IMG/VR virus record: IMGVR_UViG_3300035660_001437
DNA length: 64,000 nucleotides
Source: a virus
Lineage: Duplodnaviria > Heunggongvirae > Uroviricota > Caudoviricetes
Reading direction: 5' to 3' (one strand)
Shown here: positions 1 to 64,000 of the stretch, piece by piece
Numbering within the stretch: the first letter of the stretch is position 1
How the letters are laid out: each line of letters starts with the position of its first letter
The notes under the pieces: model-generated
The model's input: the letters and a program-made list of their open reading frames with translations, nothing else
The model's database searches: none
Told to the model about the DNA's origin: nothing
Translations under genes and position numbers: made by a program

Positions 1-954
1 GGTGTGTGTGTGATGCTTGAGTGATGGGGAACGCATCACCTAAAAAGAAACTTCCAGAATTTCGCTCCAGGGTAGCTTCTCATCACTTCAAAAGTAGCTT
101 CCTAATTTGAGTGGGGCAAAAAAAAGAGAGTTTGCAGTTATCTGTCGAATATGCAATGTGGAACCTCTAGGGCAAGCACAGTAGCGCAAATGTACGCAAC
201 GAAGAAGCCTGGAACGCCGAAAGCAAAATAGCCAACGGAAACGAGTACCCCTAAAAGAATTACTGATAGAGGCATTACTATAGCCATGTGAATAGGGTTA
301 AAGTCTTGCCAAACGCTATGTTTCGGCTGGTCTTCTCTGAACAGCAAGAATTTAATTACATAGCTGCACCAACTGCCCAGTCGCCTACATACCATCTGAA
401 ACCTGCTGCGACACTTATGAGGGACGCTACTGTCATTATTGCTGGGAGATACTTTATTATTTTTGTTTTCCACAATCTTTTTCACCTCCCACAAATGTTT
501 AATAATGCGCGGCGCCGCATTACTTTTAGGCTCTTTTACTCTTCTCAGAGCTCACTTCGTTCGCTCTTCGCTACGCTCGGAGTACATTATCATCGCAATG
601 CTCTCGAATAGCTTTATGTCGTTTATATAGTACCCTTCAAGTTCTTGAAGTGCCTCGTTTATTCTCTTCTCAAATTCTTCCACGGTTAATTCGGCTTTGA
701 GGTCTATTATTCTAACTCGCAACGTCCTCACCTCTTTTTGCTTTTGTTGAACCTGCAAAGAGCACAAACCAAGGCTTCTTTCTTCGGTGAAGTGCACTTG
801 CCGTCTTTTATTTCTATGCCGAAAGTTCTGCAAGAACCTTCTTTCTTTGCTAAAGCCGGGAACATGTTTGCTTCTTTTTTAGGCCGTGGTTTCTCGACTT
901 CTACTACTTCAATTGCCTCTGCAGGCTTCTCTTCAACTTCCATTTTATTATCCA

Positions 955-1641
955 CTATCGACCACCTCCAATTTTTTCGCAGTCCCGCCGCACTATGCGT
1001 TTCATGGCCTGCCCGCGTTGCGATAGCGAGCACTCGCTCGCGCGCCGCTGGAGACAACCACGAGCCGGTGCGGTTTCGGGGCAAACTACCTCTCTGAATA
1101 TTTTATTGTCCATCTTCCACTGCTCTATGTAATCGCAAATCACTTCGTTCTGGCCGTCGATTATGATGTAGCCGAAAGGCATCGGCGGCCTTTCGCCTAT
1201 TCTCTTAGGTACTGTTCGGAGTGTCAATTCTCTTTCAACTTGATGGAAGTACCTGAAGAGTTCTTCAACTATGTGAAGAGTGCGAAGTCTAGTCAATATT
1301 CGCTGGACTTTTGAATGAGGCATTACTGCTCCAAATATCGCGTGCGCGTGAAAAGCTTTCATTCCGTCGAGAGTCATGTACCCTCTCCATGGACTCTGCA
1401 TTATGAGCAGGTCTCCACAAGAGTATTTTCTCGTTACCCCCTCGGCTATTTGAGTGATTCTGTACATGTCGAAGCAGTCAAAGTCGAGCAGCAGGCCTTT
1501 TTGGGTTGTAAATGCAAGTAACGGCACGGCTACGCCAACTGTCTGATTCTTTTTCTCGCCCTCTCTCGCGCTAAGAGCATTCTCGCAATTCTTTCCGCGC
1601 CCTTTTCCTCTTCCTTGTACTTTCTGCCCTCTGGTCTCCAA
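955..1641 (-). CDS. hypothetical protein
   Basis: 228-aa ORF in the minus-strand gene array; no recognisable motif; overlaps next ORF start region. Confidence 0.3.
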   Translation of the reverse strand: METRGQKVQGRGKGRGKNCENALSAREGEKKNQTVGVAVPLLAFTTQKGLLLDFDCFDMYRITQIAEGVTRKYSCGDLLIMQSPWRGYMTLDGMKAFHAHAIFGAVMPHSKVQRILTRLRTLHIVEELFRYFHQVERELTLRTVPKRIGERPPMPFGYIIIDGQNEVICDYIEQWKMDNKIFREVVCPETAPARGCLQRRASECSLSQRGQAMKRIVRRDCEKIGGGR

Positions 1642-2099
1642 CTATCGAACTTCCCCCTAACTCCTTTTCTCTTACTAACCTGGGCTATTTCTATAATGCC
1701 CTCGTGCTCTATCCACTTTCCTCTCAACAAGTGTGACGGGTCTAGGAAGAACTGGTAATAATAGTTCTTCGGAATTTGCCCCTTGTAAAGCCGGTCGTAC
1801 ACGGCTTTTTTAATCTCGTAAATCTGATGGTTCGTGTAGTCTCTGTTGTCCCAGACTACGTCGAAAGAGAACTTTTGTCTCTGGCCGTTTATTATCGCCA
1901 TCCCGTATATTGACCATATTCGAGCTTTCGGGTTAATCTCAAAAGTCATTCTTTTTGCGGCGTCGCCAACGGCTCTAATTCTTGCCTGCCTTCTCCTTTC
2001 CTCTGCAATCTTATCGAACTTAGGCATAGGCCGGCCTTGTGCTTTCACGAGCGTCTTTCTTTTACCGAAAGCTCGCTGCTCAAACCTGGATTCGGCCAT
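1530..2099 (-). CDS. hypothetical basic protein
   Basis: 189-aa ORF, K/R-rich termini; no recognised domain. Confidence 0.35.
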   Translation of the reverse strand: MAESRFEQRAFGKRKTLVKAQGRPMPKFDKIAEERRRQARIRAVGDAAKRMTFEINPKARIWSIYGMAIINGQRQKFSFDVVWDNRDYTNHQIYEIKKAVYDRLYKGQIPKNYYYQFFLDPSHLLRGKWIEHEGIIEIAQVSKRKGVRGKFDSWRPEGRKYKEEEKGAERIARMLLARERARKRIRQLA

Positions 2100-2626
2100 G
2101 CTTGTCCACTCTGGCTCTAGGATAGGCGAACCTGACCTAGCAGACTCTTCTTATCTCCACGACACACCTAGCACCTTGCGATGCGGTCTTTAGCTTTTCG
2201 GCGTGTTTAGAGGCGCACTCATGGACGTGGAATTCAACCCCATCCATTTACCGCTTTTTTGCATTTCGGGGCCTGCCATTCCCTACCAACGCAATAAGGT
2301 CTTGCTGATTCGCTTACTTTCCTGCCACATTGGGTGTAAATATGAATTATAAAAAAAGTTGGGCGACGGCGTGTGAGCCGTCAAATAGTCGCTTGTATCC
2401 AAATGCGCAGCCGAGTAACTGCCGAGCATGACTTGTCTACTCTTCTGGCGCTTCCAACTGCAGCTCTTTTGCCGCGTCTTCTAGAGACATTCCTGCTTTT
2501 TGCGCGAATCCTTTGAGGTATTCAAATTGACTGTCTTTAAGGTTATAGCGCTTTTTGATGTCGCCTTCTTTGCCTGCCGGTTCACGACTTTCAGCTGCTA
2601 CTTTTTTTTTTGCCAGGGCTTGGGCT

Positions 2627-3421
2627 TTACAGGCTGCGGTTTGTGAGGCGGAAAGTGTATTCAGAGGCTTTATATGGAGTGATAGTTATTAGCTGGTTAG
2701 ACCTTATTTGACGTTCTTCACCGGTTATGACGTCTCTAACGAGCAACACGTTCCCATTTCGATGGATAATTTCACAGAAATGGGTCATGCCGTCGTTTTT
2801 GTAGCTTGTGATATGCCCATTGAATAAACTCTCTTGGTCAGTTTCCTCCACGCTGTGTAATTCACGCAGCGAAGAGGGAACTCGTTTAGACTCCGTTTCC
2901 TCAACCGCTTCTCCTTCTGCCTCGGCTTCTGGCTCTGCAGCTTTCTTCTTGAAAGGCGACCACTTTTTGATTGGCTTTGCTGGCGCTGCCGCAGTTTTTG
3001 CCGGCTTTTCTGCTGCTGCTTTGACTCCGCGTCCGTATCCTTCGAGAGCATCTGGCGCGTGATTTTCTAGGTACTTTTTCATCATCCATTTGCGGCCGTG
3101 CGTAAGGTCTGTAGCATTAAGCGCTGCGAGCGGTATGCCGTGCGCCGTAAATACGTGCTCTGCTGCTTCCCCGACCTTGAAAACTCCCTCGCCGCAAACT
3201 AGACATCCATAGCCGTTATTCTCTTCGTCCCATTGAAGGTGGACGTCACCCTCTCTGACTGCAATAGGCGCTCTCGCCCTTGCTTGAGCTGGAGCTGCTG
3301 CTCTTTGTTGCGCTGGGGGTACTTGACCGCCTAAAAGACTTTGCAAAATTTCGACGACGTGCTGTAGAGCTGCTTTTTCGTTTTCTCTCATTTTCTCATT
3401 TCTCCATTTTCGGTGCTGCAT
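2627..3421 (-). CDS. hypothetical protein with C2H2-like zinc finger and Ala/Lys/Pro-rich linker
   Basis: CLVCGEG...HVFTAHG C-x2-C...H-x4-H pattern; AEKPAKTAAAPAKP low-complexity stretch; TATA-like motif about 25 nt upstream of start (3441-3448). Confidence 0.45.
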   Translation of the reverse strand: MQHRKWRNEKMRENEKAALQHVVEILQSLLGGQVPPAQQRAAAPAQARARAPIAVREGDVHLQWDEENNGYGCLVCGEGVFKVGEAAEHVFTAHGIPLAALNATDLTHGRKWMMKKYLENHAPDALEGYGRGVKAAAEKPAKTAAAPAKPIKKWSPFKKKAAEPEAEAEGEAVEETESKRVPSSLRELHSVEETDQESLFNGHITSYKNDGMTHFCEIIHRNGNVLLVRDVITGEERQIRSNQLITITPYKASEYTFRLTNRSL

Positions 3422-3453
3422 AGTGTAGCAAAACTAGTATATAAAGTTTGCTG

Positions 3454-3957
3454 CTATTTCCGCCACGAAGGCTTTTGCTCACTTGGTTGTGGTTGCTGCT
3501 CACCCTGGAAGCCGCCTTGCTCGCGAGGCATTTCTGACACATACTGCAGGAACTGAGTTAGCTCTTCTGTGTTTTCGCCTGTTACTTCTATCTTAATGAA
3601 TCCCAGGTCTATCTTAAGTGTCTTTCCTTGTATGTCTATCTGGTCTGCAGAAACTGGAATCATCGCGCTTCTTCCCCAGCCACCGAGTGTAAGTGCCGCG
3701 AACGTGCCCTCGAATTTGCTTGGGAATATCATACATATTGCACCAGAGCGTCCTTGAGCGGCTACTCTTCCACTTATCTGAGCAAAAGGTTTGCCTGTTT
3801 TTTGACTCTCTTTTATGACGAAAGTTGGCGGGCCTTGCCGTCTTTGTTGGTAGCCGCCTCTTCCGTATCCTCCGCTTGGCTGCGCCTGTGGTTGTTCTGC
3901 TGGTGGTTGCTCTGCTTGCGCAGGCTTCTTCCATGTCTGTTGCTTTTTAAAAGTCAT
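3454..3957 (-). CDS. hypothetical protein, Gln/Gly/Pro-rich termini
   Basis: 167-aa ORF preceded by AGGAG SD and by a conserved promoter motif (cacgtatataaacattact) at 4001-4019. Confidence 0.45.
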   Translation of the reverse strand: MTFKKQQTWKKPAQAEQPPAEQPQAQPSGGYGRGGYQQRRQGPPTFVIKESQKTGKPFAQISGRVAAQGRSGAICMIFPSKFEGTFAALTLGGWGRSAMIPVSADQIDIQGKTLKIDLGFIKIEVTGENTEELTQFLQYVSEMPREQGGFQGEQQPQPSEQKPSWRK

Positions 3958-3995
3958 TCTTCATTTCTCCTTTAAAACGGTACATATATAAGGAT

Positions 3996-4020
3996 ACATA
4001 CACGTATATAAACATTACTA
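3996..4020 (-). promoter_or_regulatory. archaeal BRE/TATA promoter (TTTATATA on minus strand)
   Basis: Motif AGTAATGTTTATATACGTG, near-identical to the motif upstream of the flotillin gene at about 15200; about 45 nt upstream of ATG. Confidence 0.5.
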
Positions 4021-4036
4021 TACAAAAAAAGGAGGG

Positions 4037-4576
4037 TTATACGAGCCTTTTGAGCTCGTATTTGCTGAGAGGTCTCAATCCCATCTTTGCCCTCGTTTCG
4101 TTAATTTGCTTTAATCTTCGCTTGTCCGGGTCTGTAAGTCTTGGAGCTTTCATGCCTAAGCTTTTGAGCTGCTTCTTTATCTCCGGCCTTTCGTGGTTTC
4201 TGTAGTGGAAGTTAGAGGTAAGTTTATCGAACGTGGTTACTTTGTCCAGCAGCCGCATATCTTCCTTGTCTATTCTCTTAGTTTTACTTCGAAACTCGCC
4301 TGTTGCTATTTTGAGAGCTTTGACCGCCTTTTTGTCGGTGTTAAGCTTTATGCAGTTGTCAGGAGTGCATTGATTATTGTTTAATTTTCTGCCTCTGCAA
4401 TTCCTCGGGCATTTGAAGACTTTGAACGGCGTAAATCTCTTCTCTGCTTTTATATTTTCGTAAACATTTTGCGCTTCCAGTAGATTTATATCTTTTCGCT
4501 TTACCATTCCACGAAAGCCCCCTCGTGGCAGGTTGGGCATCTCCAAATAGTCATATCTTTGTTGAGACATAAGCAA
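4037..4576 (-). CDS. hypothetical basic protein
   Basis: 179-aa ORF, lysine/arginine rich, no recognised domain. Confidence 0.4.
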   Translation of the reverse strand: MLMSQQRYDYLEMPNLPRGGFRGMVKRKDINLLEAQNVYENIKAEKRFTPFKVFKCPRNCRGRKLNNNQCTPDNCIKLNTDKKAVKALKIATGEFRSKTKRIDKEDMRLLDKVTTFDKLTSNFHYRNHERPEIKKQLKSLGMKAPRLTDPDKRRLKQINETRAKMGLRPLSKYELKRLV

Positions 4577-4776
4577 GCTCCGTGTTCTTTGTAATAGACC
4601 GTCTCTATGCCGTTCTCTTGTCTGAACCAGAATACTTTGCCCTCTGTAACACTATGCAAGCCGTCTTTGACTGAAGAGTTAAAGTTGGGCATGTCTGAAA
4701 TATCTAATAGTCTTTTAGGTCTTTTTACCATCCGCCTCACATCCGCACAGTTAACCTATATTGTCGTTGCACGTAT

Positions 4777-5220
4777 TTATAGTTTTCGATGTTCTTTGCT
4801 AGCAAATTGCTCGCAAATGCCGACCTTTATATCGCTCGATATTCCAATTTTTCTGAGGATAAAGTGCAAAGCTTCTTCTGATTCGTATATGTATTGCTGC
4901 CCTTTCGAGGTTATGCTATATACTTTTTTAGGCCTGCCGTTGTTCAAGTCCCACTTCGAGACTATATATCCAAGTCGCTCTAACTCTGCAAGCATAGGAT
5001 ATATAGTACTTGCGCCGAAGTATATTCCGAACATCCCCCTAAATCTAACTATTGCATGATAGCCGTGCATCGGTTGACCGTTTATTAGAGTTACAAGCAG
5101 AAAGTCCAACATTCCTTTGAGTACTTTCTCCGTGAATATGTCTTTTTTCTGCATTGTTTTCACCTCCGCAAGACGAATAAGCCGTTCTCTGTCCTGAGCT
5201 GAATCTTTGCAATATTCCAA
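4777..5220 (-). CDS. PadR-family winged-helix transcriptional regulator
   Basis: MHGYHAIV...YPMLAELERLGYIVSKWD...KKVYSITSKGQ matches the PadR wHTH signature (GYE(L/I), YP-L-LE-GxI, KxYxIT-xG). Confidence 0.55.
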   Translation of the reverse strand: MEYCKDSAQDRERLIRLAEVKTMQKKDIFTEKVLKGMLDFLLVTLINGQPMHGYHAIVRFRGMFGIYFGASTIYPMLAELERLGYIVSKWDLNNGRPKKVYSITSKGQQYIYESEEALHFILRKIGISSDIKVGICEQFASKEHRKL

Positions 5221-5629
5221 TATTCTATCAGATATGACGCAGCCAACGTTTCAATGTTCTGGCCTTGTATGAGCTCTTTTTGCATCGGTCTGGGATTGAC
5301 TCTCAGCCATAGTCTGAACTCTTTCAAATCTGCTTCCAACATTTCTACCGACCTCCTGAATACGCGCCTATTCCAAAAGGCCTGCTGGCTTCGCTACGCT
5401 CAGCCTGTATGCAGACCATCGGAATTTTTCGCGGAGTCATATTCCGGCTCATGGAATATAGTGCAAATAGAAATATATAAACATTTGCATTTGATAATCT
5501 GCAAAATAAGTTGTCTGCCTCTCTCAGCAGGCAAAAGTTTGTCCTGCTCCGAGGAAGAAGAAGGAAAACTGCGGCCAGCTGAGAGAGTATGCAGAATAAA
5601 AATAAAAAAAATTGGATGGAAGAAGAAGC

Positions 5630-6085
5630 TTACTTCTTCTGCCATTTCTTTGGAGCTGGTTTGGCCGCTTGAGCCTGTTCTGCTGCTATTTCGGCGGATA
5701 TCTTCCTCGCTTTTTTGATAGCCGCGTCTGCTACGCCTGCAATTTCTTTTGTTATTTTTGGCTCTTTTGCCTGCTTTGCCGGCGCCTTCCATTTTGGAAT
5801 TGCCTTGGCTGCCGGAGCTTGAGGAATCTTTGCCGCTTTTTGCTTTGGCTCTTCTTTAGGAGCCTGAGCTTCTGCGGACGCGCGCTTCTTTGCGAAATAG
5901 CGAGCAACTATTTCCTTGAACTTGTCTGGATGGGCCGTTCTGTAGATATAGCCTCTTACGGTTCGAGGGCTAATCTCTAAAGCTTCTGCAATTTGTGGGA
6001 CTTTGTAGCCTTGCTTGTATAGCTGCGCTGCGTATTCGATTTTAGTCTTTGGCTCTGCGACCATTTCTTGCTGTCTTTTTACCAT
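5630..6085 (-). CDS. HTH DNA-binding protein with Ala/Lys/Pro-rich (histone H1-like) C-terminal tail
   Basis: QGYKVPQIAEALEISPRTVRGYI helix-turn-helix; C-terminal about 90 aa AKP/KK-rich low complexity. Confidence 0.5.
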   Translation of the reverse strand: MVKRQQEMVAEPKTKIEYAAQLYKQGYKVPQIAEALEISPRTVRGYIYRTAHPDKFKEIVARYFAKKRASAEAQAPKEEPKQKAAKIPQAPAAKAIPKWKAPAKQAKEPKITKEIAGVADAAIKKARKISAEIAAEQAQAAKPAPKKWQKK

Positions 6086-7095
6086 AATATCGACCTCCTA
6101 CATAATTGATTTGAGCGCATATATCGTTTATGATATTTTTCGCTCAAACATATTGGTAGGCCGGCTCATATATAAAGATTGCTCTTATATTGAAATAATT
6201 TCTCTGCTTGCTTCAATATAAGAGCGAGCGCTGCAAGCGCGAGCTTCAAAAAAGAAGATTTAATTCTGCCAATTTTCTCTGCTGGGAATTATCTCATTTC
6301 AATACAGGCCAAGCTTATCGCCGAACGGCTTGTTCTCTTTTTGTTTTTCTTTTCTTTTTGGCTTTGGCTTTTTACTATGGCATTCAGAGCAAAGAAGCTC
6401 TGAATTTCTTAAAGTTGTCTTGCCTCCATCAGCCCAAGGCTTTTTATGGTGGGCTATAGGTTTTACCAAAATTCAGCACCTTTTCATTTATCGAATTTTT
6501 TCCCGCAATCTTTACATTTGTTATGTTGTCTGTATCTAAGAAGCTCCTTTTGCATCGGCGTTAAAGCTCTTCTGCTGTCCCTTTTTGGCCGCGGATGTAG
6601 AGATATTGGATTTGTGCTTTTGTCTAATAAAGGATTTTTAGATAATAACTTTTTATGCGCCAACTTTCTCACTTCCGGTTAAAGCTGCCTAGGATACCAA
6701 GGGAGCCGCCCGGTTACGAAAGGCTTTGTTATCATTTGCCCGCTTCTTGAATAGCCTTTAGATTTACTTCTTTTTTCATTTGTCTTAGTTATTGTATCTC
6801 TTAGCTCAGATTTCCAAAAGAGGCCAACGTTGTTTAGCAAACTTGTGCTTCTTGCCAAGCCGCTGCTTCGATTACTTCGATTTCTCTTTTCGCTTAAATA
6901 CTCTCTCAAAGAGATACCGAAAGGCGCAGTTCTGTTTATCTTTTCCATATTTCTCAACTCTTACTGCATATATTGAATGCCAGCGACTATATAAAGATTG
7001 CACAAAAGAAATCTGCCAGAAAACTTTGCTAAAAACAGCTCACGGATAGATATGCTCCGTTCGCTCTTTAGTTTGAAAGAGAAAAAAGAGGGAGC

Positions 7096-7290
7096 TTATT
7101 GAGCTCTTTTGCTTTTGATTACGTTTACACTTACGCCATATCCTAAGTCTGCAGGCCATTGAAAGCCTCCGCTGCTGAAGACGATAGTGCTTTTGCCGGT
7201 GCCGGAGATATGCCCTTCTTTGTCTATGTCAAACTCAATCCTCATGTGCCTGCCCTTGAGAGATACGGCCATATTTGGTTTTTCTGCCAT
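7096..7290 (-). CDS. hypothetical small protein
   Basis: 64-aa ORF with TATA-like motif upstream (about 7366-7375). Confidence 0.3.
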   Translation of the reverse strand: MAEKPNMAVSLKGRHMRIEFDIDKEGHISGTGKSTIVFSSGGFQWPADLGYGVSVNVIKSKRAQ

Positions 7291-7593
7291 ATTTTTCTCG
7301 CCTCCTTATAAGTTGAGCGCCTATTCATTGAATTGAATTTTTCGCTCGCATATATACATGGCCTACGGCTTTATAAATGTTGCTCAAACGAATCTGCAAA
7401 AAAAAAAGAGAATTACTGGCCTAGAAGTTCTTTATGATTTTTATGAGCTCTTTTGATTTGTTTTCCTAATAGACGACCTAATTTTGAAAGTATTGCAAAT
7501 CCGCCCATATTAATTAAAATGAAGGTTATTACATCAACTTGTATCATGTTAAAGACCCCTGCAAATTTTTCGGTGCATATATTGGAGACATTC

Positions 7594-7896
7594 TCAAATA
7601 TAAAGCTTGCTACCGGTCTGTCTGCAAACAAGCTCCGGAACTTTTTTCTTTCCGAGCATAATCTGAACGTTCTCTATAGCGAGCAAAAGGACTGTTCCTT
7701 TCTCAGTTGTTGAATATATTTTCTTTTGAGTATCGCCATCAGAAGAAGACAAAAAACCTCGATTATTCAGCCAAGGAACGAAAATTTTCGATTGCGAAAA
7801 GTTAATGTTTGCATCGCTCATTATTCTATTAATGTCATTAGGGCTCCTGCAAACTCTTAGTATGTCTGCGATTATATCTTCATTACTTCGATTCAT
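7594..7896 (-). CDS. hypothetical protein (possible winged helix)
   Basis: 100-aa ORF; weak wHTH-like pattern. Confidence 0.3.
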   Translation of the reverse strand: MNRSNEDIIADILRVCRSPNDINRIMSDANINFSQSKIFVPWLNNRGFLSSSDGDTQKKIYSTTEKGTVLLLAIENVQIMLGKKKVPELVCRQTGSKLYI

Positions 7897-7899
7897 TTT

Positions 7900-8229
7900 T
7901 TAACCTCCAACGACAAAAGATTGCGATAACTTTGCAACTTCGTCATCTATGCGCTTGAACAAGTCAAAATGCTTTTCTCTCCACTCTTTTAGAATGGCTT
8001 TCATTTTAGAATTCTCTTGAGAAAACAGACACACCTCTCTTCTAACATGATTTAGAAACATTGTTGCGTCGCGCTCAAGTTCCTCATCTGTTAATTTTTC
8101 TCTCTCGCGTTTAGTTATGCCATCTTTTACGCCGCAGTTAGTATAGCCGCAAAGTTCGCATATTTTCAGCTGCAGCTCACTGATACATTCGCACAGCTTT
8201 AACAGACTTTCTCTATTTAGAAATGTCAA
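7900..8229 (-). CDS. hypothetical protein
   Basis: 109-aa ORF, coiled-coil-like, Cys pair. Confidence 0.35.
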   Translation of the reverse strand: MTFLNRESLLKLCECISELQLKICELCGYTNCGVKDGITKREREKLTDEELERDATMFLNHVRREVCLFSQENSKMKAILKEWREKHFDLFKRIDDEVAKLSQSFVVGG

Positions 8230-8242
8230 CCTTTTTCACAAC

Positions 8243-9751
8243 CTACTTTAAGGCCCAAGAGAATTTCTTTTGGAGATTTGCCGGATAAATCTTTGCCGCG
8301 TCCAAATCTTTGTCTTTAGCCCACTTGACGAATACTCTCGGGTCTAAATAGCTTCTCAGGCTCGTATTGAGATTATACTCTCTCAAATCACACGCAAGGT
8401 CTATTTCCTTTGCAAGTTTATCGGCCGCTTTTAAGCTGGAAGGAGTAGCTTTCGCCAAAAGCTCGCGCAGTTTCTTCTCCTTCTTTTCGATGCTCTCAAC
8501 CCAGTTCTTCGGCTGCTTGCGCTTGTGGTTCATTGCTATTGCAGCCATAAGATTCGCTCTCTTTGCCTGGTCTACTTTCTCGTAATCATGAGATTTCTTT
8601 GAAACCCTGCTCTCGTCAAGACAATCTTTTGCAACTTTAGTCGCCAAATAAGTCCTGAAAACTTTAGCAGTTAGCCCTTCCATGGCCTCTTTAAGGAAAG
8701 CGTTTACTTTTATAGAGCTTACTCCGTCAAACAAAAGGCCGCTGTCGTTCTTTTCTTTTGAAAATTCAGCCAAGTTTTCAACCACTGCCGGCGGCATCTT
8801 TACCTCTTTGAAGAAGCGCACACCGTCTTTGCCCAGAAAGTCAAAAGTTACTAAATTTTTAGGCTCTTCCAAAATAACAGCATGTTCTCGCCTGAGAGTA
8901 GTAGCGCCAATAGTATCAGCTTCGTCCTCGTCCTTTTCATCTCCCACTCTGATTCCTAAGCTTTCGATTAAATAGCAGCATGTAGCAACTTTCCTTCTCA
9001 ACGGCGCCTGCTTTTTGTCCGCGAGCGTCATTAAAATGTGCATTTTGACTCCGTTTATGTTTTTCGCGAGCTCGTTTGCCTTGTCGTACTTTTCGACTTC
9101 CTCTTCCTGCCTCATAGGCTCCGACTCTGATATCCAAACGTACTTTCTGTTATTGTCCCACTTTGCAATCCAGTAGCTTTCAGGAGCCCACTCTCTTTTA
9201 GCCTTTTCGAAGCCTTTTGGAGTCGGCGCTTCTGACGATAAATTGAGCGTAATGTCTTCAACTTTTACCGCGGGCTTCCATCTGCCTCGAAGCGGATGAT
9301 TGCTCCGGCCCATGAATATTCCGGCCGGCTCGGCCCTGTAATTTGCGAGCTCTACTTTTTTGCCGTCTACCGTTGCATAGCCGTACTTTTCTTTGTTAGC
9401 CCCCGCGATTTTCTTTCTCGCTTCAAGGTCTGCCTTGCGCTCTTCCTTTGACATGCTCTCTTTCTTTTTCTTTTGTTTTTCCACAAAGTTTTCCACGTCT
9501 CTGAAGTCAACTTCCTGCATCGTTACGCCGTTAGAAAGTCCGAAAGCTCTCGCAAAATCATAAAGAAAGTTTCTTATGAACACCTCGTCCTTCATGCAGT
9601 CCAGGTGCTTCTTTTTAATGAAATAGACAGCCATCTCTTCCTGGAGCGGCATCATCTTGACTTTTTTGCCCTTTATGGTTATAGAAAGGCCAACTGGCTC
9701 GTAGATTGGAAGAAGAATCCCAGAATGTTCTAAAGTTTTCATAAAACACAC
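8243..9751 (-). CDS. DNA topoisomerase IB (eukaryotic/poxvirus type)
   Basis: Blocks FMGRSNHPLRGRW, TFDFLGKDGVRFFKEV, EGLTAKVFRTYLAT and the active-site region NTSLRSYLDPRVFVKWAK align with human Topo I FRGRGNHPKMG / EFDFLGKDSIRYYNKV / EGLTAKVFRTYNAS / SKLNYLDPRITVAWCKK (catalytic Tyr in SxxxYLDPR). Annotated start is GTG; the ATG 9 nt downstream (MKTLEH) is the more likely start. Confidence 0.85.
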   Translation of the reverse strand: MCFMKTLEHSGILLPIYEPVGLSITIKGKKVKMMPLQEEMAVYFIKKKHLDCMKDEVFIRNFLYDFARAFGLSNGVTMQEVDFRDVENFVEKQKKKKESMSKEERKADLEARKKIAGANKEKYGYATVDGKKVELANYRAEPAGIFMGRSNHPLRGRWKPAVKVEDITLNLSSEAPTPKGFEKAKREWAPESYWIAKWDNNRKYVWISESEPMRQEEEVEKYDKANELAKNINGVKMHILMTLADKKQAPLRRKVATCCYLIESLGIRVGDEKDEDEADTIGATTLRREHAVILEEPKNLVTFDFLGKDGVRFFKEVKMPPAVVENLAEFSKEKNDSGLLFDGVSSIKVNAFLKEAMEGLTAKVFRTYLATKVAKDCLDESRVSKKSHDYEKVDQAKRANLMAAIAMNHKRKQPKNWVESIEKKEKKLRELLAKATPSSLKAADKLAKEIDLACDLREYNLNTSLRSYLDPRVFVKWAKDKDLDAAKIYPANLQKKFSWALK

Positions 9752-9771
9752 GCACTTTTACGCAAAGGGTT

Positions 9772-9800
9772 GGCATACTAGTATTTAAACTTTTCTAACG
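9772..9800 (-). promoter_or_regulatory. BRE/TATA promoter for topoisomerase IB gene
   Basis: Minus strand reads GAAAAGTTTAAATACTAGTATGCC; TATA about 40 nt upstream of ATG. Confidence 0.45.
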
Positions 9801-9822
9801 AGCTGTTTGCATGTTGCGAACT

Positions 9823-10104
9823 TTATTTCCAAAGTTCAAAGAGGTGAAAAACTAGCGAACCGCCGCGAAGCTGGAAAGTCCCGACGTACTGGAGCTTTTC
9901 GATGTCCTCTTTTATTTCGTGGCCAGTGCCGTACATTCTGAACTCCCGCATTTCATGCTCTGCACTTTCGTCAACCAATGCCCAAATACAAGGCGTTTCA
10001 TTCTGCGTTTGAACTGTTAGAATAACAGCTCCCTTAGGCATCCTGATAAATAATCCCTGTTCTGGCCGTTCTATCGGATATTTGAAAATTCTCAAAGTTT
10101 TCAT
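9823..10104 (-). CDS. hypothetical protein
   Basis: 93-aa ORF. Confidence 0.35.
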   Translation of the reverse strand: MKTLRIFKYPIERPEQGLFIRMPKGAVILTVQTQNETPCIWALVDESAEHEMREFRMYGTGHEIKEDIEKLQYVGTFQLRGGSLVFHLFELWK

Positions 10105-10270
10105 TCACATACCTCGCAAAGCTTGTGGCCGCTCACTCTTCTATGGCAATTCTTTCCTCTAATTTGCTTGCAAGAAGCTAACGCGTCTTTTTTTGATACC
10201 TTGACTTTTTTGCCTTGTATTACAGAAAAGCCTCTTTTGACCTCTCCAAGAGTGATTATGTGGTCGTAAA

Positions 10271-10633
10271 TCATTTCGCTAGCCTTCTTTTTCTATCTCT
10301 GTAAAACCCGGTCTCTTCTATCGGTTTATAATCTTTTACGCGCTCATCTCCGGTCAAAGAAATCTTTGTCAAATTCTTGTACTCTTCGAGCCATTTAGAG
10401 GTGTCGATGCCGAAGACGTAATTGATAACTTTACAGCAAGTACAAACGCAATCTTCCGGAAAAGCGAAGCCGATGTGCTCTATTATAGGTTCTATAACTT
10501 CTACCGCTTTTATCACATGCTCTTCGTCGAGGTACTCTAACATTCCCATGGCACTGCCGAGCTTCTCTTTGAAGAACTCTCTCTGGAAATCTTTGACTTG
10601 TTTATCGAAACTTTTTCTTTCGCTCATCTTCAC
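10271..10633 (-). CDS. hypothetical protein
   Basis: 120-aa ORF. Confidence 0.35.
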   Translation of the reverse strand: MKMSERKSFDKQVKDFQREFFKEKLGSAMGMLEYLDEEHVIKAVEVIEPIIEHIGFAFPEDCVCTCCKVINYVFGIDTSKWLEEYKNLTKISLTGDERVKDYKPIEETGFYRDRKRRLAK

Positions 10634-18620: not shown

Positions 18621-20975
18621 TTAAAAAGCGTAGTAGTTGTCTCCGCAGTTTTTCTCTCCTGTAAAATATTCTAGTATCCTGTTTGAGACCGCTAGGAGCT
18701 GTTTGTTAACGTAATACTTCATGTCGAGGTCTCCAACGCCCTTTACTTCAGTCCAATGTTTGACTCTCTCGTAAAGCTTTTGCTTTTTCTTACCAGGAAC
18801 GACCACGTAACCGACGGTCTGGTCTTCTTCAACAAATTTCTCGGGGTCTCTTCTTGCTACTATCACGTGGCAGGAGTTTTGCTTGTAAGTATGCAAAGGC
18901 CTCCTGAGCTTTTTCCAAATAATGAAATCCTTGAGTGGGTACATGCCGGCTTTCATCGCCTTTTTGACGTTTTCGACGTAATCTCGAGCTTTTTTAATGT
19001 CCCTCTCTTTCAGTATTATCTCGAGGATTCTCATCTGCGCCCTATTCGAAATCGGCGCCCAGTCGCTCTTCGTAAATCCGGCGGTGTCGATTTCTCCGTC
19101 TTCGGTTAGGCCTGCGTAAATCTTTTTGGCTTCGGTGAAGAAGATGAGCGGGTAGAACTTGTCAAAGCCAACTTTGTAGCCCAGAACACCAGAAAGCCAC
19201 TCGGCGAACGCATCACACTCTCCTCTCGGAATTCCTGTTAGGAATGCGCTGTCCGTATCGCCATAAATCGCCTCTATTTCACTGCTCGCGTTCTCCGCTG
19301 TTTCTATCGCTTTCACGGCGCGGTTTCTGCCTTCAGAAGCAACCGCCTCTTGGGCTTCTGCGAGATACCACCTCGATTTCGGCGCTTTAAGATACCCGTA
19401 CATAGAGCGAGCAACCGTCTTCAAAGCCTGCACTTCGCCCGCGTACTTTTGCTTGTACTTTTTGTCTTTGTACCTTATCTTTGCCTCTCCAATTTTCTTC
19501 TGCAGCCTGTCCATCGAGATTTTGAACAAGCCGTCAGGCTCTTTCAAAAAGTAAAACCTTTCTCCAGCATCCGTCACAATCTCATAAAGCTCGTCTTTTT
19601 CAAAAATATGACTGTCAACTGCAATATCCTCTACGTATGTCTCATGGCTGATGTTGTTCTCAATGAGAATGAGCGGGTACATACCTTCAAAATCTACAAC
19701 TGCAACATTTTCTAGAAGACCCTTTTTCGGCTCCATGCAAATTGCGCCTGAAGTATCCGGCTGCTCTCTTGGCTCCACGTTCGGTATGACGATGTTAAGT
19801 TCGTGAGCAATCTTTATCATGAATCCTTCTACCAGAACGTGATAAGGAACCGAAAGAACCTCGTCCGGCGGCAGGTTTGTGAGCCTCGAAAGTTCCACAA
19901 TGAATGGCCACGCATACTCGAAAATGTCCATGCTCAAGCGCACGTCGCTCTCGCAGTGCTTTGTCACTTCTTCTCTTGTCTTCGGGTTGTCCCAAAGCTT
20001 TGCAATCATGTCTCTATTTATTTCATAGAACTGAGTTTTCGGCACTAATCCTGCTCTCTTCAGCTCCGCGTGCACAATCGGCTGCGTCTTCCTGCTGCCT
20101 CGCGGCATCACAAATTTAGCTACGCCGTATAGGTCTATAGTCGGACGGCCGTTTACTGCTATCGTCGACCACTCTGTCTTGTGAGGTCTTGAATAGTCAA
20201 GAGAAATTGTGCCTTTGAGGCCGTTTATTCTATATCTATCCATTATGTACTCCCAGTCGAACTCGTTGCCGTTGTAAGTCACGGTGAAAGTCGGATTTTT
20301 GTCGTTTATCGCTCCAAAAGATTGCTCTATAAGTACATCATCGTATTTGCCTTTTGTCGGTATCATCTCCAAAAGTTTTTCTTTATCTTTTCCCTCGGAG
20401 TACAGCAGCCCGAAAAGAATTATGTAATCTGTTTCAACTTCGAGATGCGCGCCGTGCGGATTATGCACTTCGATATCCAGAGCGAGCGCCGATATTTCTG
20501 GCACGGTATAATCATCTTCTATTTTCTGGACATCAGCATCTCTTATGTTGAAAAGCCTGATTTCTGAGTTTCTGGTTATCTCTTCAGCGCCTTCAATCTC
20601 ATGCCATGTGCACGGGCTGAACCCTCTTTCTTTCATATAAACTTGAGTGTAGTAAATATCCGCTTCAAAAGTTTTTACCTCTGCTCTCTCGAGAATAGTC
20701 CTGAACTTCGGGATGTCCATAGTTGCATCGTGGCCGCAAATCCTGTAAAACTTTTGCTCTTCAAGCTCGTTTACCTTTATCAATTCTTCGAAAGACGCGC
20801 CGAGCGACGTGAGTTTTTGAAAAGGTATATTATTCGCTTCTTCGCACAGCAAGAAAGGCAAAATAGAATTATCAACCAGCTCGATTATTTTATTGTCCTC
20901 ATCAAAGCCTATAAGGTGAGCAGTCTCGGTACCATATTCAACTTTACTCCAAACGTCAAAAAGCCAGAACTTCAA
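18621..20975 (-). CDS. polB: family B DNA polymerase
   Basis: Exo I LALDIEVHN (DIE), motif A VVDFEGMYPLILIENNIS (DxxxLYPS-like), motif C IYGDTDSAFL (YGDTDS), KxY motif region; 784 aa. Confidence 0.9.
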   Translation of the reverse strand: MKFWLFDVWSKVEYGTETAHLIGFDEDNKIIELVDNSILPFLLCEEANNIPFQKLTSLGASFEELIKVNELEEQKFYRICGHDATMDIPKFRTILERAEVKTFEADIYYTQVYMKERGFSPCTWHEIEGAEEITRNSEIRLFNIRDADVQKIEDDYTVPEISALALDIEVHNPHGAHLEVETDYIILFGLLYSEGKDKEKLLEMIPTKGKYDDVLIEQSFGAINDKNPTFTVTYNGNEFDWEYIMDRYRINGLKGTISLDYSRPHKTEWSTIAVNGRPTIDLYGVAKFVMPRGSRKTQPIVHAELKRAGLVPKTQFYEINRDMIAKLWDNPKTREEVTKHCESDVRLSMDIFEYAWPFIVELSRLTNLPPDEVLSVPYHVLVEGFMIKIAHELNIVIPNVEPREQPDTSGAICMEPKKGLLENVAVVDFEGMYPLILIENNISHETYVEDIAVDSHIFEKDELYEIVTDAGERFYFLKEPDGLFKISMDRLQKKIGEAKIRYKDKKYKQKYAGEVQALKTVARSMYGYLKAPKSRWYLAEAQEAVASEGRNRAVKAIETAENASSEIEAIYGDTDSAFLTGIPRGECDAFAEWLSGVLGYKVGFDKFYPLIFFTEAKKIYAGLTEDGEIDTAGFTKSDWAPISNRAQMRILEIILKERDIKKARDYVENVKKAMKAGMYPLKDFIIWKKLRRPLHTYKQNSCHVIVARRDPEKFVEEDQTVGYVVVPGKKKQKLYERVKHWTEVKGVGDLDMKYYVNKQLLAVSNRILEYFTGEKNCGDNYYAF

Positions 20976-21123
20976 ATTTCAACGTCCTCCTCGACATATT
21001 TCGCGACGATTTTATGATGTCTTAATCCGCACAAAATCAGGCCGAACAGACCGAGCCGCTTTTTGCACTTCTCGCAGAAGTAGTAAGAGTCGGTTAAAAC
21101 ACCATAAATCTTGTAATTTTGAC

Positions 21124-21405
21124 TCACTTTTCTTTCACTCCTACTTTAATAACCCCGTGCGGCGGAAACTGCTTTTTCCTTTCAGCGTAAAAGTTAATTA
21201 GCCTATTCCACTCTTCAGCGTTTTTGCCTATTCCCTGCGCCTCGAAGTCCCCTCTTATTATGCAAAGCGCGCAGTCAGGAGTCTTGCAAACAACTTCTAT
21301 GAACTTTTTCTTTTCTTCTACCCAGAAGTTTGTAGTTGGACATATTTTTTGATACTCGCACTCGCTCGGAGCAGTCATCAAACTCTCCTCGATTTCTCGC
21401 TTCAC
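21124..21405 (-). CDS. hypothetical Cys-rich protein
   Basis: 93 aa with CPTT...CKTPDCALC. Confidence 0.35.
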   Translation of the reverse strand: MKREIEESLMTAPSECEYQKICPTTNFWVEEKKKFIEVVCKTPDCALCIIRGDFEAQGIGKNAEEWNRLINFYAERKKQFPPHGVIKVGVKEK

Positions 21406-21409
21406 TATC

Positions 21410-21781
21410 TCACCTCAAATTGTCTATGATTCTGAACCACTTTTTGAAAATTCTCTTGTTTACCCAGTAAGTAATGTACGTGAGAATAAGAGCGTATAAC
21501 GGAACAAGAGTTAAGAACGCTATAACCGTCGCAATTATAGAATATGCGAAGAATGGCCCATAAAGCGTGCCGAAAGCGTTTAGCGCTCCAACCGACCTTG
21601 CAAGCATAAACATGCTTTCAACGCAGTATATCTGCAGCATCTTCTTCCATCCGATTATTGTAAGAAAGAAGCTCATGAACCACGAGCTTATAATATTGCT
21701 CACAATTGGAATACCAATCACAAACGAAAGAGCAAGGTCGAAGCCCATGACTATTCCAAATAAAGTATTTGACTTGTTCAC
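21410..21781 (-). CDS. membrane protein
   Basis: 123 aa, 3-4 TM helices. Confidence 0.4.
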   Translation of the reverse strand: MNKSNTLFGIVMGFDLALSFVIGIPIVSNIISSWFMSFFLTIIGWKKMLQIYCVESMFMLARSVGALNAFGTLYGPFFAYSIIATVIAFLTLVPLYALILTYITYWVNKRIFKKWFRIIDNLR

Positions 21782-22030
21782 TTAGACCCACTCTCTAATT
21801 ATCTTTTCCTCCTAGGTATGATGAACACGTTTGCTCTCTCATACCACCCGCCGAATCTACTGCCTATAACCCTAGCAACTTCTCTGAAGAGTTCTGCTCC
21901 TAGAAACTTTCTTAACTTGAGCACTCCATAGCCGTTTCTAGACGACACTACGAAATCTACCGGTAAAGCTTCTTCAGGCAGAGCGTTTATCACGAGCTGC
22001 TCAAAAAGCTTGTCTTCTTCTATGCTCATT

Positions 22031-22561
22031 TTATGAACCTCCGAATGCAACTAGCTGAGTGTTGTTCGAAAGATAGAGCGGGTGTTTTGGAGTGCCATCT
22101 GCATTCACGCCCAAGCACATTAGCCTGACACCTTTAAGCAGCTTTAATATTTCTTCTTGTCTATTAAAACGCTTTCCTAAAGTGCCCCACCCGACTATTA
22201 CTAAATCAGCTCTTTTACAATACCACGATATATGAAAGTCGTTATTTGGCCCGACAGGGTTTAGGCGAGAGAGCAGTACTTTTGAATCAGTTGTCCTGAA
22301 GGCAAACGCGTTAAGCATTACCAGCGTACCGCACTTTTCTCTCCTAGCGAATCCTATGCACCTTCTTACAGTCCTATCATCAAAAATCTCATCTGCGACA
22401 CTTGGATTAAGCCCTATAAACACGCACTTTGGAAGAGATTTATCCCACATTCTTCTTAGAACGTATCTGTATTTTCTGTTATCTCCTCCCCATACCGCAC
22501 CGGAATCAATTATGTCCGGTTGCAGTTTTATTTTAGCGCTTTCCGGAAGCACGGCAATCAC
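22031..22561 (-). CDS. DUF1643-family protein
   Basis: N-terminal CVFIGLNPS motif and overall length about 175 aa typical of DUF1643. Confidence 0.45.
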   Translation of the reverse strand: MIAVLPESAKIKLQPDIIDSGAVWGGDNRKYRYVLRRMWDKSLPKCVFIGLNPSVADEIFDDRTVRRCIGFARREKCGTLVMLNAFAFRTTDSKVLLSRLNPVGPNNDFHISWYCKRADLVIVGWGTLGKRFNRQEEILKLLKGVRLMCLGVNADGTPKHPLYLSNNTQLVAFGGS

Positions 22562-22927
22562 CTATTTCGGCAGCCTCTTCATAATAGCATACTTGAGCTC
22601 TTCCATGCCTATTTTTTCTACCTCCGCAACGTCAAAACCAAAGCAAAAGCAGAGCATATTAATTTGAGCTATCGAATCGGCGAGAGCCTTTTTGATTTCG
22701 GCATTATAGCCTCCAGAAAAGCTGTAATATTCCTTGTACGTCAGCGCTTTCGCCAGGCTCCCAACTTCGTCAACCACTCTCAACAGCCGCCACTTTTCGT
22801 CCTGCTGGAGGTATTTGTCCTTGAGCTGCACCCAAACCAAGCGCCACTCTTCAATTGTTGGCCTATTACTTCTTTCCAACACATTCAACCTCCTGATACA
22901 TTGGCGAGCGCATAAATATGTATGCAA
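22562..22927 (-). CDS. MazG-like nucleotide pyrophosphohydrolase (putative)
   Basis: All-alpha pattern EEW...LLRVVDEVGSLAKAL...EIKKALADSIAQINMLCFCFGFDVAEVE resembling MazG E-x2-E / E-x2-D metal-binding helices. Confidence 0.4.
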   Translation of the reverse strand: MHTYLCARQCIRRLNVLERSNRPTIEEWRLVWVQLKDKYLQQDEKWRLLRVVDEVGSLAKALTYKEYYSFSGGYNAEIKKALADSIAQINMLCFCFGFDVAEVEKIGMEELKYAIMKRLPK

Positions 22928-23103
22928 TTTTAATCAACAACAGAACTGCGAACACGGCAAAGTAGGTATCACTTTGTATAGGGACATTATTGCCAATAAA
23001 AATCTCAAATATGACAGTCGGAAAAAGCCACCATACGAAGAACGCTTCAACTATTTTGAAAATGAACTTACTTTTGTCTAGCTTCCACTTTTGAACATGC
23101 AAA

Positions 23104-24117
23104 TTAGACCTCTCCTACAGACATTTTCATGTATTTCATGAATGTGTCAAGCTCTTCTTCGTCTTTTGGAGCCCTGCCGTAGCTGTCCAGAAAAAGTCTC
23201 TTCGCGTCGTGCTTTATGAGCTTTGCGTACCGCTCTTTCAAATACTGGCGCCTTGCGTCAAACCACTCCATCCACCTCGCGTGGACTGCAGAGCTCTCTA
23301 AATTCATTAGCTGGCACAAATTCACCTTGCCGGTTCCGTATTCAATGCTGCAGTATTTGCAGCGCCACTTGAAGAACGCTTCCGGCAGGCTGCGCCAATC
23401 TCCGTTCATAAGGCCGTTGTGCAGCATATCGCCTCTTTCAACGAATAACGGCCCGAAATAATCGTCTTTCAGAGTTACTTCCCACGTGCGCTCGTTCCTT
23501 TTAATGTCTTTTTTGACAGTTGCGTCCAGCCCGGCTATCTCTGTATCAACAGTCTCTTTCGGCGGCGCCATCACGTAAACTTTTACCCTGCCGCTCCTCT
23601 TGCTGTCTCCGACAACGTACGTAATCAGCTGCAGAACTTTATCCAGCGGCGGGTATTTTCTCGGTTTCTTCTCGGAGCCGTAAAAAAGCCTCGTCGCTAT
23701 CTCGTAAATCTTGCCGCGCATTGAAATGTCTATGCTGCCTATCGAACGTCCTAGCCTGACAATTTTTTGATGGACTACGCCGTGCTCTCCCATCACGTTT
23801 TTAAGGGCGTTAACTGTGCCAATTTCGACGCCTTTTCCTCTGAGCCAGTGCCATACGCCTTCATAGTTTTCTTCGCTGTACTCTTTCATGAACACCTTGT
23901 TCGCCCAAGAGAGTCTCAAGCAATAAATCAAGTCAGTGTTGTGTATGACGAACCTTCGCTCGCTGTCCTCCCTCGAAATTCCATCGTAAATCGCTTTTCT
24001 AAAGGCCACGTCGTCAATTTCTTTAATGTCGGCGTGTTCTAAAATCCAATTCAGAATCTCGCGTTCTTCTGCGTCTAACTCTTCTCTTTCTGCTTTTCGC
24101 ACTTTCAACACACTCAT
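23104..24117 (-). CDS. hypothetical protein
   Basis: 337-aa ORF, no recognised motif. Confidence 0.45.
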   Translation of the reverse strand: MSVLKVRKAEREELDAEEREILNWILEHADIKEIDDVAFRKAIYDGISREDSERRFVIHNTDLIYCLRLSWANKVFMKEYSEENYEGVWHWLRGKGVEIGTVNALKNVMGEHGVVHQKIVRLGRSIGSIDISMRGKIYEIATRLFYGSEKKPRKYPPLDKVLQLITYVVGDSKRSGRVKVYVMAPPKETVDTEIAGLDATVKKDIKRNERTWEVTLKDDYFGPLFVERGDMLHNGLMNGDWRSLPEAFFKWRCKYCSIEYGTGKVNLCQLMNLESSAVHARWMEWFDARRQYLKERYAKLIKHDAKRLFLDSYGRAPKDEEELDTFMKYMKMSVGEV

Positions 24118-24299
24118 GAAATCCTTTTAATCTTCAACCCAAAAAACATCGCTATTTTCTTGTTTAGTTCTTTCATTCCATCGCAATCTTTCGGCGTTTG
24201 GGTCAAATCACCGAATACGTCGCACTCTGCACAATAAGCGGCGCGGCAGTCTTTCTCTTTATGTGTGTGCCCACAAATTTTGCATTTCATTTTCAACAT
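24114..24299 (-). CDS. zinc-ribbon protein
   Basis: CKICGHTH...CAECD. Confidence 0.35.
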   Translation of the reverse strand: MLKMKCKICGHTHKEKDCRAAYCAECDVFGDLTQTPKDCDGMKELNKKIAMFFGLKIKRIS

Positions 24300-24535
24300 C
24301 TCTTTTCTAACAACTTTTCCAGAATAGAAACTGCTAGTTCTATCTGCCCTTCTCTCGCGTATTCGACCAACTTCTGTGATTCTCTTCGACTAATAATTTT
24401 CTTATCAAGTGCTTTTGCTAAAACTTCTAAAAACTTTCTGTAAGTGTTGCCTTCCGGCAGCTTTGAAGCTCTGTGCCTCAAACCCCATGCTGAATGAGGC
24501 GAGTGGAAAATAAACAAAATGTCGTTCTTGTTCAA
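24293..24535 (-). CDS. hypothetical protein
   Basis: 80-aa ORF. Confidence 0.3.
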   Translation of the reverse strand: MNKNDILFIFHSPHSAWGLRHRASKLPEGNTYRKFLEVLAKALDKKIISRRESQKLVEYAREGQIELAVSILEKLLEKRC

Positions 24536-24717
24536 CTAACTTCACCTTTTCATTTCTGCTAAATTCCACGCTATTTGAGAGATACTCATAAACTTGTCAA
24601 GCTCTTTCTTGCATTTCGAACATCTCACAACCCAAATGGCATTTGGTCTTCTTGCGTAAGTTTTCTTAGCTACTGTGAAAGTTTTGTTTCCACATTCACA
24701 GATTAAGTTTTCGCTAG

Positions 24718-25662
24718 TCAAAAGTTATCCCTTCGGTGCATGTAAATTTGAGCTACAAAGCCGTACATGTGCTTCTTTTCACCCAAAGCGTAACCCGGCG
24801 GAAGATTTCCTAAAGCAGCAGCTATTATAGCTTTTTGACTCTCGCTGAACTTTGAGCCCAAAAACTCTTTCTCTATGACGTCGTATATCGCCTGCGGCGG
24901 GTTCCTGTACAATATTTCATCCAAAAGTCTTATAGCGTCCGTGAACTCGCCGTTGAAAGCAAAAGTTATCATACTACCCACCTTTTCTACATCAGCTGAA
25001 GGCAAAGACATTTCTACGTCCTCGTTGGTCACGGTTTTTCCACCCTCGCAGAGAGACTGCAGCACTTTTATCGCACGCCTCGCATCACCGTAAGAGTTGG
25101 CCGCTATTACTTGCAGCTGCTCTTCTGTAATTCTGCCAAGAGCGTTTTCAATTCTCGCAATTTTGTGGATTATGAGGAACACGTCGTTATCCGAAAGCCT
25201 GCCGAACCTCACTATGTAGCACTTGCTCGTGACGTAATCTTCCAAAGACGCAAGGTTATTGGTGGCGAGTATGAACTTGCAGTTGTAGCTGTACTTTTCA
25301 AATATCCTTCTAATTGCGTCCTGCGAATCTGATGTCAGCTTCTCACACTCGTCCAAGAAACCTATTTTAATAGGCTTGTCCATTGAGCGCGTCATCGCAA
25401 ACGGCTTGATTTCTTTTCTGACTATCGCTATGCCTCTTTCATCTGAAGCGTTCCATTCCCTAAACTCCGCGTTTACTTCTCTTGAAAGTATTTCAGCGCA
25501 GCAGCTCTTACCGCAACCAGGAGGCCCAGGAAAAATCAGGTGCGGGAAATTGCCTACTCTTCCAAACTCTCTGAGCTTGTTCACGGCCCACGTATTGCCC
25601 ATTATCTCGTCAAACGTTTGAGGCCGGTGCTTGCTATCAGCCCAATCCAAATGCTGGCTCAT
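24718..25662 (-). CDS. rfcS: replication factor C small subunit-like clamp loader ATPase
   Basis: KHRPQTFDEIMGN (RFC box II), Walker A GPPGCGKS, LNASDERGI (box IV), Walker B FLDECEKL, SDSQDAIRR (sensor 1), SKC in place of the SRC arginine finger. Confidence 0.85.
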   Translation of the reverse strand: MSQHLDWADSKHRPQTFDEIMGNTWAVNKLREFGRVGNFPHLIFPGPPGCGKSCCAEILSREVNAEFREWNASDERGIAIVRKEIKPFAMTRSMDKPIKIGFLDECEKLTSDSQDAIRRIFEKYSYNCKFILATNNLASLEDYVTSKCYIVRFGRLSDNDVFLIIHKIARIENALGRITEEQLQVIAANSYGDARRAIKVLQSLCEGGKTVTNEDVEMSLPSADVEKVGSMITFAFNGEFTDAIRLLDEILYRNPPQAIYDVIEKEFLGSKFSESQKAIIAAALGNLPPGYALGEKKHMYGFVAQIYMHRRDNF

Positions 25663-25938
25663 TTTTATTACCTCAGTTTAACAAGCATCGTCATATTCGC
25701 CCCAAGCAATCAAAACCTGCTTTTCCGCTTCTGTTAAAGGTTTCTTGCTTTTACGTTTCTTTAATTTTTCCACGGTATTATAACTCATTTCGCTTCCCCT
25801 TTGGCATCATGCCAATTTTATTCGAAATTATCGTGGAAATGTACTCCTGCAAAGTTTCTAATTCCTTGATTTCTAGTTCGCTGCTAATATACCGTAGAGA
25901 TGCTTTGTCTTTAGTTATTTCAAACAAAGCGATTTTCA

Positions 25939-26181
25939 TTATTTCGCCTTCCACCCCTCCAGAAAATCGCACAAATCTTTCACATTTGCATCGTCCGCGT
26001 ATCTGATGATAATACTGTTGTGCCCGCACTTTTCGCAATTGACTCGAGTGATAAGAATTTTTCCTATTTCCTTCCATCCGACGTGCAAGTGGCCCTGCCT
26101 GTGCCCGCAGCTCGGGCAGCACGTGCCGAGTTTCGGCATCATCAAGTCCTTGCACTCCGGCTTATGCTCTTCTGTTGCCAC
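25939..26181 (-). CDS. zinc-ribbon protein
   Basis: CPSCGHR...CEKCGH. Confidence 0.35.
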   Translation of the reverse strand: MATEEHKPECKDLMMPKLGTCCPSCGHRQGHLHVGWKEIGKILITRVNCEKCGHNSIIIRYADDANVKDLCDFLEGWKAK

Positions 26182-26182
26182 A

Positions 26183-26518
26183 TTAATCCCTTCTTCTCTT
26201 TCTTGATTCTTTATCCATTATGTCTTCCGAACGCAACTTTTCTCCCCTTTTAAGCACGTCTCCTTCAGAAAAGGCATCGCCTTTTTCAAGTTTGAGTTGA
26301 TGCAAAGCTCTTCCTCTCAAATCGCGTTCGTAGTGCGACTTTTGGACACCTGCGAGCCAATCTCTGAAAGCTTCGAACGGGATGTTCAGCTTCCACAGCA
26401 GGCCGCCTCTCTTGTAAACGGTCAGACACTTTGGGCAGTACTTGTTACGGTATTTGTGCTTTTCCGGGTTGTCGGGGAACCTATACCCGCAGTTTTCACA
26501 TTTTATTATCTCTATCAT
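26183..26518 (-). CDS. zinc-ribbon protein
   Basis: CENCGYRF...CPKC. Confidence 0.4.
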   Translation of the reverse strand: MIEIIKCENCGYRFPDNPEKHKYRNKYCPKCLTVYKRGGLLWKLNIPFEAFRDWLAGVQKSHYERDLRGRALHQLKLEKGDAFSEGDVLKRGEKLRSEDIMDKESRKRRRD

Positions 26519-26775
26519 GTTTCATCACTTTTCTCCTGACTTGTCGCGCTCGGACGCCTCCCGACTGCGCGCTGGGATACTTCGAAAAACGCAATTACAA
26601 ACGTTATAAATAAGCCGATTATGAACTTGATTACGAACAACTGGCTAAAAATATAATACGGGTCAAATAACACTCGAAACATTTCGAAAGAAAACCACCC
26701 AATTGCAAACTCACTTGTAATCGTTAAAACCCTGATTACCTTGTAGAGCATCGAAAAAAAGAACATCCAAATCAC
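26515..26775 (-). CDS. membrane protein
   Basis: 86 aa, two TM helices. Confidence 0.35.
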   Translation of the reverse strand: MIWMFFFSMLYKVIRVLTITSEFAIGWFSFEMFRVLFDPYYIFSQLFVIKFIIGLFITFVIAFFEVSQRAVGRRPSATSQEKSDET

Positions 26776-27191
26776 CTTTTTTTCACTTTTTTCAATTTAA
26801 TTTTTTGCGTGAACATGTTGACTCTGTATTTTTCAGGCTCATCGCAAGTCACGCAGCTTCGCGTCGCCTCGATTTTTGGACACTCGCTCTTAATGCAAGG
26901 AATTCTTCTCCGTAAAGAAATATCGTCAACAACGGCGTTGCAAATTACTATACCAAGCAACACCCCGGCTGCTGTAAATAGCTGAAGCCACAACAAGATA
27001 GCCATAGCCGCACCTGTATAAGCGATGCCGGCAATTATGGAAAGAACTGGATTTTTCTTGTCCAAAAACCTCCACCAACCGGTCATCTCTCTGAAAAATC
27101 TCTTGTACTTGACTCTCGCAATATAATTGAGATAAGCCAGGTACCCTTCGGCGACCACGTAAGTAGACGCAATCACAACAGATTCAAACAT
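26772..27191 (-). CDS. membrane protein with Cys cluster
   Basis: 139 aa; TM helices plus CIKSECPKIEATRSCVTCDE. Confidence 0.4.
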   Translation of the reverse strand: MFESVVIASTYVVAEGYLAYLNYIARVKYKRFFREMTGWWRFLDKKNPVLSIIAGIAYTGAAMAILLWLQLFTAAGVLLGIVICNAVVDDISLRRRIPCIKSECPKIEATRSCVTCDEPEKYRVNMFTQKIKLKKVKKR

Positions 27192-27516
27192 TCAAATCAT
27201 CCGCTCCTTGCGCAATCATTTCGAGCACTTTTTTCTCCAACTTTTCAACGGTTTCCGACTTTTCGTAAACGTTTTTGAGAATCTTCACAAGCGCATACAT
27301 TTCTTCCGCTTTCCCTCTATAAATTTTAATGGTATTTGCTCGCCACTTTTCCTGCCTCGCGAGCATAAACACATTGAAAAAAGCAATCATTTCTATCGCA
27401 GCTTTCTCATCAACACCAAATTTTTCCAAAATTTCCTTTACTGTTTCTGATGTTCTATGCCCTTCAGTATCAATACTATATTCTCCACTCAAACTTCCAA
27501 CTCTCCTTAACTCCAA
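27184..27516 (-). CDS. hypothetical protein
   Basis: 110-aa ORF. Confidence 0.35.
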   Translation of the reverse strand: MELRRVGSLSGEYSIDTEGHRTSETVKEILEKFGVDEKAAIEMIAFFNVFMLARQEKWRANTIKIYRGKAEEMYALVKILKNVYEKSETVEKLEKKVLEMIAQGADDLNV

Positions 27517-27749
27517 TTAACGGTAAATTTGTTGCCGCAGTCCTTGCACTCGTAATCGACGAACATTTCGGTTACTTCCGCTGCATATCTCCTAAGCTCT
27601 TTTACGTTGAAACTTGCGCATTTCGGGCAGGCCGGCTTTCCTTCTTTCGGTTTCTTCCCAGACCATTTGAAACGGCTGTAATGTATTTCCCATCCTCTAC
27701 TAGACATCCAATTCACCTTCTCTGTGCACCACGATAAATTTGTCATCAA
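27507..27749 (-). CDS. zinc-ribbon protein
   Basis: CPKCASFN...CKDCGNKF. Confidence 0.4.
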   Translation of the reverse strand: MMTNLSWCTEKVNWMSSRGWEIHYSRFKWSGKKPKEGKPACPKCASFNVKELRRYAAEVTEMFVDYECKDCGNKFTVNWS

Positions 27750-28209
27750 GATGTCTTTCTAAAATTGGTTTGACATCTTCCCATTTAAGCCTTCCATTCC
27801 CGCAACCAACTCTTGGAATATAAACAGGAGATGGTATAGTTGCAAATTCTTTGTCTAGCAATATAACCAACTCCCTGCACATGTGTTCTATTAAATCCAA
27901 ATCTGCCTTTTCGTACCACTTGTCTTTAACTGGAAAAGTTATCAACCTAAATCTGTGAAAATCACCGATAGTATTTTCCTCAGCTCTAATATGCTCACCT
28001 AATTCCTTTGGAAGAGATGGAAATTTCTGCTTGGCTTCTAATGCTAATCCTCTACCCATAATAGCTTCTCCATTTTTCTTAATTGAACCATTTGTTGGAA
28101 TGACAATCCAGTGTCCTTTTTCCCAGAAGTCCCAAAGGTCTCCTTGTATTTCTTTCAATCTAAAGTCACCTTTTTCATTTCCTCTGGAGGAATAAACAAC
28201 TTGTCCCAA
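27700..28209 (-). CDS. macro-domain (ADP-ribose binding/processing, Poa1p-like) protein
   Basis: VIPTNGSIKKNGEAIMGRGLALEAKQKFP resembles the macro-domain core (N..G.MG.G.A...K..FP). Confidence 0.5.
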   Translation of the reverse strand: MGQVVYSSRGNEKGDFRLKEIQGDLWDFWEKGHWIVIPTNGSIKKNGEAIMGRGLALEAKQKFPSLPKELGEHIRAEENTIGDFHRFRLITFPVKDKWYEKADLDLIEHMCRELVILLDKEFATIPSPVYIPRVGCGNGRLKWEDVKPILERHLDDKFIVVHREGELDV

Positions 28210-28451
28210 CTTTTAGGCGTTCCTGCACAAGCGCACCATCCTGTCTTCGACATTTCTTCTAATGTTCCATCATTAGGAACAAACAGAAAACTCTCAAATC
28301 CTGTCACTCCACCTTTCGTTACCTGAAACGCTAACTCACCCGGCTTTGCATATTTAGAATCATGCGATACAATTTCATATTCTACTTCAACTTGTCTTTC
28401 TTCACCTGTCCAAGCATCTGTACGAACGCCTGTAAGTTTTCCATTTCTCAT
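28155..28451 (-). CDS. hypothetical protein
   Basis: 98-aa ORF. Confidence 0.3.
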   Translation of the reverse strand: MRNGKLTGVRTDAWTGEERQVEVEYEIVSHDSKYAKPGELAFQVTKGGVTGFESFLFVPNDGTLEEMSKTGWCACAGTPKSWDKLFIPPEEMKKVTLD

Positions 28452-29089
28452 ACTTCTAACTCTCCTTCTCCCTCAAACATATTTTGAGCTAACGGTCTCA
28501 CCAACTCATACATCCTATTTGCCATTTCTCTGATTTCCCATTGTGCTTCTTTAGCACGCCTAAGTTTAAAGAAATGCCTAAGCTCACGGGTATTCATTGT
28601 AATCACGATGTTAGTTTTGCAAGCGTTTGGTAACACAAATCGTGCATCCTCTTTTGGAATACCTAAATCAACAAGCGTTTGATAAAATCCAGCTATTTTG
28701 TTCATAAAATCATCATAATCCCCACCCTTCTGCAAATAATATCGAGCAATAGATGGAGGAGTTACAAACCAATCATCTTCCTGCGTGCGAGAACTTTCGC
28801 TTGCTTTTGTTGGATTCACATGTCTTTGGCTCTGTTGAGAATAACTTGCTATCCTATGTCTTACCAGCTGATGAGTACAAGCCCTCGATATTCCCTTAAC
28901 TGAGAATGTGAATGACGCATGCTCTAGTACGCTTTCATGCCCAGACTCAATAGCCATTCTTATCATCTTTTGAACCATTTCCCCAGAAGGAGGAATCTCA
29001 AACGCAGCCTTCGTACTTTGACAACCCATCATTGCTTCAGCACAAACGTCTTCTGGATTTTGAGTATATCTCAATAATTTGACTTCCAT
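28448..29089 (-). CDS. thyX: flavin-dependent thymidylate synthase ThyX
   Basis: ThyX signature RHR-x7-S (LVRHRIASYSQQSQR) and about 210 aa length. Confidence 0.8.
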   Translation of the reverse strand: MEVKLLRYTQNPEDVCAEAMMGCQSTKAAFEIPPSGEMVQKMIRMAIESGHESVLEHASFTFSVKGISRACTHQLVRHRIASYSQQSQRHVNPTKASESSRTQEDDWFVTPPSIARYYLQKGGDYDDFMNKIAGFYQTLVDLGIPKEDARFVLPNACKTNIVITMNTRELRHFFKLRRAKEAQWEIREMANRMYELVRPLAQNMFEGEGELEV

Positions 29090-29288
29090 TACTCTATCAC
29101 CTCGCTTTCATTCGACTCTACCATCATCTTCATAAGCGAACCTATATTCATCCTCCTGATTTTCTTGTTAGCTTTGTTGCGTATAACTATGTTCCAATCT
29201 TTGTCAATTCTTATTGAAAACCCACTGTCTTTGCTGCCGGGCGTCATGTCGATTTCTACAGCTTCTACTTCGGTTCTAACTTCCATTT

Positions 29289-29594
29289 TCACTCATCTTC
29301 CATAATATTGAATTGATGCACAAAAACAACCTGGCTCGGGTTAAAACCCTTGATAGGATGAATCTCTCTCCACACTGCTTCTAACTCTTCTTTTGAAGAA
29401 AGTCCCTCTTCACGAAAATGCTCTGCAACTTCTCTTAACGTCTTTTTGCTGACTTTTTTAATCACGAACGTCCTTCCAAACGCTTTGAAAGTATCTCCGG
29501 GATTTCCAAATGCTCTTGTCCTCGATGTCCACGTTTTAACTCCGGATATCATCGGCTCTTTGAACATTGAAAGGAACGGTATTTTAACTTCCAT
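29289..29594 (-). CDS. ASCH/PUA-like domain protein (putative)
   Basis: ISGVKTWTSRTR resembles the ASCH GxKTxExR core. Confidence 0.35.
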   Translation of the reverse strand: MEVKIPFLSMFKEPMISGVKTWTSRTRAFGNPGDTFKAFGRTFVIKKVSKKTLREVAEHFREEGLSSKEELEAVWREIHPIKGFNPSQVVFVHQFNIMEDE

Positions 29595-29850
29595 ATACTT
29601 TCCTCCATGTTCCTATACAAGCTCCATAAAGCCCACACTCATCAGTGCATTTCTCATGCAATTTTGACGGGCACTTTCCATTATTATCAAAGATGTCTTT
29701 TTTCATTATTATCTACCGGCCCTTTCATCTGCGGTGAAATCTTCCGAAATAGGGTTAACGTTCCCTTTTTTAACTTTCTCAATTGCTTCATCACGAAACT
29801 TTGCTTCAACCTCGTAAACGGTTTGTTTTATCACTATCCAAACTTTATTG

Positions 29851-30045
29851 TCAGCCAAGCAAATCCTTCTCCTTTACAATATTTCCACACTTTTTATGCT
29901 TCACTACTGTTACCAAACACCAATAAGGCTCTATTTGAATATAAGCCATTTCCAGGCTTGATGTTGTATCTACTGGAAGAACAATTTCCTTGCAATGCTC
30001 GCAGTAATACAATTTTTGCTTAGGTGCAACTTCCATTTCAATCAC
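29851..30045 (-). CDS. zinc-ribbon protein
   Basis: YCEHCKE...HKKCGN. Confidence 0.35.
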   Translation of the reverse strand: MIEMEVAPKQKLYYCEHCKEIVLPVDTTSSLEMAYIQIEPYWCLVTVVKHKKCGNIVKEKDLLG

Positions 30046-30214
30046 CTATAACAAATTTCTCTCCAATTTTTCCTGACCGTTCATGCAACAATCTTTGCTT
30101 CGGTAAGGGCATTTGACGACGAACGCATCTACCGGCACTTTGTCATAGAAACGGTCAAACATTCGTTTGAAAGTTTCACATTTTAAGGGTTGACATTTTA
30201 TTCTTGTTGATACG

Positions 30215-30532
30215 CTACTCATTCAAAATCGCCTCTTTTTCAACCTCGAGTACGTTAAGAATTTGATACTTTATTTTATCGTAAGTAGCTGGGCTGCACA
30301 ACAAATAAACGTGCTTGCCTGATTGAATTAATTTTCTGACTGTTTCTGGTAGAAGTTTCATCGAATTTTCAGTAAAATCGTTTATTTCCAAAACTACGTT
30401 GTGCGCCGCACCGATTTGCTTCAAACCACTCGGAGTTAGGTTAAAATAAGCCTGGGCGTTTTCAAGATGCCTGGCTAAAAAGCTTTTTCCGGAACCGTGA
30501 TTTCCAACTATAAACAGCGCATTTCCTTTCAT
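30215..30532 (-). CDS. small P-loop NTPase
   Basis: Walker A GNHGSGKS near N-terminus; 105 aa. Confidence 0.45.
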   Translation of the reverse strand: MKGNALFIVGNHGSGKSFLARHLENAQAYFNLTPSGLKQIGAAHNVVLEINDFTENSMKLLPETVRKLIQSGKHVYLLCSPATYDKIKYQILNVLEVEKEAILNE

Positions 30533-30997
30533 TTAATCCACTCTCTTCATCGTGATTTTTCCTGTAGTCTCGTCTACTATTATTACTCGATGAACCAACT
30601 TCTTTTTAACGAGCTTTACCGGTATGTGCTTTTGATAGTATTCCACAACTCGCAATATCAATTCGATTTTTACTACCAGCACGTGAAACGTAGCAACGTT
30701 GGATACCGTTTGAATTATCCAGTGCGAAAGGTCGGACATACTTGAAATTTCTACTTGCTTACTCAAGTTTCTCGCCTTTTATGGTGATATGCAAAAAATG
30801 ATGCCGCAGCCCAAAACCATGCAGAGCCAAGCGTAATCGAAACCAAAATTTCTTGACCTGTCATTTCTGGTCGTCCTCTTTCAACTTTTTGCGAAGCGCT
30901 TTCAACCTAATTTCAAAAAATTCACTCGGATGAGCTTCGGCTATCGTAACGTCTATGCACGTTATCAAGTCTTTTCTATCCTGTTCTGTTAATTTTA

Positions 30998-31321
30998 TCA
31001 AATTTTCGTCTCCCTTTTCTTTACGATATTTGCCATCTCATCACGGAATGAGACCACGGCTTCGTCAAATATTTCCTCTATCGGCTTTCCCAACATTTCA
31101 GCAACTATGTAGCAGTGAACCATGATATCGCCGATTACTTTTGTGAGGTCTGCCTCGTAACCCTTCATCTTCTCTGGGTTTTTCTCGGCGTATGCTCTGC
31201 TGTGATAAATCAGTCTGAGACCTTGACCTGCTTTTGCACCAATAACAACTACTTGCCTCCACCAACCTTCGTCTGCACCGGCTTGTCTTAGTAAGTTTCT
31301 TAACGTTGTTTGCAGCCTCAC
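30998..31321 (-). CDS. MazG-like all-alpha NTP pyrophosphohydrolase (putative)
   Basis: KVIGDIMVHCYIVAEMLGKPIEEIFDEA resembles MazG EExxE/D helices. Confidence 0.35.
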   Translation of the reverse strand: MRLQTTLRNLLRQAGADEGWWRQVVVIGAKAGQGLRLIYHSRAYAEKNPEKMKGYEADLTKVIGDIMVHCYIVAEMLGKPIEEIFDEAVVSFRDEMANIVKKRETKI

Positions 31322-31807
31322 CTAAATACTCTCCTTTACTCCTCTCCAAACAACTCATCAAATTCCTTTAACCATTTTTCAAAGTCTTTATCTTTAGCTA
31401 TGAAAACTTCTCCTGTCTCTTTTCCGCTAGCATCACGAATAAAATGGCTTTCTGGATATTTGGCTAGATGCGATTGTATTTTCTGTTTCCAATCCGCTAA
31501 TGCTTTCTTGGTTAAAAATTCAAGTTGCCTAGTAAATTACTTTTGGCATTCTTCAAGCTTTCTTTCAATATCCTGTGCTTCCTCAAGCCTAACCAATAGT
31601 TCATCGTAAACAACTCCATATTCATTATGATTACACCAACCAGCAACAAAAGAACCACAATGCATAGAATAGCCAGCATCATTATAGAGAGGACAAGTTT
31701 TCCCTTGACATTCTTTTCTCGGTTCTCTTTTTCTTTCTTTAGGATAATGCCATATATAGAAGGCTTTTTCTTTCAAACTCTTTCTCATTTGAGTTCGCTT
31801 CCCTATT

Positions 31808-32203
31808 TTACTCCAAATATTCTTTCAAATCCTCTTCCAGCAACTTTCTCAGATTAATATCTGAGATGTTCAAACCCGCGTTTGGAAATTTCATCTTTAT
31901 CTTCCCGCCTTCCGCTTCTCTTATAACAGCGAACATGCAGTTGGCTCTGTCAGACTCTATTATCTGCGAGTTCTGCTGCTCTTTAGAATAATACGTTTTG
32001 ATTCCCTTGACCTCTATAGGAATGCCTATCTGATTTTTTATTGCGACCAAATCGAACAGTTGGCCTCTGCTCGGTATCCAAATCGTCTTGCCGTCTTTCA
32101 CTATTGTGCGTACGGGTGGCGCAAGTGTGAAGGCAAGCCACCCCTTACTCTCGAGTATCTTTTTCAATTTCAGCCTTAACTGGGATTCCTTCACTTTTAC
32201 CAC
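31808..32203 (-). CDS. PD-(D/E)xK nuclease (Hjc/VRR-NUC-like, putative)
   Basis: GQLFDLVAIKNQIGIPIEVKG gives D...EVK catalytic triad spacing. Confidence 0.4.
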   Translation of the reverse strand: MVKVKESQLRLKLKKILESKGWLAFTLAPPVRTIVKDGKTIWIPSRGQLFDLVAIKNQIGIPIEVKGIKTYYSKEQQNSQIIESDRANCMFAVIREAEGGKIKMKFPNAGLNISDINLRKLLEEDLKEYLE

Positions 32204-32425
32204 CCATTTCTTCCAATATTTCTTTAGCTCTGTCTACAACGCGAGATTTTCTATTTCCCTCGAAGCACTCAAACAATTCGCCGTACTGGCTGATTGGCTC
32301 GCATACGTCGGTGAATAAATTTCTGTAACCGCACTTCGCGTTTTTGTTGCACAGCAGCTTTAGCTCCGGCCCGTCTTCGGTTTCTATAACGGCCTCTCTG
32401 AACCTTTCCCTCCCCAACGGTTACT

Positions 32426-32926
32426 CTATCCAACTTCTTCAGCCTCCTCAAGCCAATAGTAATCGTAGGTGATTCTGTACTTGACTAAATACGTCGCTCC
32501 AATTTTGAATGACTTTATGTCCACGAAAGCAAAAGTCGTGCCGTCCTCGAACTTGACAGTTGTCAAAGCCCTTTTATCGTATCCGCCAGCTCCGTAAGAC
32601 ACGTGGACTACCTTGCCCGTGAACTCGTAATAGGTGTAATTGCCTTTGGGATTAGTCAGCGCAGGCGCCAGAGAAATAACAACAAGAGCAGCGAGGATGA
32701 GAGGAACGACAAATATCAAATTGTCAGCTAATCCACCAATTATTCTCCCAAATTGCCTTCTTGCTCGCTTTGTCTTCGCCCGTCGCTTTTTATTTATCTC
32801 GTCGTAGCCAACAAGTATCTGCTGCGAAAGCGGAGCGCTTTTTCCTCCGCTGTCTGAAGTTACGGCCCTATCGTACAGCTTGCGCTCTCTTCGCCTGTAC
32901 AGCCATTCTCTAAGTCTTCTTAGCAT
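32426..32926 (-). CDS. membrane protein
   Basis: 166 aa with a central TM helix (LIFVVPLILAALVVISLAPAL). Confidence 0.4.
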   Translation of the reverse strand: MLRRLREWLYRRRERKLYDRAVTSDSGGKSAPLSQQILVGYDEINKKRRAKTKRARRQFGRIIGGLADNLIFVVPLILAALVVISLAPALTNPKGNYTYYEFTGKVVHVSYGAGGYDKRALTTVKFEDGTTFAFVDIKSFKIGATYLVKYRITYDYYWLEEAEEVG

Positions 32927-33437
32927 GCAGTCTTTCCCTCAGAGCTAATCTGGCCTCTTCATGCACTTTGTCTATCTCTTTTTGTATTTCTTCTTCAGGC
33001 TTGCCGTCGATTCTTGATATGTCTTTGACAACTGCTTCTGGAGCCGTGAATTCTACCAATCTATCTATCAGCAAGCTTCTTATGCCGCTTATGAGAGTTT
33101 TTGCTATTGCAAGAGAGTCTCTGCCGGTTATTTTTATTATCGGGTCGTGCCTTGTGATTCTTCGAGTCTCGACGTCGAAGTCTACAATCGCTATAGTGTT
33201 CACTCCGTTGCTGACTATAGCCACGGTATCATGTCTTGTGGTTTCGAGCAAGCTAAACGCGCTCAGCTCTTGCATGCCTCGGCTTTCTGCGGTTATCAGG
33301 TCGAGCATTTGGTAGGAACCGTCGTCTATTATCGGCGAAAGGATTTTCATGACTTCTTTCAGCGATAGAACTTCCGTGTTCAGCTCCAGCATTTTTTGCG
33401 ATTCTTTCGTTTTGAGGTCGACTGTTAATATTTTCAC
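32910..33437 (-). CDS. hypothetical protein
   Basis: 175-aa ORF. Confidence 0.4.
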   Translation of the reverse strand: MKILTVDLKTKESQKMLELNTEVLSLKEVMKILSPIIDDGSYQMLDLITAESRGMQELSAFSLLETTRHDTVAIVSNGVNTIAIVDFDVETRRITRHDPIIKITGRDSLAIAKTLISGIRSLLIDRLVEFTAPEAVVKDISRIDGKPEEEIQKEIDKVHEEARLALRERLHAKKT

Positions 33438-33455
33438 TTTTTCTTACCTCCTTTT

Positions 33456-33797
33456 TTATTTGATTACTTTTACAAGAGAAACCCTGTATAAATAAAAGTA
33501 GTTTGCCCTTGCGTAAAAGGCTCTTGCAATTCCAACCCATTCCGCCGCATTGTTGAACCCAGATGACTTTGCGTACGGCTCCAACTCTGAAAAATCTCGC
33601 AGGTCAACTTCTTTTATGAATTTGACAGTTACTAGCGCAAAAGGAACGCCTTTATTCGTCGCGTTTACGTTCGTCTCGAAATTTGCAGTTCTTCTATAAG
33701 CTCTTAGAGTATATACGTATCCGTGTCTTAGCAGATGATTCCTTGCCTTCTCTACGTCAAACGCAATTCGCCCTGCTCTCGCCATTGCACTTCCCAA
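33456..33797 (-). CDS. hypothetical protein
   Basis: 113-aa ORF. Confidence 0.35.
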   Translation of the reverse strand: MGSAMARAGRIAFDVEKARNHLLRHGYVYTLRAYRRTANFETNVNATNKGVPFALVTVKFIKEVDLRDFSELEPYAKSSGFNNAAEWVGIARAFYARANYFYLYRVSLVKVIK

Positions 33798-33803
33798 ATA
33801 AAA

Positions 33804-34907
33804 TCACCTCAGATAGTATTTCGTGCCCTCTTTCAAGCACCGCTTTTCGAAAGCTATCTGCGGCGCTATGTTGTCTCTTATGAGTTCTGCCCTCGCGAAA
33901 ACCCAATCTTCAACCCTCGTGAAAAGCTTCGGATACCTGTACACCGAAGTCAAAATCGACGAAATCCCGCCTATCAGGGTCTCTTTTTTCGCCAGAGCTT
34001 GCATCGAAACGCCGTTGTTTATAAGAGCTTCAGAGAGAAGCTGGAGCGCGTCTGTGTCTATTACCAACGGGCTTGAAATTGACTTTTTGCTGCTCGCCCA
34101 CTTTTCGGCTTCTATGTTGGGCCTGTTAAGGAGGATGAATTTTGCATCCGCATCAGTCGCAACGTGCTGGTGATTTAGCGACGCAGACGCTTTTAGCAGC
34201 CTGTTTGAGTAATCGTATGCTCTTTGAGGTGAGAACTGGGACGTCAGCATCTCGACAATCTCTTCGAAATACGAGGTATCGACCTTTATAGTGTCAATGC
34301 TCGGAAAGTTTATCGTTATTTTAGGCGCGGGTTTGTCCAAATTTATCCTGTTCATGTCGAGGTTGTACGCAAACACGAAATATCTCGCCACCCTGTCCTT
34401 TGTCGTGCCTCTCCACGTCACGAGCTGCCACATTTTGTTGAATATTTCGTAAGTGCACGCTGCCAGGAAGCTGACGTAGGAGTTTTGTATGTTGCACACG
34501 TAACTCGAAGTATTAATCTCGCAGTAGTGGTCGTATATGAGGTCTCCGACGACCCTGAACATGTTCTCCATCACGATATCAGACAAATCCGACATCTCAA
34601 GGCAAATCCACGAGAGCTCAGTGTTTGAGAAAGTCTTGCTGAACCTCTTTGACGCGGCAAGCGTGAACTTTTTCTGGAATATCAACCTGTGCTGCAGGCT
34701 CATTACCCCGTGCAGGCTGGCGCTTTTTCCGCATCCCTGTATTCCGACGTTCATGCAGCCTATATTTGCAATGTCGCAAAGCTTGTTGAAAGCGACTCTG
34801 ACGCCGAGGTTCGGATGCGTTTCAGTAACCTGCCTGACAACAGATATCGTGTTCGGGATTTTTCTCATCTCGTCATCTGTCAGTTTGAGTTCGCTCAATC
34901 TACCCAC
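33804..34907 (-). CDS. hypothetical protein with P-loop-like motif
   Basis: 367 aa; GIQGCGKSA Walker-A-like. Confidence 0.45.
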   Translation of the reverse strand: MGRLSELKLTDDEMRKIPNTISVVRQVTETHPNLGVRVAFNKLCDIANIGCMNVGIQGCGKSASLHGVMSLQHRLIFQKKFTLAASKRFSKTFSNTELSWICLEMSDLSDIVMENMFRVVGDLIYDHYCEINTSSYVCNIQNSYVSFLAACTYEIFNKMWQLVTWRGTTKDRVARYFVFAYNLDMNRINLDKPAPKITINFPSIDTIKVDTSYFEEIVEMLTSQFSPQRAYDYSNRLLKASASLNHQHVATDADAKFILLNRPNIEAEKWASSKKSISSPLVIDTDALQLLSEALINNGVSMQALAKKETLIGGISSILTSVYRYPKLFTRVEDWVFARAELIRDNIAPQIAFEKRCLKEGTKYYLR

Positions 34908-35245
34908 ACTACCTTGCCTTCAACAATCGTCTCGTGCTCTCGATTAATTCTCAAAAAAGAATTTGGACTTAAACCGTGCAAATGAAAGCACTTTAACATG
35001 TGATAGATGCTCCAAAGCCACAATTTTAACCACGAACTTGTTTTGACAACTTTCTTACACTTGTCGCAGTAGATGCCTTGCTTCCAACCTTCTTTAATTT
35101 CCTTTGGGCAGTTCTGCATTATCCACTTTCTAAATTCTCCTTCCGCTTTGATTCTTTTTACAGGGTCATCTATGCGGTCTATTGCCAAACGCTTCTTCTC
35201 AACTTCTCTGTAGTATTCTTCATTTGTTTGTCTGAATTCGCTCAA
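34895..35245 (-). CDS. hypothetical Cys-containing protein
   Basis: 116-aa ORF. Confidence 0.3.
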   Translation of the reverse strand: MSEFRQTNEEYYREVEKKRLAIDRIDDPVKRIKAEGEFRKWIMQNCPKEIKEGWKQGIYCDKCKKVVKTSSWLKLWLWSIYHMLKCFHLHGLSPNSFLRINREHETIVEGKVVWVD

Positions 35246-35357
35246 ATCGTCACCAGCATTATGAGCCGCCTGCGCAAGCGACGCACTTGGAACTCACGCC
35301 TTGACGTCTTTAATCCAAGTTATAGACTACGCAAACGGTTTCTCATGCGTTTTATCT

Positions 35358-35390
35358 TGAGCGAGCGAAACATATCTGTTCGCGAGCTCA
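35358..35390. repeat. palindromic element GAGCGAGCGAAACATATCTGTTCGCGAGCTC (R2 family copy)
   Basis: Near-identical to copies at 37951-37990 and 41165-41210; imperfect inverted repeat GAGCGAGC/GCTCGC(GAGC) flanking ACATATCT. Confidence 0.6.
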
Positions 35391-35840
35391 TGCTTTTTTT
35401 TGCACCTATCCAGCCGGCTGTCTCTCGCCCTGCTTTCTCGTGTTCGGGGCACCGCTCCGTCCTTTCAGGGGCTAACGGTAACCTTTTACGGTATTAAGCT
35501 CCGGATATCGCACCGTGCAAGATTCGAGCAGCTCTTAATACACCGCCCGATAAACGCCACATGTCTGTGATGCAATCATTAATTGCCTTCTTTAGCGGAT
35601 GCCCTCAGTTTTTGACGCAGTAAGTCGCCAACATCTGCGATGAGCTTTTCTTCCCAGCTTCTTGTCGCCCACTGAGCCTGCTTTAGGCCTCTGGCGATAC
35701 AGCCAGTACTGCCGCTCCAGCGTGCGAGCGTCGGCTCTTTGCCGCGGCACCAACCGTAGATTAGCTAGGACAGTATTTACGCTCCTCGCGTTGCGACCGC
35801 GAAAGAGCTTTTTTATTTCTCTCGCCGAAGGCAAGTAACA

Positions 35841-35876
35841 TTATATAATATGCACCGGAGTATTTAAACTTTTGGT
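35841..35876 (-). promoter_or_regulatory. conserved promoter with CCGGTGCAT element facing a GC-rich ORF-poor region
   Basis: Minus strand CCAAAAGTTTAAATACTCCGGTGCATATTATATAA. Confidence 0.4.
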
Positions 35877-36545
35877 GCTTCTTAAAGCGAGCGAGTTGCC
35901 TCCCGTTTCACGGCGTCGAGATTAGAGAGAAAGGGATTTTTGCGTTCAAATTAAACGCTAGCGCAGAATATCTCGACGCTCTCGTGCGGTCGGTCTCCTG
36001 CTTTTCCAGGCTGCGGGGCGCGCGAACCTTTCTTCCGCTAGGAGGTCGATATTCCCGGCGCGCCGAGGTGATTTGCCGCAGCTTTCTGGAGCTGTTACCG
36101 GCTGTTCGGCAACTCGATATCAATATTTACCGGCACCGGCTTTTTGCCTTTCCATATTCTGTCGATGTCGCTGTGAAATATTTTTCTAGTCTTAATTACG
36201 AGAGTCGTCACTCCTTTTTTGTTTATTGCAAACGAGTATATCAGCCCGTCAATCTTCAGAACCGTCATCTTTTGCAAACACCTCCCGTACGGCTTATCTC
36301 TCGATTTCAAGTATCGCTATGCTCTCCGTATCCAGGAGCATTTTGTAATATCTTTCTGCTCTGATAATTGTTCTTACTTTGCTCTCGTCGTCTTTGACCG
36401 GAAATACCACACAGCAAGCGATTACTCTTGGCGTTACTGGGTAACATTCGAAAAGCTCTTTGTATTTTTCTTGCTGCAAATCAGACGGGTCTTTTATCGC
36501 GCTGTCGACTGCCAATATCGCAAGTGATAAAAATGGCATTTTTAT

Positions 36546-37007
36546 TCACCGCTTTATCAGGCCTGCTTCGCCTCGCAACTCTGACCTCACCTGCATTAAA
36601 AGCTTTCCCAGCATGTCCTTTCCTCTGATACCCCAAAACGAATCTGTTGGGCTGTCTTCGTGAATTGTAGCGTCCCCTGTAGCAAGCAACTTTGCTTTCA
36701 ACTCTGAATTTTGAAATTTCGCTCTCAAACCTTTTAGCATGACATCTACTTTCATATCGTCCCAATTGTCCACAAGCTCTTTACCGCGCCTCAACGAACG
36801 ACCAGCTTGCATAGCAAGAAATGGTGTCGGCGCAGAACCTATCCAATCGTGTACAAATTTGTCCCTGGCTTTTTGAGATTGATAATAATGTTCGTTAGTC
36901 GGATAGACTAGAACTCCCACAACTTGCTTGGCTCTGTAAAAGTTTGAAAGCCACCCGTATTCGCCGTCTCTTGTGTAAAAGTTGATTTCTTCGCAAGCTT
37001 TTTTCAA
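36546..37007 (-). CDS. NADAR (YbiA-like, DUF1768) domain protein
   Basis: FYTRDGEYGWLSNFY...YPTNEHYYQSQKA matches the NADAR N-terminal signature. Confidence 0.6.
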   Translation of the reverse strand: MKKACEEINFYTRDGEYGWLSNFYRAKQVVGVLVYPTNEHYYQSQKARDKFVHDWIGSAPTPFLAMQAGRSLRRGKELVDNWDDMKVDVMLKGLRAKFQNSELKAKLLATGDATIHEDSPTDSFWGIRGKDMLGKLLMQVRSELRGEAGLIKR

Positions 37008-37188
37008 ACGCTACGCAACTCCATCACCCTGCTATCTGTTTGCTGGTTACAGCTATCTTCGAGTCTGCACAGCACCATAGCCGCATCTCCATTTTTGCTA
37101 TTTTTAATCCTTTCGCGCTTCTTATAACCGCAATCTCCTTTGAAATTACAGTTATTTGCGTTCTTCGCAATCCAATTTTGCAAACTTA

Positions 37189-37944
37189 TCACTCTACCAT
37201 GCAGTTTATAATAGTGCTGGCCTTGTTTACTACGACCATGAAGCACCCGTCCACGATGTAGATTTTGCTCTTCGATTTCTCCGTCGGTTCTTCCTCTTCC
37301 AGCAGCTCTTCTTTTTGCAAAAGCGAAGATTTGAGCATTTTCATCGCGTCTTCCGTCAAAATCACCGTTGCGGGTACGCTGCATTCTATTTTGTAAGCCA
37401 TCTCTGCGCCGTTGTTGTGGTTTTTCATGTTGAGAGCGTTGTTCTCGTTCGTGAAAATCTCCAGTCTTTCACTCTCGCCGATTTGCGAGAGCATGTCCGC
37501 CAATATCGCGTTGTCTATTTTGAACACTGCTACCGCCTTGTCCTCTTTCGTCTTCGGGTCTTCGAAAGTGTTGCCCGAGATTACTCCTCTTATGTCTTCA
37601 ATGACGCCAACTCTTTTCATCGCTTCTGAAACAAGACTGTCGTCTTCGAGCAGCGGAATCTTCGAGTTGAAAAAGTACGGGTCGGTGATTTCAATGAAGC
37701 CTCGCTCGGGACACATCGTAATCGTATCTATGACTCTGCTTTTCAAGCGGTCTTTTAGCGACAGACAGTCGTTCACTATTGGGTTCTCAGAGCCCACGTT
37801 TATCTTTTTCGATTTTATGCAGGCAAAAGCGTAGAGCTGCGGGTGCATCGAACAAATCATCCCGTCTACGTGGATTAGATTTGTATTTACGTTGAGCATG
37901 TGCGTCAGCGAATCTTTCTCTTTTCTTAGGCTAATCTTAAACAT
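37189..37944 (-). CDS. PCNA-like sliding clamp (putative)
   Basis: 251 aa starting MFK; VDGMICSMHPQLYAFACIK aligns with archaeal PCNA EDGISMRAMDPSRVALIDL; genomic neighbourhood with RFC and PolB. Confidence 0.5.
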   Translation of the reverse strand: MFKISLRKEKDSLTHMLNVNTNLIHVDGMICSMHPQLYAFACIKSKKINVGSENPIVNDCLSLKDRLKSRVIDTITMCPERGFIEITDPYFFNSKIPLLEDDSLVSEAMKRVGVIEDIRGVISGNTFEDPKTKEDKAVAVFKIDNAILADMLSQIGESERLEIFTNENNALNMKNHNNGAEMAYKIECSVPATVILTEDAMKMLKSSLLQKEELLEEEEPTEKSKSKIYIVDGCFMVVVNKASTIINCMVE

Positions 37945-37950
37945 GTTCTT

Positions 37951-37990
37951 TTTCTCCTAAAGAGCGAGCGAGACATATCTGCTCGCGAGC
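37951..37990. repeat. palindromic R2 element in 5' leader of PCNA-like gene
   Basis: TTTCTCCTAAAGAGCGAGCGAGACATATCTGCTCGCGAGC immediately upstream of ATG (SD AGGAG within it); near-identical 45-nt copy at 41165-41210. Confidence 0.6.
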
Positions 37991-38536
37991 TTTTCTCAAA
38001 CTTATTTTGAACATTCTTTCACCTTTTCATTTTCCTTTAATTGAATTGGAACATTTTTAGTAGGATGTATATCATAAAAATACAAAAACCTGCGCAGGCT
38101 CCAGCAGTAGAAACTATGACTTTTCCAAAGACCGTCACGTTAAGAGGCATTATCAATGTAGGCATCGCCATTACCCAAATCATCAAGAGAGTTACAGCAA
38201 TCGCATGTTCTACTATATCTTTTCGTTTCATTGTTTCTTTCCCTCATCCTTTCTTTGACTCTTGTACATTTCTTTATCTGCTTCCGCAAGTTTGCCTATT
38301 ACATAAGCAACTGATATAATGGCAGTAACAATGATAATGCTTCCACAAACTACTATTAAAGACGCTATATCCCAAATCATTTTTATTTTTTCACCTTTTC
38401 ATTTGTTGTTTCATTTTAGTCATTGCGTCTGTTCCGAATAATAATTCTATGACTTCCCAGTGGATTGTTCTTTCTGTTGTCGGCTTTCCGTCTTGGAATT
38501 CTATCGTTGTCTCTGGCAGGGTTTTCATTTTTTCAC

Positions 38537-38857
38537 TCACCGTGATTCGTCTAACATATATGTCAATTCTTTTTTTCGATGGAGTACTTCTACCAATCCG
38601 TAAAACAGCATGAACACTGTGATTATAATTAGAGAAGGGTTGCTCGAGAATTGGCCAAGAATATATGATGTAGTTGAAACGTAAATAACTTGTAAAAGCC
38701 CGCCTGAGAAAGATATGAAATAGATTTTTCTTTTGTTTAACTCCGTTGGGCGATATCTTACGTACAGGCCTTCTCGCGATGCCCCGAAGCGCGGCGACCA
38801 GCCGAATATTTTCGCAGGTAAGTAGTGCCCGCACTCGTGGACAATGTAACTTGACAA
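38537..38857 (-). CDS. membrane zinc-metalloprotease-like protein (HExxH)
   Basis: YIVHECGHY HExxH motif with flanking TM helices; an overlapping alternative-frame ORF 38391..38894 is less likely. Confidence 0.4.
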   Translation of the reverse strand: MSSYIVHECGHYLPAKIFGWSPRFGASREGLYVRYRPTELNKRKIYFISFSGGLLQVIYVSTTSYILGQFSSNPSLIIITVFMLFYGLVEVLHRKKELTYMLDESR

Positions 38858-38900
38858 GATTATTGCAAGACCGATTATATAAGTCGCTGAACATTTTTAG

Positions 38901-39185
38901 TCACCGTGATTTATGTAATTGCTTTTTCTGTTTTTTCGAGTATATATTCTCAATGATGAGTATTGCATATTTTGCGCATGGCAACGTCAACATTCCAAGC
39001 GGAAACCAAAACAGCCACCCGGTTAAAATTGAGAATTGGTGACCTACCAGAATCATTACAATACCAAAAACGTAAACAATGAAAATCGAAATGTTCTCTT
39101 CAAGCTCTGAACTTAATCCCAAAGATTCCCTGGGATTTCGCACGCATTTCTTTCTCAATTCGCCATTTTTAATTTTGGTATTCAT
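38901..39185 (-). CDS. membrane protein
   Basis: 94 aa, two TM helices. Confidence 0.35.
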   Translation of the reverse strand: MNTKIKNGELRKKCVRNPRESLGLSSELEENISIFIVYVFGIVMILVGHQFSILTGWLFWFPLGMLTLPCAKYAILIIENIYSKKQKKQLHKSR

Positions 39186-39186
39186 C

Positions 39187-39777
39187 TCACCCGAGCCCTC
39201 CGCGAATTAGTAAGACTTCTAGAATTGCCGCTTCAAACAGCAGCACGAAAATGATGAACACCGCATTCTTCGAGTCTTGGAACGCTTTGTGCAGCCGCCG
39301 TTTTGTGAGGCAGTATAAGATTTTCACCGAGTAGAACGTCGAAATAGTGTACGCTGCCATTTCCATCCAAACTATCGGGTTGAGAGCTAATTCCAGCATC
39401 GAAGCATCCAACGCGTTTAACGCTCTGCCGGTGTTCAGCAAAATTTGCCAAATAATCGGGATGCCGAGTATAGGAATCAACCCAAAAAGCGCGATAACGG
39501 CGTTGTTTCCGAATATCGACGCGACCGTAGCATTTTGAGCCATGCTCTGCACTTTCTCCTGGATTTCCTCTTTTTGTCTCTGCTCGATGGTCTCAAACTG
39601 CGGGTAGATGAGAAGAGCTACGTTGATAAGCAATAACGCTGCGAAGAGTGCTTTCGCAATTCGCGCTCGGACGTGTTTCGGCAGCGCGCTGGGAAAGCTT
39701 ATTCCAGTTTTTTTGATTTTGTTCCCAATGCGCAGCCGAGAGACGTCCGAGCATGACATTGTAATTTTCATTTTCAC
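39187..39777 (-). CDS. polytopic membrane protein
   Basis: 196 aa, about 5 TM helices; N-terminal 20 codons run through R1 repeat copies, so the true start is uncertain. Confidence 0.4.
   Translation of the reverse strand: MKMKITMSCSDVSRLRIGNKIKKTGISFPSALPKHVRARIAKALFAALLLINVALLIYPQFETIEQRQKEEIQEKVQSMAQNATVASIFGNNAVIALFGLIPILGIPIIWQILLNTGRALNALDASMLELALNPIVWMEMAAYTISTFYSVKILYCLTKRRLHKAFQDSKNAVFIIFVLLFEAAILEVLLIRGGLG
39658..39757. repeat. inverted pair of R1 dispersed repeats (copy in reverse orientation 39658-39699, forward copy 39721-39757)
   Basis: Forward GTTCCCAATGCGCAGCCGAGAGACGTCCGAGCATGAC; upstream reverse-complement variant CGCGCTCGGACGTGTTTCGGCAGCGCGCTGGGAAAGC. Confidence 0.65.
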
Positions 39778-40163
39778 ACCCTCAGCAATCCCTCGTGTAT
39801 TATCTTTACGTGCTGGTCTGACGGCTCGCGCTCAAATATTATCATTTTCCCGAGCGCGAGAGCGAACCCAATTTCTATCGCCGTTGCCAGCCCGATATGC
39901 TCTTCGCCGTCTTTCTCGTTCATGACGTAAACTTGACTGCATTTTGATATTTCTCGGAGATAAATCCTTTCTCTTTCTGCAAGCATTTTAAGAAGAGTCG
40001 GCGATAGAGGCACCTTGTCGAAATGATGGGCGAGTATAATCGGCTTTCCACCGTCGAAGAACTGCTCGTCAGGAAAAACCTCGTTTCCCTGCTCTAAAAA
40101 CTCTTTTCTCTTCTTGAGTATGTTGTGCTTGTTCTTGAAGCTGCCGACAATAACTATCTTCAT
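39774..40163 (-). CDS. hypothetical protein
   Basis: 129-aa ORF flanked on both sides by R1 repeats. Confidence 0.35.
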   Translation of the reverse strand: MKIVIVGSFKNKHNILKKRKEFLEQGNEVFPDEQFFDGGKPIILAHHFDKVPLSPTLLKMLAERERIYLREISKCSQVYVMNEKDGEEHIGLATAIEIGFALALGKMIIFEREPSDQHVKIIHEGLLRV

Positions 40164-40185
40164 CTCTTATTCTCTCCAAAACTGT

Positions 40186-40226
40186 GTCGCGATATCAGAC
40201 GTCTCTCGGCTCCGCGCTGGGAAAAC
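40186..40226. repeat. R1 dispersed repeat, reverse orientation
   Basis: GACGTCTCTCGGCTCCGCGCTGGGAAAAC is the reverse complement of the R1 consensus. Confidence 0.6.
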
Positions 40227-41277
40227 TGTAATACTTTCCATTCTCAAACGCTCTTCTGCTGTAAGTAACACAAGGATTCTTGTAGTCAAACCTTATCGCC
40301 TTGCTTTGAGGAATGAACACTCCTCTAAAAGTCTTCCCAATTCCGGCTTTTAAGCCCAACTTACACCTCAAGTGAGGCCCGTGGAATTTACTGTGCGTAC
40401 AGTTCTCGCAGAGTTGAATGTAGAGAAGCGAGCAAGTGTAACATTCTGAGTAAAGATATCCTACGCTCCATCTTCCTCGGCACAAGTTTGATATGTTAGC
40501 GTACTTGCTTGAAAAGCACGATGGGTATTTGTTATCTTTTATTATTCCCTCGTCTCTTCCAAGCCTTGCCATATCTCTCTTAGCTCTTTCTATCATGTCT
40601 CTTCTAATTTCTCTCGCTCTTTCAGACTTTCCTTGCTCTATGAATCCGGTCTCGTCTGCGGGAGAAAGATTTGCGGAAACGGGTTGAGGGGGTTGAAGTC
40701 TTGGGGGTTCATCCCCATTACTACAATTATGGTGAGGGCAATAACCGTAATGTCCTATGGAGAAGTTACAATTCAAGCATAAAACTCTATAGCCTTCTGG
40801 ATACCCACTTTTCTTTAAGAACCTGTAGATACTTCCAGAATGACCAGATTCTCTTAACTCTTTCACGTGCTTATTACCGCTGCCTTGTATGTGGTCAATT
40901 GTTAAGAATTCTATCCTTTTCTCATTGCAGCAGCAACAAATTGGTTTGCCATTAGAATAATGCGATAAGACTTCAATCTTTAATTTGTGTCCGTATTCCT
41001 TTAGATACTGCCTTGCTCTTTCTTTATCTTTAAATGGCAATTCTGAATCCCCATTATCTTCTAGTCCTTCTTGTCTTAAAGACTTTATTTCCATTTCTTC
41101 AGGGTAGTAACGAGAAATAGTCTCTGAGAGAAGCGAAGAGAGGCCATCAGGCGTCTCTCTTCCTTTTTCTCCTAAAGAGGAGCGAGCGAGACATATCTGC
41201 TCGCGAGCTCCTAGTATTAAAAGCGAACAACCAGAGACAAACGTGTAGCGAGAAAGAGAACTCTCTTTGTCTGTCAT
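40195..41277 (-). CDS. tandem HNH-motif endonuclease-like protein (paralog of 54845..55663 and 59656..60303)
   Basis: CCCCNEKRIEFLTIDHIQGSGNKH...YPEGYRVLCLNCNF matches HNH C-x2-C...DH...N...CN. N-terminal 45 codons run through the R2 palindromic element, so the true start may be the internal MEIKSL. Confidence 0.5.
   Translation of the reverse strand: MTDKESSLSRYTFVSGCSLLILGAREQICLARSSLGEKGRETPDGLSSLLSETISRYYPEEMEIKSLRQEGLEDNGDSELPFKDKERARQYLKEYGHKLKIEVLSHYSNGKPICCCCNEKRIEFLTIDHIQGSGNKHVKELRESGHSGSIYRFLKKSGYPEGYRVLCLNCNFSIGHYGYCPHHNCSNGDEPPRLQPPQPVSANLSPADETGFIEQGKSERAREIRRDMIERAKRDMARLGRDEGIIKDNKYPSCFSSKYANISNLCRGRWSVGYLYSECYTCSLLYIQLCENCTHSKFHGPHLRCKLGLKAGIGKTFRGVFIPQSKAIRFDYKNPCVTYSRRAFENGKYYSFPSAEPRDV
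41165..41210. repeat. palindromic R2 element
   Basis: TTTTCTCCTAAAGAGGAGCGAGCGAGACATATCTGCTCGCGAGCTC; 45-nt identity with the copy at 37951. Confidence 0.6.
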
Positions 41278-41783
41278 ATAGTTTGACTCCGATTTTTTGT
41301 TGATTCGCGGTTTCCGAGTCTCGGGCGCCCTCTTTCGCCGCCGGCGTTCCCAGCACGCAGCCGGGAGACGTCCGAGTGCGCATCGGCGTTCTCAGCGCGC
41401 AGCCGTGATACGGCCGAGCGCGACCGTTTGCGGCCAATGTTCAGAGCGCTAGGGTCTCGTCTTGGGGGTGTCATGCTGCTACACAGCTGTGACCGTGATT
41501 TTATTCTTCTCGCTGCGATTTGCATTAAATCTCCATTTTTCAATCTGAGATAATTCATTATTTCTATTGGAACTTCGAAATAGTAAATGGTGGCCAGGTA
41601 TTTGCCGCTCGAATGTTTGTTGTTTGGTTTATACGTTCTTTCTTCTTTTGCCGTTCTTACTCTCCCAGCCCATGATTCAAATGTTCTGGAGTCTGCAATA
41701 TCTTGAACAATAACTTCCTGTTGTTTTTGGGAGAGCGTCAACCTCGCATCACCTGAAAAGTATAATTTAAATAGAAAATACAA
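41274..41783 (-). CDS. hypothetical protein (doubtful ORF)
   Basis: TTG start directly abutting a TATA motif; C-terminal third is translation of tandem R1 repeats. Confidence 0.25.
   Translation of the reverse strand: MYFLFKLYFSGDARLTLSQKQQEVIVQDIADSRTFESWAGRVRTAKEERTYKPNNKHSSGKYLATIYYFEVPIEIMNYLRLKNGDLMQIAARRIKSRSQLCSSMTPPRRDPSALNIGRKRSRSAVSRLRAENADAHSDVSRLRAGNAGGERGRPRLGNRESTKNRSQTI
41343..41425. repeat. tandem R1 repeats (two degenerate forward copies)
   Basis: GTTCCCAGCACGCAGCCGGGAGACGTCCGAGTGCGCATC followed by GGCGTTCTCAGCGCGCAGCCGTGATACGGCCGAGCGCGA. Confidence 0.6.
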
Positions 41784-41862
41784 TATAGCACCGGCGTTTA
41801 TATACTTTTCCAGCTTCTTTGCGCTCCTTTAAATGCCTCCTAAACATCACTTTTTCATCACG

Positions 41863-41893
41863 CATCACTGTTTAATTTTTTTAAACAGTGATG
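41863..41893. promoter_or_regulatory. perfect 13-bp inverted repeat with 5-nt T spacer (CATCACTGTTTAA-TTTTT-TTAAACAGTGATG)
   Basis: Directly read; lies in the AT-rich strand-switch intergenic region; preceded by CATCAC direct repeats; followed by a second palindrome CTCCTATAGGAG at 41921-41932. Confidence 0.6.
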
Positions 41894-41993
41894 TAAATTT
41901 TTTGAACTGGAGGGCAATTGCTCCTATAGGAGTATTATAGTTTTTTTAATAATGGAGGCTTTGCTCAAGCTTTGTGAACGCAGGCGTGATGGC

Positions 41994-42029
41994 GTTCCCA
42001 ATGCGCAGCCAGGGCATGTCCGAGCATGA
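41994..42029. repeat. R1 dispersed repeat, forward
   Basis: GTTCCCAATGCGCAGCCAGGGCATGTCCGAGCATGA. Confidence 0.6.
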
Positions 42030-42128
42030 AATGGAAGCTAAGAAAGCTTTATATATGAGGTCGTCTTCCTTATAGAAGCCGGAGAAGGTCGATGGAAACA
42101 TCACTTCTTTAAATTTGCATTGGCGCAC

Positions 42129-42160
42129 TCGAGCGTCTCTCGGCTACGTGCTGGGATAGC
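42129..42160. repeat. R1 dispersed repeat, reverse orientation
   Basis: GAGCGTCTCTCGGCTACGTGCTGGGATAG. Confidence 0.55.
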
Positions 42161-42172
42161 GTTGTTGCAATA

Positions 42173-42499
42173 TTGACGTTCAAAAGATTTTACAAATGTT
42201 CTGCTGCTTGCCCGACCTTCTCCAACCTAAAAAAGGTGGTTAGAAAAAACATGGCTGGTGATGCAGTTCAAAACAACCTCGTGCTGATTATAGTGCCTCT
42301 TTTCGCTCTGTTGGCTCTGGCAATCATATTCGTGGTGATTCCAATCTTCGCGGGTATGGTCGGCTCAGGCTCAGCAAGCGTTGGACTTGTCAGCATGAGC
42401 AACACAATGGCAAGTTTCGCGCCCATTTACGGTATCGGGCTTGCCATAGGATTGCTTGTTATGTTCTTCGGTTTGGCAGCTTGGTTTGCGGGCAGATAG
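42173..42499 (+). CDS. small membrane protein (paralog of 15213..15506)
   Basis: Two TM helices; shared IYGIGL(A/V)(I/L)GL motif. Confidence 0.4.
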   Translation: MTFKRFYKCSAACPTFSNLKKVVRKNMAGDAVQNNLVLIIVPLFALLALAIIFVVIPIFAGMVGSGSASVGLVSMSNTMASFAPIYGIGLAIGLLVMFFGLAAWFAGR

Positions 42500-42580
42500 A
42501 CCACCTCTGATTAACTGCCGGCATACAAGCTGGTAAATCGAGGGCATTGCAAGCATCCGCCATACAAAGGAGAGAGAAAG

Positions 42581-43558
42581 TTGGAAAGCATATCTAAAGG
42601 TTTGCACGGAATCAACAAAAAGATTCCCACAATATCTTTGGAACGCGATTTTCTGGCTTTCTCTCTCCAAATAGTTTCCCTTTTTGTTTGCATTCTCATG
42701 GCCGCGATTTGGCCGATATTCGGTTTTGACAGCACGGTTAACACTGTTATGAAGTCGATACAAGGAGAGGCGTTAGAGCCAGCTGATTTCGGCGGTCTTC
42801 ATCTTTCGACTGTTCTCAACTTTTTCATAATTGCCTTCCTCGTGAGCAATTATCTTTCTTCGAAGAAAATAATAGCGTTTCACAACGTAATAGTGAGTAT
42901 AATGACGCCGATTGTCGCAATTATGGTTTTTGAGTTTATCTGGGTGTTTTTCACAGATTTTTTCCACAGCGTTCCAATAGAGGGATATTGGGCAATTACG
43001 GCGTACGGTCTCGGATTTATTGATTTTGGAATGCTGGCTCTTGGGATGGTTTTGATACCAATGTCTGCGTTTTACTTCGCTTTTCACCTCGCTTACAACA
43101 AGATAAACTTTTCTCCAAAAGCTGCAGTTAACATGTCGCTTGCGACTGCGACGTTTTCGGCAGGCGCTATACTCGCATTCTCAATTATTTTCGGCACGCC
43201 AACTGTTTTGATTAGAAACTCTTTCGCTGTTATGCTTTTTGCGTTCATGCACGCAACTTTAATGGACTCTCGCAGAGGCAATTTAATTTACGAGTTCAAA
43301 CAGAGAACAGGGCAAGCAATTATACTGGCTGCAGCAGCAATAGTGGTATTAGCGATTTGGGTGTTTTTGCCGCATTTAGAGGTGGTCAAGGGCGCGCTGT
43401 GGCCTCAGACCATATATGCGTTCTACAATAAAGGCGTGATTACGCAGGTGCTGTACGTTCAGAACAACGTGATTCACGCGCTGAACGTTTTGAGCAAAGC
43501 TCTTACTACTGGAGCTGTTTCGCTTGCAATTATACCAAAAATAAGAGCGTGGGAGTGA
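42581..43558 (+). CDS. polytopic membrane protein
   Basis: 325 aa, at least 8 hydrophobic helices; ends 10 nt into the next gene. Confidence 0.5.
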   Translation: MESISKGLHGINKKIPTISLERDFLAFSLQIVSLFVCILMAAIWPIFGFDSTVNTVMKSIQGEALEPADFGGLHLSTVLNFFIIAFLVSNYLSSKKIIAFHNVIVSIMTPIVAIMVFEFIWVFFTDFFHSVPIEGYWAITAYGLGFIDFGMLALGMVLIPMSAFYFAFHLAYNKINFSPKAAVNMSLATATFSAGAILAFSIIFGTPTVLIRNSFAVMLFAFMHATLMDSRRGNLIYEFKQRTGQAIILAAAAIVVLAIWVFLPHLEVVKGALWPQTIYAFYNKGVITQVLYVQNNVIHALNVLSKALTTGAVSLAIIPKIRAWE

Positions 43559-46500
43559 AAATGAAAAAACAATTAATGGCGTTTGTGTTGATGTGCTTTG
43601 TATTAATACCATCATGCATGGTTCTGTTACCGAAGGCATTTGCATACACGGACTATACGGATTTTGAAACTGGTTGGAACGGTTGGACTACTGACGGAAA
43701 TGTTTCTTCTTACGTAAGAGGAACAGTCTATGCACATAACGGAAGTTATTCAGTTTACACGGAGAATGAAAGTCTCACCGAATTTTACATTAACAACACG
43801 TTCACATGGTCTAATGAAACAACTTATCTTACTGTTTGGGCATTAACGGTTGATAATGTTGGCGAGTCAACCGTAAATTGTAAATTAGACTATGAAAACG
43901 GTACGCAAATAAAAGGCTGGTCTTTTCTAGCAAATTTGGAGTATTTAGTGTGGGTAGAGGGATACGCAAATTTAACGCAAGAAGTAGAATCTGAAGTCGG
44001 CGAGCTTGATGGAAAAGTAGTAATTCTTTATTTGGACACGGAAACTTATTATGTAGGGAACACAACTAATTATTATGGTCTTGGAGCAATCGACGACATT
44101 AACCTTACCGAAGAAGCTCCAAGCTTTCCAAGTGCAAGCGTTACCGTTGCTGCATCACCAGAAGGTGTGGGTTCAGTTTGGTTTACATTAAATTACGAGC
44201 CGCACCAAACCGTTTATTCAGAGAACTTAACGTTAGGATTCTATGAATTTGTTGTCCAAAATCTTACTGCTGGTAATTATAGCTTTTCTCATTGGACAGT
44301 GAACGGAACTTTAACTTATGAGAATACTGAGCTCGACATCACAATAGGGGGAAACACGAATATTACCATTGTTTACATTTATACTGCTGGAATTTCATTT
44401 GAATTTTCCAACATTGGTCACAGCACGTATTATGCAGGATGGCAAATCCAATTCTGGTGCACGGTAAAGTGCGAAACAAATGAGTTAATAGGCTACATTT
44501 TTGGGTGGAACGCAAGCGGAACTTGGTACGATTATGATTACAAAACTTTCACTCCGACTTATGAAAAGTACATAAACACTTTCGAGCTCGGAAGCCAATA
44601 CTTACCGTCAAGCTTTACGGAAGTAGTTTACGCATTTCGGGTTAAAGTCGATGGAAATGTTTGGGGATTCAGCGGTTATCAAACTCTTATCAATAAAGCG
44701 CCAGAAACAATAATTTCGGGAGATAATATAGGGCTGAACTGTCCTTGGCAAAGAAATTCATTTTCAAAATATGGAGATAATTATCAGTTCTTTTTCAACA
44801 GTACAGACAAAAAAGTCTATTACGCTGTTAAACCGTTTAACGAGACGGCTTGGGTAGTCGTGCCGAACGCTACTACGACTGCATGCTACTACAGCGCGAT
44901 TGATTGGGGCATTTGGTTCGACGGAAGCTTTGTTTACATAGCTTGGGTCGGAAGTGGCAAAGTAATTTACATGAAAAAGGGGTACATTGATGGTTATGCT
45001 CATAGATTAGCTTGGCATTGGGGCACGGAGACAGTAGCAACCATGGATTGGAGTTACATTGGTTATGGTTATACAGATGTATGCACGAAGTGGGTTAGTG
45101 GAAGCACATATTACTTTGTAAGCGTTAACTTCAAAGGAGTTACTTTCTTCTGGAAAAAAGCAACAGATACAACGTGGCTAAACCAATCAATTTTCGGCCT
45201 TAGTGCGGCTGCTACTCATGCAGAGATAGTGCCATATAGAGACGGCATAGTAGCATTCGCGGTTAAAGGTTGGTACCCTTGCTACGTTTACTATTGGGCA
45301 CTTGCAAATAATAACTTTACATATATGTTTGAACCCGTTCATGTGCCTAATGACTACACTGAGCCAATTGCTCATTCTCTAACTGCGACAGAAGACGGAA
45401 CAAAAGGTTACTTATTAATATCATGCGCTTATTCTTTTAATTATGGTTACGAAATTCAGCTTTTTTCCTTTGAAATAGGTTCTTCTGAATACAATGTAAC
45501 TATCCTCGCAAGAAATGGCGTTGAACAGTATGGCGGGGTTCAAATATTTATTGTGGGAAGTAGAGTAATACCGATGTGGTATGGCGGTTCGACTGGATAC
45601 CCGCCCTACGTTTCACATGTCGTCTTTCAAAACTATGACCTTGGTTTAACAGCGAGTTCACAATACATTTATGTAATAAGAGATTCGTCAATGATTAGTT
45701 CTACTTTCATGATTGGCTTTACGGATTACAAGTACATGCTTTCTTGGATGGCATCTGGCTCTAACGTGATAAAGTGCCAAGAAGCGGACTGGGGAGAACT
45801 TATGCCTTCAATAGACATAGGGAGTTTAGAGATATTAAACAGAAGTTGTCTCGACAGCATTTATGACACAACAAATGGAACGGGTTGGTTAATTGTCGAA
45901 AAGCAATACTACATTTTCAGGATGAACCTGACTGTTTATGGGTGTTCCTTGCATTATGCATCTTTTAAGTTTACGGATGTGGCTGGCAACGACGTAATCC
46001 CATATTACAATAACGTGACGTCTAAAGCAGGTCTTCTTTCAGACACTTCCTTTTCAGCCGTTAATAACCCAATTCTTGTTAAAACTGGCAGCTATTCATA
46101 TTCCATTATGCTCAGCGCTTGGCTGAAAAAGCCTTTAATTGATACGTGGTACGTTGACCTATATGGTTATGCAAACGATACTACTGGCGACATATCTACG
46201 GGTTGGGTTCTCGGTAGAATTGATTACTTCAACATTTACTCGCAAGGTGGTCTCGAGAAGATGACGGCAAGCGGAGATGCTGGAAGGCTTGACGGCGGTG
46301 ATTTCTTTAATCTTTACGCTTACAATAACAGCTTCGCAATGTCTGAAATTTATTGGCGTCATCTCGTCGACGTAAAGTTGTTGTTTTCGTTCCAATGGGA
46401 GCACGGGGCGCCACCTTCAGAATTTCCAACATTGTGGCTTGATTTAGGCTTCAATTATTTTGCGAGAGGCAATTGGTGTGATAGCCAGGAAATATATGTC

Positions 46501-47709
46501 AGGTTAGGATTAGATAGCTTTGCCTACGGCGCTGATTGGCAATATTCGAAGTGGCTTATTCAGATTAAAAGAGGCAGCACCACAATTTTTAGCGACTACA
46601 TTTACGGTTGGTTCGATAGCGAGGATAATACTTTCACAATTTGGCTCGACCTTTGGTTCAACAAAGCCAATGCTTCTTCGATATTTGGCATAAGAGCAAC
46701 GAGCTATTGGTACGCCGTTAAAAATAGCGCAGATTGGCTGCATAGGATTTTTACAGGAAATGATTGGGGTGTTTATTACGCGAATCAAAGTTCATACATT
46801 ATTTTTTCAGAATTACGGGATGAGAGCGAAAATAAGCTTTTCAGTTCAGAGATAGAAATGATAGAGTTATGGGCCAAGCTTTATCAATATAGTCAAAGTT
46901 ATAATTACTCCGGGAAAATAATTCGCATTCAACAATTTGACTATACTTTTAATGTCGAGATGCAAGGCATACCCACACCTTCTTTCGAGGCGCCAAGAAC
47001 GCCGGCCATGCCGATGGGCGGGTTTTTGGGAGTTCTGGCGTCTTGGTTATCAGCTCTTGTAAACGCACTTGCGCCGGCATTTGCATTCATGTGGTCAGGC
47101 GTCGTCTATGTGCTTGACGGCGTACTGCAAGCTCTCACCGGCCAGCCTGGTGTATTCACTAATTTCGTTTCTTTAATATCTGCGATAATAAGTAGCATAG
47201 TTTCGTTTTTCGGCATTCTTGCGAGCAATTTCGTAAACTTCGTGACCGTTGTGTACAACACCGTAACGTGGTTCTTCGGCAGCTTCTTCAGTTATATATG
47301 GGGAATCGTAGAATTCATATTTCTGACGCCGGCATTTAACATAATAACCGTCGTCGCGACAATTTTCGGCATCTCGATTGCGTGGCTCGCAGGGACTTCT
47401 TACACGAACGGCTTTGGTCAGACGTACGACTTCACGAACCTCTCAAATCTCCATTTTGCAGGGCTAAGCGGCGGCATAGTGATATTCTTCTTGATTTTCG
47501 TGGCAGGGTTTTTCCTTCAAATTCTCAAATGCATTTCTACGCTCAGCCTCGGGCCGATACTTGAGCCGATTGGCCTTTTCATGGGCGTTGTGAACTTCGT
47601 GATAAGAATAGTAGAAGTCATCTGGTATCTGATAAGAGGCGTAATACAACTACTTGTGCAAATCGCCCACGCGCTAAGGGACATCGCGCCTCGTCCGATG
47701 GGACTATAA
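43549..47709 (+). CDS. large secreted/surface glycoprotein candidate with C-terminal polytopic membrane domain
   Basis: 1386 aa; N-terminal signal peptide MKKQLMAFVLMCFVLIPSCMVLLPKAFA; W/Y/N/G/T-rich; dozens of N-x-S/T sequons (NGS, NES, NET, NLT, NVS...); last about 250 aa form at least 7 TM helices. Confidence 0.7.
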   Translation: MGVKMKKQLMAFVLMCFVLIPSCMVLLPKAFAYTDYTDFETGWNGWTTDGNVSSYVRGTVYAHNGSYSVYTENESLTEFYINNTFTWSNETTYLTVWALTVDNVGESTVNCKLDYENGTQIKGWSFLANLEYLVWVEGYANLTQEVESEVGELDGKVVILYLDTETYYVGNTTNYYGLGAIDDINLTEEAPSFPSASVTVAASPEGVGSVWFTLNYEPHQTVYSENLTLGFYEFVVQNLTAGNYSFSHWTVNGTLTYENTELDITIGGNTNITIVYIYTAGISFEFSNIGHSTYYAGWQIQFWCTVKCETNELIGYIFGWNASGTWYDYDYKTFTPTYEKYINTFELGSQYLPSSFTEVVYAFRVKVDGNVWGFSGYQTLINKAPETIISGDNIGLNCPWQRNSFSKYGDNYQFFFNSTDKKVYYAVKPFNETAWVVVPNATTTACYYSAIDWGIWFDGSFVYIAWVGSGKVIYMKKGYIDGYAHRLAWHWGTETVATMDWSYIGYGYTDVCTKWVSGSTYYFVSVNFKGVTFFWKKATDTTWLNQSIFGLSAAATHAEIVPYRDGIVAFAVKGWYPCYVYYWALANNNFTYMFEPVHVPNDYTEPIAHSLTATEDGTKGYLLISCAYSFNYGYEIQLFSFEIGSSEYNVTILARNGVEQYGGVQIFIVGSRVIPMWYGGSTGYPPYVSHVVFQNYDLGLTASSQYIYVIRDSSMISSTFMIGFTDYKYMLSWMASGSNVIKCQEADWGELMPSIDIGSLEILNRSCLDSIYDTTNGTGWLIVEKQYYIFRMNLTVYGCSLHYASFKFTDVAGNDVIPYYNNVTSKAGLLSDTSFSAVNNPILVKTGSYSYSIMLSAWLKKPLIDTWYVDLYGYANDTTGDISTGWVLGRIDYFNIYSQGGLEKMTASGDAGRLDGGDFFNLYAYNNSFAMSEIYWRHLVDVKLLFSFQWEHGAPPSEFPTLWLDLGFNYFARGNWCDSQEIYVRLGLDSFAYGADWQYSKWLIQIKRGSTTIFSDYIYGWFDSEDNTFTIWLDLWFNKANASSIFGIRATSYWYAVKNSADWLHRIFTGNDWGVYYANQSSYIIFSELRDESENKLFSSEIEMIELWAKLYQYSQSYNYSGKIIRIQQFDYTFNVEMQGIPTPSFEAPRTPAMPMGGFLGVLASWLSALVNALAPAFAFMWSGVVYVLDGVLQALTGQPGVFTNFVSLISAIISSIVSFFGILASNFVNFVTVVYNTVTWFFGSFFSYIWGIVEFIFLTPAFNIITVVATIFGISIAWLAGTSYTNGFGQTYDFTNLSNLHFAGLSGGIVIFFLIFVAGFFLQILKCISTLSLGPILEPIGLFMGVVNFVIRIVEVIWYLIRGVIQLLVQIAHALRDIAPRPMGL

Positions 47710-47734
47710 GTTTAACTGCAGGTGTTATAAATGG

Positions 47735-48238
47735 ATGAAATTACTTCGCAAAGGGGAGTGCTTTACCATAGACGATGACACAACATCTTTCTTCCTCATA
47801 TTTTTCGCGATTTGGGCCGTGATTTTAGTTGTTGCTTCGGCGTACTCCGGCGCGCACGAGCTTTCAAAGCCGCAAGCGGGTGTAATGCTGCTCCAGTCGC
47901 CAGATTTGAACCAGAAGCAAATACTGATAAATCCGATGTTGATAAGAGGGCAATTTTCAACAGGCTCAATTGATTGCGTGTTCTACATTTACAACGAAAA
48001 GACTTACAGCCAGAACGTAACGATTGGATGGTGGCTTGGATTTCAGATGGTAGAGGAGGCAAAATACGTTGACTTCTATTGCTCTGCCGGTAAGAATTTT
48101 ATGATTGCTAACAAAACGCTTTTGGAGTGCTACGTAAAGTTCTCAGTAGCGGCCAGCGCACCGCAAAACGTCAAAGACAAACTTGCAGATGGAAACCCTG
48201 GGATTTATTTAGTGGTAACCGCAAATGTGGAGGAGTAA
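47735..48238 (+). CDS. membrane-anchored hypothetical protein
   Basis: 167 aa with N-terminal TM helix. Confidence 0.45.
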   Translation: MKLLRKGECFTIDDDTTSFFLIFFAIWAVILVVASAYSGAHELSKPQAGVMLLQSPDLNQKQILINPMLIRGQFSTGSIDCVFYIYNEKTYSQNVTIGWWLGFQMVEEAKYVDFYCSAGKNFMIANKTLLECYVKFSVAASAPQNVKDKLADGNPGIYLVVTANVEE

Positions 48239-48500
48239 AATGACAACTGTTCAAACTGTTATTGTGATAATTAAATTCAAGAGCGAAGTCGACGTGTCGG
48301 CATTTAGAAGACCTGCTCCGCCGGGGTTATTCGGCAGCAGAAGACAGAGCATGGGCGTGAACATCATGGAAACTCAAACTATTCCGCTCGACAGGCCGAT
48401 TATTATAATACCGAACGGCGAGGCTGATAGCGTCGAAATAATACCGATAACAGACCAAACTTTGATTCACGGCAAAAATATAAAGAGGCTTTTGAAATGA
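48225..48500 (+). CDS. hypothetical protein
   Basis: 91-aa ORF overlapping neighbours by ATGA. Confidence 0.35.
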   Translation: MWRSKMTTVQTVIVIIKFKSEVDVSAFRRPAPPGLFGSRRQSMGVNIMETQTIPLDRPIIIIPNGEADSVEIIPITDQTLIHGKNIKRLLK

Positions 48501-49012
48501 GCGAAGAGGAAGAGCAATCAAAAGTTGTTAGGCGCGGCCCATTTTACGCTCCGAGACCGCTAACCGAAAAAGAGAAAAAAGAGAAAGAGTTAAAGAGGAA
48601 AATCAACAGAAAATTGCTTGATAAAATGTTTAAAGACGGCAGCTTCGACAGAGCGACTCAAATTATAGCTATGATGATTTCATACGTCAGCTTTCCGCTG
48701 GCAAAGTTTTACCTGTGGCGTTCGCAAATGTTCAACTTCATGTTGGTAGGAGCATCTGGATGTATTTTAGGTTGGCTGCTCTTCAATATCTTTAGGCCGT
48801 TACTATTCTTCGAGTTCCTGGCCTGGGTCGTGGCGACGCTCTGCGTGTTCATGTGGAACTATACCTGGAACAAGGTCTGGTCGCTGAACGCTTTTGCGCA
48901 GTTGAATTTCATGAAGAGAGCGCAGCTGCAGGAAATGAGAGAAAGAATAGACGAGATTTTGAGGAGTAAAAAACATGAAAATCTCAATAATAATCGCTCA
49001 TCATCCGAGTAG
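48497..49012 (+). CDS. membrane protein
   Basis: 171 aa; basic N-terminus plus 3 TM helices. Confidence 0.45.
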   Translation: MSEEEEQSKVVRRGPFYAPRPLTEKEKKEKELKRKINRKLLDKMFKDGSFDRATQIIAMMISYVSFPLAKFYLWRSQMFNFMLVGASGCILGWLLFNIFRPLLFFEFLAWVVATLCVFMWNYTWNKVWSLNAFAQLNFMKRAQLQEMRERIDEILRSKKHENLNNNRSSSE

Positions 49013-49733
49013 GAACAGCTCTCTTTTAGAGGAAATAAAGAAGCTTGAGAGCGAAAAAGTAGAAGTATTAACTTCTTCTAGCGGAAACAAGTCGAAATGC
49101 AGGAATGAACTTGCAAAAATTGCGAGCGGTGAAATTCTGGTGTTCTTTGACGATGATGTGATTCTTAGGCATAATACTATAGAAGAACTGCTGCTGCCTT
49201 TTGACAAGTTTGAAAATGTTGCTATAGTCGGCGGTATAAATGTGCCTATGTACAGCGCTGGTGATTGGAGAGAAACGATTTCAAGTTCTCTGCTTTCTTC
49301 ATCGCTATCTATGGCAAGGTCTGCTGCAAGATACACGTCGAAAGGCGATATCCGCGAAACCGACGAGTCTGAAATAATACTGTGTAATATGGCAATGCGA
49401 AGAGACGTTTTTCTAAAAGCAGGCGGGCTGCCAGAAAACATTATTCCGTGTGAGGAAAACGTTCTTATTAATCGAGTCGCGAAATTGGGATATAAAATAA
49501 TTTACAACCCATTTGCAGTAGTGTATCACGAGAGGCCGAAACTTTTCATGTCTTATTTTAAAAAAATGTTCGGGTACGGTAAGGGCAGGGGAATCATGAT
49601 GCGGAGAGGAGAGGGCGCGCCGAAAATGTTGTGGAGGCCGAATTTAAAGTGGGTTGTTTATCCGATTGCTTTCGCGGGGCACTACGTTTCTTACTTGAGC
49701 GGCGTGCTTTGGGGTTTGGTGAGAGGAAAATGA
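48975..49733 (+). CDS. family-2 glycosyltransferase
   Basis: MKISIIIAHH at N-terminus (GT-A fold start) and DxD (VFFDDDV). Confidence 0.55.
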   Translation: MKISIIIAHHPSRNSSLLEEIKKLESEKVEVLTSSSGNKSKCRNELAKIASGEILVFFDDDVILRHNTIEELLLPFDKFENVAIVGGINVPMYSAGDWRETISSSLLSSSLSMARSAARYTSKGDIRETDESEIILCNMAMRRDVFLKAGGLPENIIPCEENVLINRVAKLGYKIIYNPFAVVYHERPKLFMSYFKKMFGYGKGRGIMMRRGEGAPKMLWRPNLKWVVYPIAFAGHYVSYLSGVLWGLVRGK

Positions 49734-51178
49734 AGATTTTGTGGCTTTGCCCGCCAAGTAAAGTCGAGGGCGAATACCCACTTGTTGGGCAAAATCGCTG
49801 GTTCAAATACCTTCCTTTTAAAGCGAATTTTATTTATCCGATTATCGCTGCAGAAGGCGTCACGCTTATAAAGAACGCGGGTCACGAAATAGACTTTTTG
49901 GAAGCGCCTGCAGAGCAAAAGAGCATGGTAGATGTTCTCCAGCAAATATGGAAAAAAGGTTACGACCTCGTAATCATGGAGGGCAGGACTGCTATAATTA
50001 CGTGGATTTGGCAAGTCGCGAAAACAATAAAGAGCACCAGCATCAGAACAAAAGTGGCGCTGTACGGCGACCACGTGATAGTGAGGCCTCATGAAAGCTT
50101 GCAGAATGGAATAGACTACATTATTGACTGCGGCGACTACGATTATGGCGCTTTTAAACTCGTAGAAGAGCTCTCAAAGACCGGATACGCAAATCCTATA
50201 TTCAGCGAAAATATCATGAAAAACCTCGATGATTTGCCATTCGCGGACAGAGATTTGGTGCCGTGGCACAACTACTTCGAGTCGTGGCGTCACAGAGATA
50301 AATTTGGTTGGTATCAGAGCGGGCGGGGATGCTGGGCAAAATGTACGTTCTGCTCTTGGGTTTACACTTTTTACGGCCATACCATCAGGCTTTTCTCTCC
50401 GAAAAGAATCGCAGACGAAGTGCAGTACGCAACGGAAAAATGGGGTATTGAGGAATACCTCGATGACGCAGACACGTTCATTCCAAAACCGTGGGGCGTT
50501 CAATTTGCGAAAGAGCTCGAGGGCAGAGAGATTGAAATACTATGGAACGTGCAAACTCGCGCGGATACCGCGCTTACCGCCAATGAAAGTGATTGGAAGT
50601 TAATGCGAGACAGCGGGTTGAGAGTAGTAAAGCTCGGCGTCGACGGCGGTAACGAATACACGCTCAACAAAATACAAAAGGGGTACAGAATGGAAGACGC
50701 AGAGAATGCGGTAAAGTTGCTGAAGAAAGCAGGCATAGAAGTCCACATAAACATGATTATTGGCTGGCCTTGGGAAACGAAAAAGGAAGCTTACGGCGTG
50801 ATAAAGTGGGTCAAGCGGTTGAAACCGAATCAGGCGCAGTTTTCTCTTATAGAACCGTTCATCGGTACGCCGATTTTCCAAGAAGCAATAGATAATAAAT
50901 GGTTCGTGAACGCACCGCAAGATTGGGACAAATACGACATGAAGACGCCTATTTTGCAAGGAGAAATGAGCGCCAAGGAAATAGCAAAATTGCACAGGGA
51001 CGCGTGGAAGATGTTTTACTTGAACCCGAGGTTCATAATATATCAGCTTGAAAAATCAACTAAATTAGCTTTCGAAGAAAGAAATCTTGACAGCTTCAGA
51101 CATATTTGGAGAGGGTACAAAGGAGTTACAGAGGGGCACATGAAGGCGGTTAGCACAGGGGATACGTCTAATGAATAA
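49730..51178 (+). CDS. B12-binding radical SAM enzyme
   Basis: Likely starts at MKILWLCPP (ATGA overlap with upstream stop; the track ORF begins at 49631 with an in-frame extension). N-terminal B12-binding-like Rossmann region, then radical-SAM CxxxCxxC (GCWAKCTFCSW). Confidence 0.7.
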   Translation: MKILWLCPPSKVEGEYPLVGQNRWFKYLPFKANFIYPIIAAEGVTLIKNAGHEIDFLEAPAEQKSMVDVLQQIWKKGYDLVIMEGRTAIITWIWQVAKTIKSTSIRTKVALYGDHVIVRPHESLQNGIDYIIDCGDYDYGAFKLVEELSKTGYANPIFSENIMKNLDDLPFADRDLVPWHNYFESWRHRDKFGWYQSGRGCWAKCTFCSWVYTFYGHTIRLFSPKRIADEVQYATEKWGIEEYLDDADTFIPKPWGVQFAKELEGREIEILWNVQTRADTALTANESDWKLMRDSGLRVVKLGVDGGNEYTLNKIQKGYRMEDAENAVKLLKKAGIEVHINMIIGWPWETKKEAYGVIKWVKRLKPNQAQFSLIEPFIGTPIFQEAIDNKWFVNAPQDWDKYDMKTPILQGEMSAKEIAKLHRDAWKMFYLNPRFIIYQLEKSTKLAFEERNLDSFRHIWRGYKGVTEGHMKAVSTGDTSNE

Positions 51179-51827
51179 ACTGTCAAATCTTAAAATACCA
51201 AAAAATGTCGCAATTCTTGCGGTAGTGATTGGATTCGTATTTGTGTCCGTTTATTTCGTCTTGCTTTTCATACCGACAGAAGCAATAATATCTGTTGCCA
51301 GCATAACTAGTATCGGCGGCTCTCACCCGCTTGGAATTTGCGCTTTTATAGGCATGAACGTTTACGCGGCATATAGGTTCGCCAGGCTGGCGAAACTAAA
51401 TCCGAATTCCTCTATTGGTGAGAAGATATTGGCGAAAGTTATTGCAGTAGGAGCGGGAATGTCAGTGGCCCACTCTTTTTTTTACATGTGCGACATGTGT
51501 TCAATACCGACTTTCATAGTTAGAGAAGGAATTGAAGTCCTGCCAAGAATAAGCTATTTGGGCTGGATATGGAATCATGATTTGGGATTTATGAGGTCGA
51601 TGGGATTCCAACTAGTCGTGCTGTACGCTTACAGGAAGTTCATAAATTGGAAGTCGCTCATTGCGATAATCCCTCTAATGTTAACCCTCGCCTTTTACAC
51701 GTACTTCCTCTTTAGCTTCACCGGAATGCACCCACTCGTAGGTGAAACTAGAGCTCTGTTTTTCCTTTTCAGCTACATCCCAACCTGGATTATCTTCTAT
51801 TGGGCATTTGCCAGGTTCTTGAGGTGA
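51171..51827 (+). CDS. polytopic membrane protein
   Basis: 218 aa, about 6 TM helices. Confidence 0.45.
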   Translation: MNKLSNLKIPKNVAILAVVIGFVFVSVYFVLLFIPTEAIISVASITSIGGSHPLGICAFIGMNVYAAYRFARLAKLNPNSSIGEKILAKVIAVGAGMSVAHSFFYMCDMCSIPTFIVREGIEVLPRISYLGWIWNHDLGFMRSMGFQLVVLYAYRKFINWKSLIAIIPLMLTLAFYTYFLFSFTGMHPLVGETRALFFLFSYIPTWIIFYWAFARFLR

Positions 51828-51834
51828 TGAGACG

Positions 51835-52929
51835 TTGAACATTATAGAGCGGATTTTTTGGACAATTCCAAACGTAAACCTATTTGCCGGGAGTCTTAAC
51901 ATTGTTGGTGCCGTTTGGTTCTTTTGCTTGTTTGCTTATGCCTACAGGAGATTCAGACTCGGCTTTCCGCAAACTACTGCAATTTCTCTTGCTTTCATCA
52001 TATCTTTGTTTACGCACTACCTCTTAGATGAATCTTCCGTCATTATTGTTTGGATAATGTACCATTTTGAGTATAATCTTTTCTTGAGCAAAATTCCAAT
52101 ATATATCAGCATGATTATAGCGTTTTATATCATTGCGAGATTTGCGAGGCCGCATCTCAAGGTGGATAGAAAAACAGTTGCTATGTTCGTGACGGTGTGC
52201 CTGTTCGATATGTTTGTATTTTACGTGCTTGTCTCAAATTATGGAACAGCGGGATACAGGAGTTATGACTCTCCAGACAGAGAAATAGCTTTTTGGACTT
52301 TCTATCCTCTTGCAAAAGTTATGTGGTTCGGCTTCTTTTTTACTATGTGGAAAAAGAGAGAATTGTTTGGTCTTGATTTCTTGCAAAAGTACGGAATTGG
52401 TGAGGCGTACATGCTTTGCGCTCTAAAACGATTGTTGAGAAAAATCAAAAAAGAGTTTAACATACATCAGATTTCAGAGATTCTAACAAATGAGTCGTCT
52501 GTAGACTTTCCCGATAGGGACTGGGAAATTGGCGAAAATTCAGAACTTTTATTTGTTTTCAGACCGACTGGCGATGCGATGAACAAGGTGAAAAACAGCG
52601 GCGCAAAATATGTGCTGCTTGCAGCGACAAACAAAAATCATTTCTTGCGCATGGTCAAAAGGCTGCATAGTTTGCTGGGTACAAAAGGAGAAGTTTATGC
52701 GACAAAAAAAGAGCTGAAAGAACTGGCAAAAAAGCACGGGTTTGAACCAATAAAAGACGGGTATTACGACTCGCCGCCTTGGGTCGACCACTCTACACGC
52801 GTTATCGTACCTGCAAAGAAACTTAGGATTGACTTGAATGACGTAAAGTCTTTATTATTTTTTGAGCTCTTTAACTCCAGGTTTACGTCTCACCATCCAT
52901 ACGTTCTGGCCAGGAGGAATGCGAGATGA
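51835..52929 (+). CDS. membrane protein with C-terminal soluble domain
   Basis: 364 aa; N-terminal about 200 aa polytopic, C-terminal soluble. Confidence 0.5.
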   Translation: MNIIERIFWTIPNVNLFAGSLNIVGAVWFFCLFAYAYRRFRLGFPQTTAISLAFIISLFTHYLLDESSVIIVWIMYHFEYNLFLSKIPIYISMIIAFYIIARFARPHLKVDRKTVAMFVTVCLFDMFVFYVLVSNYGTAGYRSYDSPDREIAFWTFYPLAKVMWFGFFFTMWKKRELFGLDFLQKYGIGEAYMLCALKRLLRKIKKEFNIHQISEILTNESSVDFPDRDWEIGENSELLFVFRPTGDAMNKVKNSGAKYVLLAATNKNHFLRMVKRLHSLLGTKGEVYATKKELKELAKKHGFEPIKDGYYDSPPWVDHSTRVIVPAKKLRIDLNDVKSLLFFELFNSRFTSHHPYVLARRNAR

Positions 52930-53675
52930 CTGACTTGCCGAAGATAATGCTGTCGAAAGCTCTGTCCAATCTGATGCTTTTAGGAGGAAAAATAAAGTGG
53001 GCATGCGAGAGAAATTGCGCAACGCTACCTGATAGCAAAATAATTTATTTTTATCCAGGAGATAGAGTAAACGTTTACGGCTATTTGACAACTATATGGA
53101 AATATAACGTCTACGGAGAAATAGAAAAAAATGGGCTGGTAGTTGACGCTGGGGCAAGCATAGGTGTTTACAGCTTGAAAGTTGCAGACATCGCATCCAG
53201 AGTTATCGCTGTAGAGCCGGTGCCGAGAATATTCACGATGCTCGAGAAAAATATAGCGGCAAACATGGTGACAAACGTTATTCCGGTAAACCTGGCTTTA
53301 AGCAATTATGATGGCTCTATAGAGCTGCATTTAACGTCGCAGCTTTTCGGAGAGGGACATGAAATTTCTCCGCTGCACGTTCCGAAAAGTAAAATAGTAG
53401 TTCCGTGCGCTAAATTGGACACGCTCATGAAAAATCTCAAGGTAGACGAAATCACAAATCTCAAAATCGACATAGAGGGGCACGAGCTTTATCTACTTGA
53501 CGGTTCGAAAAGTCTATTATCGCGAGGTTCAATAAAGAATATGTCTATTGCTGTTTATCATTTCAAGGACGAAGAAATGCAGGTTCGAAAGTTTTTGGAG
53601 ATTTACGGCTACAGCACCACTTCCAAGTTCTTCTTTGACGGCGACATAATACTCTATGCGAGGCTAAGAAGATGA
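52926..53675 (+). CDS. FkbM-family SAM-dependent methyltransferase
   Basis: VVDAGASIGVYSLKVA SAM-binding motif typical of FkbM family; 249 aa. Confidence 0.55.
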   Translation: MTDLPKIMLSKALSNLMLLGGKIKWACERNCATLPDSKIIYFYPGDRVNVYGYLTTIWKYNVYGEIEKNGLVVDAGASIGVYSLKVADIASRVIAVEPVPRIFTMLEKNIAANMVTNVIPVNLALSNYDGSIELHLTSQLFGEGHEISPLHVPKSKIVVPCAKLDTLMKNLKVDEITNLKIDIEGHELYLLDGSKSLLSRGSIKNMSIAVYHFKDEEMQVRKFLEIYGYSTTSKFFFDGDIILYARLRR

Positions 53676-54331
53676 GCGTCGGAATAGTTATACCCACTTT
53701 AAACGAAGAAAAGAATTTAGAGAAACTTCTTCCTGCGCTTAGAGAGTATTTTAACGGCGCGAAAATAATCATCGTGGACGACCAGAGTAAAGATGCAACG
53801 GTTGACGTTGCGAGGAGTTACGATTGCATCGTTCTCAAAGCGTACCAAAGAAGAGGTCTTGGCAACAGCTATAAAGAAGGATTATTGACAGCATTGACTT
53901 TGGATTGCGAAATAATAGTGCAATTAGACGCAGACCATCCCGCGCGTCCGGCTTTTGAAATGGTTAACACACTTTTGGCAAAAGAAGACGACATGATAAT
54001 TGGAATTGAAACCGGTAGCAGGACGTTGCACAGCAAAGTGGCGAGTTGGATTGCAAGAAATTATCTCGGCCTTGATTTCAAACAACCGACTTGTGGGTAC
54101 ATGGTGTTCAGCGCAGGTTTCTTAAGCAGACTCGACGTTTCAACTCTTAAATCAAGAGGAGATGCGTTCCATTTGGAGCTTCTCTACAAAGCAAGCAAAA
54201 TGTCGTCGAAAATAGAAGAAGTCAGATTCCAAGGCGTCGCGCATGAAAAAGCTTCTTACAATAGAGTTTTGCGCTGGCTTTGGGAGCTGTTTTTAATGCG
54301 CTGGAGGCAGAGAAAAGCTTATAAACCTTAA
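53672..54331 (+). CDS. family-2 glycosyltransferase (dolichyl-phosphate sugar synthase-like)
   Basis: MSVGIVIPTLNEEKNL...KIIIVDDQSKD pattern of Dpm1/GtrB-like GT2. Confidence 0.6.
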   Translation: MSVGIVIPTLNEEKNLEKLLPALREYFNGAKIIIVDDQSKDATVDVARSYDCIVLKAYQRRGLGNSYKEGLLTALTLDCEIIVQLDADHPARPAFEMVNTLLAKEDDMIIGIETGSRTLHSKVASWIARNYLGLDFKQPTCGYMVFSAGFLSRLDVSTLKSRGDAFHLELLYKASKMSSKIEEVRFQGVAHEKASYNRVLRWLWELFLMRWRQRKAYKP

Positions 54332-54588
54332 AATATCATATATAGGCTGAGGTATGAAAAGTGAGTGAAGCGGTGTACGGATTTGTGGCGCTCGTCGTTC
54401 TAATACTCGGAGTTTGGAAGGCTATTGAGCTCCTAATAAAGATAGTTCGATACACTATTCGAGTAGTCAGAAGAGAGAAAATCTCTGAAGAAGACGAGGC
54501 GCTGAGAAAGAAAATAGAGGAAAAGCTCAAATTTTTAAAGAAGAAAAAGCGTTCTTAGCTTCGCAAAGAGAGCGAGAAACATTTATAT

Positions 54589-54858
54589 ATGCGTGCGCAT
54601 ACGTTAAACCGAGGACTTATTATGGTATGGCGCTGCAATAAATGCGGGTTAGAGCTAAAGCCTGAAGATAAGATGCCAACAAAGATGCTTGAGAGGTTGC
54701 TGAAAGACTCGCGCTGCCCTAAAGACATCAAGCGTGCTTTCAAATACGGCATGGTTTGTCCGGAGTGCGGGAGAAAGCTGAGGATTATTGGCATTTACCT
54801 GTGCCCGAACTGTGAGGCAATATGTTTAGAAGGAGCGGAGCATATTGAAGCCTTTTGA
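54589..54858 (+). CDS. zinc-ribbon protein
   Basis: CNKCG...CPECG...CPNCE. Confidence 0.4.
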   Translation: MRAHTLNRGLIMVWRCNKCGLELKPEDKMPTKMLERLLKDSRCPKDIKRAFKYGMVCPECGRKLRIIGIYLCPNCEAICLEGAEHIEAF

Positions 54859-55663
54859 AGAGCTTTCAATAAGCGGAAAATGGGCCATAGAACATCCTGG
54901 GTATTCGAGAGAATACCGCAGAACGCAGAAGTTTAGAGAACGGCAAAGAAAATATCACAAGTGGTATTTTAGACATCTCGAATCCGCAAGGAAGCGCGGC
55001 GAAAAGTGGCGAAGGGAGCATCCCGAGTACAATAAAGAATATTTCGCAAGGTCGGAAGTTAAAGATAAGATGAGAGAATATGTGAGAAAATGGCAGAAGG
55101 ATTTGAAAGAAGAAGTCTTTTCTCATTACTCAAGCGGCGCGCCGGAATGTGCCTGCTGCGGAGAAATGAGAATTGAATTCCTGACCATTGACCACATTGG
55201 AGGCGGAGGGAATAGGCATAGAAAAGAAATAGGTGGCAGCTCGACGATTTATTTATGGCTCAAGCGAAACAATTATCCGCCAGGATTTAGAGTTCTCTGT
55301 TTTAACTGCAACTTCCTAGTATTCAAACAGAAAGTGAGATGCGCAAAATATCCTCGCCATCAAGGGCGGAGGATTAATCTTAGGCTGGAGGTCTTGTATC
55401 ATTACTCTAACGGTGCATCTGTCTGTAAGTGCTGCGGCGAGGGCAATATTGACGTCTTGACTATTCACCATGTTGGAGGAGGCGGGCTAAAACATCTTGA
55501 AGAAATAGGCGGAGATATTTGCGGCTGGCTCAAACGCAACAATTACCCGCCGGGCTTCCAGGTGCTGTGCTGGAACTGCAATGAGGCAAAAGCCCATTAC
55601 GGCTTCTGCCCGCACGAAATTGAGAGAGCAAGGGAAGAGTTTAAGAAAATTTGTATCGTCTAG
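54845..55663 (+). CDS. tandem HNH-motif endonuclease-like protein
   Basis: Two copies of CxCCGE-x5-(F/V)LTI(D/H)H(I/V)GGGG...YPPGF(R/Q)VLC(F/W)NCN. Confidence 0.55.
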   Translation: MKPFEELSISGKWAIEHPGYSREYRRTQKFRERQRKYHKWYFRHLESARKRGEKWRREHPEYNKEYFARSEVKDKMREYVRKWQKDLKEEVFSHYSSGAPECACCGEMRIEFLTIDHIGGGGNRHRKEIGGSSTIYLWLKRNNYPPGFRVLCFNCNFLVFKQKVRCAKYPRHQGRRINLRLEVLYHYSNGASVCKCCGEGNIDVLTIHHVGGGGLKHLEEIGGDICGWLKRNNYPPGFQVLCWNCNEAKAHYGFCPHEIERAREEFKKICIV

Positions 55664-55949
55664 CTTCTGAAGCAGAGTTTTCAACGAGCGAATTGGCAGC
55701 ACACACCCAAGTGAGCTTCGTAAGAAATAGCGCTCTTAGCAACTAGTTTTTAATATCGTTTTCCGCAAAGTATCGTAGAAATATTTAAATAGTAGCTTCA
55801 TCACTTAGGTGCTGAATATGTGATAAGAAAGTGATTCACATGGCAAAAAGAGCGAAATTGTTGCTTGACAAGCACCATAAAAAACACAGAGCCAGAGTGC
55901 GCAAATGGCGTTCTAAGCATCCCGGCAAAACCTACAAGAAAATCGGCCC

Positions 55950-56153
55950 ATGTTGGAAGTGGGTAGCTCCAAAGAGGCGATAAAGTTGCCAAAGACCAAG
56001 CACGTCAAACTAGGAGACGGGCTCGACAAACTTTTCAAGGAGAGAGCGACGTACAGCTCGTCGGCACACAAAGCAAAAGGCTCAACCTGGCTAAAAGAAC
56101 CCCCGAAATACGGCACACAAAAAGCCGGCGGTAAAAGACGGAAGAGGAGGTGA
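55950..56153 (+). CDS. small basic protein
   Basis: 67 aa ending GGKRRKRR. Confidence 0.35.
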   Translation: MLEVGSSKEAIKLPKTKHVKLGDGLDKLFKERATYSSSAHKAKGSTWLKEPPKYGTQKAGGKRRKRR

Positions 56154-56157
56154 TTGC

Positions 56158-56367
56158 GTGGTGTACAGTTGGAGAGGTAAAAAGCCACTTCCGATGGGCG
56201 GGTTCGTCACGGAGGAAATCAGCGGCGGCAAAGTTGGCAAAAAATCTTCTAAGAAACGTGCAAAGAAAGTGTGGACAGGCCCAATCAAATCGCCTGCCAA
56301 ATCGTCTTTCCACAAATCCATCGAAAAGGGCAAGAGAGCGAAGAAGAACTGGACTGGAGGGTTCTAG
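56158..56367 (+). CDS. small basic protein with repeated KRAKK(V/N)WTG motif
   Basis: 69 aa; KRAKKVWTGP and KRAKKNWTGGF. Confidence 0.4.
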   Translation: MVYSWRGKKPLPMGGFVTEEISGGKVGKKSSKKRAKKVWTGPIKSPAKSSFHKSIEKGKRAKKNWTGGF

Positions 56368-56736
56368 ATGGCAGTGGGCTTTAGAAAAAGAGTGAGAGGC
56401 ACTGCCAGGCAGATAGGAAAAGCTTTTCCTGTTTTTACAAAGAGGAAACTGCCCACGAAATTCGGAGGCAAAAGAAGATTGAAGCCGAAAGACACGATTG
56501 TTCTGCAATTTGAATACCCGGACGAGGCTGAAGCTTTCAGAGATGCTTACTATGCAGTAGGCGCGGTGTCTGACTTCCCAGCGCCCGAAGATGAAAAGGT
56601 GGTTAAAAACACAGTCATTCTCAGGTTCGACAAAGAAATCATAGAAGACAATCCAGACCTTGCAGACGACACGCTTGAATACCTCAAAAGAGCAAGTTTC
56701 TTTACGGTCAAGCCGAAAAAAGTGTGGACGGCCTAG
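56368..56736 (+). CDS. basic-leader paralog family member A
   Basis: N-terminus MAVGFRKRVRGTARQIGKAFPVFTKRKLP; SD GGAGGG upstream; C-terminus ends KPKKVWTA. Confidence 0.55.
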   Translation: MAVGFRKRVRGTARQIGKAFPVFTKRKLPTKFGGKRRLKPKDTIVLQFEYPDEAEAFRDAYYAVGAVSDFPAPEDEKVVKNTVILRFDKEIIEDNPDLADDTLEYLKRASFFTVKPKKVWTA

Positions 56737-57057
56737 GTGGTTGACATGGCAATCAAAGCAAAAAACAAGAGCTGCATAGCCGGCGCGCTGAGAGGCAAAG
56801 TCGGCTGGCCACTTGTCAGCAAGCGAAGGAGAGGCGGAAAAAAGCCGAAATATTGGATTCAAGAAGCAATCGGTGTCAAGGGCTCGCTGAGAGAAGAAGT
56901 CATGCGGAGGAAGGGAAGAGCCGGTTTTGACTCGCGCGGCAGGATAAAAGCGAGTGTCATAGAAGAAATCATACGCAAAGACGGCTTCAAAAAGCAGGCA
57001 GTCCTGGCAAGAACGCTCCGCGGGCTGAAAAAGCGAGGTAAAAGGAGGGAGAAGTAA
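56737..57057 (+). CDS. small basic protein
   Basis: 106 aa, K/R-rich. Confidence 0.4.
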   Translation: MVDMAIKAKNKSCIAGALRGKVGWPLVSKRRRGGKKPKYWIQEAIGVKGSLREEVMRRKGRAGFDSRGRIKASVIEEIIRKDGFKKQAVLARTLRGLKKRGKRREK

Positions 57058-57059
57058 AA

Positions 57060-57302
57060 ATGCCGAATCCCGTAAGAGCAATGTTTTGGGGACTGCGGAA
57101 ACAGGGGTACTCAGCTGCAGAAGCAGAAAAGCGAACTAGAGAATATTTTTCGGCGAAAAAAGCACGCAAAAGTGATAAGAAAATGCCGCAAAGGAGAATG
57201 GGAAAACCGAGGACAGATGCAGAAAGGAGAGCTAGGCACATGGCTATATATGGTACTGAAAAGTTACCGCCTAGAGGAACAGGGCTGCGAAGGAGAGGCT
57301 GA
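57060..57302 (+). CDS. small basic protein (MPN...)
   Basis: 80 aa; SD AGGAGGG upstream. Confidence 0.4.
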   Translation: MPNPVRAMFWGLRKQGYSAAEAEKRTREYFSAKKARKSDKKMPQRRMGKPRTDAERRARHMAIYGTEKLPPRGTGLRRRG

Positions 57303-57593
57303 AAGTGCCGAAAACAAACATAAAAGCAAAACATATCTTCATAAGAAACAAAAAGACAGGCACGTCAAAATGGGTGACGAAAGCGCAGTGGAACAAAATC
57401 AAAAAGACTCCCCCGAAAAAGAGGCCATGGAGAAGAGTTCGAGCGTTTTGAGGCGAAAGTAAATGCCAAAAAGAAATAAAAGCAGAAAATACGTGCACGT
57501 CGTAACTAAAGAAACTCCAGTTCCAACGCATCTTTTCCTGACCAAAAAAGAATACAATAAGCTCTCCAGAAAAGCACCAAAAAGATTCCAAAA

Positions 57594-57842
57594 GTGGAGA
57601 TACTAATGACAATCGAGTTTTACAAGAGAAAAAAGCAAGCGAAGAACTGGGCTAAGCAAGTGAAAAGATTTGCAAGAAGAGACATAAAAGTCGCCAGAGT
57701 CAGAGTTGCAAATGTAGGTTTTTTGAATAACGCCGGCGGAAGAAAGATAGGCGGAAGTGGCAAGTTCAAACCAGGAGAAGTGGGCTACGTTCTAGCTTTC
57801 AGAGGCATGAGCGAGGCAGGATTGAGGAGGGCGCGAAAGTAA
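57594..57842 (+). CDS. small basic protein
   Basis: 82 aa. Confidence 0.4.
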   Translation: MEILMTIEFYKRKKQAKNWAKQVKRFARRDIKVARVRVANVGFLNNAGGRKIGGSGKFKPGEVGYVLAFRGMSEAGLRRARK

Positions 57843-58002
57843 AATGCCATGGACAACTAGGAAAATGAAGCTCAACAAGAGGGGCGACAAGCTGGGCACA
57901 TTAGAAGGGATATATTCTCTGAGAACCGTGAAATGGAACCCGAAATCTGGAATACTCAAGCTTCGGTATTTCAGGCCAAAGAAAAAGCGAGGGAGAAAAT
58001 AG

Positions 58003-58203
58003 ATGCCGTACAAAATCAGGTTCTATCCAAAAGGCGTGAAGAAACGAAGCCTCCTTAGAAAGATGGCCAAGCCAGGCGCGATAAGCGTATCCAGTGAAGC
58101 GACTTGGCCATCAAAGCAAAAAGCTAAAAATTCAAAACTGTACAAAACTGCATTCTGGTCTGGTTACAGCCCGAGAGTTGAAAAAGTGAGGCGAAAGAAA
58201 TGA
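58003..58203 (+). CDS. small basic protein (MPYK...)
   Basis: 66 aa. Confidence 0.4.
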   Translation: MPYKIRFYPKGVKKRSLLRKMAKPGAISVSSEATWPSKQKAKNSKLYKTAFWSGYSPRVEKVRRKK

Positions 58204-58388
58204 CATACAGACTGAGAGTTGCAACGAGAATATCCAAAAAGACCGGCAGACCCGCCGGCCCCAGAATGACCAGCGTCAAATATCGAAAACTAAAATCAGC
58301 CAGGATAGACGCAAGAGCTATCGCAAATCCATACGATATCGTAAAAGTTGACAAAAAAGGAAAAGTCGTAAAGAGGTATTACAGATGA
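58200..58388 (+). CDS. small basic protein
   Basis: 62 aa; ATGA overlaps both sides. Confidence 0.4.
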   Translation: MTYRLRVATRISKKTGRPAGPRMTSVKYRKLKSARIDARAIANPYDIVKVDKKGKVVKRYYR

Positions 58389-58951
58389 GCAAAATCGGTT
58401 TCAGAACGCGCAAGCGTGGCACTCCTAAACAAATAGGGAAGAAATTTCCGGTGCTGGAGAAAAAGCCGCTGCCTAAACTGAGAGTTGGCGGCAAGACTAT
58501 CATGAAGGTAAAAGAGGGCGATAGATTCGTTGCAGCCAGAGACGTTCCGATAAGAAACACCGAGCTCAGATGGAGAGACCCCGTAGGTCTGATGGAGAAA
58601 CTGCATTCGGGAAAATTCATAGTCGACAAGGTGATTGGAGACGAAGTTTGGCTTGCAGACGCTGATTGGGAGCCAACCGGCAGAATCACTTTTCACTCTT
58701 CAAAGCACGGCCACATCATATTCAAGAAAGACCTGAAGAAATTGAGGCGATGGAGAAAATTGCGAGATGCCGGCAGTTTAGGAATAATGACACCGCCTTC
58801 TCAAGAGACATATCGCAGAAGAGGTACTGCAGCAGGCGTTGATATTCCAGTAGAGCCTCGCAAGGAGAGGCTCGAAGAAATAGCTGAAAGAACGAGACGA
58901 AGAATGGCGTCGAAGCCAGAAAGAATGAGAAAAAAGAGAGGATTTGTATGA
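58385..58951 (+). CDS. basic-leader paralog family member B
   Basis: MSKIGFRTRKRGTPKQIGKKFPVLEKKPLPKL. Confidence 0.55.
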   Translation: MSKIGFRTRKRGTPKQIGKKFPVLEKKPLPKLRVGGKTIMKVKEGDRFVAARDVPIRNTELRWRDPVGLMEKLHSGKFIVDKVIGDEVWLADADWEPTGRITFHSSKHGHIIFKKDLKKLRRWRKLRDAGSLGIMTPPSQETYRRRGTAAGVDIPVEPRKERLEEIAERTRRRMASKPERMRKKRGFV

Positions 58952-59355
58952 AGTTCAAAAAGCGAATTAGAGGGACGCCAAAACAAATAGGAAAGCCGTT
59001 TCCTATTGGCGAAAAGAGAAAGCTGCCGAAGCTGAGAATGGCACGAAGAAAACTAACGCCTTATGACTTGCCATACGAGAAAGACATATCAATTGGGCCG
59101 TACACGATTCACTGGCGCTATCACGAATACGCCGATGACTACGCAGTGAGCTTGTGGTTAGGCGACAAGTGCATAGATTGGCGTATGCCAAAAACCAAGA
59201 GAGACACAATAAAGGCAATCAAAGAGTTCAGAAAAAGAGCTTCTGAAGAGTTGGGGAAGTCAGAAAGGGCAACCGAATGGTACGCCAGGCGCTATCCAAT
59301 GATGTTCAGAGGCGGCGGCAAGCGCGCCGCGTACTACGGCGGAAAAACAAGATGA
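58948..59355 (+). CDS. basic-leader paralog family member C
   Basis: MKFKKRIRGTPKQIGKPFPIGEKRKLPKL. Confidence 0.55.
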   Translation: MKFKKRIRGTPKQIGKPFPIGEKRKLPKLRMARRKLTPYDLPYEKDISIGPYTIHWRYHEYADDYAVSLWLGDKCIDWRMPKTKRDTIKAIKEFRKRASEELGKSERATEWYARRYPMMFRGGGKRAAYYGGKTR

Positions 59356-59369
59356 GAGGGATGCTGTAA

Positions 59370-59576
59370 ATGCCAAAAACAAGGCGAAAACTGATGGGAA
59401 CTAAAAAGCCTTATGGTTATGTTGTTAGTGGCTCAAGAGTTAAGCATGGAGTTTATTGTAAGACCCTGACTGCGGCAAAAAAGGAAATGAATAGGCAAAT
59501 GTTCAGGCTTCGCAGCAAGGAATCTGGAATTAGAGAAGTTTCAAAAGAAGAATGGCTAAAGCGGAGGAAAAAGTAA
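59370..59576 (+). CDS. small basic protein (MPKTRRK...)
   Basis: 68 aa. Confidence 0.4.
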   Translation: MPKTRRKLMGTKKPYGYVVSGSRVKHGVYCKTLTAAKKEMNRQMFRLRSKESGIREVSKEEWLKRRKK

Positions 59577-59655
59577 TGCGCGAGAAATGGAAAAAGAAGC
59601 GGCAGCGAAGAGAGAAAAAGAAGAGAGAGAAAAGAAAGGAGAGATATAAATAAAA

Positions 59656-60303
59656 GTGCAAGAACTAAAGCCATACGACGAGCTTTCTCAAGGCGGAAAA
59701 TGGGCTAGAGACCATCCAGAATACAAAGAACACAACAAAAAACATTTAAAAGAATACAAAAGAGAATACCGCCTAAACAATAAACTCCGGGTTTTAGAGC
59801 ATTACTCCAATGGTGCTATGGCATGCGCAGTTTGCGGAAAAAAGAACATTAACTTTCTGACGGTAGACCACATAAATGGCGGAGGATGCCGGCATAGGAG
59901 AGAAGTAAATGCCGATATGTTGTATTGGCTCGAACGCAAATACAGGACAACCGGCATTTGGCCTAAAGGATACCAAGTGCTGTGCGCCAACCATAATTTC
60001 ATAAAGAAATTTGAAGAGAACGGTTATGCACCAAATAACCAAACTTTGGCAATAGGAAGGTTGATAATCGAAATACGCCATTTGTTGGGAGAAAAATGCG
60101 AAATTTGTGGGTTTGAAGACGCAAGAGCGCTACACATAGACCACGTTAATGGCGGTGGCTTGGAAGAGCTAAGAAGCTTCAGCGGCACTTATGCCTATTA
60201 TAAAAACATTCATGACAAAATCCTGGCCGGCTCAAGAGATTATCAGCTTTTGTGCGCGAATCATAATCTTGAAAAGGAATTAAGCAAAAGAGAGGCTAGG
60301 TGA
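59656..60303 (+). CDS. tandem HNH-motif endonuclease-like protein
   Basis: CAVCGKKNINFLTVDHINGGG...YQVLCANHNF and CEICGFEDARALHIDHVNGGG...YQLLCANHNL. Confidence 0.55.
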   Translation: MQELKPYDELSQGGKWARDHPEYKEHNKKHLKEYKREYRLNNKLRVLEHYSNGAMACAVCGKKNINFLTVDHINGGGCRHRREVNADMLYWLERKYRTTGIWPKGYQVLCANHNFIKKFEENGYAPNNQTLAIGRLIIEIRHLLGEKCEICGFEDARALHIDHVNGGGLEELRSFSGTYAYYKNIHDKILAGSRDYQLLCANHNLEKELSKREAR

Positions 60304-60354
60304 AAAAACATTGAGCTTAACGGAAAACAGAGAGGTACAATAGAGGTATAAGTA

Positions 60355-60810
60355 ATGCCAAAAACAGCAAAATACCCCGTTGAAAAAAGAGGGGCAAGCT
60401 ACCAGCGCTATCTCGGAAAACTGCGCAGGAGAAGCAAGTGGAAAAAGCGGGCGCGCAGGCCAAAAAGAGAGAAAGCCGCTCCTATACTCGTCGTTGAGAA
60501 GAAAACCAAGAGAGTTCTAGTGAAGAAAGAGAAATTGCCAACCAGTATGCGAGAGCTGGCAGCTGCTGTGTCAAAGCCGGCAAAGCATAAAGATTTCAAA
60601 AAGTGGAGACTAGAAAAGCCAAAACCGATTTCTGTCGTCAAAAGAGCTACCATGAAAGAAATCGCGACAATGAGAAGAGCGATGGGCATATCTGCAAGCA
60701 AAGCGAGGAGACTTCTCAGGATGGCTCAAAGAACCGCGCAGCCGGAATACAAACCAAAAAGAAAGAAGAAAATATGGCTACCCAAAACAATTCAGAGAGG
60801 ACTGAGATAA
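60355..60810 (+). CDS. basic protein (MPKTAK...)
   Basis: 151 aa, about 35% K/R. Confidence 0.45.
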   Translation: MPKTAKYPVEKRGASYQRYLGKLRRRSKWKKRARRPKREKAAPILVVEKKTKRVLVKKEKLPTSMRELAAAVSKPAKHKDFKKWRLEKPKPISVVKRATMKEIATMRRAMGISASKARRLLRMAQRTAQPEYKPKRKKKIWLPKTIQRGLR

Positions 60811-61047
60811 ATGCCGACATTTCTCCAGGAAACTTTTAGCTTCGCTCCTCACTCCGTTCGGAGAAAGCGTAAAAGAGCGTATACCAGAAAAAAGTCGCGG
60901 GTTAAAAGGAGAGCAAAGACAACTCGAAAGCGCAGCGGGTATGCTTTTGGAAAAGAAGGCGAAGCAATTATTAGGACAACAGGCGCGCTCATGGCGACAG
61001 GCGCAGCGATAGGAACAATGGGTCTTATAGGCAAACTCGGTAAATGA
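60811..61047 (+). CDS. small basic protein with C-terminal Gly/Ala-rich hydrophobic segment
   Basis: 78 aa. Confidence 0.4.
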   Translation: MPTFLQETFSFAPHSVRRKRKRAYTRKKSRVKRRAKTTRKRSGYAFGKEGEAIIRTTGALMATGAAIGTMGLIGKLGK

Positions 61048-61058
61048 GGTGGAAATAG

Positions 61059-61280
61059 TTGCCAATAGGCAAAAAGCTGCCTCGATACAAGGTGATTCGC
61101 TGCAATGCGACCAAAGAGAGGCATTTAATCACAAGAATTGACAGAGACAAATATCCTCGCAGGCACGTTCCTGTTGACGTCATTTTTAAAGCCATTCGCA
61201 GGCACTACAAAAAATACCATCCAGTTTTGTTCAAAAGAATGATTAGGAAAGCGCAATATACGAAGAGGAAGCGCAAATAA
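61059..61280 (+). CDS. small basic protein (MPIGKK...)
   Basis: 73 aa. Confidence 0.4.
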   Translation: MPIGKKLPRYKVIRCNATKERHLITRIDRDKYPRRHVPVDVIFKAIRRHYKKYHPVLFKRMIRKAQYTKRKRK

Positions 61281-61405
61281 TGGGAAGGCAAGAATTGACT
61301 AAGAGGCAAAAGCGAATATCGTGGAAGAAGCGATATTATGAACTTCTTAGTGAGCTTCTTAAACAAAGCAAACCGAGGAAGAAAAAGCGATAGGGGAGCG
61401 CGCTC

Positions 61406-61708
61406 ATGCCGCGAAGAAGACAAAAGCCAAAAGTATCCATTAAAAAGAGATTGGTAAATGGCAGCATAAAGTTCACGTGGACTAACGATGGTTGGTTAGC
61501 TGTTGTCGCAAAGCCTATCCCTCGCTCTACGTTGTGGGCGCTAAGCAAACGCGGCAAAAAGCGAGGCATGAAATTTTATAATCTATATTCAAAAGACCCG
61601 CGCGAGCCAAAATATTTCACCATTCCGTTCAGCGATGAAGAGCGGAAAAATATAGCTAGCGGTCTCGACCCGCACGGGTTGCCATTTGGCAGGAGAAAAA
61701 AGAAATGA
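61406..61708 (+). CDS. small basic protein (MPRRRQK...)
   Basis: 100 aa. Confidence 0.4.
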   Translation: MPRRRQKPKVSIKKRLVNGSIKFTWTNDGWLAVVAKPIPRSTLWALSKRGKKRGMKFYNLYSKDPREPKYFTIPFSDEERKNIASGLDPHGLPFGRRKKK

Positions 61709-61902
61709 GTCTTAAAACAATAAGAAGAACAGTCAAAAAATCAATTACCGACGAGAAGCAAGCTTCTCCTCACTACAGAAAACTGGCATCCAAGATGAGC
61801 AAAGCCGGCCTTAAGAAAGAGGCCAAAACAGTTCGAGGAATAGCGAAAGTTGAAACGCAGCACAGGAAAAAGCTGAAGAAGATTTTGAGGAAACTGAAAT
61901 GA
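61705..61902 (+). CDS. small basic protein
   Basis: 65 aa. Confidence 0.4.
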   Translation: MSLKTIRRTVKKSITDEKQASPHYRKLASKMSKAGLKKEAKTVRGIAKVETQHRKKLKKILRKLK

Positions 61903-62453
61903 AATGGCTCAAACGCAAGCGCGGAACAGATAGACAGAAAGGAAAGCCGTTTCCGGTAAGAGGCAAAAGAAAGCTTCCTGAGATTGTTTACCCGATAAAG
62001 TACGACAAGAAAAAAGCCGTAAACAGTAAGCGTGCGTTTTATCGCTTCTTCGGCCATCTAACTCGCTCAGCATACGAGAGATTGAAAGATAACAAATTGC
62101 CTGGAAATGACGCCTATTTTCTTCTCGATGATAACACAATCTTTGCGGGAGAACTTCCTGAGAACAAGAAAGCGTGGCGTGGTTTAATCAAAAAAGCCGT
62201 AAAAGCTGAAAAACCTCTAGCTTACGGCGTAATTACGCCGATATGGATTTCTCCTCCAACAAAAGGGGTGTTGCCAAGCCGCCATCCGTTCAGGAAAGAA
62301 GGTGTGATTATAACGGTGTATTCGCCGCGCGAGCAGAAGGCGTCTTTCGTGGAATACGAATTTATTACTCCCAAGCTAATAGAAGTGAAGAAGCCAGTTG
62401 TTTGGGAGAAGTTCGAAGACAGTCTCGTCGGGAACGTTTATGGGGTGAAATGA
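61899..62453 (+). CDS. basic-leader paralog family member D
   Basis: MKWLKRKRGTDRQKGKPFPVRGKRKLPEI. Confidence 0.55.
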   Translation: MKWLKRKRGTDRQKGKPFPVRGKRKLPEIVYPIKYDKKKAVNSKRAFYRFFGHLTRSAYERLKDNKLPGNDAYFLLDDNTIFAGELPENKKAWRGLIKKAVKAEKPLAYGVITPIWISPPTKGVLPSRHPFRKEGVIITVYSPREQKASFVEYEFITPKLIEVKKPVVWEKFEDSLVGNVYGVK

Positions 62454-63091
62454 ATTTGAAGTGGAAGAAAAGGGTTAGAGGCACTCGCAGGCAAATAGGG
62501 AAACCGTTTCCTGTTGGCGAGAAAAAGCGGCTGCCCAGATTCGAAGTGCCGTCGACAAAAGAGTGGCCGCGCATAAAGCTCTATTACAATTACATCGAGC
62601 AGGTCGGCCAGAAGATGCTTGCGGAGGGCTTCGACCCAAAAACAATCGAGAAAATCCTGTCTATGGCGTCTAAAAAGAAAGTGCGAAACTTCAATGAGAT
62701 GGTGATGGACATACAGCTTCCGCTGGCAAAAGACAAGAGAGTAGACATCGACACACTCGATACTTTTATTGGAAGATTGATAAAATATGATGTGAGAGCC
62801 GGCACTCTTTCTGGAGGCAAACGCAAGCCGACCAGCGTCGCAATTACGTACCGCGACGAGTTCGGAATCGAGCGAAAAAAGAGGGTGAAAGTGAAAGATA
62901 CGCCAGAGTTTTACCAGCAAGTGAGAGCAAAAGGGTATGAAATTCACGACGTATCGGGCAGAAGAGGCAGTTCCCAATGCGCAGCCGAGAGACGTCCGAG
63001 CATGACAGGCGGGAAGTTCCTTGAAAAATTGGCATGGATGTTGAGACATCCAGGAGACCCTATGCCAGAGTGGATTCCTGTTGGCGATTAG
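62450..63091 (+). CDS. basic-leader paralog family member E (contains an R1 repeat copy in frame near the C-terminus)
   Basis: MNLKWKKRVRGTRRQIGKPFPVGEKKRLPRF; ATGA overlap with D; R1 repeat at 62970-63006 is translated as SSQCAAERRPSMTG. Confidence 0.5.
   Translation: MNLKWKKRVRGTRRQIGKPFPVGEKKRLPRFEVPSTKEWPRIKLYYNYIEQVGQKMLAEGFDPKTIEKILSMASKKKVRNFNEMVMDIQLPLAKDKRVDIDTLDTFIGRLIKYDVRAGTLSGGKRKPTSVAITYRDEFGIERKKRVKVKDTPEFYQQVRAKGYEIHDVSGRRGSSQCAAERRPSMTGGKFLEKLAWMLRHPGDPMPEWIPVGD
62970..63006. repeat. R1 dispersed repeat, forward, inside a CDS
   Basis: GTTCCCAATGCGCAGCCGAGAGACGTCCGAGCATGAC, identical to the copy at 39721-39757. Confidence 0.65.
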
Positions 63092-63105
63092 GAGATTGAG
63101 CGCAG

Positions 63106-63693
63106 TTGAAGTGGAAAACTCGCACGCGGGGAAGCGCCAGGCAAATCGGGCAAAAGTTCCCGGTAAGAGAGAAGAAAAAGCTGCCGAAACTGATACAAAC
63201 AACATTTCCGTCTGGCAGAAAGGGGTTAGAGCCATTTTATAGAAAAGCTCAATCTTACAGAGAAGCTCTCGCAAAGCGAATGGCGAGAAAGCCTGTGTTG
63301 ATGCGCTATTATGTAAGCCCGGAGGGATACGGAAGCGACCAATTCGGAATGATACAATTTTACTACGACGGCGCTTTTCTCTCAAATGCGGTGAGGCTGG
63401 TAACTCACGATAAGTGGGTCGGCAGCTGGGACAAGAGCAAGCCGTGGATTTACATTGACGACGATGTACCGCCAAAATATTGGAAGTCTCTAGCAATTCA
63501 CGAATCAGTTGAAAAATATCTCAAAGAAAAATATGGTTTGGACGAGAACGCAGAGGGACACGAGGCATCTGAAGAGGTTGAAAGGAGAAGATTCTGCAAA
63601 GAGAGCAAATGCCCGGCAGATTGGGACGAATATTCGAAAATAGTTGAGAGAGTGCACAGGGCGGAGATGAAATATGCCGAAAGAAATAGTTGA
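63106..63693 (+). CDS. basic-leader paralog family member F (TTG start)
   Basis: (M)KWKTRTRGSARQIGQKFPVREKKKLPKL; SD AGGAG 13 nt upstream. Confidence 0.5.
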   Translation: MKWKTRTRGSARQIGQKFPVREKKKLPKLIQTTFPSGRKGLEPFYRKAQSYREALAKRMARKPVLMRYYVSPEGYGSDQFGMIQFYYDGAFLSNAVRLVTHDKWVGSWDKSKPWIYIDDDVPPKYWKSLAIHESVEKYLKEKYGLDENAEGHEASEEVERRRFCKESKCPADWDEYSKIVERVHRAEMKYAERNS

Positions 63694-63931
63694 CACTTTT
63701 CCGAATACACACGCCGGTCTCGCAACCTCATCGGTTGTTTTGAGGTACATGAGAAAGAAAGACCGCAGCCACAGGTACAGCAGGCATTTCCCGCGCGGTC
63801 TGCGGTCGATAAAGTTTCACATCGTAAAAGAATCGTGGCATAAGCCGAAGAAGAGGATTAAAGATACGGTAACAAAAAAAAGAAAAAGAAGAGAAAAAAG
63901 GAGAAGAGAAAGATTAGGTGAAAGAAAATGA
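63674..63931 (+). CDS. small basic protein (MPKEIV...)
   Basis: 85 aa ending KKRKRREKRRRERLGERK. Confidence 0.4.
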   Translation: MPKEIVDTFPNTHAGLATSSVVLRYMRKKDRSHRYSRHFPRGLRSIKFHIVKESWHKPKKRIKDTVTKKRKRREKRRRERLGERK

Positions 63932-64000
63932 GAAAAATTAAAAAGAGACGTGAAATCTCTTTCAAGGCAACACCTAGAAAGCCAAAGATAGTTCACATTT

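Follow-up and report, generated by a model that had tools for sequence, protein, structure and literature searches.

What is the short repeat that recurs in both orientations across a 64,000-nucleotide stretch of virus DNA (the window), and how did its copies reach their present positions? The best explanation is that this repeat, R1, is a family of 36–40-nt non-autonomous mobile elements in an archaeal-type virus or extrachromosomal element. That R1 is a mobile insertion element generating a target-site duplication (TSD) of about 4 nt is, in our judgement, probable (about 0.75). The comparisons described below draw on three related genomes, each seen in part.

Ten R1 copies are found in the window by nhmmer, repeat finding and a covariance model alike, where chance predicts none. 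As detected, the copies start at 2397, 39721, 41346, 41388, 41994 and 62970 on the plus strand and at 26541, 39658, 40195 and 42123 on the minus strand. The exact 37-mer is found twice (39721–39757 and 62970–63006; 0 expected in shuffles), and half-site patterns allowing three or fewer mismatches each match 10 places against 0.7–1.2 expected, a count that 0/100 shuffles reach. Copies lie on both strands and in several frames, and seven of the ten fall within 39.6–42.2 kb, next to a switch in GC skew and gene strand. The initial annotation had reported at least nine copies, irregularly spaced and mutually divergent. Its coordinates are correct to within a few bases and all nine copies stand, the one at 26543–26578 having been overlooked; spacing indeed ranges from 42 nt to 37 kb, and the copies do differ from one another.

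These copies are real and not an assembly artefact. It is hardly credible that they represent repeat-induced assembly errors, or that the window is a chimera joined via the repeat, as the same copies in the same contexts are present in independent assemblies (Logan SRR11721899, JGI 3300035179, and JGI 3300032020, which is ENA ERZ27247703). The copies and their flanks are internal to contigs from three or four samples, which removes the misassembly that had been named as a possible refutation of the repeat, and the block order of the related genome B across 25–49 kb is that of the window. On the other side, the identity of copies 39721 and 62970 gives an assembler a possible place to join, and one Logan contig terminates within copy 39721, as expected for an assembler meeting a repeat.

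The structure of R1 is that of an imperfect palindrome in which nine positions can pair. Its ends are GT...AC, with four additional nucleotides (TCCC) on the left. From the 5' side the layout is (N)GT-TCCCA, a 4-bp outer stem, GCA, a 4-bp inner stem, an AGAGA loop, the second strand of the inner stem, CGA, the second strand of the outer stem and GAC-3', so that the consensus can be summarized as a TTCCCA head, a hairpin and GAC. Conservation extends to the bases of the loop and internal loop and to a C.T mismatch in the inner stem. Among 14 distinct copies, 88.9% of the stem positions are paired and there are 16 double-sided changes, a level reached in 0/500 shuffles, while slid controls are at most 46% paired. 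Because the outer stem covaries in four complementary versions, intrastrand pairing is maintained. At the 39.7-kb site, orthologous copies in the window and genome B differ at 27–35% of positions and have flanks that are about 92% identical, yet each retains a complementary stem. Lone R1 hairpins are not unusually stable (z from -1.9 to +0.7). The inverted pair formed by copies 39660 and 39721 folds into the long hairpin previously suggested for 39658–39757, with a predicted energy of -50 kcal/mol (z = -5.9).

Evidence for mobility comes from filled and empty sites. Three copies are precise 40–44-nt insertions relative to genome B, each composed of a 36–40-nt element and a 4-nt TSD. The minus-strand copy at 26543–26578 (stem type GCGC/GCGC), near the 3' end of ORF 26515–26775, is a 40-nt insertion made up of a 36-nt element and the duplication ACTT (26539–26542 and 26579–26582); at this site, 26541 as detected, genome B reads CCTG-ATTT-CG and the window CCTG-ACTT-[36 nt]-ACTT-CG. 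The minus-strand copy at 40186–40225 carries a small internal insertion and corresponds to a 44-nt insertion with (A)CTGT at 40181–40185 and 40225–40229, possibly a 5-nt duplication; here (site 40195) genome B reads CCAAAACTGTAATAC, and the window carries the 44 nt flanked by ACTGT. The plus-strand copy at 62969–63006, inside CDS 62450–63091, is a 42-nt insertion comprising a 38-nt element and the duplication AGGC (62965–62968 and 63007–63010), where AGAAGG-GGC-GGAAAG in genome B corresponds to AGAAG-AGGC-[38 nt]-AGGC-GGGAAG in the window (site 62970).

The remaining copies are as follows. The plus-strand copy at 2397–2432 (ATCCAAATGC...GCATGAC, ATGC/GCAT stem) lies between TTGT at 2393–2396 and TTGT at 2433–2436 and, on the coding (minus) strand, follows a TAG stop codon after 4 nt (the ACAA duplication). 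The plus-strand copy at 39721–39758, whose 38 nt are identical to those of the copy at 62970, is flanked by TTGT...TTGT with the register shifted by 1–2 nt, and follows the stop codon of gene 39774–40163 at a distance of 17 nt. It is head-to-head with the minus-strand copy at 39660–39696 (GCGC/GCGC), which has no recognisable TSD and is common to the window and genome B, where the stem of its ortholog is GTGC/GCAC. In the plus-strand tandem pair, the first copy (41346–41383, GCAC/GTGC) lies between CGGC at 41342–41345 and at 41384–41387 and is identical in genome B, and the second (41388–41424, GCGC/GCGC) has the best-paired inner stem of the set and is also found in genome B, with two differences. 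The divergent intergenic region holds a plus-strand copy at 41993–42030 (ATGC/GCAT) between ATGG at 41989–41992 and at 42031–42034, which is present in strain S (L123) and not in genome B. The most degenerate copy, on the minus strand at 42122–42158 (GCAC/GTGC), is flanked by ACGC and ATGC (a 3/4 match); strain S has it with five differences over 37 nt, and genome B is without it.

Overall, exact 4-nt flanking direct repeats accompany 7/10 copies, compared with 7.2% for randomly chosen positions (binomial P ~1e-6); a search for TSDs had been put forward as a check on the repeat. The duplicated sequences vary (TTGT, AAGT, ACAG, CGGC, ATGG, AGGC), and three copies have no clear TSD. The distance from the 5' TSD to TCCCA varies by 0–3 nt, and the exact 5' end of R1 is uncertain for that reason. 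R1 inserts with a 4-nt target duplication, no evident sequence preference and in either orientation.

The distribution of copies among relatives also indicates movement. Genome B lacks copies 26541, 40195, 41994 and 42123 at otherwise conserved sites and carries copies absent from the window at L126 positions 14015 and 17550. The copy at 14015 has about 30 extra nucleotides resembling the adjacent target, and was not counted as a clean insertion owing to them. Genome B also contains another small palindromic element nested inside an R1 copy. Copies 39721 and 62970, 23 kb apart, are identical over 38 nt, which shows that at least one move was recent, and close relatives have different copy sets. 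A more distant relative, L124, shares a large protein at 37% identity but has no R1 copy. IMG/VR gave no match to the R1 pattern and no relatives of the PolB or of a 325-aa protein, phage and plasmid collections had no R1 match, and the matches of a loose pattern in genome contigs were isolated chance ones, all in high-GC bacteria.

Surviving copies occupy places that this gene-dense genome can tolerate: intergenic DNA, the last codons of genes and, once, an in-frame position within a gene. This last copy, at 62969, lies in frame in the CDS called paralog E, as had been annotated, and adds 14 amino acids (GSSQCAAERRPSMT) to a conserved protein. The insertion is found in strain S and not in the ortholog of genome B, and the 26 C-terminal residues beyond it are conserved in all three orthologs. 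It is the only clean internal in-frame insertion among the ten; the others alter or extend gene ends. Copy 40186 provides the stop codon of the HNH-like ORF 40195–41277, copy 41388 is read in the window as the GC-rich tail of ORF 41274–41783, a stretch that has no gene call in genome B, and a third protein has R1 sequence in its predicted N-terminus. We considered whether R1 could be a coding repeat (SxSDVSRLRxGN on the minus strand) and rejected this, as frames and orientations differ among copies, the GC-rich consensus is without stop codons in most frames anyway, and nucleotides in the stem change in pairs, altering the amino acids. A perfect palindrome with 13-bp arms is located at 41863–41893, and a second palindromic family, R2, precedes ribosome-binding sites by a fixed distance.

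Forward and reverse copies alternate around three genes, and the initial annotation proposed that each gene sits between inverted copies in the manner of a cassette. Genome B does not bear this out. Its 129-aa gene and its ortholog of the 360-aa gene are in place without copies 40195, 41994 and 42123; since the genes are kept without the copies, the alternating arrangement is a by-product of independent gene-end insertions, and cassettes bounded by inverted R1 copies are rejected. The designation of one of these as an HNH gene is weakly supported: one paralog matches Endonuclease_7/HNH (E 0.01–0.05), but the 40195–41277 protein itself has no Pfam match.

Could R1 instead be mainly a functional structured signal, selected at gene boundaries and spread only secondarily by recombination? 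A viral protein might bind to such a signal, or the signal might act as an RNA hairpin in stability, processing or the formation of 3' ends. A stem that covaries around conserved loop and internal-loop bases, the compensated differences between orthologous copies, the stable fold of the inverted pair at 39.7 kb and the proximity of most copies to a stop codon (about 150 nt or less) are all consistent with this, and the R2 family upstream of ribosome-binding sites implies that this genome uses small hairpins near genes. However, orientation relative to transcription is mixed (four copies are in the sense direction and five in antisense, while 41994 precedes both divergent promoters), the four copies missing from genome B are evidently dispensable, one copy is in frame in a conserved CDS, and the TSDs show placement by transposition-like insertion rather than by descent with selection. 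We regard this reading as unlikely, although R1 copies may have become functional after insertion (exaptation).

It is very unlikely that the copies are iterons or origin-recognition sites clustered at an origin of replication close to the ~42-kb strand switch. The cluster of seven copies adjoining that switch, the short AT-rich promoter region flanked by inverted copies and the palindrome nearby would suit an origin; however, genome B is without both copies flanking the divergent region and keeps the promoter core, other copies are 15–40 kb away and one is inside a CDS, TSDs and empty sites signify insertion, and no Orc1/Cdc6-type initiator gene was seen. Solitary CRISPR repeat units occur in viruses, and R1 resembles them in its length of ~37 nt, central hairpin and 5' GTT. 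That R1 copies are such units mimicking host repeats, as RNA anti-CRISPRs or remnants of mini-arrays, is nevertheless most improbable, given ten divergent copies in both orientations with neither an array nor regular spacing, and insertion with 4-nt TSDs, including within CDSs. In addition, Rfam searches at the gathering threshold and at E <=10 gave no credible match to R1 and no CRISPR-DR family, and the tight R1 pattern matched genome B alone in JGI metagenomes, with no host-like contigs.

Other structural identities were also considered. ARAGORN returned nothing credible, and a tRNA-like element was dropped. The bulge-helix-bulge splice motif of Archaea places its two 3-nt bulges on opposite strands, with a 4-bp helix between them, whereas R1, by inspection of the alignments, has a symmetric 3x3 internal loop (GCA/CGA) in place of staggered bulges. 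The geometry is likewise unsuitable for a kink-turn on inspection.

The mobile insertion element favored here is best described as unusually small and MITE/REP-like. The initial annotation had reached the label 'MITE/REP-like, not CRISPR', for which filled and empty sites, 4-nt TSDs, differences between relatives and identical distant copies now give stronger grounds than its own. MITEs are non-coding, multicopy elements with inverted-repeat arms and short TSDs that are mobilised in trans, occur in either orientation, vary in presence among close relatives and are able to form in-frame fusions with host ORFs (PMC10969869). R1 is similarly short, non-coding, multicopy and polymorphic in presence between relatives, with a 4-nt TSD. 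However, at 36–40 nt it has little beyond two arms and a 5-nt loop, its arms covary where transposase-binding sites would stay fixed, it lives in a virus-like genome, and neither a parent insertion sequence nor a transposase turned up among the window ORFs or the gene tables of genome B. MITEs are usually roughly 50–500 bp long. With REPs, R1 shares its size (about 35 nt), an imperfect palindrome, a conserved unpaired 5' head, compensated stem variation, and single, inverted-pair and tandem occurrence. REPs are not known to have a TSD, and they carry a GTAG-type head and a linked Y1 (HUH) RAYT gene; R1, in contrast, has a head of TTCCCA, generates 4-nt TSDs and enters CDSs, and no RAYT gene was found with it.

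Cyanobacterial very small dispersed repeats, 21–27-nt mobile hairpins that occur in tandem, nested and inside genes, are like R1 extremely small, but differ from it in sequence, host and size. IS200/IS605 elements and integron attC sites have a hairpin in common with R1. They use a single-strand hairpin, an HUH or tyrosine recombinase and a specific short target, and leave no TSD, whereas R1 has TSDs of varied sequence and neither recombinase family was detected. Rickettsia palindromic elements are selfish palindromes that lie in frame in protein genes and do not destroy them (PMC10969869), as the R1 copy at 62969 does within a conserved protein gene; they differ in being about 100–150 bp, bacterial and nearly all in frame, compared with 1/10 for R1.

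Neither the ~110 window ORFs nor the genome B gene tables yielded a transposase, integrase or reverse transcriptase family, and no Y1_Tnp-type family was detected. Solo R1 half-sites that would mark a full-length parent insertion sequence were not found, and such a parent was rejected. R1 would be mobilised in trans, perhaps by a host transposase or a virus nuclease. Since the outer stem changes sequence and stays perfectly complementary, the form in which R1 is handled is probably a single strand folded on itself, most likely as a DNA hairpin. The ends of a rigid 37-bp duplex could not both reach target phosphates 4 bp apart, while those of a folded hairpin would be side by side. On this covariation and geometry, a hairpin intermediate is a tentative proposal, somewhat doubtful as it stands. 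More speculative, and improbable on present evidence, is that R1 is the smallest TSD-making transposable element yet seen, moving as a folded single-stranded hairpin that would be ligated into a staggered break of 4 nt and copied afterwards; the enzyme would be a virus-encoded nuclease not yet recognised as a transposase, for example one of the HNH-like paralogs or another of the many unannotated ORFs.

R1-type repeats break assemblies, and the GC-rich ORF extensions that they create should not be taken for real protein tails. Selfish DNA in a virus genome here reshapes viral proteins, through 14 added residues, a new stop codon and part of an N-terminus. R1 appears to be a near-minimal mobile element, little beyond a hairpin with short tails, yet it generates TSDs; this combination is difficult to explain by standard double-strand transposition, and a 37-nt R1 oligonucleotide offers a simple substrate for finding the responsible enzyme. 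If the hairpin-ligation scheme were true, it would represent a transposition route that differs from DDE cut-and-paste as well as from HUH single-strand transposition.

R1 is present at ten places in the window, at 2397 (+), 26541 (-), 39658 (-), 39721 (+), 40195 (-), 41346 (+), 41388 (+), 41994 (+), 42123 (-) and 62970 (+), and the copies at 41346 and 41388 form a tandem pair. A profile built from the copies, a repeat finder, half-site patterns and a covariance model all return this same set. Each half-site pattern, with up to three mismatches allowed, gives 10 matches versus a mean of 0.7-1.2 in shuffles, and the exact 37-mer occurs twice (39721-39757 and 62970-63006) and never in shuffled sequence. 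The initial annotation had described a repeat dispersed in both orientations, and these searches confirm that observation. The copies it listed are real and their coordinates are right to within a few bases; however, the tenth copy, at 26543-26578, had been overlooked. An assembly artefact is ruled out because independent assemblies agree. One contig, from Logan SRR11721899, terminates within the copy at 39721.

The aligned copies yield the consensus (N)GT-TCCCA-RYRC-GCA-GCCG-AGAGA-CGTC-CGA-GYRY-GAC, which is an imperfect palindrome. The 3' end (GAC) is sharply defined, and the 5' end shifts by 0-3 nucleotides ahead of TCCCA. The outer stem consists of four base pairs and is found in four complementary versions (GCGC/GCGC, ATGC/GCAT, GCAC/GTGC and GTGC/GCAC), while 10 of 14 copies have a conserved C.T mismatch within the inner stem. 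In those 14 distinct copies, drawn from the window and two relatives, pairing across the nine proposed pairs is 88.9%, double-sided changes number 16 and the covariation score is 0.40. None of 500 shuffles matched this covariation, controls with slid partners reached 15-46% pairing, and the ten window copies alone gave the same outcome. Single copies are not unusually stable when folded (z -1.9 to +0.7), so the case for pairing is made by covariation and not by folding energy. No Rfam family matches R1 at gathering thresholds, a search of the R1 cluster at E <= 10 returned nothing relevant, CRISPR-repeat families included, and no tRNAs were found.

Exact-protein look-ups recovered four sets of related sequences. 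The Logan SRR11721899 sequence is that of the window itself. The close relative strain S (JGI 3300035179) is 97% identical to window 41755-48484 in its locus L123, and its locus L128 carries an ortholog of the 62450-63091 gene with 89% protein identity. The related genome B (JGI 3300032020 contig Ga0315296_10000115, 78,982 nucleotides, with an identical assembly in ENA ERZ27247703) is collinear with the window in loci L125, L126 and L129, at 80-97% identity in blocks. No R1 copy was found in a distant relative, L124.

Genome B has clean empty sites for three of the window copies. At 62970 it reads AGAAGG-GGC-GGAAAG and the window reads AGAAG-AGGC-AGTTCCCAATGCGCAGCCGAGAGACGTCCGAGCATGAC-AGGC-GGGAAG, an insertion of 42 nucleotides. 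At 26541, CCTG-ATTT-CGTAAA corresponds to CCTG-ACTT-[36 nt]-ACTT-CGAAAA in the window (40 nucleotides), and at 40195, CCAAAACTGTAATAC corresponds to CCAAA-ACTGT-[39 nt]-ACTGT-AATAC (44 nucleotides). The insertion at 62970, also present in strain S, adds 14 codons (GSSQCAAERRPSMT), and the protein remains in frame, since the 26 residues that follow (GGKFLEKLAWMLRHPGEPMPEWIPVGD) are conserved in the window, strain S and B. The copy at 40195 provides the stop codon of a 360-aa HNH-like ORF (40195-41277), whose product ends in YYSFPSAEPRDV in the window versus ...YYSF-GVESGGE... in B.

Exact direct repeats of four nucleotides (TTGT, AAGT, TTGT, ACAG, CGGC, ATGG and AGGC) abut seven of the ten copies. 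Random positions with the same geometry have such a repeat in 7.2% of cases, which gives a binomial P of about 1e-6. The duplicated sequences are not constant across sites and, for the three copies with an empty site in B, are either identical to the single copy there (40186) or differ from it by one substitution (26543 and 62969). They are thus target-site duplications rather than part of the element. R1 enters in either orientation as a block of about 36-40 nucleotides, duplicating four nucleotides of a target without evident consensus, and surviving copies lie in intergenic DNA or at the ends of genes, with in-frame copies rare. The MITE/REP-like reading proposed in the initial annotation now has direct evidence of insertion behind it, from both the empty sites in B and the duplications.

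Comparison of the two genomes also reveals turnover. Four window copies (26541, 40195, 41994 and 42123) are missing from B, and two copies in B (L126 17550 and 14015) have no window counterpart; at the position of the former, the window has a 540-nucleotide block with a small gene instead. Around 41994 and 42123, the promoter core between the two copies is conserved in B, and the flanking stretches are swapped for unrelated sequence. The tandem pair at 41346 and 41388 shows 0 and 2 differences from B, and the head-to-head pair at 39658 and 39721 is 35% and 27% different, within flanks that are about 92% identical. Six of the ten differences between the 39721 orthologs make up three compensated outer-stem positions, and the window copy at 39721 is identical to that at 62970. 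Either another member of the family replaced or converted this copy, or selection acts on pairing in place. In B, the 39721 ortholog is split by a nested 39-nucleotide insert flanked by GCACG, which is another small GC-rich repeat with a second copy at L126 18948-18983. R1 was still moving after B and the window lineage diverged, and at least one move is very recent.

The nested repeat, GAGCGGATGCTCCGGCCTCCTCGCTTCGCTCGGAGC, is the third small GC-rich repeat that we observed. It lies at L126 10040-10078 and 18948-18983, with shorter matches at 10857-10874, 14131-14149 and 18848-18866, and none of full length was found in the window. The copy inside R1 adds 13 residues to the predicted N-terminus of a SpoIIM-like protein in B.

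Several other readings of R1 were rejected. Several copies are open in a frame reading SxSDVSRLRxGN. However, almost all frames of the GC-rich consensus are open, and a coding motif is also excluded by the differing frames and orientations and by correlated stem changes that alter residues. Neither a CRISPR array nor a recognisable solitary repeat is indicated by the repeat search or by the Rfam CRISPR-repeat families. Origin iterons are not a suitable description, because the copies closest to the strand switch are missing from B and others are distant or within genes. The initial annotation had also placed each of three genes between inverted copies. The idea that these are gene cassettes is not supported: B keeps both the 129-aa gene (39774-40163) and the ortholog of the 360-aa gene with no copies flanking them.

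Gene orientation in the window changes at about 42 kb, from the minus strand to the plus strand, and GC skew switches at the same point. The genes encode a family-B DNA polymerase, a eukaryote-type topoisomerase IB, a clamp loader resembling the RFC small subunit, a Dam-type methylase, ThyX, radical-SAM proteins and glycosyltransferases, among many unannotated ORFs. The best matches of the polymerase in the phage collection are haloarchaeal tailed viruses, at 23% identity; no relatives of the window were found in IMG/VR, and a 1386-aa protein has one distant homolog among 5.8 billion proteins. Repeat search and inspection of the sequence identified promoter-like repeats, AAAAG-TTTAAATA, on the coding strand. 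Motifs of about 25 nucleotides (families D7, D9, D10, D14 and D16; AAAAG-TTTAAATA / TTTATATA) lie just 5' of genes on the coding (-) strand at 13297, 18570, 35847 and 41783, and at 3994, 9773, 10878, 15192, 6160 and 6979. By sequence these look like archaeal BRE/TATA elements and would support an archaeal host. We read the window as part of a genome of about 75 kb belonging to an archaeal virus or virus-like element without a close described relative.

The topoisomerase IB (8243-9751, -) is full-length, with N-terminal DNA-binding, catalytic-core and C-terminal domains (E 1e-60). This eukaryote-type enzyme is unusual in a virus of prokaryotes, and no PHROG or NCBIfam family matches it. A perfect palindrome (41863-41893; CATCACTGTTTAA-TTTTT-TTAAACAGTGATG) in the divergent intergenic region, exactly at the strand and skew switch, is kept in strain S with one base different in the T-run and is a candidate origin or operator element. 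At 56368-63693 (+), the products of six adjacent genes have unrelated bodies behind a conserved basic motif at the N-terminus, (K/R)RxRGTxRQIGKxFPVxEKKxLP; small, very K/R-rich proteins are encoded throughout 56-64 kb, where AT skew reaches +0.39. A 102-aa protein in B (L129 4961-5269) has a weak precomputed match to Fusello_VP2_Capsid, a hint that the virus group may be spindle-shaped. When L123 6775-15212 of strain S is compared with the window from 48492 onward, the 97% identity ends at about 48.5 kb and a divergent gene set follows, with different glycosyltransferase and lipid-head-group genes (GT4, CDP-alcohol phosphatidyltransferase and cytidylyltransferase), as if a surface-modification module had been swapped.

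Small GC-rich palindromes also form a second family, R2 (AGAGCGAGCGAGACATATCTGCTCGCGAGCT), with copies at 35352-35395 (+), 37954-37998 (+), 41172-41218 (+) and 7031-7071 (-). The divergent copy at 7031 has a compensated stem change (GAACGGA/TCCGTG). Three of the four copies, the exception being 35352, lie directly 5' of CTCTTTAGGAG on the coding strand, and gene 37189-37944 has one just 5' of its ribosome-binding site, so R2 may be a 5'-UTR or operator hairpin. Another copy falls within the predicted N-terminal part of the 360-aa ORF. This ORF (40195-41277, -) is one of three paralogs, with 54845-55663 (+) and 59656-60303 (+); L126 8706-9464 is its counterpart in B. The three window paralogs share a Cys-rich DH...N...N core (HYSNG..C..C....FLTIDHI.GGGN.H....LC.NCN), duplicated within two of the three, that has marginal similarity to HNH/Endonuclease VII. 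The earlier label of HNH gene is weakly supported, with one paralog matching Endonuclease_7/HNH at E 0.01-0.05. An internal deletion has removed the core from the ortholog of 40195-41277 in B. The adjacent ORF 41274-41783 (-) has no Pfam match; its first 95 or so residues are AbrB/SpoVT-like by eye (YLATIYYFEVPIEIMNYLRLKNGDLMQIAARRI), and the tandem R1 copies make up the last 75 or so as a low-complexity, GC-rich tail. This tail is probably either a recent read-through or an artefact of annotation, since no gene is called on the corresponding DNA in B, where it comes after a different gene. The ortholog of the 1386-aa protein in B (L126 1168-5664 versus window 43549-47709) is called at 1206 aa, with a LAGLIDADG gene of 282 aa directly after it. 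Another such gene is at L129 2506-2982, and together these suggest homing-endonuclease or intein-type insertions without window counterparts.

We infer that R1 is non-autonomous, because neither the roughly 110 ORFs of the window nor the gene tables for B yielded a transposase, integrase or reverse-transcriptase family, and the half-site patterns found no solo half-sites in the window that would mark a parent element. Duplications of 4 bp are known in IS5-, IS701- and IS1380-type elements, and movement by a classical double-strand MITE mechanism via a host transposase is possible. However, the ends of a straight 37-bp duplex, far below the persistence length of DNA, could not both reach phosphates 4 bp apart, whereas a folded single strand would place both ends adjacent at the stem base. 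This geometry, together with the maintained stem complementarity, favours our hypothesis of a single-stranded hairpin intermediate, which would be joined into a staggered break and then copied.

In behaviour R1 is MITE-like, and in appearance it is REP-like. As in MITEs, it is small, non-coding, multicopy, polymorphic between relatives and generates target-site duplications, but no autonomous partner was identified and it is under the usual size range. It resembles REP elements in size, head-plus-hairpin layout and compensated stems, but it makes target-site duplications and no RAYT gene was found. The in-frame insertion is similar to those of Rickettsia palindromic elements, whose length is three to four times that of R1 (PMC10969869). 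We file R1 as a very small hairpin MITE-like element residing in an archaeal-virus-like genome. It is a recognisable kind of selfish DNA, unusual in its extreme smallness, in the joint presence of a target-site duplication and a covarying hairpin, and in its viral host, and these three traits offer a tractable route towards the responsible enzyme.

Follow-up and report, generated by a model that had tools for sequence, protein, structure and literature searches.

The window, that is, the whole stretch of 64,000 nucleotides analysed here (IMG/VR virus record IMGVR_UViG_3300035660_001437), carries an open reading frame at 43549-47709 on the plus strand, whose earliest possible start is a GTG at 43549. 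The initial annotation had read it as a protein of 1386 aa. The frame is real, but we revise the length of its product to 1382 aa: ATG 43561, ahead of which stands the sequence GGGAGTG, is the likely biological start, and a product of the same length is also called on two other public contigs. For brevity, we refer to this product as the spike. The gene and the parts of its product are as follows.

43561..47709, plus strand: giant spike-like glycoprotein gene, 1382 aa from the likely start ATG 43561
43561..43644, plus strand: signal-peptide-like N-terminus, residues 1-28, ending in KAFA ahead of YT
43645..44412, plus strand: variable N-terminal domain, residues 29-284, the most sequon-dense part
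44413..45795, plus strand: central domain, residues 285-745, shared with P0002 and P0013 only
45796..46965, plus strand: family-conserved beta-sandwich core, residues 746-1135, a ConA-like lectin/glucanase jelly roll
46966..47007, plus strand: conserved linker motif G-I-x-T-P-S-F-E-x-P-R-x-P, residues 1136-1149
47008..47685, plus strand: hydrophobic helical C-terminal domain, residues 1150-1375

The N-terminus of the spike, MKKQLMAFVLMCFVLIPSCMVLLPKAFA followed by YT, has the cleavable-looking signal peptide that had been noted from the sequence, with a basic n-region, a hydrophobic core (19-residue Kyte-Doolittle maximum of 2.7) and an A-x-A site at which cleavage would take place. An N-terminal hydrophobic, signal-like segment is also found in most members of the spike family described below. 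The mature part opens with DFETGWNGW, which resembles the NGGFETG..GW motif of CBM_4_9; matches to this family are weak and were obtained only with the homologues P0002 and P0003. For the N-terminal and central region, a word-index search returned one marginal match only and sequence searches of the PDB found nothing.

Modelling was informative for the C-terminal half. An AlphaFold run with a 3-sequence alignment was unusable (pLDDT 43), and a 52-sequence alignment yielded a model of residues 740-1382 with a mean pLDDT of 81. It shows a beta-sandwich followed by hydrophobic helices. The beta core, modelled at a pLDDT of about 90, has the jelly-roll fold of the ConA-like lectin/glucanase superfamily. 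A beta-sandwich, one of the two folds that had been suggested for the ectodomain besides beta-helix repeats, is thus seen at residues 746-1135, in a model that covers residues 740-1382 only. Foldseek searches against the PDB and BFVD gave generic matches to Ig, lectin and tail-protein beta-sandwiches, all with TM-scores below 0.5, and a GH76-like alpha/alpha6 barrel was not seen in the modelled residues. The C-terminal domain (about 226 aa, 4.4% charged, 22 Gly) is drawn as four long helices of 39, 80, 22 and 45 residues (model residues 416-454, 459-538, 567-588 and 592-636; pLDDT 60-85). The initial annotation had counted seven or more transmembrane helices here. This is fair by hydropathy, in which four blocks amount to about 6-8 transmembrane lengths, but provisional as a topology. 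As modelled, the domain could be an ordinary polytopic membrane domain. We also compared it with repeated capsid-protein units and rejected this origin (hhalign probability 0.2%).

The composition of the spike is 7.9% Y, 3.8% W, 8.3% S, 8.3% G, 7.8% T and 5.9% N. It contains 31 N-x-S/T sequons (19 NxT and 12 NxS), a number that makes the earlier 'dozens' a fair description and that compares with 12.7 expected from composition (z about 6). The ectodomain alone holds 30, where shuffles that preserve composition average 11.8 +/- 3.1 (z = 6.0); none of 5000 shuffles reaches the observed count, and the protein has only 12 copies of the reversed motif [ST]xN. Enrichment over background was likewise confirmed: sequon density is 22.4 per 1000 aa in the spike and 3.8 per 1000 aa in the 42 other ORFs of the window, which are not enriched (40 observed, 41.8 expected). 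The variable N-terminal domain is the densest part, with 14 sequons or 54.7 per 1000 aa. The same selection for sequons is seen across the family, where 2453 are present against 1278 expected and 1261 in the reversed-motif control. Three sequons of the spike core are conserved (N872, N922 and N1037), and N1037 is kept in 51 of 52 family sequences. The spike is very probably heavily N-glycosylated. Taken together, the sequence features support a protein that is secreted to the surface and anchored there by its hydrophobic C-terminus.

A signal peptide, sequon enrichment and a beta-rich ectodomain rich in Thr, Ser and Tyr are also what an archaeal cellular S-layer or cell-envelope glycoprotein would show. 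We nevertheless consider this identity extremely unlikely. The loci examined are all virus-like contigs, densely packed with genes; a scan of GTDB representative genomes revealed no relative of the spike, and no family member was present in NCBI or UniRef among those checked. Furthermore, there is no PGF-CTERM or single-transmembrane anchor, the C-terminus being instead the 226-aa multi-helix domain. Of the earlier reading as a surface, envelope or S-layer-like protein, we therefore retain the secreted, anchored glycoprotein and drop the cellular S-layer or envelope protein, as the gene lies in what looks like the structural module of a virus, beside the gene of a capsid-like two-helix protein and with a VP2-like gene nearby.

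This module forms part of a structural arm that starts at 42.2 kb and is opposed to a replication arm encoding PolB, an RFC-like ATPase, ThyX, Dam and TopoIB. Its components and their relatives elsewhere in the window are listed here.

42251..42499, plus strand: 82-aa protein with two hydrophobic helices, putative spindle-type major capsid protein
15213-15506, minus strand: paralogue of the 82-aa capsid-like protein
42581..43558, plus strand: 325-aa polytopic membrane protein, conserved partner upstream of the spike
47735..48238, plus strand: 167-aa conserved partner, N-terminal hydrophobic helix and beta-rich domain
48240..48500, plus strand: 86-aa conserved partner, conserved across loci
54361..54558, plus strand: 65-aa membrane protein, which follows GT2 in the window and in the related locus L006
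56737..57057, plus strand: fusellovirus VP2-like basic DNA-binding protein, by phmmer
33804..34907, minus strand: 367-aa P-loop protein with Walker A GIQGCGKS, candidate morphogenesis ATPase without family match

The 82-aa gene opens the structural arm and its product is kept at E about 1e-30 in the related loci L003, L005 and L008. It has no match in INPHARED and no significant profile match to SSV1 VP1/VP3, to which its likeness is one of architecture only. The VP2-like protein matches by phmmer a PF25632 protein encoded in L006 (2e-17) and SSV1 VP2 (2.4e-5), and scores 20 bits against the VP2 Pfam model, whose cut-off is 27. The P-loop protein is kept beside the structural module in L008 and L095. 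In at least 6 loci, homology shows the order polytopic partner, spike, protein of about 160 aa, protein of about 90 aa, GtrA-like protein and GT2 to be preserved, and in every locus the spike gene stands between the capsid-like gene and conserved small structural-type genes.

Type-IV-like transfer systems, too, have small two-helix proteins and polytopic membrane proteins. In that setting the spike would be an adhesin or mating-pair component of a non-viral element (a plasmid or a Ced/Ted-like DNA transfer system), with the two-helix protein VirB2-like and the polytopic parts VirB6-like. Two scanned proteins, probably of the 160-aa partner family, do match archaeal Pilin_N, and the window has no icosahedral or HK97 capsid gene. 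Contrary to this proposal, scans of the larger ORFs detected no VirB4/HerA-type ATPase, the VP2-like gene is present, and both the contig sizes across family loci (12-79 kb) and the gene layout match those of spindle viruses, which makes a non-viral element very unlikely. No integrase was found among the ORFs scanned in the window; a small relative, L001, has a weak integrase match together with a DnaA-like ATPase match to phrog_5484 (1.5e-4). The window ThyX shares only about 42% identity with the STSV and ATSV enzymes. Relatives come from sediment-type metagenomes, and one distant family member shares its contig with ribosomal genes of Bathyarchaeia; on the basis of this member, the host is likely to belong to Bathyarchaeia or a related TACK lineage.

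The spike itself had no match in Pfam or PHROG scans, tblastn against INPHARED records found nothing, and neither did three IMG/VR pattern scans for the family. It is nonetheless a member of a large group: 352 representatives of clusters defined at 50% identity share residues of about 750-1382, 225 of them at E <= 1e-30. The most instructive relative is L092, whose flanking genes are 80-98% identical to those of the window. Its spike is about 90% identical to the window spike in the anchor, about 60% in the core and 30% further out, and over the first 710 residues or so the two are unrelated. Such a swap of the N-terminal two thirds between genomes that are otherwise 80-98% identical is as expected of a receptor-binding spike.

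The same comparison shows the C-terminal domain to be the most conserved part of the protein. Phage tape-measure and ejection proteins and viral fusion proteins insert into membranes on contact, and the spike could be an entry machine instead of, or besides, an adhesin, its C-terminal domain inserting into the host membrane for fusion or DNA translocation. The conservation, size (226 residues), low charge (4.4%), 22 Gly and very long predicted helices of the domain are consistent with this, as are the weak matches of 5 of 52 family members to tape-measure PHROGs. However, these matches (E about 2e-4) do not include the window protein and could reflect composition alone. A signal peptide combined with a C-terminal hydrophobic domain predicts anchoring during synthesis rather than a soluble pre-fusion state, and no heptad-repeat or fusion-peptide architecture was found in the spike. 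We consequently hold a role as entry machine to be unlikely. A phage tape measure protein proper was rejected, given that the window protein has no PHROG match, that relatives match only weakly and that no tail genes are present.

Downstream of the conserved partners, the arm continues with genes for glycan modification.

48497..49012, plus strand: 171-aa GtrA/DPMS transmembrane-domain-like protein (E 0.0019), conserved core
48975..53675, plus strand: variable glycan cassette of roughly 4.7 kb, between the GtrA-like gene and the conserved GT2
48975-49733, plus strand: GT2 of the variable cassette, by family scans
49730-51178, plus strand: B12-binding radical SAM enzyme, variable cassette
51171-51827 and 51835-52929, plus strand: two polytopic proteins, variable cassette
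52926-53675, plus strand: FkbM methyltransferase, variable cassette
53672..54331, plus strand: conserved GT2 with a GtrB/DPM-synthase-like catalytic domain, by family scans and synteny

A 'dedicated' glycan gene set had been proposed to lie directly downstream of the spike. The two GT2s, the radical SAM enzyme and the FkbM methyltransferase bear this out, but the set is better described as a conserved pair plus a variable inserted cassette. In other loci the GtrA-like gene is followed at once by a GT2, whose orthologue in the window is the one at 53672..54331; GtrA-like and GT2 genes are adjacent in L005, L006, L008 and L095. The GT2 match stands at 5.7e-15 and the GtrB-like PHROG match at 2e-12. 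PF04138 was matched by 8 of 24 proteins scanned (best E 1.5e-5, all below the Pfam cut-off); the 24 include 9 proteins of the 171-aa family, and the matches are not broken down by protein. The link between the spike and downstream glycan genes recurs in 10 related loci, one relative, L102, adding a PMT_2-type GT-C enzyme. The GtrA/DPMS-like protein and its GT2 partner probably make a lipid-phosphate-linked sugar.

Both GT2s match 'GtrB-like O-antigen conversion' PHROGs and a GtrA/DPMS-like partner is present, in keeping with a remodelling of the host surface of the Gtr type. The spike would then be a non-virion protein, displayed on the surface of the infected cell as a decoy, to exclude superinfection or in place of an S-layer. 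Infection by spindle viruses is usually chronic, without lysis (10.1101/2021.07.29.453957), a lifestyle in which surface conversion would be useful. Against this, the constant position of the spike gene between capsid-like and small structural-type genes, and the gradient of conservation with a swapped distal part, are typical of virion receptor-binding proteins. We thus regard an exclusively cell-surface role as quite improbable, less so than a non-viral element but more so than an entry machine.

The closest functional analogue of the spike is the N-glycosylated tailspike VP4 of the fusellovirus SSV19, with which we found no sequence homology. VP4 has 1236 aa, is N-glycosylated at NXT, and ends in a beta-sandwich and a hydrophobic three-helix bundle on which the capsid strands start (PMC9351363). 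Like VP4, the spike is large, predicted to be secreted, encoded in the morphogenetic module, rich in N-x-S/T in its ectodomain and endowed with a carbohydrate-related domain. The polytopic anchor on a giant glycoprotein, initially thought unusual, therefore has a precedent in this bundle (PMC9351363). The two proteins differ in the helical domain, which is about three times larger in the spike (about 226 aa versus about 72 aa), and in the fold as far as residues 740-1382 of the spike show it, which is a ConA-like jelly roll in the core, with no GH76-like alpha/alpha6 barrel of the SSV19 type. Hosts and habitats differ as well, the spike group being linked to sediment-type metagenomes and Bathyarchaeia, and fuselloviruses to Sulfolobales. 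A PDB sequence search of the spike returned no relative, a result that extends to VP4 provided that its chains are included in the PDB version used. In SSV1, C792 likewise has hydrophobic segments at its C-terminal end, and small hydrophobic proteins are encoded after it. Homology to C792 was rejected: the family profile gave nothing significant against SSV1 proteins (hmmsearch), and hhalign a probability of 0.2%. Adhesins of the ConA-like (LamG-type) fold from archaeal and bacterial viruses, such as phage Dit CBM modules and the receptor-binding domain of TM4 gp23, lack the signal peptide, sequon load and hydrophobic C-terminus of the spike.

The pairing of a GtrA-like transmembrane protein with a GT2 is shared with phage GtrA/GtrB(/GtrC) modules and with archaeal dolichyl-phosphate-mannose synthase, except that the catalytic and membrane parts in the window are separate polypeptides in reverse order. 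At the level of genome layout, large ANME-1 spindle viruses also have a structural and an enzymatic arm (PMC9894754), and the window group resembles the large spindle viruses (Itzamnaviridae and Tepeuviridae of ANME-1, Bicaudaviridae, Huangdiviridae of Bathyarchaeia) in contig size (75-79 kb), PolB, ThyX, two capsid paralogues and multigene cassette insertions (PMC9894754). A VP2-like gene and a GT gene are shared with Huangdivirus of Bathyarchaeia (PMC10541130). The morphogenetic module of spindle viruses comprises an MCP and an adhesin, which the structural module of the window resembles (10.1101/2021.07.29.453957). No sequence link to the window was found for Bicaudaviridae, Huangdiviridae or the ANME-1 viruses in INPHARED searches with the spike and the capsid-like protein.

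Overall, we think, with moderate confidence, that the protein probably serves for receptor binding, as the adhesin or tailspike of an uncultivated archaeal virus that is large (at least 75 kb) and probably spindle-shaped, and whose host likely belongs to Bathyarchaeia/TACK. In the mechanism that we propose, the signal peptide would direct the protein to the Sec system for export, the host oligosaccharyltransferase would N-glycosylate up to about 30 of its sequons on the outer face of the cell membrane, and the hydrophobic helical C-terminal domain of 226 residues would keep it in the membrane. During a budding-type assembly, the C-terminal domain would embed in the hydrophobic capsid/lipid shell formed by the 82-aa two-helix protein, as the C-terminal three-helix bundle of SSV19 VP4 does. 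The membrane-proximal ConA-like beta-sandwich core would act as a constant stalk, and the exchangeable N-terminal two thirds as the distal, host-binding part, whose targets on the host surface would probably be glycans. The GtrA/DPMS-TM-like protein and GT2 would probably supply a lipid-phosphate-linked sugar, and the swappable transferase/methylase cassette may tailor glycans on the spike, the infected cell, or both.

A bolder extension, conceivable but doubtful, is that these viruses encode their own extracytoplasmic glycosylation system, rewriting the glycan coat of both the spike and the chronically infected cell. The virus-host arms race in Bathyarchaeia-type archaea would then be fought mainly over glycan identity and the swappable N-terminal spike modules, and the enlarged C-terminal domain would be a new module for capsid seeding or membrane insertion, without relation to the VP4 bundle. 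Such a system would combine a dolichyl-phosphate-sugar synthase split between the GtrA/DPMS-like protein and GT2, polytopic transferases, namely the conserved partner of 325 aa and, in L102, the PMT_2 GT-C enzyme, and a cassette of methylases, transferases and radical SAM enzymes that is exchanged rapidly.

To our knowledge, no more than a handful of cultured archaeal virus systems have a known receptor-binding protein. Bathyarchaeia are abundant sediment archaea whose viruses are barely known. Returning to the receptor-binding reading, the spike family, with its 352 clusters, no Pfam or PHROG model and no member in NCBI, UniRef, IMG/VR or INPHARED as searched, would mark the host-range determinant of a widespread group of uncultivated viruses. 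A profile of the 620 conserved C-terminal residues could be used as a marker to detect these viruses in metagenomes, and N872, N922 and N1037 offer concrete sites for glycoproteomics. Finally, the combination of a constant anchor and stalk with exchangeable distal modules and glycan cassettes would provide a genome-readable record of host-range and glycan evolution.

The giant protein is encoded by the window ORF at 43549-47709 (+), whose earliest ATG, at 43561 and with GGGAGTG just 5′ of it, yields a product of 1382 aa, identical to the protein called on two further public contigs. Its N-terminus, MKKQLMAFVLMCFVLIPSCMVLLPKAFA followed by YT, shows all three regions (n, h and c) of a Sec signal peptide, as the initial annotation had claimed. 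The Trp/Tyr/Asn/Thr/Gly richness noted there was also recovered: the protein is unusually rich in Tyr (7.9%) and Trp (3.8%), with abundant Ser, Gly, Thr and Asn as well.

The dozens of N-x-S/T sequons first seen in this protein were counted as 31. Thirty fall within the ectodomain, against 11.8 ± 3.1 in shuffled sequences (z = 6.0; 0 of 5000 shuffles reached 30), and the reversed-motif control occurs 12 times. Comparison with the genome background, proposed earlier as a check, gave 22.4 sequons per 1000 aa versus 3.8 in the 42 other window ORFs, which hold 40 sequons where 41.8 are expected. The N-terminal 256 residues are the densest stretch (54.7 per 1000 aa). Across the protein family, 2453 sequons were observed versus 1278 expected (reversed control, 1261), and individual positions are conserved among 52 sequences: N1037 in 51, N872 in 37 and N922 in 34. 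The excess reflects selection for glycosylation sites and does not merely follow from composition.

Residues ~1150-1375 are hydrophobic (4.4% charged, with 22 Gly and 39 aromatic residues) and form four hydropathy blocks, worth approximately 6-8 membrane spans. A membrane domain of seven or more helices had been proposed here; the hydrophobic blocks agree with it, while exact helix count and topology are not fixed by them, and with this exception the original observation on the protein is confirmed. No solved structure is related to it by sequence. An AlphaFold model of residues 740-1382, built with 52 aligned relatives (mean pLDDT 81), contains beta-sandwich domains (pLDDT about 90). After a conserved linker, G-I-x-T-P-S-F-E-x-P-R-x-P, come C-terminal helices of 39, 80, 22 and 45 residues and a single short exposed hairpin (pLDDT 60-85). 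The ConA-like core together with CBM-like N-terminal motifs suggests glycan recognition.

A word-index search with the giant protein returned three proteins only; an exhaustive HMMER search with a profile of three sequences returned 352 cluster representatives at E ≤ 0.001, 225 of them at ≤ 1e-30. What all members have in common is a C-terminal stretch of ~620 residues (750-1382 in the window protein). They measure ~750 to 2277 aa overall, N-terminal parts are unrelated between members, a hydrophobic, signal-like segment stands at the N-terminus of most, and some match DUF2341 or, weakly, CBM_4_9. No member checked matched NCBI or UniRef or bore a name beyond 'hypothetical protein', and no match came from INPHARED, IMG/VR or the GTDB representative genomes when these were searched. 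L092 comes from a 79-kb contig on which the neighbouring genes share 80-98% identity with the window, and identity of the giant protein falls from ~90% in the hydrophobic domain to ~60% over residues 909-1150 and 30% over 711-909, with unrelated sequence before 711. A constant attachment end and an exchangeable distal end are the signature of viral receptor-binding proteins.

The window is densely filled with small genes, and gave no match in tRNA and Rfam searches. Positions 1-42,000 are transcribed leftward and encode, among others, a Dam methylase, a family B DNA polymerase, an RFC-like ATPase and ThyX. The features discussed here are:

8243-9751 (-), eukaryote-type topoisomerase IB
13799-15154 (-), SPFH/Band-7 protein
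15213-15506 (-), divergent second copy of the capsid-like two-helix protein
15463-15714 (-), another two-helix ORF
from 42.2 kb (+), start of the rightward genes: 82-aa protein with two hydrophobic helices, then 325-aa polytopic protein
43549-47709 (+), giant protein
next (+), 167-aa, 86-aa and 171-aa proteins
next (+), GT2, B12-binding radical SAM enzyme, two polytopic proteins, FkbM methyltransferase
53672-54331 (+), second GT2, then a 65-aa membrane protein
54845-55663 and 59656-60303 (+), paralogues
56035-57081 (-), 348-aa ORF
56368-56736, 58385-58951, 58948-59355, 61899-62453 and 62243-63091 (+), very basic paralogous proteins
56737-57057 (+), VP2-like protein

Glycan genes do lie downstream, as described initially, after three small genes. 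The topoisomerase is full-length (N-terminal DNA-binding fragment 5e-43, catalytic core 1e-60, C-terminal domain 3e-15), on a virus-like archaeal element. The two-helix copy at 15213-15506 matches those of loci L005 and L008 (blastp, 6e-8) and lies in the 'enzymatic' arm, so that the element has two capsid-protein paralogues; it and its two-helix neighbour adjoin the SPFH gene. ORF 56737-57057 matches VP2, the DNA-binding protein of the fusellovirus SSV1 (2.4e-5), and a protein annotated with PF25632 on a related contig (2e-17), its own Pfam score being under cut-off. Since the plus strand there encodes this protein and a basic-family member, the overlapping minus-strand ORF is probably spurious. 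The basic proteins, with relatives in L005, L006 and L008, carry R-x-R-G-T-x-x-Q-x-G-K-x-F-P (N-terminal in four of five) in a region of strong A-over-T strand bias (AT skew up to +0.39). The other two paralogues share an N-terminal L-K-P-[FY]-[ED]-E-L-S-x-x-G-K-W-A and had no match in a family search.

All-against-all comparison of seven loci, plus three from a metagenome scan, revealed a module kept by sequence homology: a capsid-like 82-84-aa protein, a polytopic 325-401-aa protein and the giant protein, then a ~160-aa protein with an N-terminal helix, a ~90-aa protein, a ~160-aa protein and a GT2. PF04138 matched 8 of 24 proteins scanned (best E 1.5e-5), a count given without naming individual members; the family of the ~160-aa protein preceding the GT2 accounts for 9 of the 24, and appears GtrA/DPMS-transmembrane-like. 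Two scanned proteins, probably from the 160-aa partner family (window 47735-48238; L005, L006, L008, L094, L095, L010), match the N-terminal domain of archaeal type IV pilins (E 3e-4), a hint at a possible class III signal peptide in this partner. The GT2 conserved elsewhere corresponds to the window's second GT2, and 48975-53675 is hence a 4.7-kb cassette inserted into a conserved pair. In L003 (5982-15210, versus window 47735-54331) the small partners are near-identical and the giant protein is 100% identical, but the cassette differs (GT4, CDP-alcohol phosphatidyltransferase, cytidylyltransferase), so cassette exchange is very recent. The cassettes of L092, L102 and L103 differ again, including among them a PMT_2-type GT-C enzyme, an epimerase, a pyruvyl transferase and methylases.

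The initial reading of a surface, envelope or S-layer-like protein was right about glycosylation and glycan genes and defined the kind of surface too broadly. All genomic contexts that were examined speak against a cellular S-layer protein. Best supported is a spike on the virion. After export and N-glycosylation at the cell membrane, the protein would be retained there through its hydrophobic C-terminal domain until budding, when the hydrophobic capsid shell would take it up; the GtrA/DPMS-like protein and GT2 plausibly make a lipid-linked sugar with which the spike or the host envelope would be glycosylated on the outer face. A membrane-inserting entry device is compatible with this reading; an infected-cell surface protein and part of a non-viral transfer apparatus were also considered. 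Functionally, the giant protein is closest to fusellovirus VP4. The SSV19 tailspike VP4 (1236 aa) is glycosylated at NXT sites; its C-terminal end consists of a beta-sandwich plus a hydrophobic three-helix bundle, which forms a ring where capsid strands begin, with lipids in clefts (PMC9351363); SSV19 virions hydrolyse host N-glycan (PMC12042106). The giant protein follows the same logic with a helical domain about three times larger, and homology to VP4 was not detectable.

The gene of one distant family member (P0028) is found ~5.5 kb away from an operon for archaeal ribosomal proteins whose S3 is 85-88% identical to Bathyarchaeia MAGs, and the junction as far as Cas1 was independently assembled in a second sample. 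This setting (L010 3498-11000, and L011), with Cas1 and the Bathyarchaeia operon beside the distant member where a 94-kb contig ends, is likely a provirus or integrated element. From Bathyarchaeia, a spindle-type provirus encoding VP1-3 and a glycosyltransferase has already been described (PMC10541130). Large crenarchaeal spindle and rod viruses have the ThyX nearest to the window's (~42% identity). Judging from the linkage of P0028, the family is tied to Bathyarchaeia; the window's own virus is not so tied. The giant protein belongs to a large, unannotated family of putative spikes of uncultivated spindle-type archaeal viruses.

Follow-up and report, generated by a model that had tools for sequence, protein, structure and literature searches.

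We analysed the locus at 48975-54331 of a 64 kb stretch of DNA (64,000 nucleotides, hereafter the window) and somewhat favour the view that it is a conserved glycan-tailoring cassette of a virus-like element, presumably co-transcribed with the gene of a giant membrane-anchored surface protein. From the families encoded, the operon would most likely build an unusual modified sugar on membrane-lipid-linked glycans. The element itself appears to be a virus-like mobile element of archaeal type, uncultivated and some 55-80 kb long, possibly with an archaeal host.

The Cassette Lies in a Conserved Operon-Like Array

Six closely spaced ORFs were found on the + strand between 48975 and 54331, matching the content given in the first-pass annotation (a GT2, a B12-type radical SAM enzyme, two membrane proteins, an FkbM methyltransferase and a DPM1-like GT2), and every one of its domain calls was upheld by family searches (Table 1). 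Neighbouring cassette genes either share 4-38 nt or leave a gap of at most 30 nt, and the genes overlap or abut throughout an array running from 43549 to 54858. The unit extends beyond the six genes, since it also includes those of a half-size GtrA-like protein and of a 65-aa membrane protein. A check of synteny in related contigs recovered cassette orthologues with their gene order retained across independent metagenome contigs; hence, the cassette consists of real genes and not of chance ORFs.

Table 1. Features of the cassette and of the upstream part of the array in the window.
Feature	Coordinates	Strand	Assignment and description
82-aa two-helix hydrophobic protein	42251-42499	+	operon head; no family match
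325-aa polytopic membrane protein	42581-43558	+	operon head; orthologues in L002, L096, L098
Giant sequon-rich protein, 1386 aa	43549-47709	+	N-terminal signal/anchor, ~1150-aa ectodomain, C-terminal multi-TM region
Half-size GtrA-like membrane protein, 171 aa	48497-49012	+	PF04138; 2 TM helices; outside the range first annotated
GT2a, GT-A glycosyltransferase	48975-49733	+	Pfam GT2 families
B12-binding-type radical SAM, 482 aa	49730-51178	+	PF04055, PF02310, HpnJ-like HMM match
TM218, polytopic membrane protein	51171-51827	+	several hydrophobic helices; no family match
TM364	51835-52929	+	~5-TM N-terminal domain (aa 1-177), soluble C-terminal domain (190-364)
FkbM-family SAM-dependent methyltransferase	52926-53675	+	PF05050, TIGR01444
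GT2b, DPM1/GtrB/ArnC-type polyprenyl-phosphate sugar synthase catalytic domain	53672-54331	+	PF00535
65-aa single-pass membrane protein	54361-54558	+	one N-terminal hydrophobic helix, K/E-rich tail

The locus had been placed immediately downstream of the giant protein gene. It does lie downstream of it, but three small genes (47735-49012) separate the giant protein from GT2a. What links the two is their place in a single operon-like array, which relatives have kept: the giant protein is found upstream of the module in L002, L096, L098, L014 and L099, and was absent within the 10 kb upstream in the two remoter loci with that much upstream sequence (L094 and L095). The two proteins at the head of the operon, whose genes are called in L001, had no match in Pfam/PHROG-type family searches. 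In L002, L096 and L098, the order is 325-aa protein, giant protein, proteins of ~160 and ~86 aa, GtrA-like protein, GT2a and radical SAM, with GT2b and the 65-aa protein closing the cassette. Between these flanks, the genes vary and comprise class I methyltransferases, FkbM, a second B12 radical SAM, a GFO/IDH/MocA oxidoreductase and LAGLIDADG inserts. L005, where only part of the cassette is on the contig, carries an aldo-keto reductase.

GT2a and the Radical SAM Enzyme Are Paired in Cellular Glycan Clusters

GT2a matches Glyco_tranf_2_3 (1.7e-11) and Glycos_transf_2 (3.5e-11) in Pfam, carries the motifs DDD (aa 59-61), CEEN (159-162) and YGKGRG (201-206), and ends in a hydrophobic helix. Its nearest NCBIfam families, MftF, EpsD and AglG, all scored far under cutoff, and the top PDB match of its family profile was 6YV7, with cellulose and hyaluronan synthases weaker. 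GT2a lies directly upstream of the radical SAM gene in every element locus having upstream sequence. Full-length relatives of the radical SAM enzyme, at 30-34% identity, are present in over 586 genomes of bacteria and archaea. Of 79 cellular loci, 32 have a GT2a-like homologue directly upstream, and a further 16 have one at another place in the locus. Judged from this distribution, the pair appears old and widespread; it forms a widespread family without any characterised member.

The neighbours of the cellular relatives include Wzx, GT1, GT4, WbaP-like, WecA/AglH-like, WecG, RmlD-type and STT3/AglB proteins, with STT3/AglB on the same strand in seven DPANN archaeal loci. Because these loci are glycan-assembly clusters, seven of them from DPANN archaea with AglB/STT3, they support a role in the tailoring of lipid-linked glycans (in archaea, N-glycans). 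A glycan role of the radical SAM enzyme, as opposed to one in pigment or hopanoid synthesis, was thus borne out by the placing of its cellular relatives in polysaccharide and N-glycosylation clusters. There are parallels with archaeal Agl N-glycosylation (the Haloferax Dol-P-hexose synthases AglJ/AglD, AglG and AglB): AglG and AglJ are weak matches of GT2a and GT2b, in DPANN archaea AglB and AglH-like genes precede the relatives of the pair, and the giant protein of the element is sequon-rich. However, AglB is missing from the element. No Agl pathway containing a B12 radical SAM was described in the literature searched, and we know of none.

The Radical SAM Enzyme Resembles Sugar-Acting Non-Methylases

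The start of the radical SAM gene was assigned to ATG 49730, rather than GTG 49631. The protein has a Rossmann-like N-terminal domain with YGDHV and GDYD motifs, and the radical SAM motif GCWAKCTFCSW (aa 200-210, nt 50327-50359) includes the CxxxCxxC signature (aa 201-208, nt 50330-50353), of which C201, C205 and C208 are invariant across 33 homologues. In Pfam, it matches PF04055 (4e-16, 60 bits) and, under the cutoff of 32.1, the B12-binding PF02310 (24 bits). An HMM classification, which had been put forward as a check, reached no curated family: the best curated model was HpnJ, aligned over the full length at 180.7 bits, or 31% of the NCBIfam cutoff score of 577.6, followed by BchE (102.7 bits), while the NCBIfam AprD4 model gave 41.7 bits (cutoff 500). 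The resemblance to HpnJ is only partly specific, since the generic second B12 radical SAM of L002 also reaches 152 bits. By sequence profile, AprD4 is the nearest solved structure (9e-26), and AprD4 was also the top Foldseek match (TM 0.72/0.76) of an AF2 model (pLDDT 93.6), with TsrM, OxsB, MgmA, CysS and TokK next. The nearest characterised relatives, HpnJ and AprD4, act on sugars.

The first-pass annotation held that such enzymes next to glycosyltransferases typically C-methylate or otherwise tailor sugars. The nearest characterised relatives are instead non-methylases (HpnJ and BchE by HMM, AprD4 by sequence and structure), and so C-methylation is not specifically supported. We consider it possible but rather unlikely that the enzyme is a class B C-methyltransferase making a C-methyl (branched) sugar, like GenK, GenD1 and MoeK5. 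The cobalamin-type architecture, the structural matches to the methylases TsrM, MgmA, CysS and TokK, the richness of the cassette in methylation enzymes and a published similarity network that groups HpnJ with the methylases Fom3 and MoeK5 would fit that chemistry. Besides the non-methylase top matches, the B12-domain score under the Pfam cutoff argues against it, and relatives encode, in addition, a second B12 radical SAM of more canonical type that could be the methylase. In addition, an oxidoreductase follows the radical SAM gene directly in L096 and one gene on in L005, which resembles the AprD4/AprD3 dehydratase-reductase logic, in which AprD3 is the reductase partner. AprD4 (the apramycin radical SAM 1,2-diol dehydratase, PDB 6FD2) shares the three-part architecture and has a carbohydrate substrate, but it is only 15-16% identical to the window enzyme and the window has no AprD3-type reductase, oxidoreductases near the radical SAM being carried by L096 and L005.

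The HpnJ match also bears on a reading that we regard as improbable, namely that the cassette remodels membrane-lipid head groups: GT2a would glycosylate archaeol, GDGT or another lipid, the radical SAM enzyme would contract the hexose to a cyclitol, much as in the formation of calditol or of the BHT cyclitol ether, and the methyltransferases would decorate the product, so that the host membrane or a virion envelope, rather than protein glycans, would be changed. HpnJ is a sugar ring-contraction enzyme, proposed to work on lipid-bound hexoses after the GT2 HpnI, and ring contraction of a lipid-bound hexose has likewise been proposed for the archaeal calditol synthase Cds. As in the HpnI/HpnJ system, the cassette pairs a GT2 gene with a B12-type radical SAM that would act on a lipid-bound sugar installed by that GT2, and both GT2a and the tailoring enzymes are membrane-associated. 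However, the HpnJ score is far under its cutoff, GT2a had no match to the NCBIfam HpnI model, the cassette has no HpnK deacetylase, and no hopanoid or tetraether lipid genes lie nearby. The cellular relatives, moreover, occur in polyprenyl-linked glycan clusters with initiating phosphoglycosyltransferases, Wzx and AglB, and not in hopanoid or other lipid biosynthesis clusters.

TM364 Belongs to a Small Membrane Family Tied to Methyltransferases

The two polytopic membrane proteins of the first-pass annotation are indeed membrane proteins with several hydrophobic helices, but they are not anonymous transporters, as the TM364 family is fused or adjacent to SAM methyltransferases. Neither TM218 nor TM364 matched Pfam, NCBIfam or PHROGs. 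The N-terminal domain of TM364 has conserved residues (N22, D65-E66, K86, R149 and Y157-P158), and its AF2 model was poor (pLDDT 57). The family has 34 representatives only, among 1.84 billion; all 11 element loci have a member, and the 79 cellular loci have none. Seven of the 34 carry a fused methyltransferase domain of the class I or FkbM type, and in 8 of 10 element loci the TM364-family member abuts a methyltransferase gene. By sequence comparison, TM364 founds a tiny element-specific membrane family tied to methyltransferases, and we propose that it is the membrane module of the methyltransferase(s). TM218, with an orthologue in L096 only, might be related to the TM364 family as a very remote paralogue; the hhalign match between them (E 0.08) was not significant.

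The start of the FkbM gene overlaps the TM364 stop by 4 nt. Its product scores above cutoff against both PF05050 (2e-17, 64 bits) and TIGR01444 (87.8 bits, cutoff 37.7), carries the motif DAGASIG at aa 74-80, and has orthologues in L094, L096, L098 and L099.

GT2b and the GtrA-Like Protein Resemble a Split Dolichol-Phosphate Sugar Synthase

GT2b matches PF00535 (5.7e-15), has VDD (35-37) and DAD (86-88) motifs and no transmembrane segment of its own. As a single sequence, it matches the Pyrococcus synthase PfDPMS (5MLZ) at 3e-7; its family profile reaches 2.5e-30 over positions 1-213, covering the DPMS catalytic domain from end to end with the DAD motif included, and has ArnC and GtrB as its next matches, in agreement with the annotation of GT2b as DPM1-like. 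For remoter relatives from L008 and L011, two IMG/VR loci, the best scores were those against PpgS, AglJ, PgfS and ArnC. The GtrA-like protein, with FNFMLVGASG and WNYTWN motifs, stays under the PF04138 cutoff in the window (18.8 bits, cutoff 26.1), while four of four orthologues match that family, the L096 copy above cutoff (38.1 bits). Its gene is kept directly upstream of GT2a in L002, L096, L098 and L014, and we propose that the protein is the membrane partner of GT2b. A GtrA/DPMS-type TM domain is thus encoded in the same operon as GT2b but, unlike in DPMS, the catalytic part and the membrane part are encoded by two genes ~4.7 kb apart, and the GtrA-like protein has two of the usual four TM helices. 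The 65-aa protein, whose orthologues directly follow GT2b in L002, L096 and L098, may be a membrane tether for GT2b.

The Giant Protein Is a Candidate Acceptor

The giant protein contains 31 N-X-S/T sequons, where shuffled sequences have 12.7 +/- 3.2 (z = 5.8), and no other protein of the window is as dense in sequons. Most of its orthologues are raised too, with z-scores of 5.0, 2.5, 2.5, 2.0 and 1.2, the last being the weak value of L098. We infer that it is the prime candidate for the glycan acceptor. Since no oligosaccharyltransferase and no recognisable GT-C transferase are encoded in the window, delivery to the giant protein would depend on host or other factors.

Another reading, compatible with a glycan-tailoring cassette, is that it alters the S-layer, N-glycans or surface polysaccharide of the host, for instance by attaching a methylated or otherwise modified sugar that a lipid-phosphate donor provides, with the giant protein not a specific target. 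We regard such host-surface conversion as unlikely. As in O-antigen glucosylation by phage gtrABC, a mobile element encodes both a GtrA-like protein and a GtrB/DPM1-like lipid-phosphate sugar synthase that would act on surface glycans. FkbM relatives include RfbT of V. cholerae, a methyltransferase of serotype conversion, and the family member P0156 weakly matches PF05575. The tailoring genes also differ between otherwise syntenic elements, as an arms-race trait would, and because the element has no oligosaccharyltransferase, a glycan change would reach every host glycoprotein sharing the lipid-linked precursor. Against this, no GtrC-like or GT-C-like transferase was identified, and the cassette has radical SAM, GT2 and methyltransferase genes beyond those of gtrABC. 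It lies in a structural (late-type) operon by the giant protein, whereas lysogenic-conversion genes usually lie beside integration or immunity genes, and the replication genes of the element are archaeal or eukaryote-like. If host-surface conversion were nevertheless true, it would block the adsorption of competing elements or the re-adsorption of progeny.

Nature of the Element

The viral nature of the element is suggested only by its replication genes and by a basic 106-aa protein that matches a PHROG and, weakly, fusellovirus VP2. Pfam and PHROGs detected no capsid, portal or terminase hallmarks in the window, the lineage was not found in the IMG/VR scan or INPHARED, and one relative (L014) is binned in a bacterial MAG. 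These points would fit a plasmid, another non-viral element or a misassembled cellular island with the cassette as an ordinary exopolysaccharide/N-glycan cargo cluster, which we nevertheless hold to be very improbable. Genes for tRNA, rRNA and ribosomal proteins are absent from the 64 kb window, and its replication module, with PolB, TopoIB, RFC-like, ThyX and Dam, is of the kind typically carried by large dsDNA viruses and elements like them. Close relatives are all on contigs of at most 80 kb, two independent assemblies being ~79 kb. In the radical SAM tree, which gave no host signal, the element enzymes form their own clade apart from all cellular ones, and the TM364 family is restricted to such contigs.

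Proposed Pathway and Implications

In the pathway that we propose for the glycan-tailoring cassette, the glycosyltransferase GT2a would add a sugar, on the cytoplasmic side of the membrane, to an acceptor linked to polyprenyl (dolichyl) phosphate, as suggested by the cellular gene contexts. Its gene partner, the radical SAM enzyme, would then carry out radical chemistry on the lipid-linked sugar, with C-methylation, HpnJ-like ring contraction and AprD4-like dehydration as candidates. FkbM, or in relatives class I enzymes or the second B12 radical SAM, would modify the sugar further, and the TM364-family module, fused or adjacent to methyltransferases, may hold these at the membrane. GT2b, homologous to DPMS, could form a split dolichol-phosphate sugar synthase with the half-size GtrA-like protein, and perhaps the 65-aa protein, supplying a lipid-phosphate sugar donor for outer-face decoration. 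Finally, a host flippase and AglB, or another transferase, would pass the modified glycan on to glycoproteins of the surface, among which the sequon-rich giant protein is the prime candidate target. As the middle of the cassette varies among relatives, this suggests diversifying selection on the structure of the glycan.

Gene layout of the cassette

Every domain that the first-pass annotation had named at this locus was recovered by HMM searches, which confirms the observation, and the cassette genes are conserved as proteins on independent contigs (table below). In the ORF listing of the window, they belong to an uninterrupted plus-strand array organized as an operon, with overlaps of 4-38 nt or gaps of at most 30 nt between adjacent genes throughout 43549-54858. 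A scan for sigma-70 promoters and intrinsic terminators gave counts equal to the shuffled expectation. The FkbM methyltransferase scores 87.8 bits against TIGR01444 (cutoff 37.7) and 64.3 bits against PF05050 (cutoff 22.7), and its SAM-binding motif I is DAGASIG (aa 74-80). Two HNH endonuclease genes also lie on the plus strand (54845-55663 and 59656-60303; phrog_2255, 2.5e-14 and 7e-14, respectively), the first of which contains an internally duplicated Cys-rich unit.

Genes of the glycan cassette and recognizable genes elsewhere in the window
Feature	Coordinates	Strand	Remarks
GT2a	48975-49733	+	GT2 domain by HMM
Radical SAM	49730 (ATG)-51178	+	PF04055 core; start as chosen by public gene callers
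Membrane protein TM218	51171-51827	+	no family match
Membrane protein TM364	51835-52929	+	no family match
FkbM methyltransferase	52926-53675	+	above curated cutoffs
GT2b	53672-54331	+	second GT2 by HMM
Topoisomerase IB, eukaryote-type, complete with three domains	8243-9751	-	Topoisom_I_N 5e-43, core 1e-60, C-terminal domain 3e-15
PolX thumb	11103-11633	-	
SPFH protein	13799-15154	-	
Dam methylase	15720-16523	-	
PolB, family B DNA polymerase	18621-20975	-	
DUF1643	22031-22561	-	
RFC-like AAA protein	24718-25662	-	
ThyX	28448-29089	-	
NADAR-domain protein	36546-37007	-	

The radical SAM protein and its predicted chemistry

The radical SAM core scores 60 bits against PF04055 (cutoff 29.5). The CxxxCxxC motif, CWAKCTFC (aa 201-208, within the GCWAKCTFCSW quoted in the first-pass annotation, aa 200-210), fits the radical SAM superfamily, and its three cysteines are invariant across 33 homologues. 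The B12-binding domain PF02310 reaches 24 bits on the window protein, under the 32.1 cutoff, and a precomputed match to it is present in many family members. The AlphaFold (AF2) model (pLDDT 93.6) superposes best on AprD4 (TM 0.72/0.76), then on TsrM, OxsB, MgmA, CysS and TokK; the superposition on the Cbl enzymes TsrM, OxsB and TokK is full-length, with AprD4 still the best match. AprD4 (6FD2) is also the best solved relative for a profile of 33 family members (9e-26). The protein is a candidate for a B12-binding architecture of the class B type, with putative use of cobalamin.

The best NCBIfam model is HpnJ (TIGR03471), which aligns to residues 33-442 (model positions 30-445 of 472) at 180.7 bits against an equivalog cutoff of 577.6, followed by BchE (TIGR02026, 102.7 bits against 481), a ladderane-type lipid radical SAM, HpnR (hopanoid methylase, TIGR04367, 78.6 bits against 650), ArsL and others; the AprD4 diol dehydratase model (NF033070) gives 41.7 bits against 500. 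The resemblance to HpnJ is only partly specific, because a second, generic B12 radical SAM of the relative locus L002 scores 152 bits against the same model. No cassette gene matches a model of HpnI, which together with HpnK and others would mark a hopanoid neighbourhood. HpnJ is itself a proposed non-methylase that contracts the glucosamine ring of the product of HpnI, a GT2, and an analogous ring contraction has been proposed for the archaeal calditol synthase Cds. The HMM classification suggested at first pass thus places the radical SAM protein in no curated family. Its nearest characterised relatives, as judged from sequence and model, are enzymes of radical chemistry on sugars rather than methylases. 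The C-methylation named at first pass is possible but doubtful, and ring contraction and dehydration are each about as likely.

Cellular relatives lie in glycan-assembly clusters

Close relatives of the radical SAM protein (38-66% identity) number about 70, all encoded on metagenome contigs no longer than 80 kb. When one genome per species was scanned with a profile, more than 586 cellular relatives emerged. The top 80 show 29-39% identity along their whole length and represent both bacteria and archaea, among them Desulfobacterota, CPR, Omnitrophota, DPANN, Bathyarchaeia and Altiarchaeota. The pairing with a GT2 is conserved: a GT2a-like gene lies directly upstream of the radical SAM gene on the same strand in 32 of the 79 cellular loci and elsewhere in the locus in 16 more. 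These cellular GT2a partners carry an additional C-terminal TM domain. Also encoded repeatedly nearby are Wzx-type flippases, GT1, WecG/TagA and RmlD-type enzymes, initiating transferases of the WbaP-like and WecA/AglH-like kinds, class I methyltransferases and membrane proteins of the LPG_synthase_TM type. In DPANN archaea, STT3/AglB is encoded 6-8.5 kb upstream on the same strand at seven loci and an AglH-like GT4 upstream on the same strand at nine, while Desulfobacterota show the order WbaP-like, radical SAM, WecG.

Judged by gene content, this neighbourhood points to the assembly of polyprenyl-linked glycans and, for archaea, to N-glycosylation, but not to hopanoid or bacteriochlorophyll synthesis. 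Glycan-assembly genes surround the radical SAM gene in the window and in the 79 cellular loci, and the glycan role proposed at first pass therefore withstands the refutation that had been set for it. Our literature searches found nothing directly relevant to the GT2a-radical SAM pair or to the element lineage, and no characterised member of the GT2-paired B12-type radical SAM family. In a neighbour-joining tree, the element-borne radical SAMs form one clade that is sister to all cellular ones; the tree therefore gives no host signal.

The two glycosyltransferases and a GtrA-like protein

The family profile of GT2b matches the catalytic domain of Pyrococcus dolichol-phosphate mannose synthase (DPMS, 5MLZ) end to end (2.5e-30, positions 1-213 against 23-245), and thereafter ArnC and GtrB; its DxD motif is DAD (aa 86-88), in keeping with a GT-A catalytic domain of the DPM1/GtrB/ArnC type. 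The full-length match bears out the earlier DPM1-like call, and GT2b is thus a predicted polyprenyl-phosphate glycosyltransferase of this type, which would take its sugar from an NDP-sugar donor and pass it to dolichyl or undecaprenyl phosphate. Distant GT2b relatives from IMG/VR loci have their highest scores against PpgS, AglJ, PgfS and ArnC.

GT2b has no TM segment, and two candidate membrane partners are conserved in synteny with it. One is a 65-aa single-pass protein, always encoded directly after GT2b in the loci compared. The other is a 171-aa GtrA-like protein, which we call half-GtrA, encoded just upstream of GT2a and outside the region annotated at first pass (48975-54331). Half-GtrA scores 18.8 bits against PF04138, under the 26.1 cutoff, and has only two TM helices instead of the four of GtrA. 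All four of its orthologues examined match PF04138, that of L096, a syntenic relative, at 38.1 bits and so above the cutoff. As the orthologues match and yet the protein has two TM helices, half-GtrA is a half-size homologue of the GtrA/DPMS TM domain, and GT2b together with it may form a split Dol-P-sugar synthase.

The GT2a family profile matches 6YV7, a mannosyltransferase from the membrane of Pyrobaculum whose minimal fold is cellulose-synthase-like, and more weakly cellulose and hyaluronan synthases; the closest curated families, MftF, EpsD and AglG, are each far under cutoff. Given the GtrB and GtrA matches, a rival explanation is a Gtr-like conversion of the host surface. However, the phage gtrABC seroconversion system includes a GtrC-type polytopic glycosyltransferase, of which no counterpart was found here: TM218 and TM364 have no family match, and a fold search was uninformative.

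A membrane-protein family linked to methyltransferases

A homologue search with TM364 alone returned only TM364 itself; a family profile was seeded from related loci. An exhaustive search with this HMM retrieved only 34 members among 1.84 billion representatives. The shared domain, the N-terminal 177 residues, occurs at each of the 11 element loci examined, frequently twice, and was absent from the 79 cellular loci by HMM. Seven of the 34 members continue at the C-terminus into a SAM methyltransferase domain (class I in five according to Pfam and in one according to motif I, FkbM in the last), a family member adjoins a methyltransferase gene in 8 of 10 related loci, and in the window TM364 overlaps the FkbM start by 4 nt. 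Hence, the family is most readily understood as the membrane part of methyltransferases bound to the membrane, with a predicted cytoplasmic C-terminus, which would imply a membrane-embedded, lipid-linked substrate. A rival explanation is that the cassette remodels membrane-lipid head-groups; against it stand the glycan-assembly neighbours of the cellular radical SAM genes.

The C-terminal domain of TM364, common only to the family members P0154 and P0159, has no methyltransferase motif, and its reading as a degenerate methyltransferase was not established (a 24-residue hhalign match, E 0.11). A paralogy of TM218 with the TM364 family was likewise not established (hhalign E 0.08), and the proposal that the family derives from the C-terminal TM domain of cellular GT2a proteins, now encoded separately, was rejected, as no HMM match was found in the 79 cellular loci. 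For TM364, the predicted structure was of too low quality to be used.

Conserved architecture and the giant protein

The 1386-aa giant protein contains 31 N-X-S/T sequons against 12.7 +/- 3.2 in shuffles, the highest density in the window. It was thus correctly described as sequon-rich and upstream of the cassette, but it is not immediately adjacent, since three small genes separate it from GT2a. Among the giant orthologues, including that of the window, the sequon enrichment z is 5.8, 5.0, 2.5, 2.5, 2.0 and 1.2, and a DUF2341 protein beside the giant in the distant locus L099 reaches 7.3. A large upstream protein is present in seven of the element loci.

Synteny in related contigs, raised at first pass as a check, is conserved: the order [325-aa TM][giant][~160][~86][half-GtrA][GT2a][rSAM]...[GT2b][65 aa] is found in the window, L002, L096 and L098. 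The interior of the cassette varies: of such genes the window has FkbM alone, L002 has class I methyltransferases, the second B12 radical SAM and three LAGLIDADG genes, L096 has methyltransferases and a GFO/IDH/MocA oxidoreductase, and L098 has methyltransferases. The distant loci L094, L095, L097, L099, L005 and L014 retain GT2a, the radical SAM and the TM364 family with different accessories, such as an aldo-keto reductase in L005.

The LAGLIDADG homing-endonuclease genes of L002, a 79-kb relative, are free-standing inside the glycan module (7051-7899, 11420-12295 and 16203-16679) and absent from the window. In L094 (4564-6339) and L095 (5425-7227), GT2a is directly preceded by a further radical SAM, about 600 aa long and of the PA0069/Rv2578c type, so that some cassettes have three radical SAM enzymes. 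L014 (GenBank JBGPQK010000041.1, 27.8 kb) was binned as an Anaerolineae MAG and has homologues of the giant protein, half-GtrA, the GT2s, the TM family and, at 39% identity, the radical SAM. The binning is almost certainly an error, with L014 belonging to the element lineage.

A virus-like element

Genes of the window run on the minus strand to about 41.8 kb and on the plus strand beyond. The switch point of coding strand and GC skew is a divergent intergenic region with a perfect 14-bp-stem hairpin (GCATCACTGTTTAA...TTAAACAGTGATG, 41862-41894), which may be a regulatory or origin-associated element. To our knowledge, long-form topoisomerase IB is, among prokaryotes, characteristic of Thaumarchaeota, so the enzyme encoded here may be a clue to the host. 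Scans of the window for tRNAs and Rfam families gave no match. Within 56000-61000, the plus strand is strongly purine-rich (AT skew up to 0.39) and encodes many small K/R-rich ORFs; a 348-aa antisense ORF (56035-57081) is probably spurious.

No capsid hallmark was found in the window, and the giant protein, the 325-aa protein, TM218, TM364 and others had no match in PHROGs. The only virus-like signals are two small plus-strand genes. The 106-aa basic protein (56737-57057) matches phrog_15706 (7e-9) and, under cutoff, Fusello_VP2 (9e-4). The 82-aa protein (42251-42499), first in the structural/glycan operon and conserved in relatives, has two long hydrophobic helices and no HMM match; it resembles the major capsid proteins of spindle-shaped viruses in size and composition. 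Nothing similar to the element was found in INPHARED, and the cassette module had no DNA match in deposited phage and archaeal virus genomes, among which the radical SAM protein found only a Streptomyces phage (24%). PolB is only 23% identical to that of haloarchaeal tailed viruses. A single-sequence scan of IMG/VR gave no matches, and a profile scan only six distant loci (25-32% identity). One relative was assembled twice independently, at 78,982 and 79,145 bp. From gene content and contig evidence, we therefore call the element virus-like and mobile, with a replication gene set of archaeal or eukaryote-like character; it is putatively viral, and archaea are its candidate hosts. A rival explanation, that the cassette is non-viral cargo, would agree with the lack of a capsid hallmark, whereas the 106-aa protein points the other way.

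Proposed pathway and significance

The best-supported explanation is that the cassette tailors a sugar on a lipid-linked precursor, probably at the cytoplasmic face of the membrane. GT2a would install a sugar on this precursor, the radical SAM enzyme would alter it, and membrane-anchored methyltransferases would decorate the altered sugar, while the split Dol-P-sugar synthase would give a donor for decoration at the outer face. The products would end in glycoconjugates of the surface, among which N-glycans on the giant protein, the co-expressed and presumed acceptor, are the most plausible.

A wider and more speculative proposal, which we consider unlikely, is that the GT2a-radical SAM pair is an uncharacterised pan-prokaryotic route to a rearranged sugar on dolichol- or undecaprenol-linked precursors, captured by one lineage of virus-like elements of large size. 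The sugar would be ring-contracted (carbocyclic) or C-branched/deoxygenated and would enter N-glycans in archaea; in the elements, the pair would be coupled to a private membrane-anchored methyltransferase family and the split synthase, and the cassette would have diversified. Each element would then have its own glycan signature on the giant adhesin and/or the host surface.

Archaeal viruses commonly carry glycosyltransferases, and phages use gtr cassettes. We know of no previous description of a cassette that combines radical SAMs, a split Dol-P-sugar synthase and element-specific membrane-anchored methyltransferases. Set beside known systems, the cassette adds a new form to the glycan modification that mobile elements encode, and its core is a widespread, uncharacterised GT2/B12-radical-SAM pair. 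Hundreds of glycan clusters in bacteria and archaea, AglB-containing N-glycosylation clusters of DPANN among them, have a member of this B12-type radical SAM family beside a GT2; with its closest relatives linked to ring contraction and diol dehydration, the family is therefore a defined target in the search for a new glycan modification. In the elements, the cassette is tied to a sequon-rich giant surface protein and diversified between relatives, which would point to mechanisms of host range or exclusion that act through glycans in archaeal-type elements known only from uncultivated sources.

Follow-up and report, generated by a model that had tools for sequence, protein, structure and literature searches.

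An array of small, highly basic proteins and proteins sharing an N-terminal tag in an archaeal virus-like genome

A co-directional gene array in the element

The window, by which we mean the entire 64,000-nucleotide stretch of DNA analyzed here, belongs to an uncultivated archaeal virus-like dsDNA genome of ~75–79 kb; assembled relatives measure 78,982 and 79,145 bp. It carries genes for PolB, ThyX and a eukaryote-type TopoIB, the nearest relatives of which are found in Bathyarchaeia, and it has no counterpart among GTDB genomes. The host is likely a Bathyarchaeia-like member of the Thermoproteota, and the element is probably not a head-tailed virus.

Between 55840 and 63931, on the plus strand, we counted 26 consecutive head-to-tail genes (Table 1). 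The first-pass annotation described a co-directional array of about 25 tiny, very basic proteins in tight packing, and our analyses bear this out except for the word "tiny", since six genes encode 122–213 aa. The products have a median length of 79 aa (range 37–215), with 18 of 26 not exceeding 106 aa. Their median pI is 11.1 (above 10 in 23 of 26), compared with 9.1 for the 97 other ORFs of the window, and the K+R fraction is 0.30 versus 0.16 elsewhere (Mann-Whitney p=4e-12), giving a summed net charge of +478 across 2,635 aa. Intergenic spacing ranges from −34 to +79 nt and includes six ATGA (−4) overlaps. Protein starts of the MPK/MPR type, also pointed out earlier, are reflected in an initial "MP" in 11 of 26 array products against 3 of 97 elsewhere in the window (Fisher p=1e-6). 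The genes are probably co-transcribed, and a TATA-like box, preceded by a T5 run at 55747, is a candidate promoter by its pattern. As had been predicted, the array does not stop where the window does: two contigs with the same sequence, one of 7.5 kb from JGI and one of 2.1 kb from Logan, reveal a 51-aa basic ORF beyond 64000, followed at ~64091 by the start of a further gene of the tagged type described below.

Table 1. Features of the array and its upstream region, with dN/dS and identity values from comparison with the syntenic relative
Feature	Coordinates	Strand	Remarks
TATA-like box ATATTTAAATA	55783..55793	+	~50 nt 5' of first array gene; pattern only
47-aa basic protein	55840..55983	+	pI 11.9, K+R 0.40; relative 91% identical, dN/dS 0.28
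67-aa basic protein	55950..56153	+	C-terminus ...AGGKRRKRR; dN/dS 0.21
69-aa basic protein	56158..56367	+	contains ISGGKVGKK; dN/dS 0.16
Tagged protein 1, 122 aa	56368..56736	+	tag, FGGK, acidic C-terminal module; tag HMM 49.7 bits; dN/dS 0.20
VP2 homolog by profile comparison, 106 aa	56737..57057	+	JGI: 103 aa from 56746; dN/dS 0.12
80-aa basic protein	57060..57302	+	MPNPVR... family, occurs in L004 too
48-aa basic protein	57305..57451	+	MPKTNIK...; dN/dS 0.13
47-aa basic protein	57463..57606	+	tandem paralog of 57305..57451 (E 3e-4); no ortholog in relative
78–82-aa basic protein	57594..57842	+	start uncertain, JGI start 57606; no ortholog in relative
52-aa basic protein	57844..58002	+	relative 100% identical
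66-aa basic protein	58003..58203	+	MPYKIRFYPKG family, kept in L010 and L004; dN/dS 0.35
62-aa basic protein	58200..58388	+	ORF/composition analysis
Tagged protein 2, 188 aa	58385..58951	+	tag, then RVGGK; tag HMM 55.4 bits
Tagged protein 3, 135 aa	58948..59355	+	tag HMM 52.9 bits; C-terminal ...RYPMMFRGGGKRAAYYGGKTR module also in P0010, P0014, P0022
68-aa basic protein	59370..59576	+	MPKTRRK...; ORF/composition analysis
Purine-rich low-complexity spacer, doubtful 25-aa ORF	59577..59654	+	AAG/AGA stretch, frame ambiguous
HNH-like endonuclease, 215 aa	59656..60303	+	pI 9.0; insertion, missing in relative
151-aa basic protein	60355..60810	+	KYPVEKRGxSYQRYL module, then degenerate tag-like stretch; relatives P0049, P0031; dN/dS 0.13
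78-aa basic protein	60811..61047	+	ORF/composition analysis
73-aa basic protein	61059..61280	+	TTG start, MPIGKK...; dN/dS 0.17
Doubtful 37-aa ORF	61280..61393	+	missing in relative; no call on JGI contig
100-aa basic protein	61406..61708	+	MPRRRQKPK...; relative 95% identical, dN/dS 0.27
65-aa basic helical protein	61705..61902	+	rubrerythrin-like half-motif (PF02915, E 2.2e-7)
Tagged protein 4, 184 aa	61899..62453	+	tag HMM 48.8 bits; dN/dS 0.11
Tagged protein 5, 213 aa	62450..63091	+	two GGK-delimited C-terminal modules; tag HMM 54.3 bits; dN/dS 0.30
Tagged protein 6, 195 aa	63106..63693	+	dN/dS 0.12
85-aa basic protein	63674..63931	+	last array gene within window

The coding strand is 63% purine (A 36.5%, G 26.4%), and stop-poor DNA of this kind could yield ORFs by chance; the opposite strand holds long shadow ORFs at 56035–57081 and 62438–63496. 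However, the array consists of real genes that evolve under purifying selection and are not a by-product of strand composition. The dN/dS values are 0.11–0.35 in 15 ortholog pairs between the array and its syntenic relative, ORFs of 47–69 aa included, and SD-like GAGG/GGAG sequences precede 20 of 26 starts at −17 to −4, compared with a 13% background rate in this purine-rich sequence (p=2e-13). Stop codons adjoin the start codons that follow, 117 protein clusters contain family members, and AF2 predicts a confident fold for one product (pLDDT 83). For the array as a whole, a chance origin is thus refuted and its probability negligible, but it is possible for the 25-aa and 37-aa ORFs. Both had been presented as showcase genes, a status that neither retains: the former is low-complexity sequence, where another frame reads into the following gene in the relative, and the latter has no equivalent there. 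The HNH-like gene lies outside the basic set; it and its paralog at 54845–55663 are insertions.

The operon-like layout, the MPK/MPR starts and the composition recall ribosomal-protein operons, and faint Pfam matches to L31e (15.1 bits, cut-off 25) and L41 (9.9 bits, cut-off 22.3) were obtained. No family reached its Pfam cut-off, though, consistent with the earlier remark that none of the products was recognizable as a known ribosomal protein; no tRNA or rRNA genes were found in the window, nor translation genes near the array, the surroundings are viral, and the sole solid match links an array product to a virion protein that binds DNA. A set of ribosomal or ribosome-associated proteins encoded by the virus, or of RNA chaperones acting on translation, is therefore largely refuted by the profile searches and scarcely probable.

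A shared N-terminal tag and the GGK tripeptide

Six genes of the window, and the seventh beyond its end, which encodes a conserved "core" tagged protein, begin with a basic tag of ~30 residues, [FW][RK]xRx[RH]G[TS]xxQ[IV]GxxFP[VI]..K.KLP. In each protein, the tag is followed by a flexible linker and a C-terminal module unrelated to those of the others. The tag is conserved as protein while its codons vary synonymously. These paralogs account for ~40% of the array coding length, and the tag is their only common part. Tagged protein 6 illustrates the layout, with a disordered linker (residues 27–40) and a zincin-like alpha/beta domain with HExxE...EGHE; the domain is also encoded untagged in another element, which supports the modularity of the tagged proteins.

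The tag family was previously undescribed, with no counterpart in Pfam or the PDB. A search among 1.84e9 protein representatives retrieved 117 clusters at E≤1e-3, in which the tag nearly always occupies residues 1–40 of proteins of 46–486 aa with unrelated C-termini. The C-terminal modules are partly enzyme-like; in relatives they include ParB-like, M78-like and VP2-like domains, and many of them are of no known type. A related second subtype (hhalign, 90.6%), WLSRHxDGxHFxVGGKAHLPPK, is found in ~11 of 13 tagged genes of the 13-gene L004 array, and tagged paralogs number 10–13 per genome.

The tripeptide GGK occurs 73 times versus 13.1±3.9 expected (5.6-fold enrichment), while GGR is depleted. 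Within the array it is 10-fold denser than elsewhere in the window, and its codons are not SD-like. GGK marks boundaries between modules, adjoining 22 of 56 homology-segment boundaries where 8.4±2.6 are expected. It may be a processing site, although a GG|K-specific protease was not found within the window.

Another possibility would be that the tagged proteins are RiPP-like, leader-peptide substrates of the B12-radical SAM enzyme (49631–51178) and FkbM methyltransferase (52926–53675) encoded close upstream, both kept in the syntenic relative, with the leader cut at the double glycine. The conserved N-terminal 30 aa, the variable "cores" and the presence of GGK soon after the tag in 12 proteins agree with this idea. 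However, the "cores" are folded domains of 100–450 aa, as in the confident AF2 model, rather than peptides, and we detected neither a C39 peptidase nor an ABC exporter nor a RiPP recognition element. GGK is present in 42 of 116 tagged proteins and absent from 74, which excludes a universal leader-cleavage site. The two enzyme genes lie amid glycosyltransferase genes, suggesting a role in glycan modification. We regard a RiPP-like system as highly improbable.

A possible virion nucleoprotein and cargo module, or an accessory island

Judged by profile comparisons, the product of 56737–57057 is a homolog of fusellovirus (SSV1) VP2. Pfam VP2 (PF25632) matches the window protein at 20 bits and tagged relatives at 2.6e-6; a family profile matches SSV1 VP2 at 29.9 bits, and an hhalign comparison over 43 columns, in which the window protein and its relatives show 35% identity to SSV1 VP2, yields 96.6%. 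The VP2-like domain begins directly after RRGGKKPK. SSV1 VP2 is a DNA-binding protein purified from fusellovirus particles, but it is dispensable in SSV1 (PMC3367457), which counts against a packaging role.

We tentatively favor, at somewhat under an even chance, the view that the array is a virion nucleoprotein and cargo module, in which the DNA would be coated by small basic proteins and the tagged ones would be tethered so as to be packaged with it. DNA binding, virion location and tag function, as we infer them, would combine as follows. The ~17 small cationic proteins (37–106 aa) most likely bind viral DNA, neutralize its charge and compact the genome. The larger proteins, six in number or seven if the gene beyond the window is included, each combine the tag and a linker with an unrelated module and would be the cargo. 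The tag would serve as an address label that tethers them inside the capsid or to the nucleoprotein of the virus, much as T4 internal proteins are directed by their capsid-targeting sequence. The cargo, resembling in repertoire the phage polyvalent proteins, would be co-packaged and delivered along with the genome. Zincin-like metallopeptidase and ParB-like domains are hallmark cargo of those virion-packaged proteins, which often adjoin structural genes (PMC5512222).

In the syntenic relative, a Walker-A ATPase gene directly follows the tagged genes, and three two-helix hydrophobic proteins of 53–79 aa, together with secreted or anchored proteins, are encoded after the array. This neighborhood matches the gene set reported for spindle-shaped viruses (PMC10541130), and the small hydrophobic proteins are candidate capsid proteins. 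Homology of these putative morphogenesis genes, which lie outside the window, to known capsid proteins or ATPases was not detected, which weighs against packaging. So do the three internal tags of P0001 (1,234 aa), indicating that the tag does not need a free N-terminus, and the distant tag-bearing loci, which adjoin Cas1 rather than structural genes.

Such observations leave room for an accessory host-takeover or counter-defense island, which we consider unlikely yet of appreciable weight. The basic proteins and tagged enzymes would then act inside the cell, unpackaged, by binding host or viral nucleic acids, blocking defense nucleases or remodeling host chromatin, and the tag would be a common nucleic-acid-binding or partner-binding arm. 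About eight genes have no ortholog between two otherwise close relatives. Such flux, which includes HNH insertions and genes replaced in cassette-like fashion, is more characteristic of an accessory or counter-defense island than of a core structural module and argues against packaging. The expansion of paralogs, the ParB-like and zincin-like cargo typical of conflict systems (PMC5512222), and the Cas1, HEPN and TIR genes adjoining tag-bearing genes in distant loci point the same way. On the other hand, known anti-defense proteins are usually acidic or neutral, unlike these products of pI 11; several small genes are strongly kept in the relative (92–100% identity), a VP2 homolog is present, and the array lies immediately 5' of the putative morphogenesis genes.

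The interpretation first offered, of DNA- or RNA-condensing core proteins, is partly supported. A nucleic-acid-condensing virion role is plausible, in keeping with the VP2 homolog, but a "set of core proteins" is an incomplete description of an array containing tagged paralogs with unrelated, partly enzyme-like modules.

Comparison with known systems

Adenovirus has the core proteins pVII, V and mu, and adenain processes its substrates at (M/I/L)XGG|X. The array resembles this system in its set of highly basic proteins, which would condense the genome, and in a Gly-Gly-X motif, enriched here at module junctions. Homology to pVII or protamine, to which the products had been likened, was not found, nor was any to adenovirus, and the window lacks a detectable adenain-like protease. 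The P4 position before GGK holds K/R in 49 cases versus I/L/M in 32, without clear hydrophobic preference, and the array is of prokaryotic type, with SD sites and an operon layout.

The internal proteins IPI–III of phage T4 carry an N-terminal capsid-targeting sequence (CTS), and phiKZ-like phages have paralogous inner-body proteins. As in these phages, proteins that are otherwise unrelated or divergent share a short conserved peptide at the N-terminus, their genes form a co-directional cluster, and the proposed role is delivery with the genome. Unlike the CTS, to which it has no sequence similarity, the tag is 30 residues long and strongly basic; a prohead protease was not identified here, cleavage is putative, and a head-tailed morphology is unlikely.

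Polyvalent proteins occur in phages and conjugative elements (Iyer et al. 2017, PMC5512222). Both systems combine zincin-like metallopeptidase, ParB-like and many novel small domains in modular, shuffled architectures with structural genes close by, and in both cases the products are proposed to be processed into units. Here, however, the genes belong to an archaeal element, HExxE replaces HExxH in the zincin-like domain, and the modules mostly reside in separate genes, one to three in each with its own tag, instead of a giant polypeptide, to which P0001 comes nearer as an exception.

Finally, like SSV1 VP2, the window homolog is small and basic, and both viruses encode glycosyltransferases as well as small hydrophobic proteins that are candidates for the capsid. 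The window protein differs by an added 38-residue N-terminal extension ending in GGKKPK, and in relatives the VP2 module is the C-terminal part of P0033, a tagged protein of 486 aa. The host lineage is different, the genome is ~79 kb compared with 15 kb, and the single basic protein of SSV1 contrasts with ~25 in the present array.

Composition and coding status of the array

The window carries 26 plus-strand genes in a row, from 55,840 to 63,931, with a median product length of 79 aa (range 37–215). Their products are strongly basic: the median pI is 11.1 (above 10 in 23 of 26) versus 9.1 for the window's remaining 97 ORFs, the K+R fraction is 0.30 versus 0.16 in the rest (Mann-Whitney p = 4e-12), and the summed net charge reaches +478 across 2,635 residues. 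The genes are closely packed, with spacings of −34 to +79 nt and six ATGA overlaps, and an SD-like GAGG or GGAG lies at −17 to −4 of 20 of the 26 starts, versus a 13% background in the same purine-rich DNA (p = 2e-13). Contigs with identical sequence extend the array beyond the window end, adding a 51-aa basic ORF and then another large gene, a tagged one. In all these respects the first-pass annotation, which had described co-directional, head-to-tail genes for small and very basic proteins running past the window end, was correct.

Met-Pro starts are found in 11 of the 26 array products versus 3 of 97 elsewhere in the window (Fisher p = 1e-6), and an unacetylated N-terminal proline is one possible reason for the excess. 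Such starts are also common in the arrays of relatives (contigs L004, L006 and L010), in tagged and untagged genes alike.

The plus strand of the array is 63% purine. Since such a strand lengthens ORFs in all frames, and two ORFs of about 350 aa lie on the opposite strand, chance ORFs were a real worry. The antisense ORFs are shadows of the pyrimidine-rich complementary strand rather than genes, and could mislead gene callers. For the array itself the worry was removed by comparison with the syntenic relative (contig L018), where 15 orthologue pairs, including products of 47–69 aa, gave dN/dS values of 0.11–0.35. The view that the array ORFs are non-coding is therefore disfavoured, and its probability is next to negligible. 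Two ORFs showcased in the first-pass annotation are doubtful: the 25-aa ORF at 59577-59654 is AAG/AGA low-complexity sequence that, in the relative, runs in another frame into the next gene, and the 37-aa ORF at 61280-61393 is missing in the relative and uncalled on the JGI contig.

The layout had been likened to a ribosomal-protein operon, with none of the products recognised as ribosomal, and the latter judgement stands. When the array was scanned at E ≤ 1, the best Pfam ribosomal matches were L31e with 15.1 bits (cut-off 25) and L41 with 9.9 bits (cut-off 22.3), leaving every product under all ribosomal-protein thresholds. Scans of the window gave neither a tRNA nor an Rfam family. Nor is the setting that of ribosomal proteins, as the neighbours of the array are PolB, TopoIB, ThyX, HNH, glycosyltransferases and ORFans. 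An array of ribosomal proteins is thus disfavoured and hardly credible.

About 17 untagged array genes are small basic singletons in an all-against-all comparison, except for the tandem pair 57305/57463. One K-rich array product resembles rubrerythrin in part, and its gene has no orthologue in the syntenic relative. Both HNH genes are missing in that relative and are therefore insertions; these double-HNH-like genes, one within the array and one beside it, look like recent homing-endonuclease insertions. Where the window has the HNH pair, the relative has two LAGLIDADG genes.

Coordinates of features in the window and in related contigs and phages
Feature	Coordinates	Strand	Detail
Replication-type gene set	1-42 kb	-	members named in the text
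Topoisomerase IB, full-length	8243-9751	-	Topoisom_I_N, Topoisom_I and Topo_C_assoc domains
Secreted ORFan, 1,386 aa	43549-47709	+	N-terminal signal-like hydrophobic segment; no Pfam/PHROG match
Two GT2 glycosyltransferases, B12-binding radical SAM, FkbM-type methyltransferase, membrane ORFans	48975-54331	+	directly upstream of array
HNH-type endonuclease	54845-55663	+	phrog_2255, E 2.5e-14
HNH-type endonuclease	59656-60303	+	paralogue of 54845-55663 (35% identity, E 6e-31)
Shadow ORF, 348 aa	56035-57081	-	antisense to array, not a gene
Shadow ORF, 352 aa	62438-63496	-	antisense to array, not a gene
K-rich array gene, 65 aa	61705-61902	+	matches first helical pair of rubrerythrin (PF02915, E 2e-7)
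LAGLIDADG genes	L010 740-1615, 5523-5999		in place of HNH pair
13-gene array	L004 1713-12718		contig Ga0315296_10000627, 32 kb; ~11 genes with second tag subtype
Walker-A protein, 284 aa	L018 16207-17061		overlaps tagged gene in relative
Cas1	L011 2615-3622	-	E 5e-56
Cas1	L007 67-933	+	E 3e-37
VP2-like match, Thermus phage	PQ109078.1 5486-5650		E 1e-3
VP2-like match, Thermus phage	MH673672.2 34649-34813		E 1e-2

An N-terminal tag on modular proteins

All-against-all comparison and alignments of the array products defined a set of six tagged genes in the window (starting at 56368, 58385, 58948, 61899, 62450 and 63106), which in most pairs are similar only over the first ~30–40 residues. The shared motif is K/R-x-R-x-R-G-T/S-x-x-Q-I-G-K/Q-x-F-P-V/I-x-x-K-K/R-x-L-P (for example MSKIGFRTRKRGTPKQIGKKFPVLEKKKLPK), and synonymous codon differences within it indicate conservation at the protein level. 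Within the window the tag is confined to the array, and in the relative it marks ten genes that all point the same way.

A search with a 40-column tag profile, run index-free over 1.84 billion representatives, returned 117 clusters at E ≤ 1e-3 and 19 at ≤ 1e-10; a word-indexed run with a short alignment had given 29 candidates, none of which scored. The metagenome scan employed an 11-sequence subset of the alignment, as the 57-sequence set was too diverse. The tag almost always occupies residues 1–40 of proteins of 46–486 aa, and the C-termini of the 116 clusters compared are mutually unrelated. A 1,234-aa protein (P0001) carries three internal copies. Pfam domains among the tagged proteins are ParB_N (three), DUF5661 (two), Fusello_VP2 (two), Peptidase_M78 (one) and Zn_peptidase_2 (one), with none in the rest. 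A second, shorter subtype, W-L-S-R-H-x-D-G-x-H-F-x-V-G-G-K-A-H-L-P-P-K, is related to the first (hhalign 90.6%, E 1e-6) and predominates in the array of contig L004, which also includes two genes with the subtype of the window; the cargo there is mostly without Pfam match, apart from DUF6839 in one protein and a weak M48/SprT-like match in another. A "core" tagged protein of ~310–350 aa, beginning ~90 nt past the window end, retains 44–48% identity across ~190 residues in three element types.

The tag profile has no match in the PDB at E ≤ 10 and none in Pfam, and isolate phage genomes (INPHARED) gave chance matches only. Neither the tag (two pattern sets) nor the PolB matched in IMG/VR, and the tag had no match among the 185,579 species genomes of GTDB. 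The tag family is new and widespread; the modular proteins that bear it belong to a lineage with no representative in the virus and genome collections searched. Given the absence of this lineage from the IMG/VR and GTDB searches, the tag could serve as a marker to recover such elements from sediment and peat metagenomes; on our reading, current detection pipelines have missed a virus lineage.

Tagged protein 6 (gene 63106-63693) has a C-terminal domain whose homologues also exist without the tag, one of them in another element from the same sample that bears an integrase, indicating that the tag is modular. Its AF2 model (12 sequences, pLDDT 83) comprises two short strands in residues 1–20 (pLDDT ~80), a disordered linker at 27–40 and an alpha/beta domain in the remainder. 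Foldseek gave weak matches to viral models of metallopeptidase, SprT-like, IrrE-like and "large polyvalent protein" domains, including PolyVal metallopeptidase models in BFVD. Catalytic activity is uncertain, because the motif is HExxE...EGHE and not HExxH.

A second recurrent element is the tripeptide GGK. In the 116 tagged representatives it was observed 73 times, versus 13.1±3.9 in shuffles, and GGR was depleted (4 versus 9.1 expected); the array carries the tripeptide at 10 times the density of the rest of the window (9 per 2,466 aa versus 6 per 16,532 aa). It adjoins 22 of 56 homology-segment boundaries, versus 8.4±2.6 under random placement. From these sequence statistics, GGK is read as marking the joints where modules have been shuffled; cleavage at the motif is a further, putative role, and no protease for tag or GGK processing was found in the window. 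Two other explanations were discarded. The codons GGC GGN AAR at 7 of 9 sites rule out in-frame remnants of Shine-Dalgarno (GGAGG) sequences, and the presence of GGK in just 42 of the 116 proteins rules out a universal leader-cleavage site. The GGK motif also brings to mind double-glycine RiPP or bacteriocin precursors, with the tag as a RiPP leader. This reading is disfavoured and very unlikely: the cores are folded domains (AF2), GGK follows the tag within 30 residues in just 12 of 116 proteins, and neither a C39 peptidase nor an ABC exporter was found in the window.

A homologue of fusellovirus VP2

The array product of 56737-57057 matched Fusello_VP2_Capsid (PF25632) with E 9.4e-4 and 20 bits, under the gathering score of 27. 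Relatives match PF25632 with E down to 2.6e-6, one cluster representative (P0128) carries a precomputed PF25632 match, and an orthologue of the product matches phrog_15706 (E 3e-10). The five-member family profile scored 29.9 bits against SSV1 VP2, and hhalign gave 96.6% with E 5.8e-10 over 43 columns at 35% identity. By homology the protein belongs to the fusellovirus VP2 family, and it is a putative DNA-binding virion component. VP2 is a DNA-binding protein purified from SSV1 particles, and infectivity does not need it (PMC3367457). Against the PDB the VP2-like protein gave noise only, and its AF2 model, built from four near-identical sequences, was unusable (pLDDT 49).

The VP2-like domain starts directly after ...RRGGKKPK, and in a 486-aa tagged protein (P0033) the VP2 module lies at the C-terminus, after ...SGGK. 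Fusellovirus VP2, an orphan so far, is hence tied to a much broader modular family. The first-pass interpretation, condensing core proteins with none recognised as ribosomal, is partly supported; what it overlooked is the tag family on modular proteins, which is the main feature. Separately, the VP2-like module resembles hypothetical proteins of the Thermus phages Tsatsa and phiFa (44–47% identity over 54 residues), suggesting that the VP2 fold may extend to bacterial viruses.

The element, its virion and known systems

The minus-strand set includes a family-B DNA polymerase, a full-length eukaryote-type topoisomerase IB, an RFC-like AAA+ protein, ThyX, a PolX thumb domain, Dam methylase, NADAR, DUF1643, a Band-7 protein, and PadR and other HTH regulators; most window ORFs have no Pfam or PHROG match. 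The PolB is distantly related (~23% identity) to those of haloarchaeal tailed viruses. The nearest cellular homologues of the TopoIB, from which we infer the host assignment, are in Bathyarchaeia (50–51%), Hadarchaeota (48–49%), Methanomethylicia (~47%) and Nitrososphaerota (43–46%). No paper joining topoisomerase IB with metagenomic archaeal viruses was found. The syntenic relative was assembled twice independently, with nearly coincident ends (Ga0315296_10000115 from JGI, 78,982 bp; k141_1513561 from ENA, 79,145 bp), and a contig of 75,408 bp is on record for the VP2-like protein of the window itself (JGI 3300035179 / Logan SRR11721899). We conclude that the window belongs to an uncultivated archaeal virus-like element of ~75–79 kb.

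A strand switch at ~42,300–42,600, with all leftward genes on the minus and all rightward genes on the plus strand, coincides with the cumulative GC-skew minimum; transcription diverges from this point, which is possibly a replication origin. To its right, the 1,386-aa ORFan may be an adhesin or large structural protein, and the glycosyltransferase cluster, kept in the syntenic relative, possibly serves to modify glycans or proteins.

Putative morphogenesis genes are known from the relative and lie outside the window. There, an array of ~11 kb is followed by another tagged gene overlapping that of the Walker-A protein, then by hydrophobic proteins of 53, 65 and 79 aa (two hydrophobic segments in the latter two, apparently just one in the first) and by three secreted or membrane-anchored proteins. 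Spindle-shaped viruses share a kit of VP1/VP3 with two hydrophobic helices, VP2, an AAA+ ATPase and a glycosyltransferase (PMC10541130), which the genes of the relative appear to match in architecture. These genes have no match in PHROGs or PDB, and the hydrophobic proteins scored near 0 against SSV1 VP1/VP3 (phmmer), so the label "spindle-shaped" rests solely on VP2 and gene architecture.

At two distant tag-bearing loci (L011 and L007), Cas1 lies 3–4 kb from the tagged "core" gene, with DUF5343-HEPN_Swt1 and TIR genes downstream in L011. These loci may represent a casposon-like element, one that carries Cas1, or an insertion within a defence island.

The best-supported model, to which we give somewhat less than an even chance, takes the array to be a nucleoprotein and cargo module of the virion. 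Small cationic proteins, the VP2 homologue included, would bind the genome and neutralise its charge, and cargo of many kinds would be tethered through the tag to the nucleoprotein or the inside of the capsid, to be co-packaged and delivered. The main rival, a non-packaged host-takeover or counter-defence island, is unlikely in our estimate; it draws on the extensive turnover of genes among close relatives (~8 genes without orthologue, others 92–100% identical) and on the Cas1, HEPN and TIR neighbours of distant tags. The nucleoprotein and cargo model can be carried further, on the doubtful side of the scale, to an archaeal virus lineage with a dedicated, sequence-specific 30-residue address tag in two related subtypes, which would place a fast-diversifying arsenal inside the virion or on the genome it packages, with GG|K as junction or processing site. 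The arsenal would comprise 10–13 genes per genome, encoding zincin-like peptidases, ParB-like nucleases, VP2-like modules and dozens of unknown domains.

Little is understood of the means by which archaeal viruses other than head-tailed ones condense DNA, or of whether they bring proteins along to the next host at all. The tag is short and portable, marks more than 100 protein clusters without assigned function, and has a partner that can be searched for. If it is a generic DNA-binding arm only, what is left of the finding is a novel protein family within a novel group of viruses.

Basic virion DNA-binding proteins and shared targeting peptides on cargo are known in kind; the present variant is new and the function of the tag putative. 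The adenovirus core system, invoked in the first pass through pVII-like proteins, is a poor parallel, as Pfam gave no match to pVII/mu or to a clan-CE cysteine protease in the window. By analogy, the nucleoprotein and cargo model may be compared in function with the T4 capsid-targeting sequence (CTS) and in domain repertoire with virion-delivered polyvalent proteins (PMC5512222). As in the T4 internal proteins, a short N-terminal peptide is common to otherwise unrelated proteins; T4 removes its peptide with a prohead protease, of which no counterpart was found in the window. Polyvalent proteins combine two to fifteen effector domains per polypeptide and are delivered by the virion (Iyer et al. 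2017, PMC5512222). The tagged set shares with them zincin-like metallopeptidase and ParB-like domains, whereas most tagged proteins have 100–380 aa and one to three modules, only P0001 being large. On the address-tag reading, phage polyvalent proteins and T4 internal proteins would have an archaeal, "unbundled" counterpart in this system.
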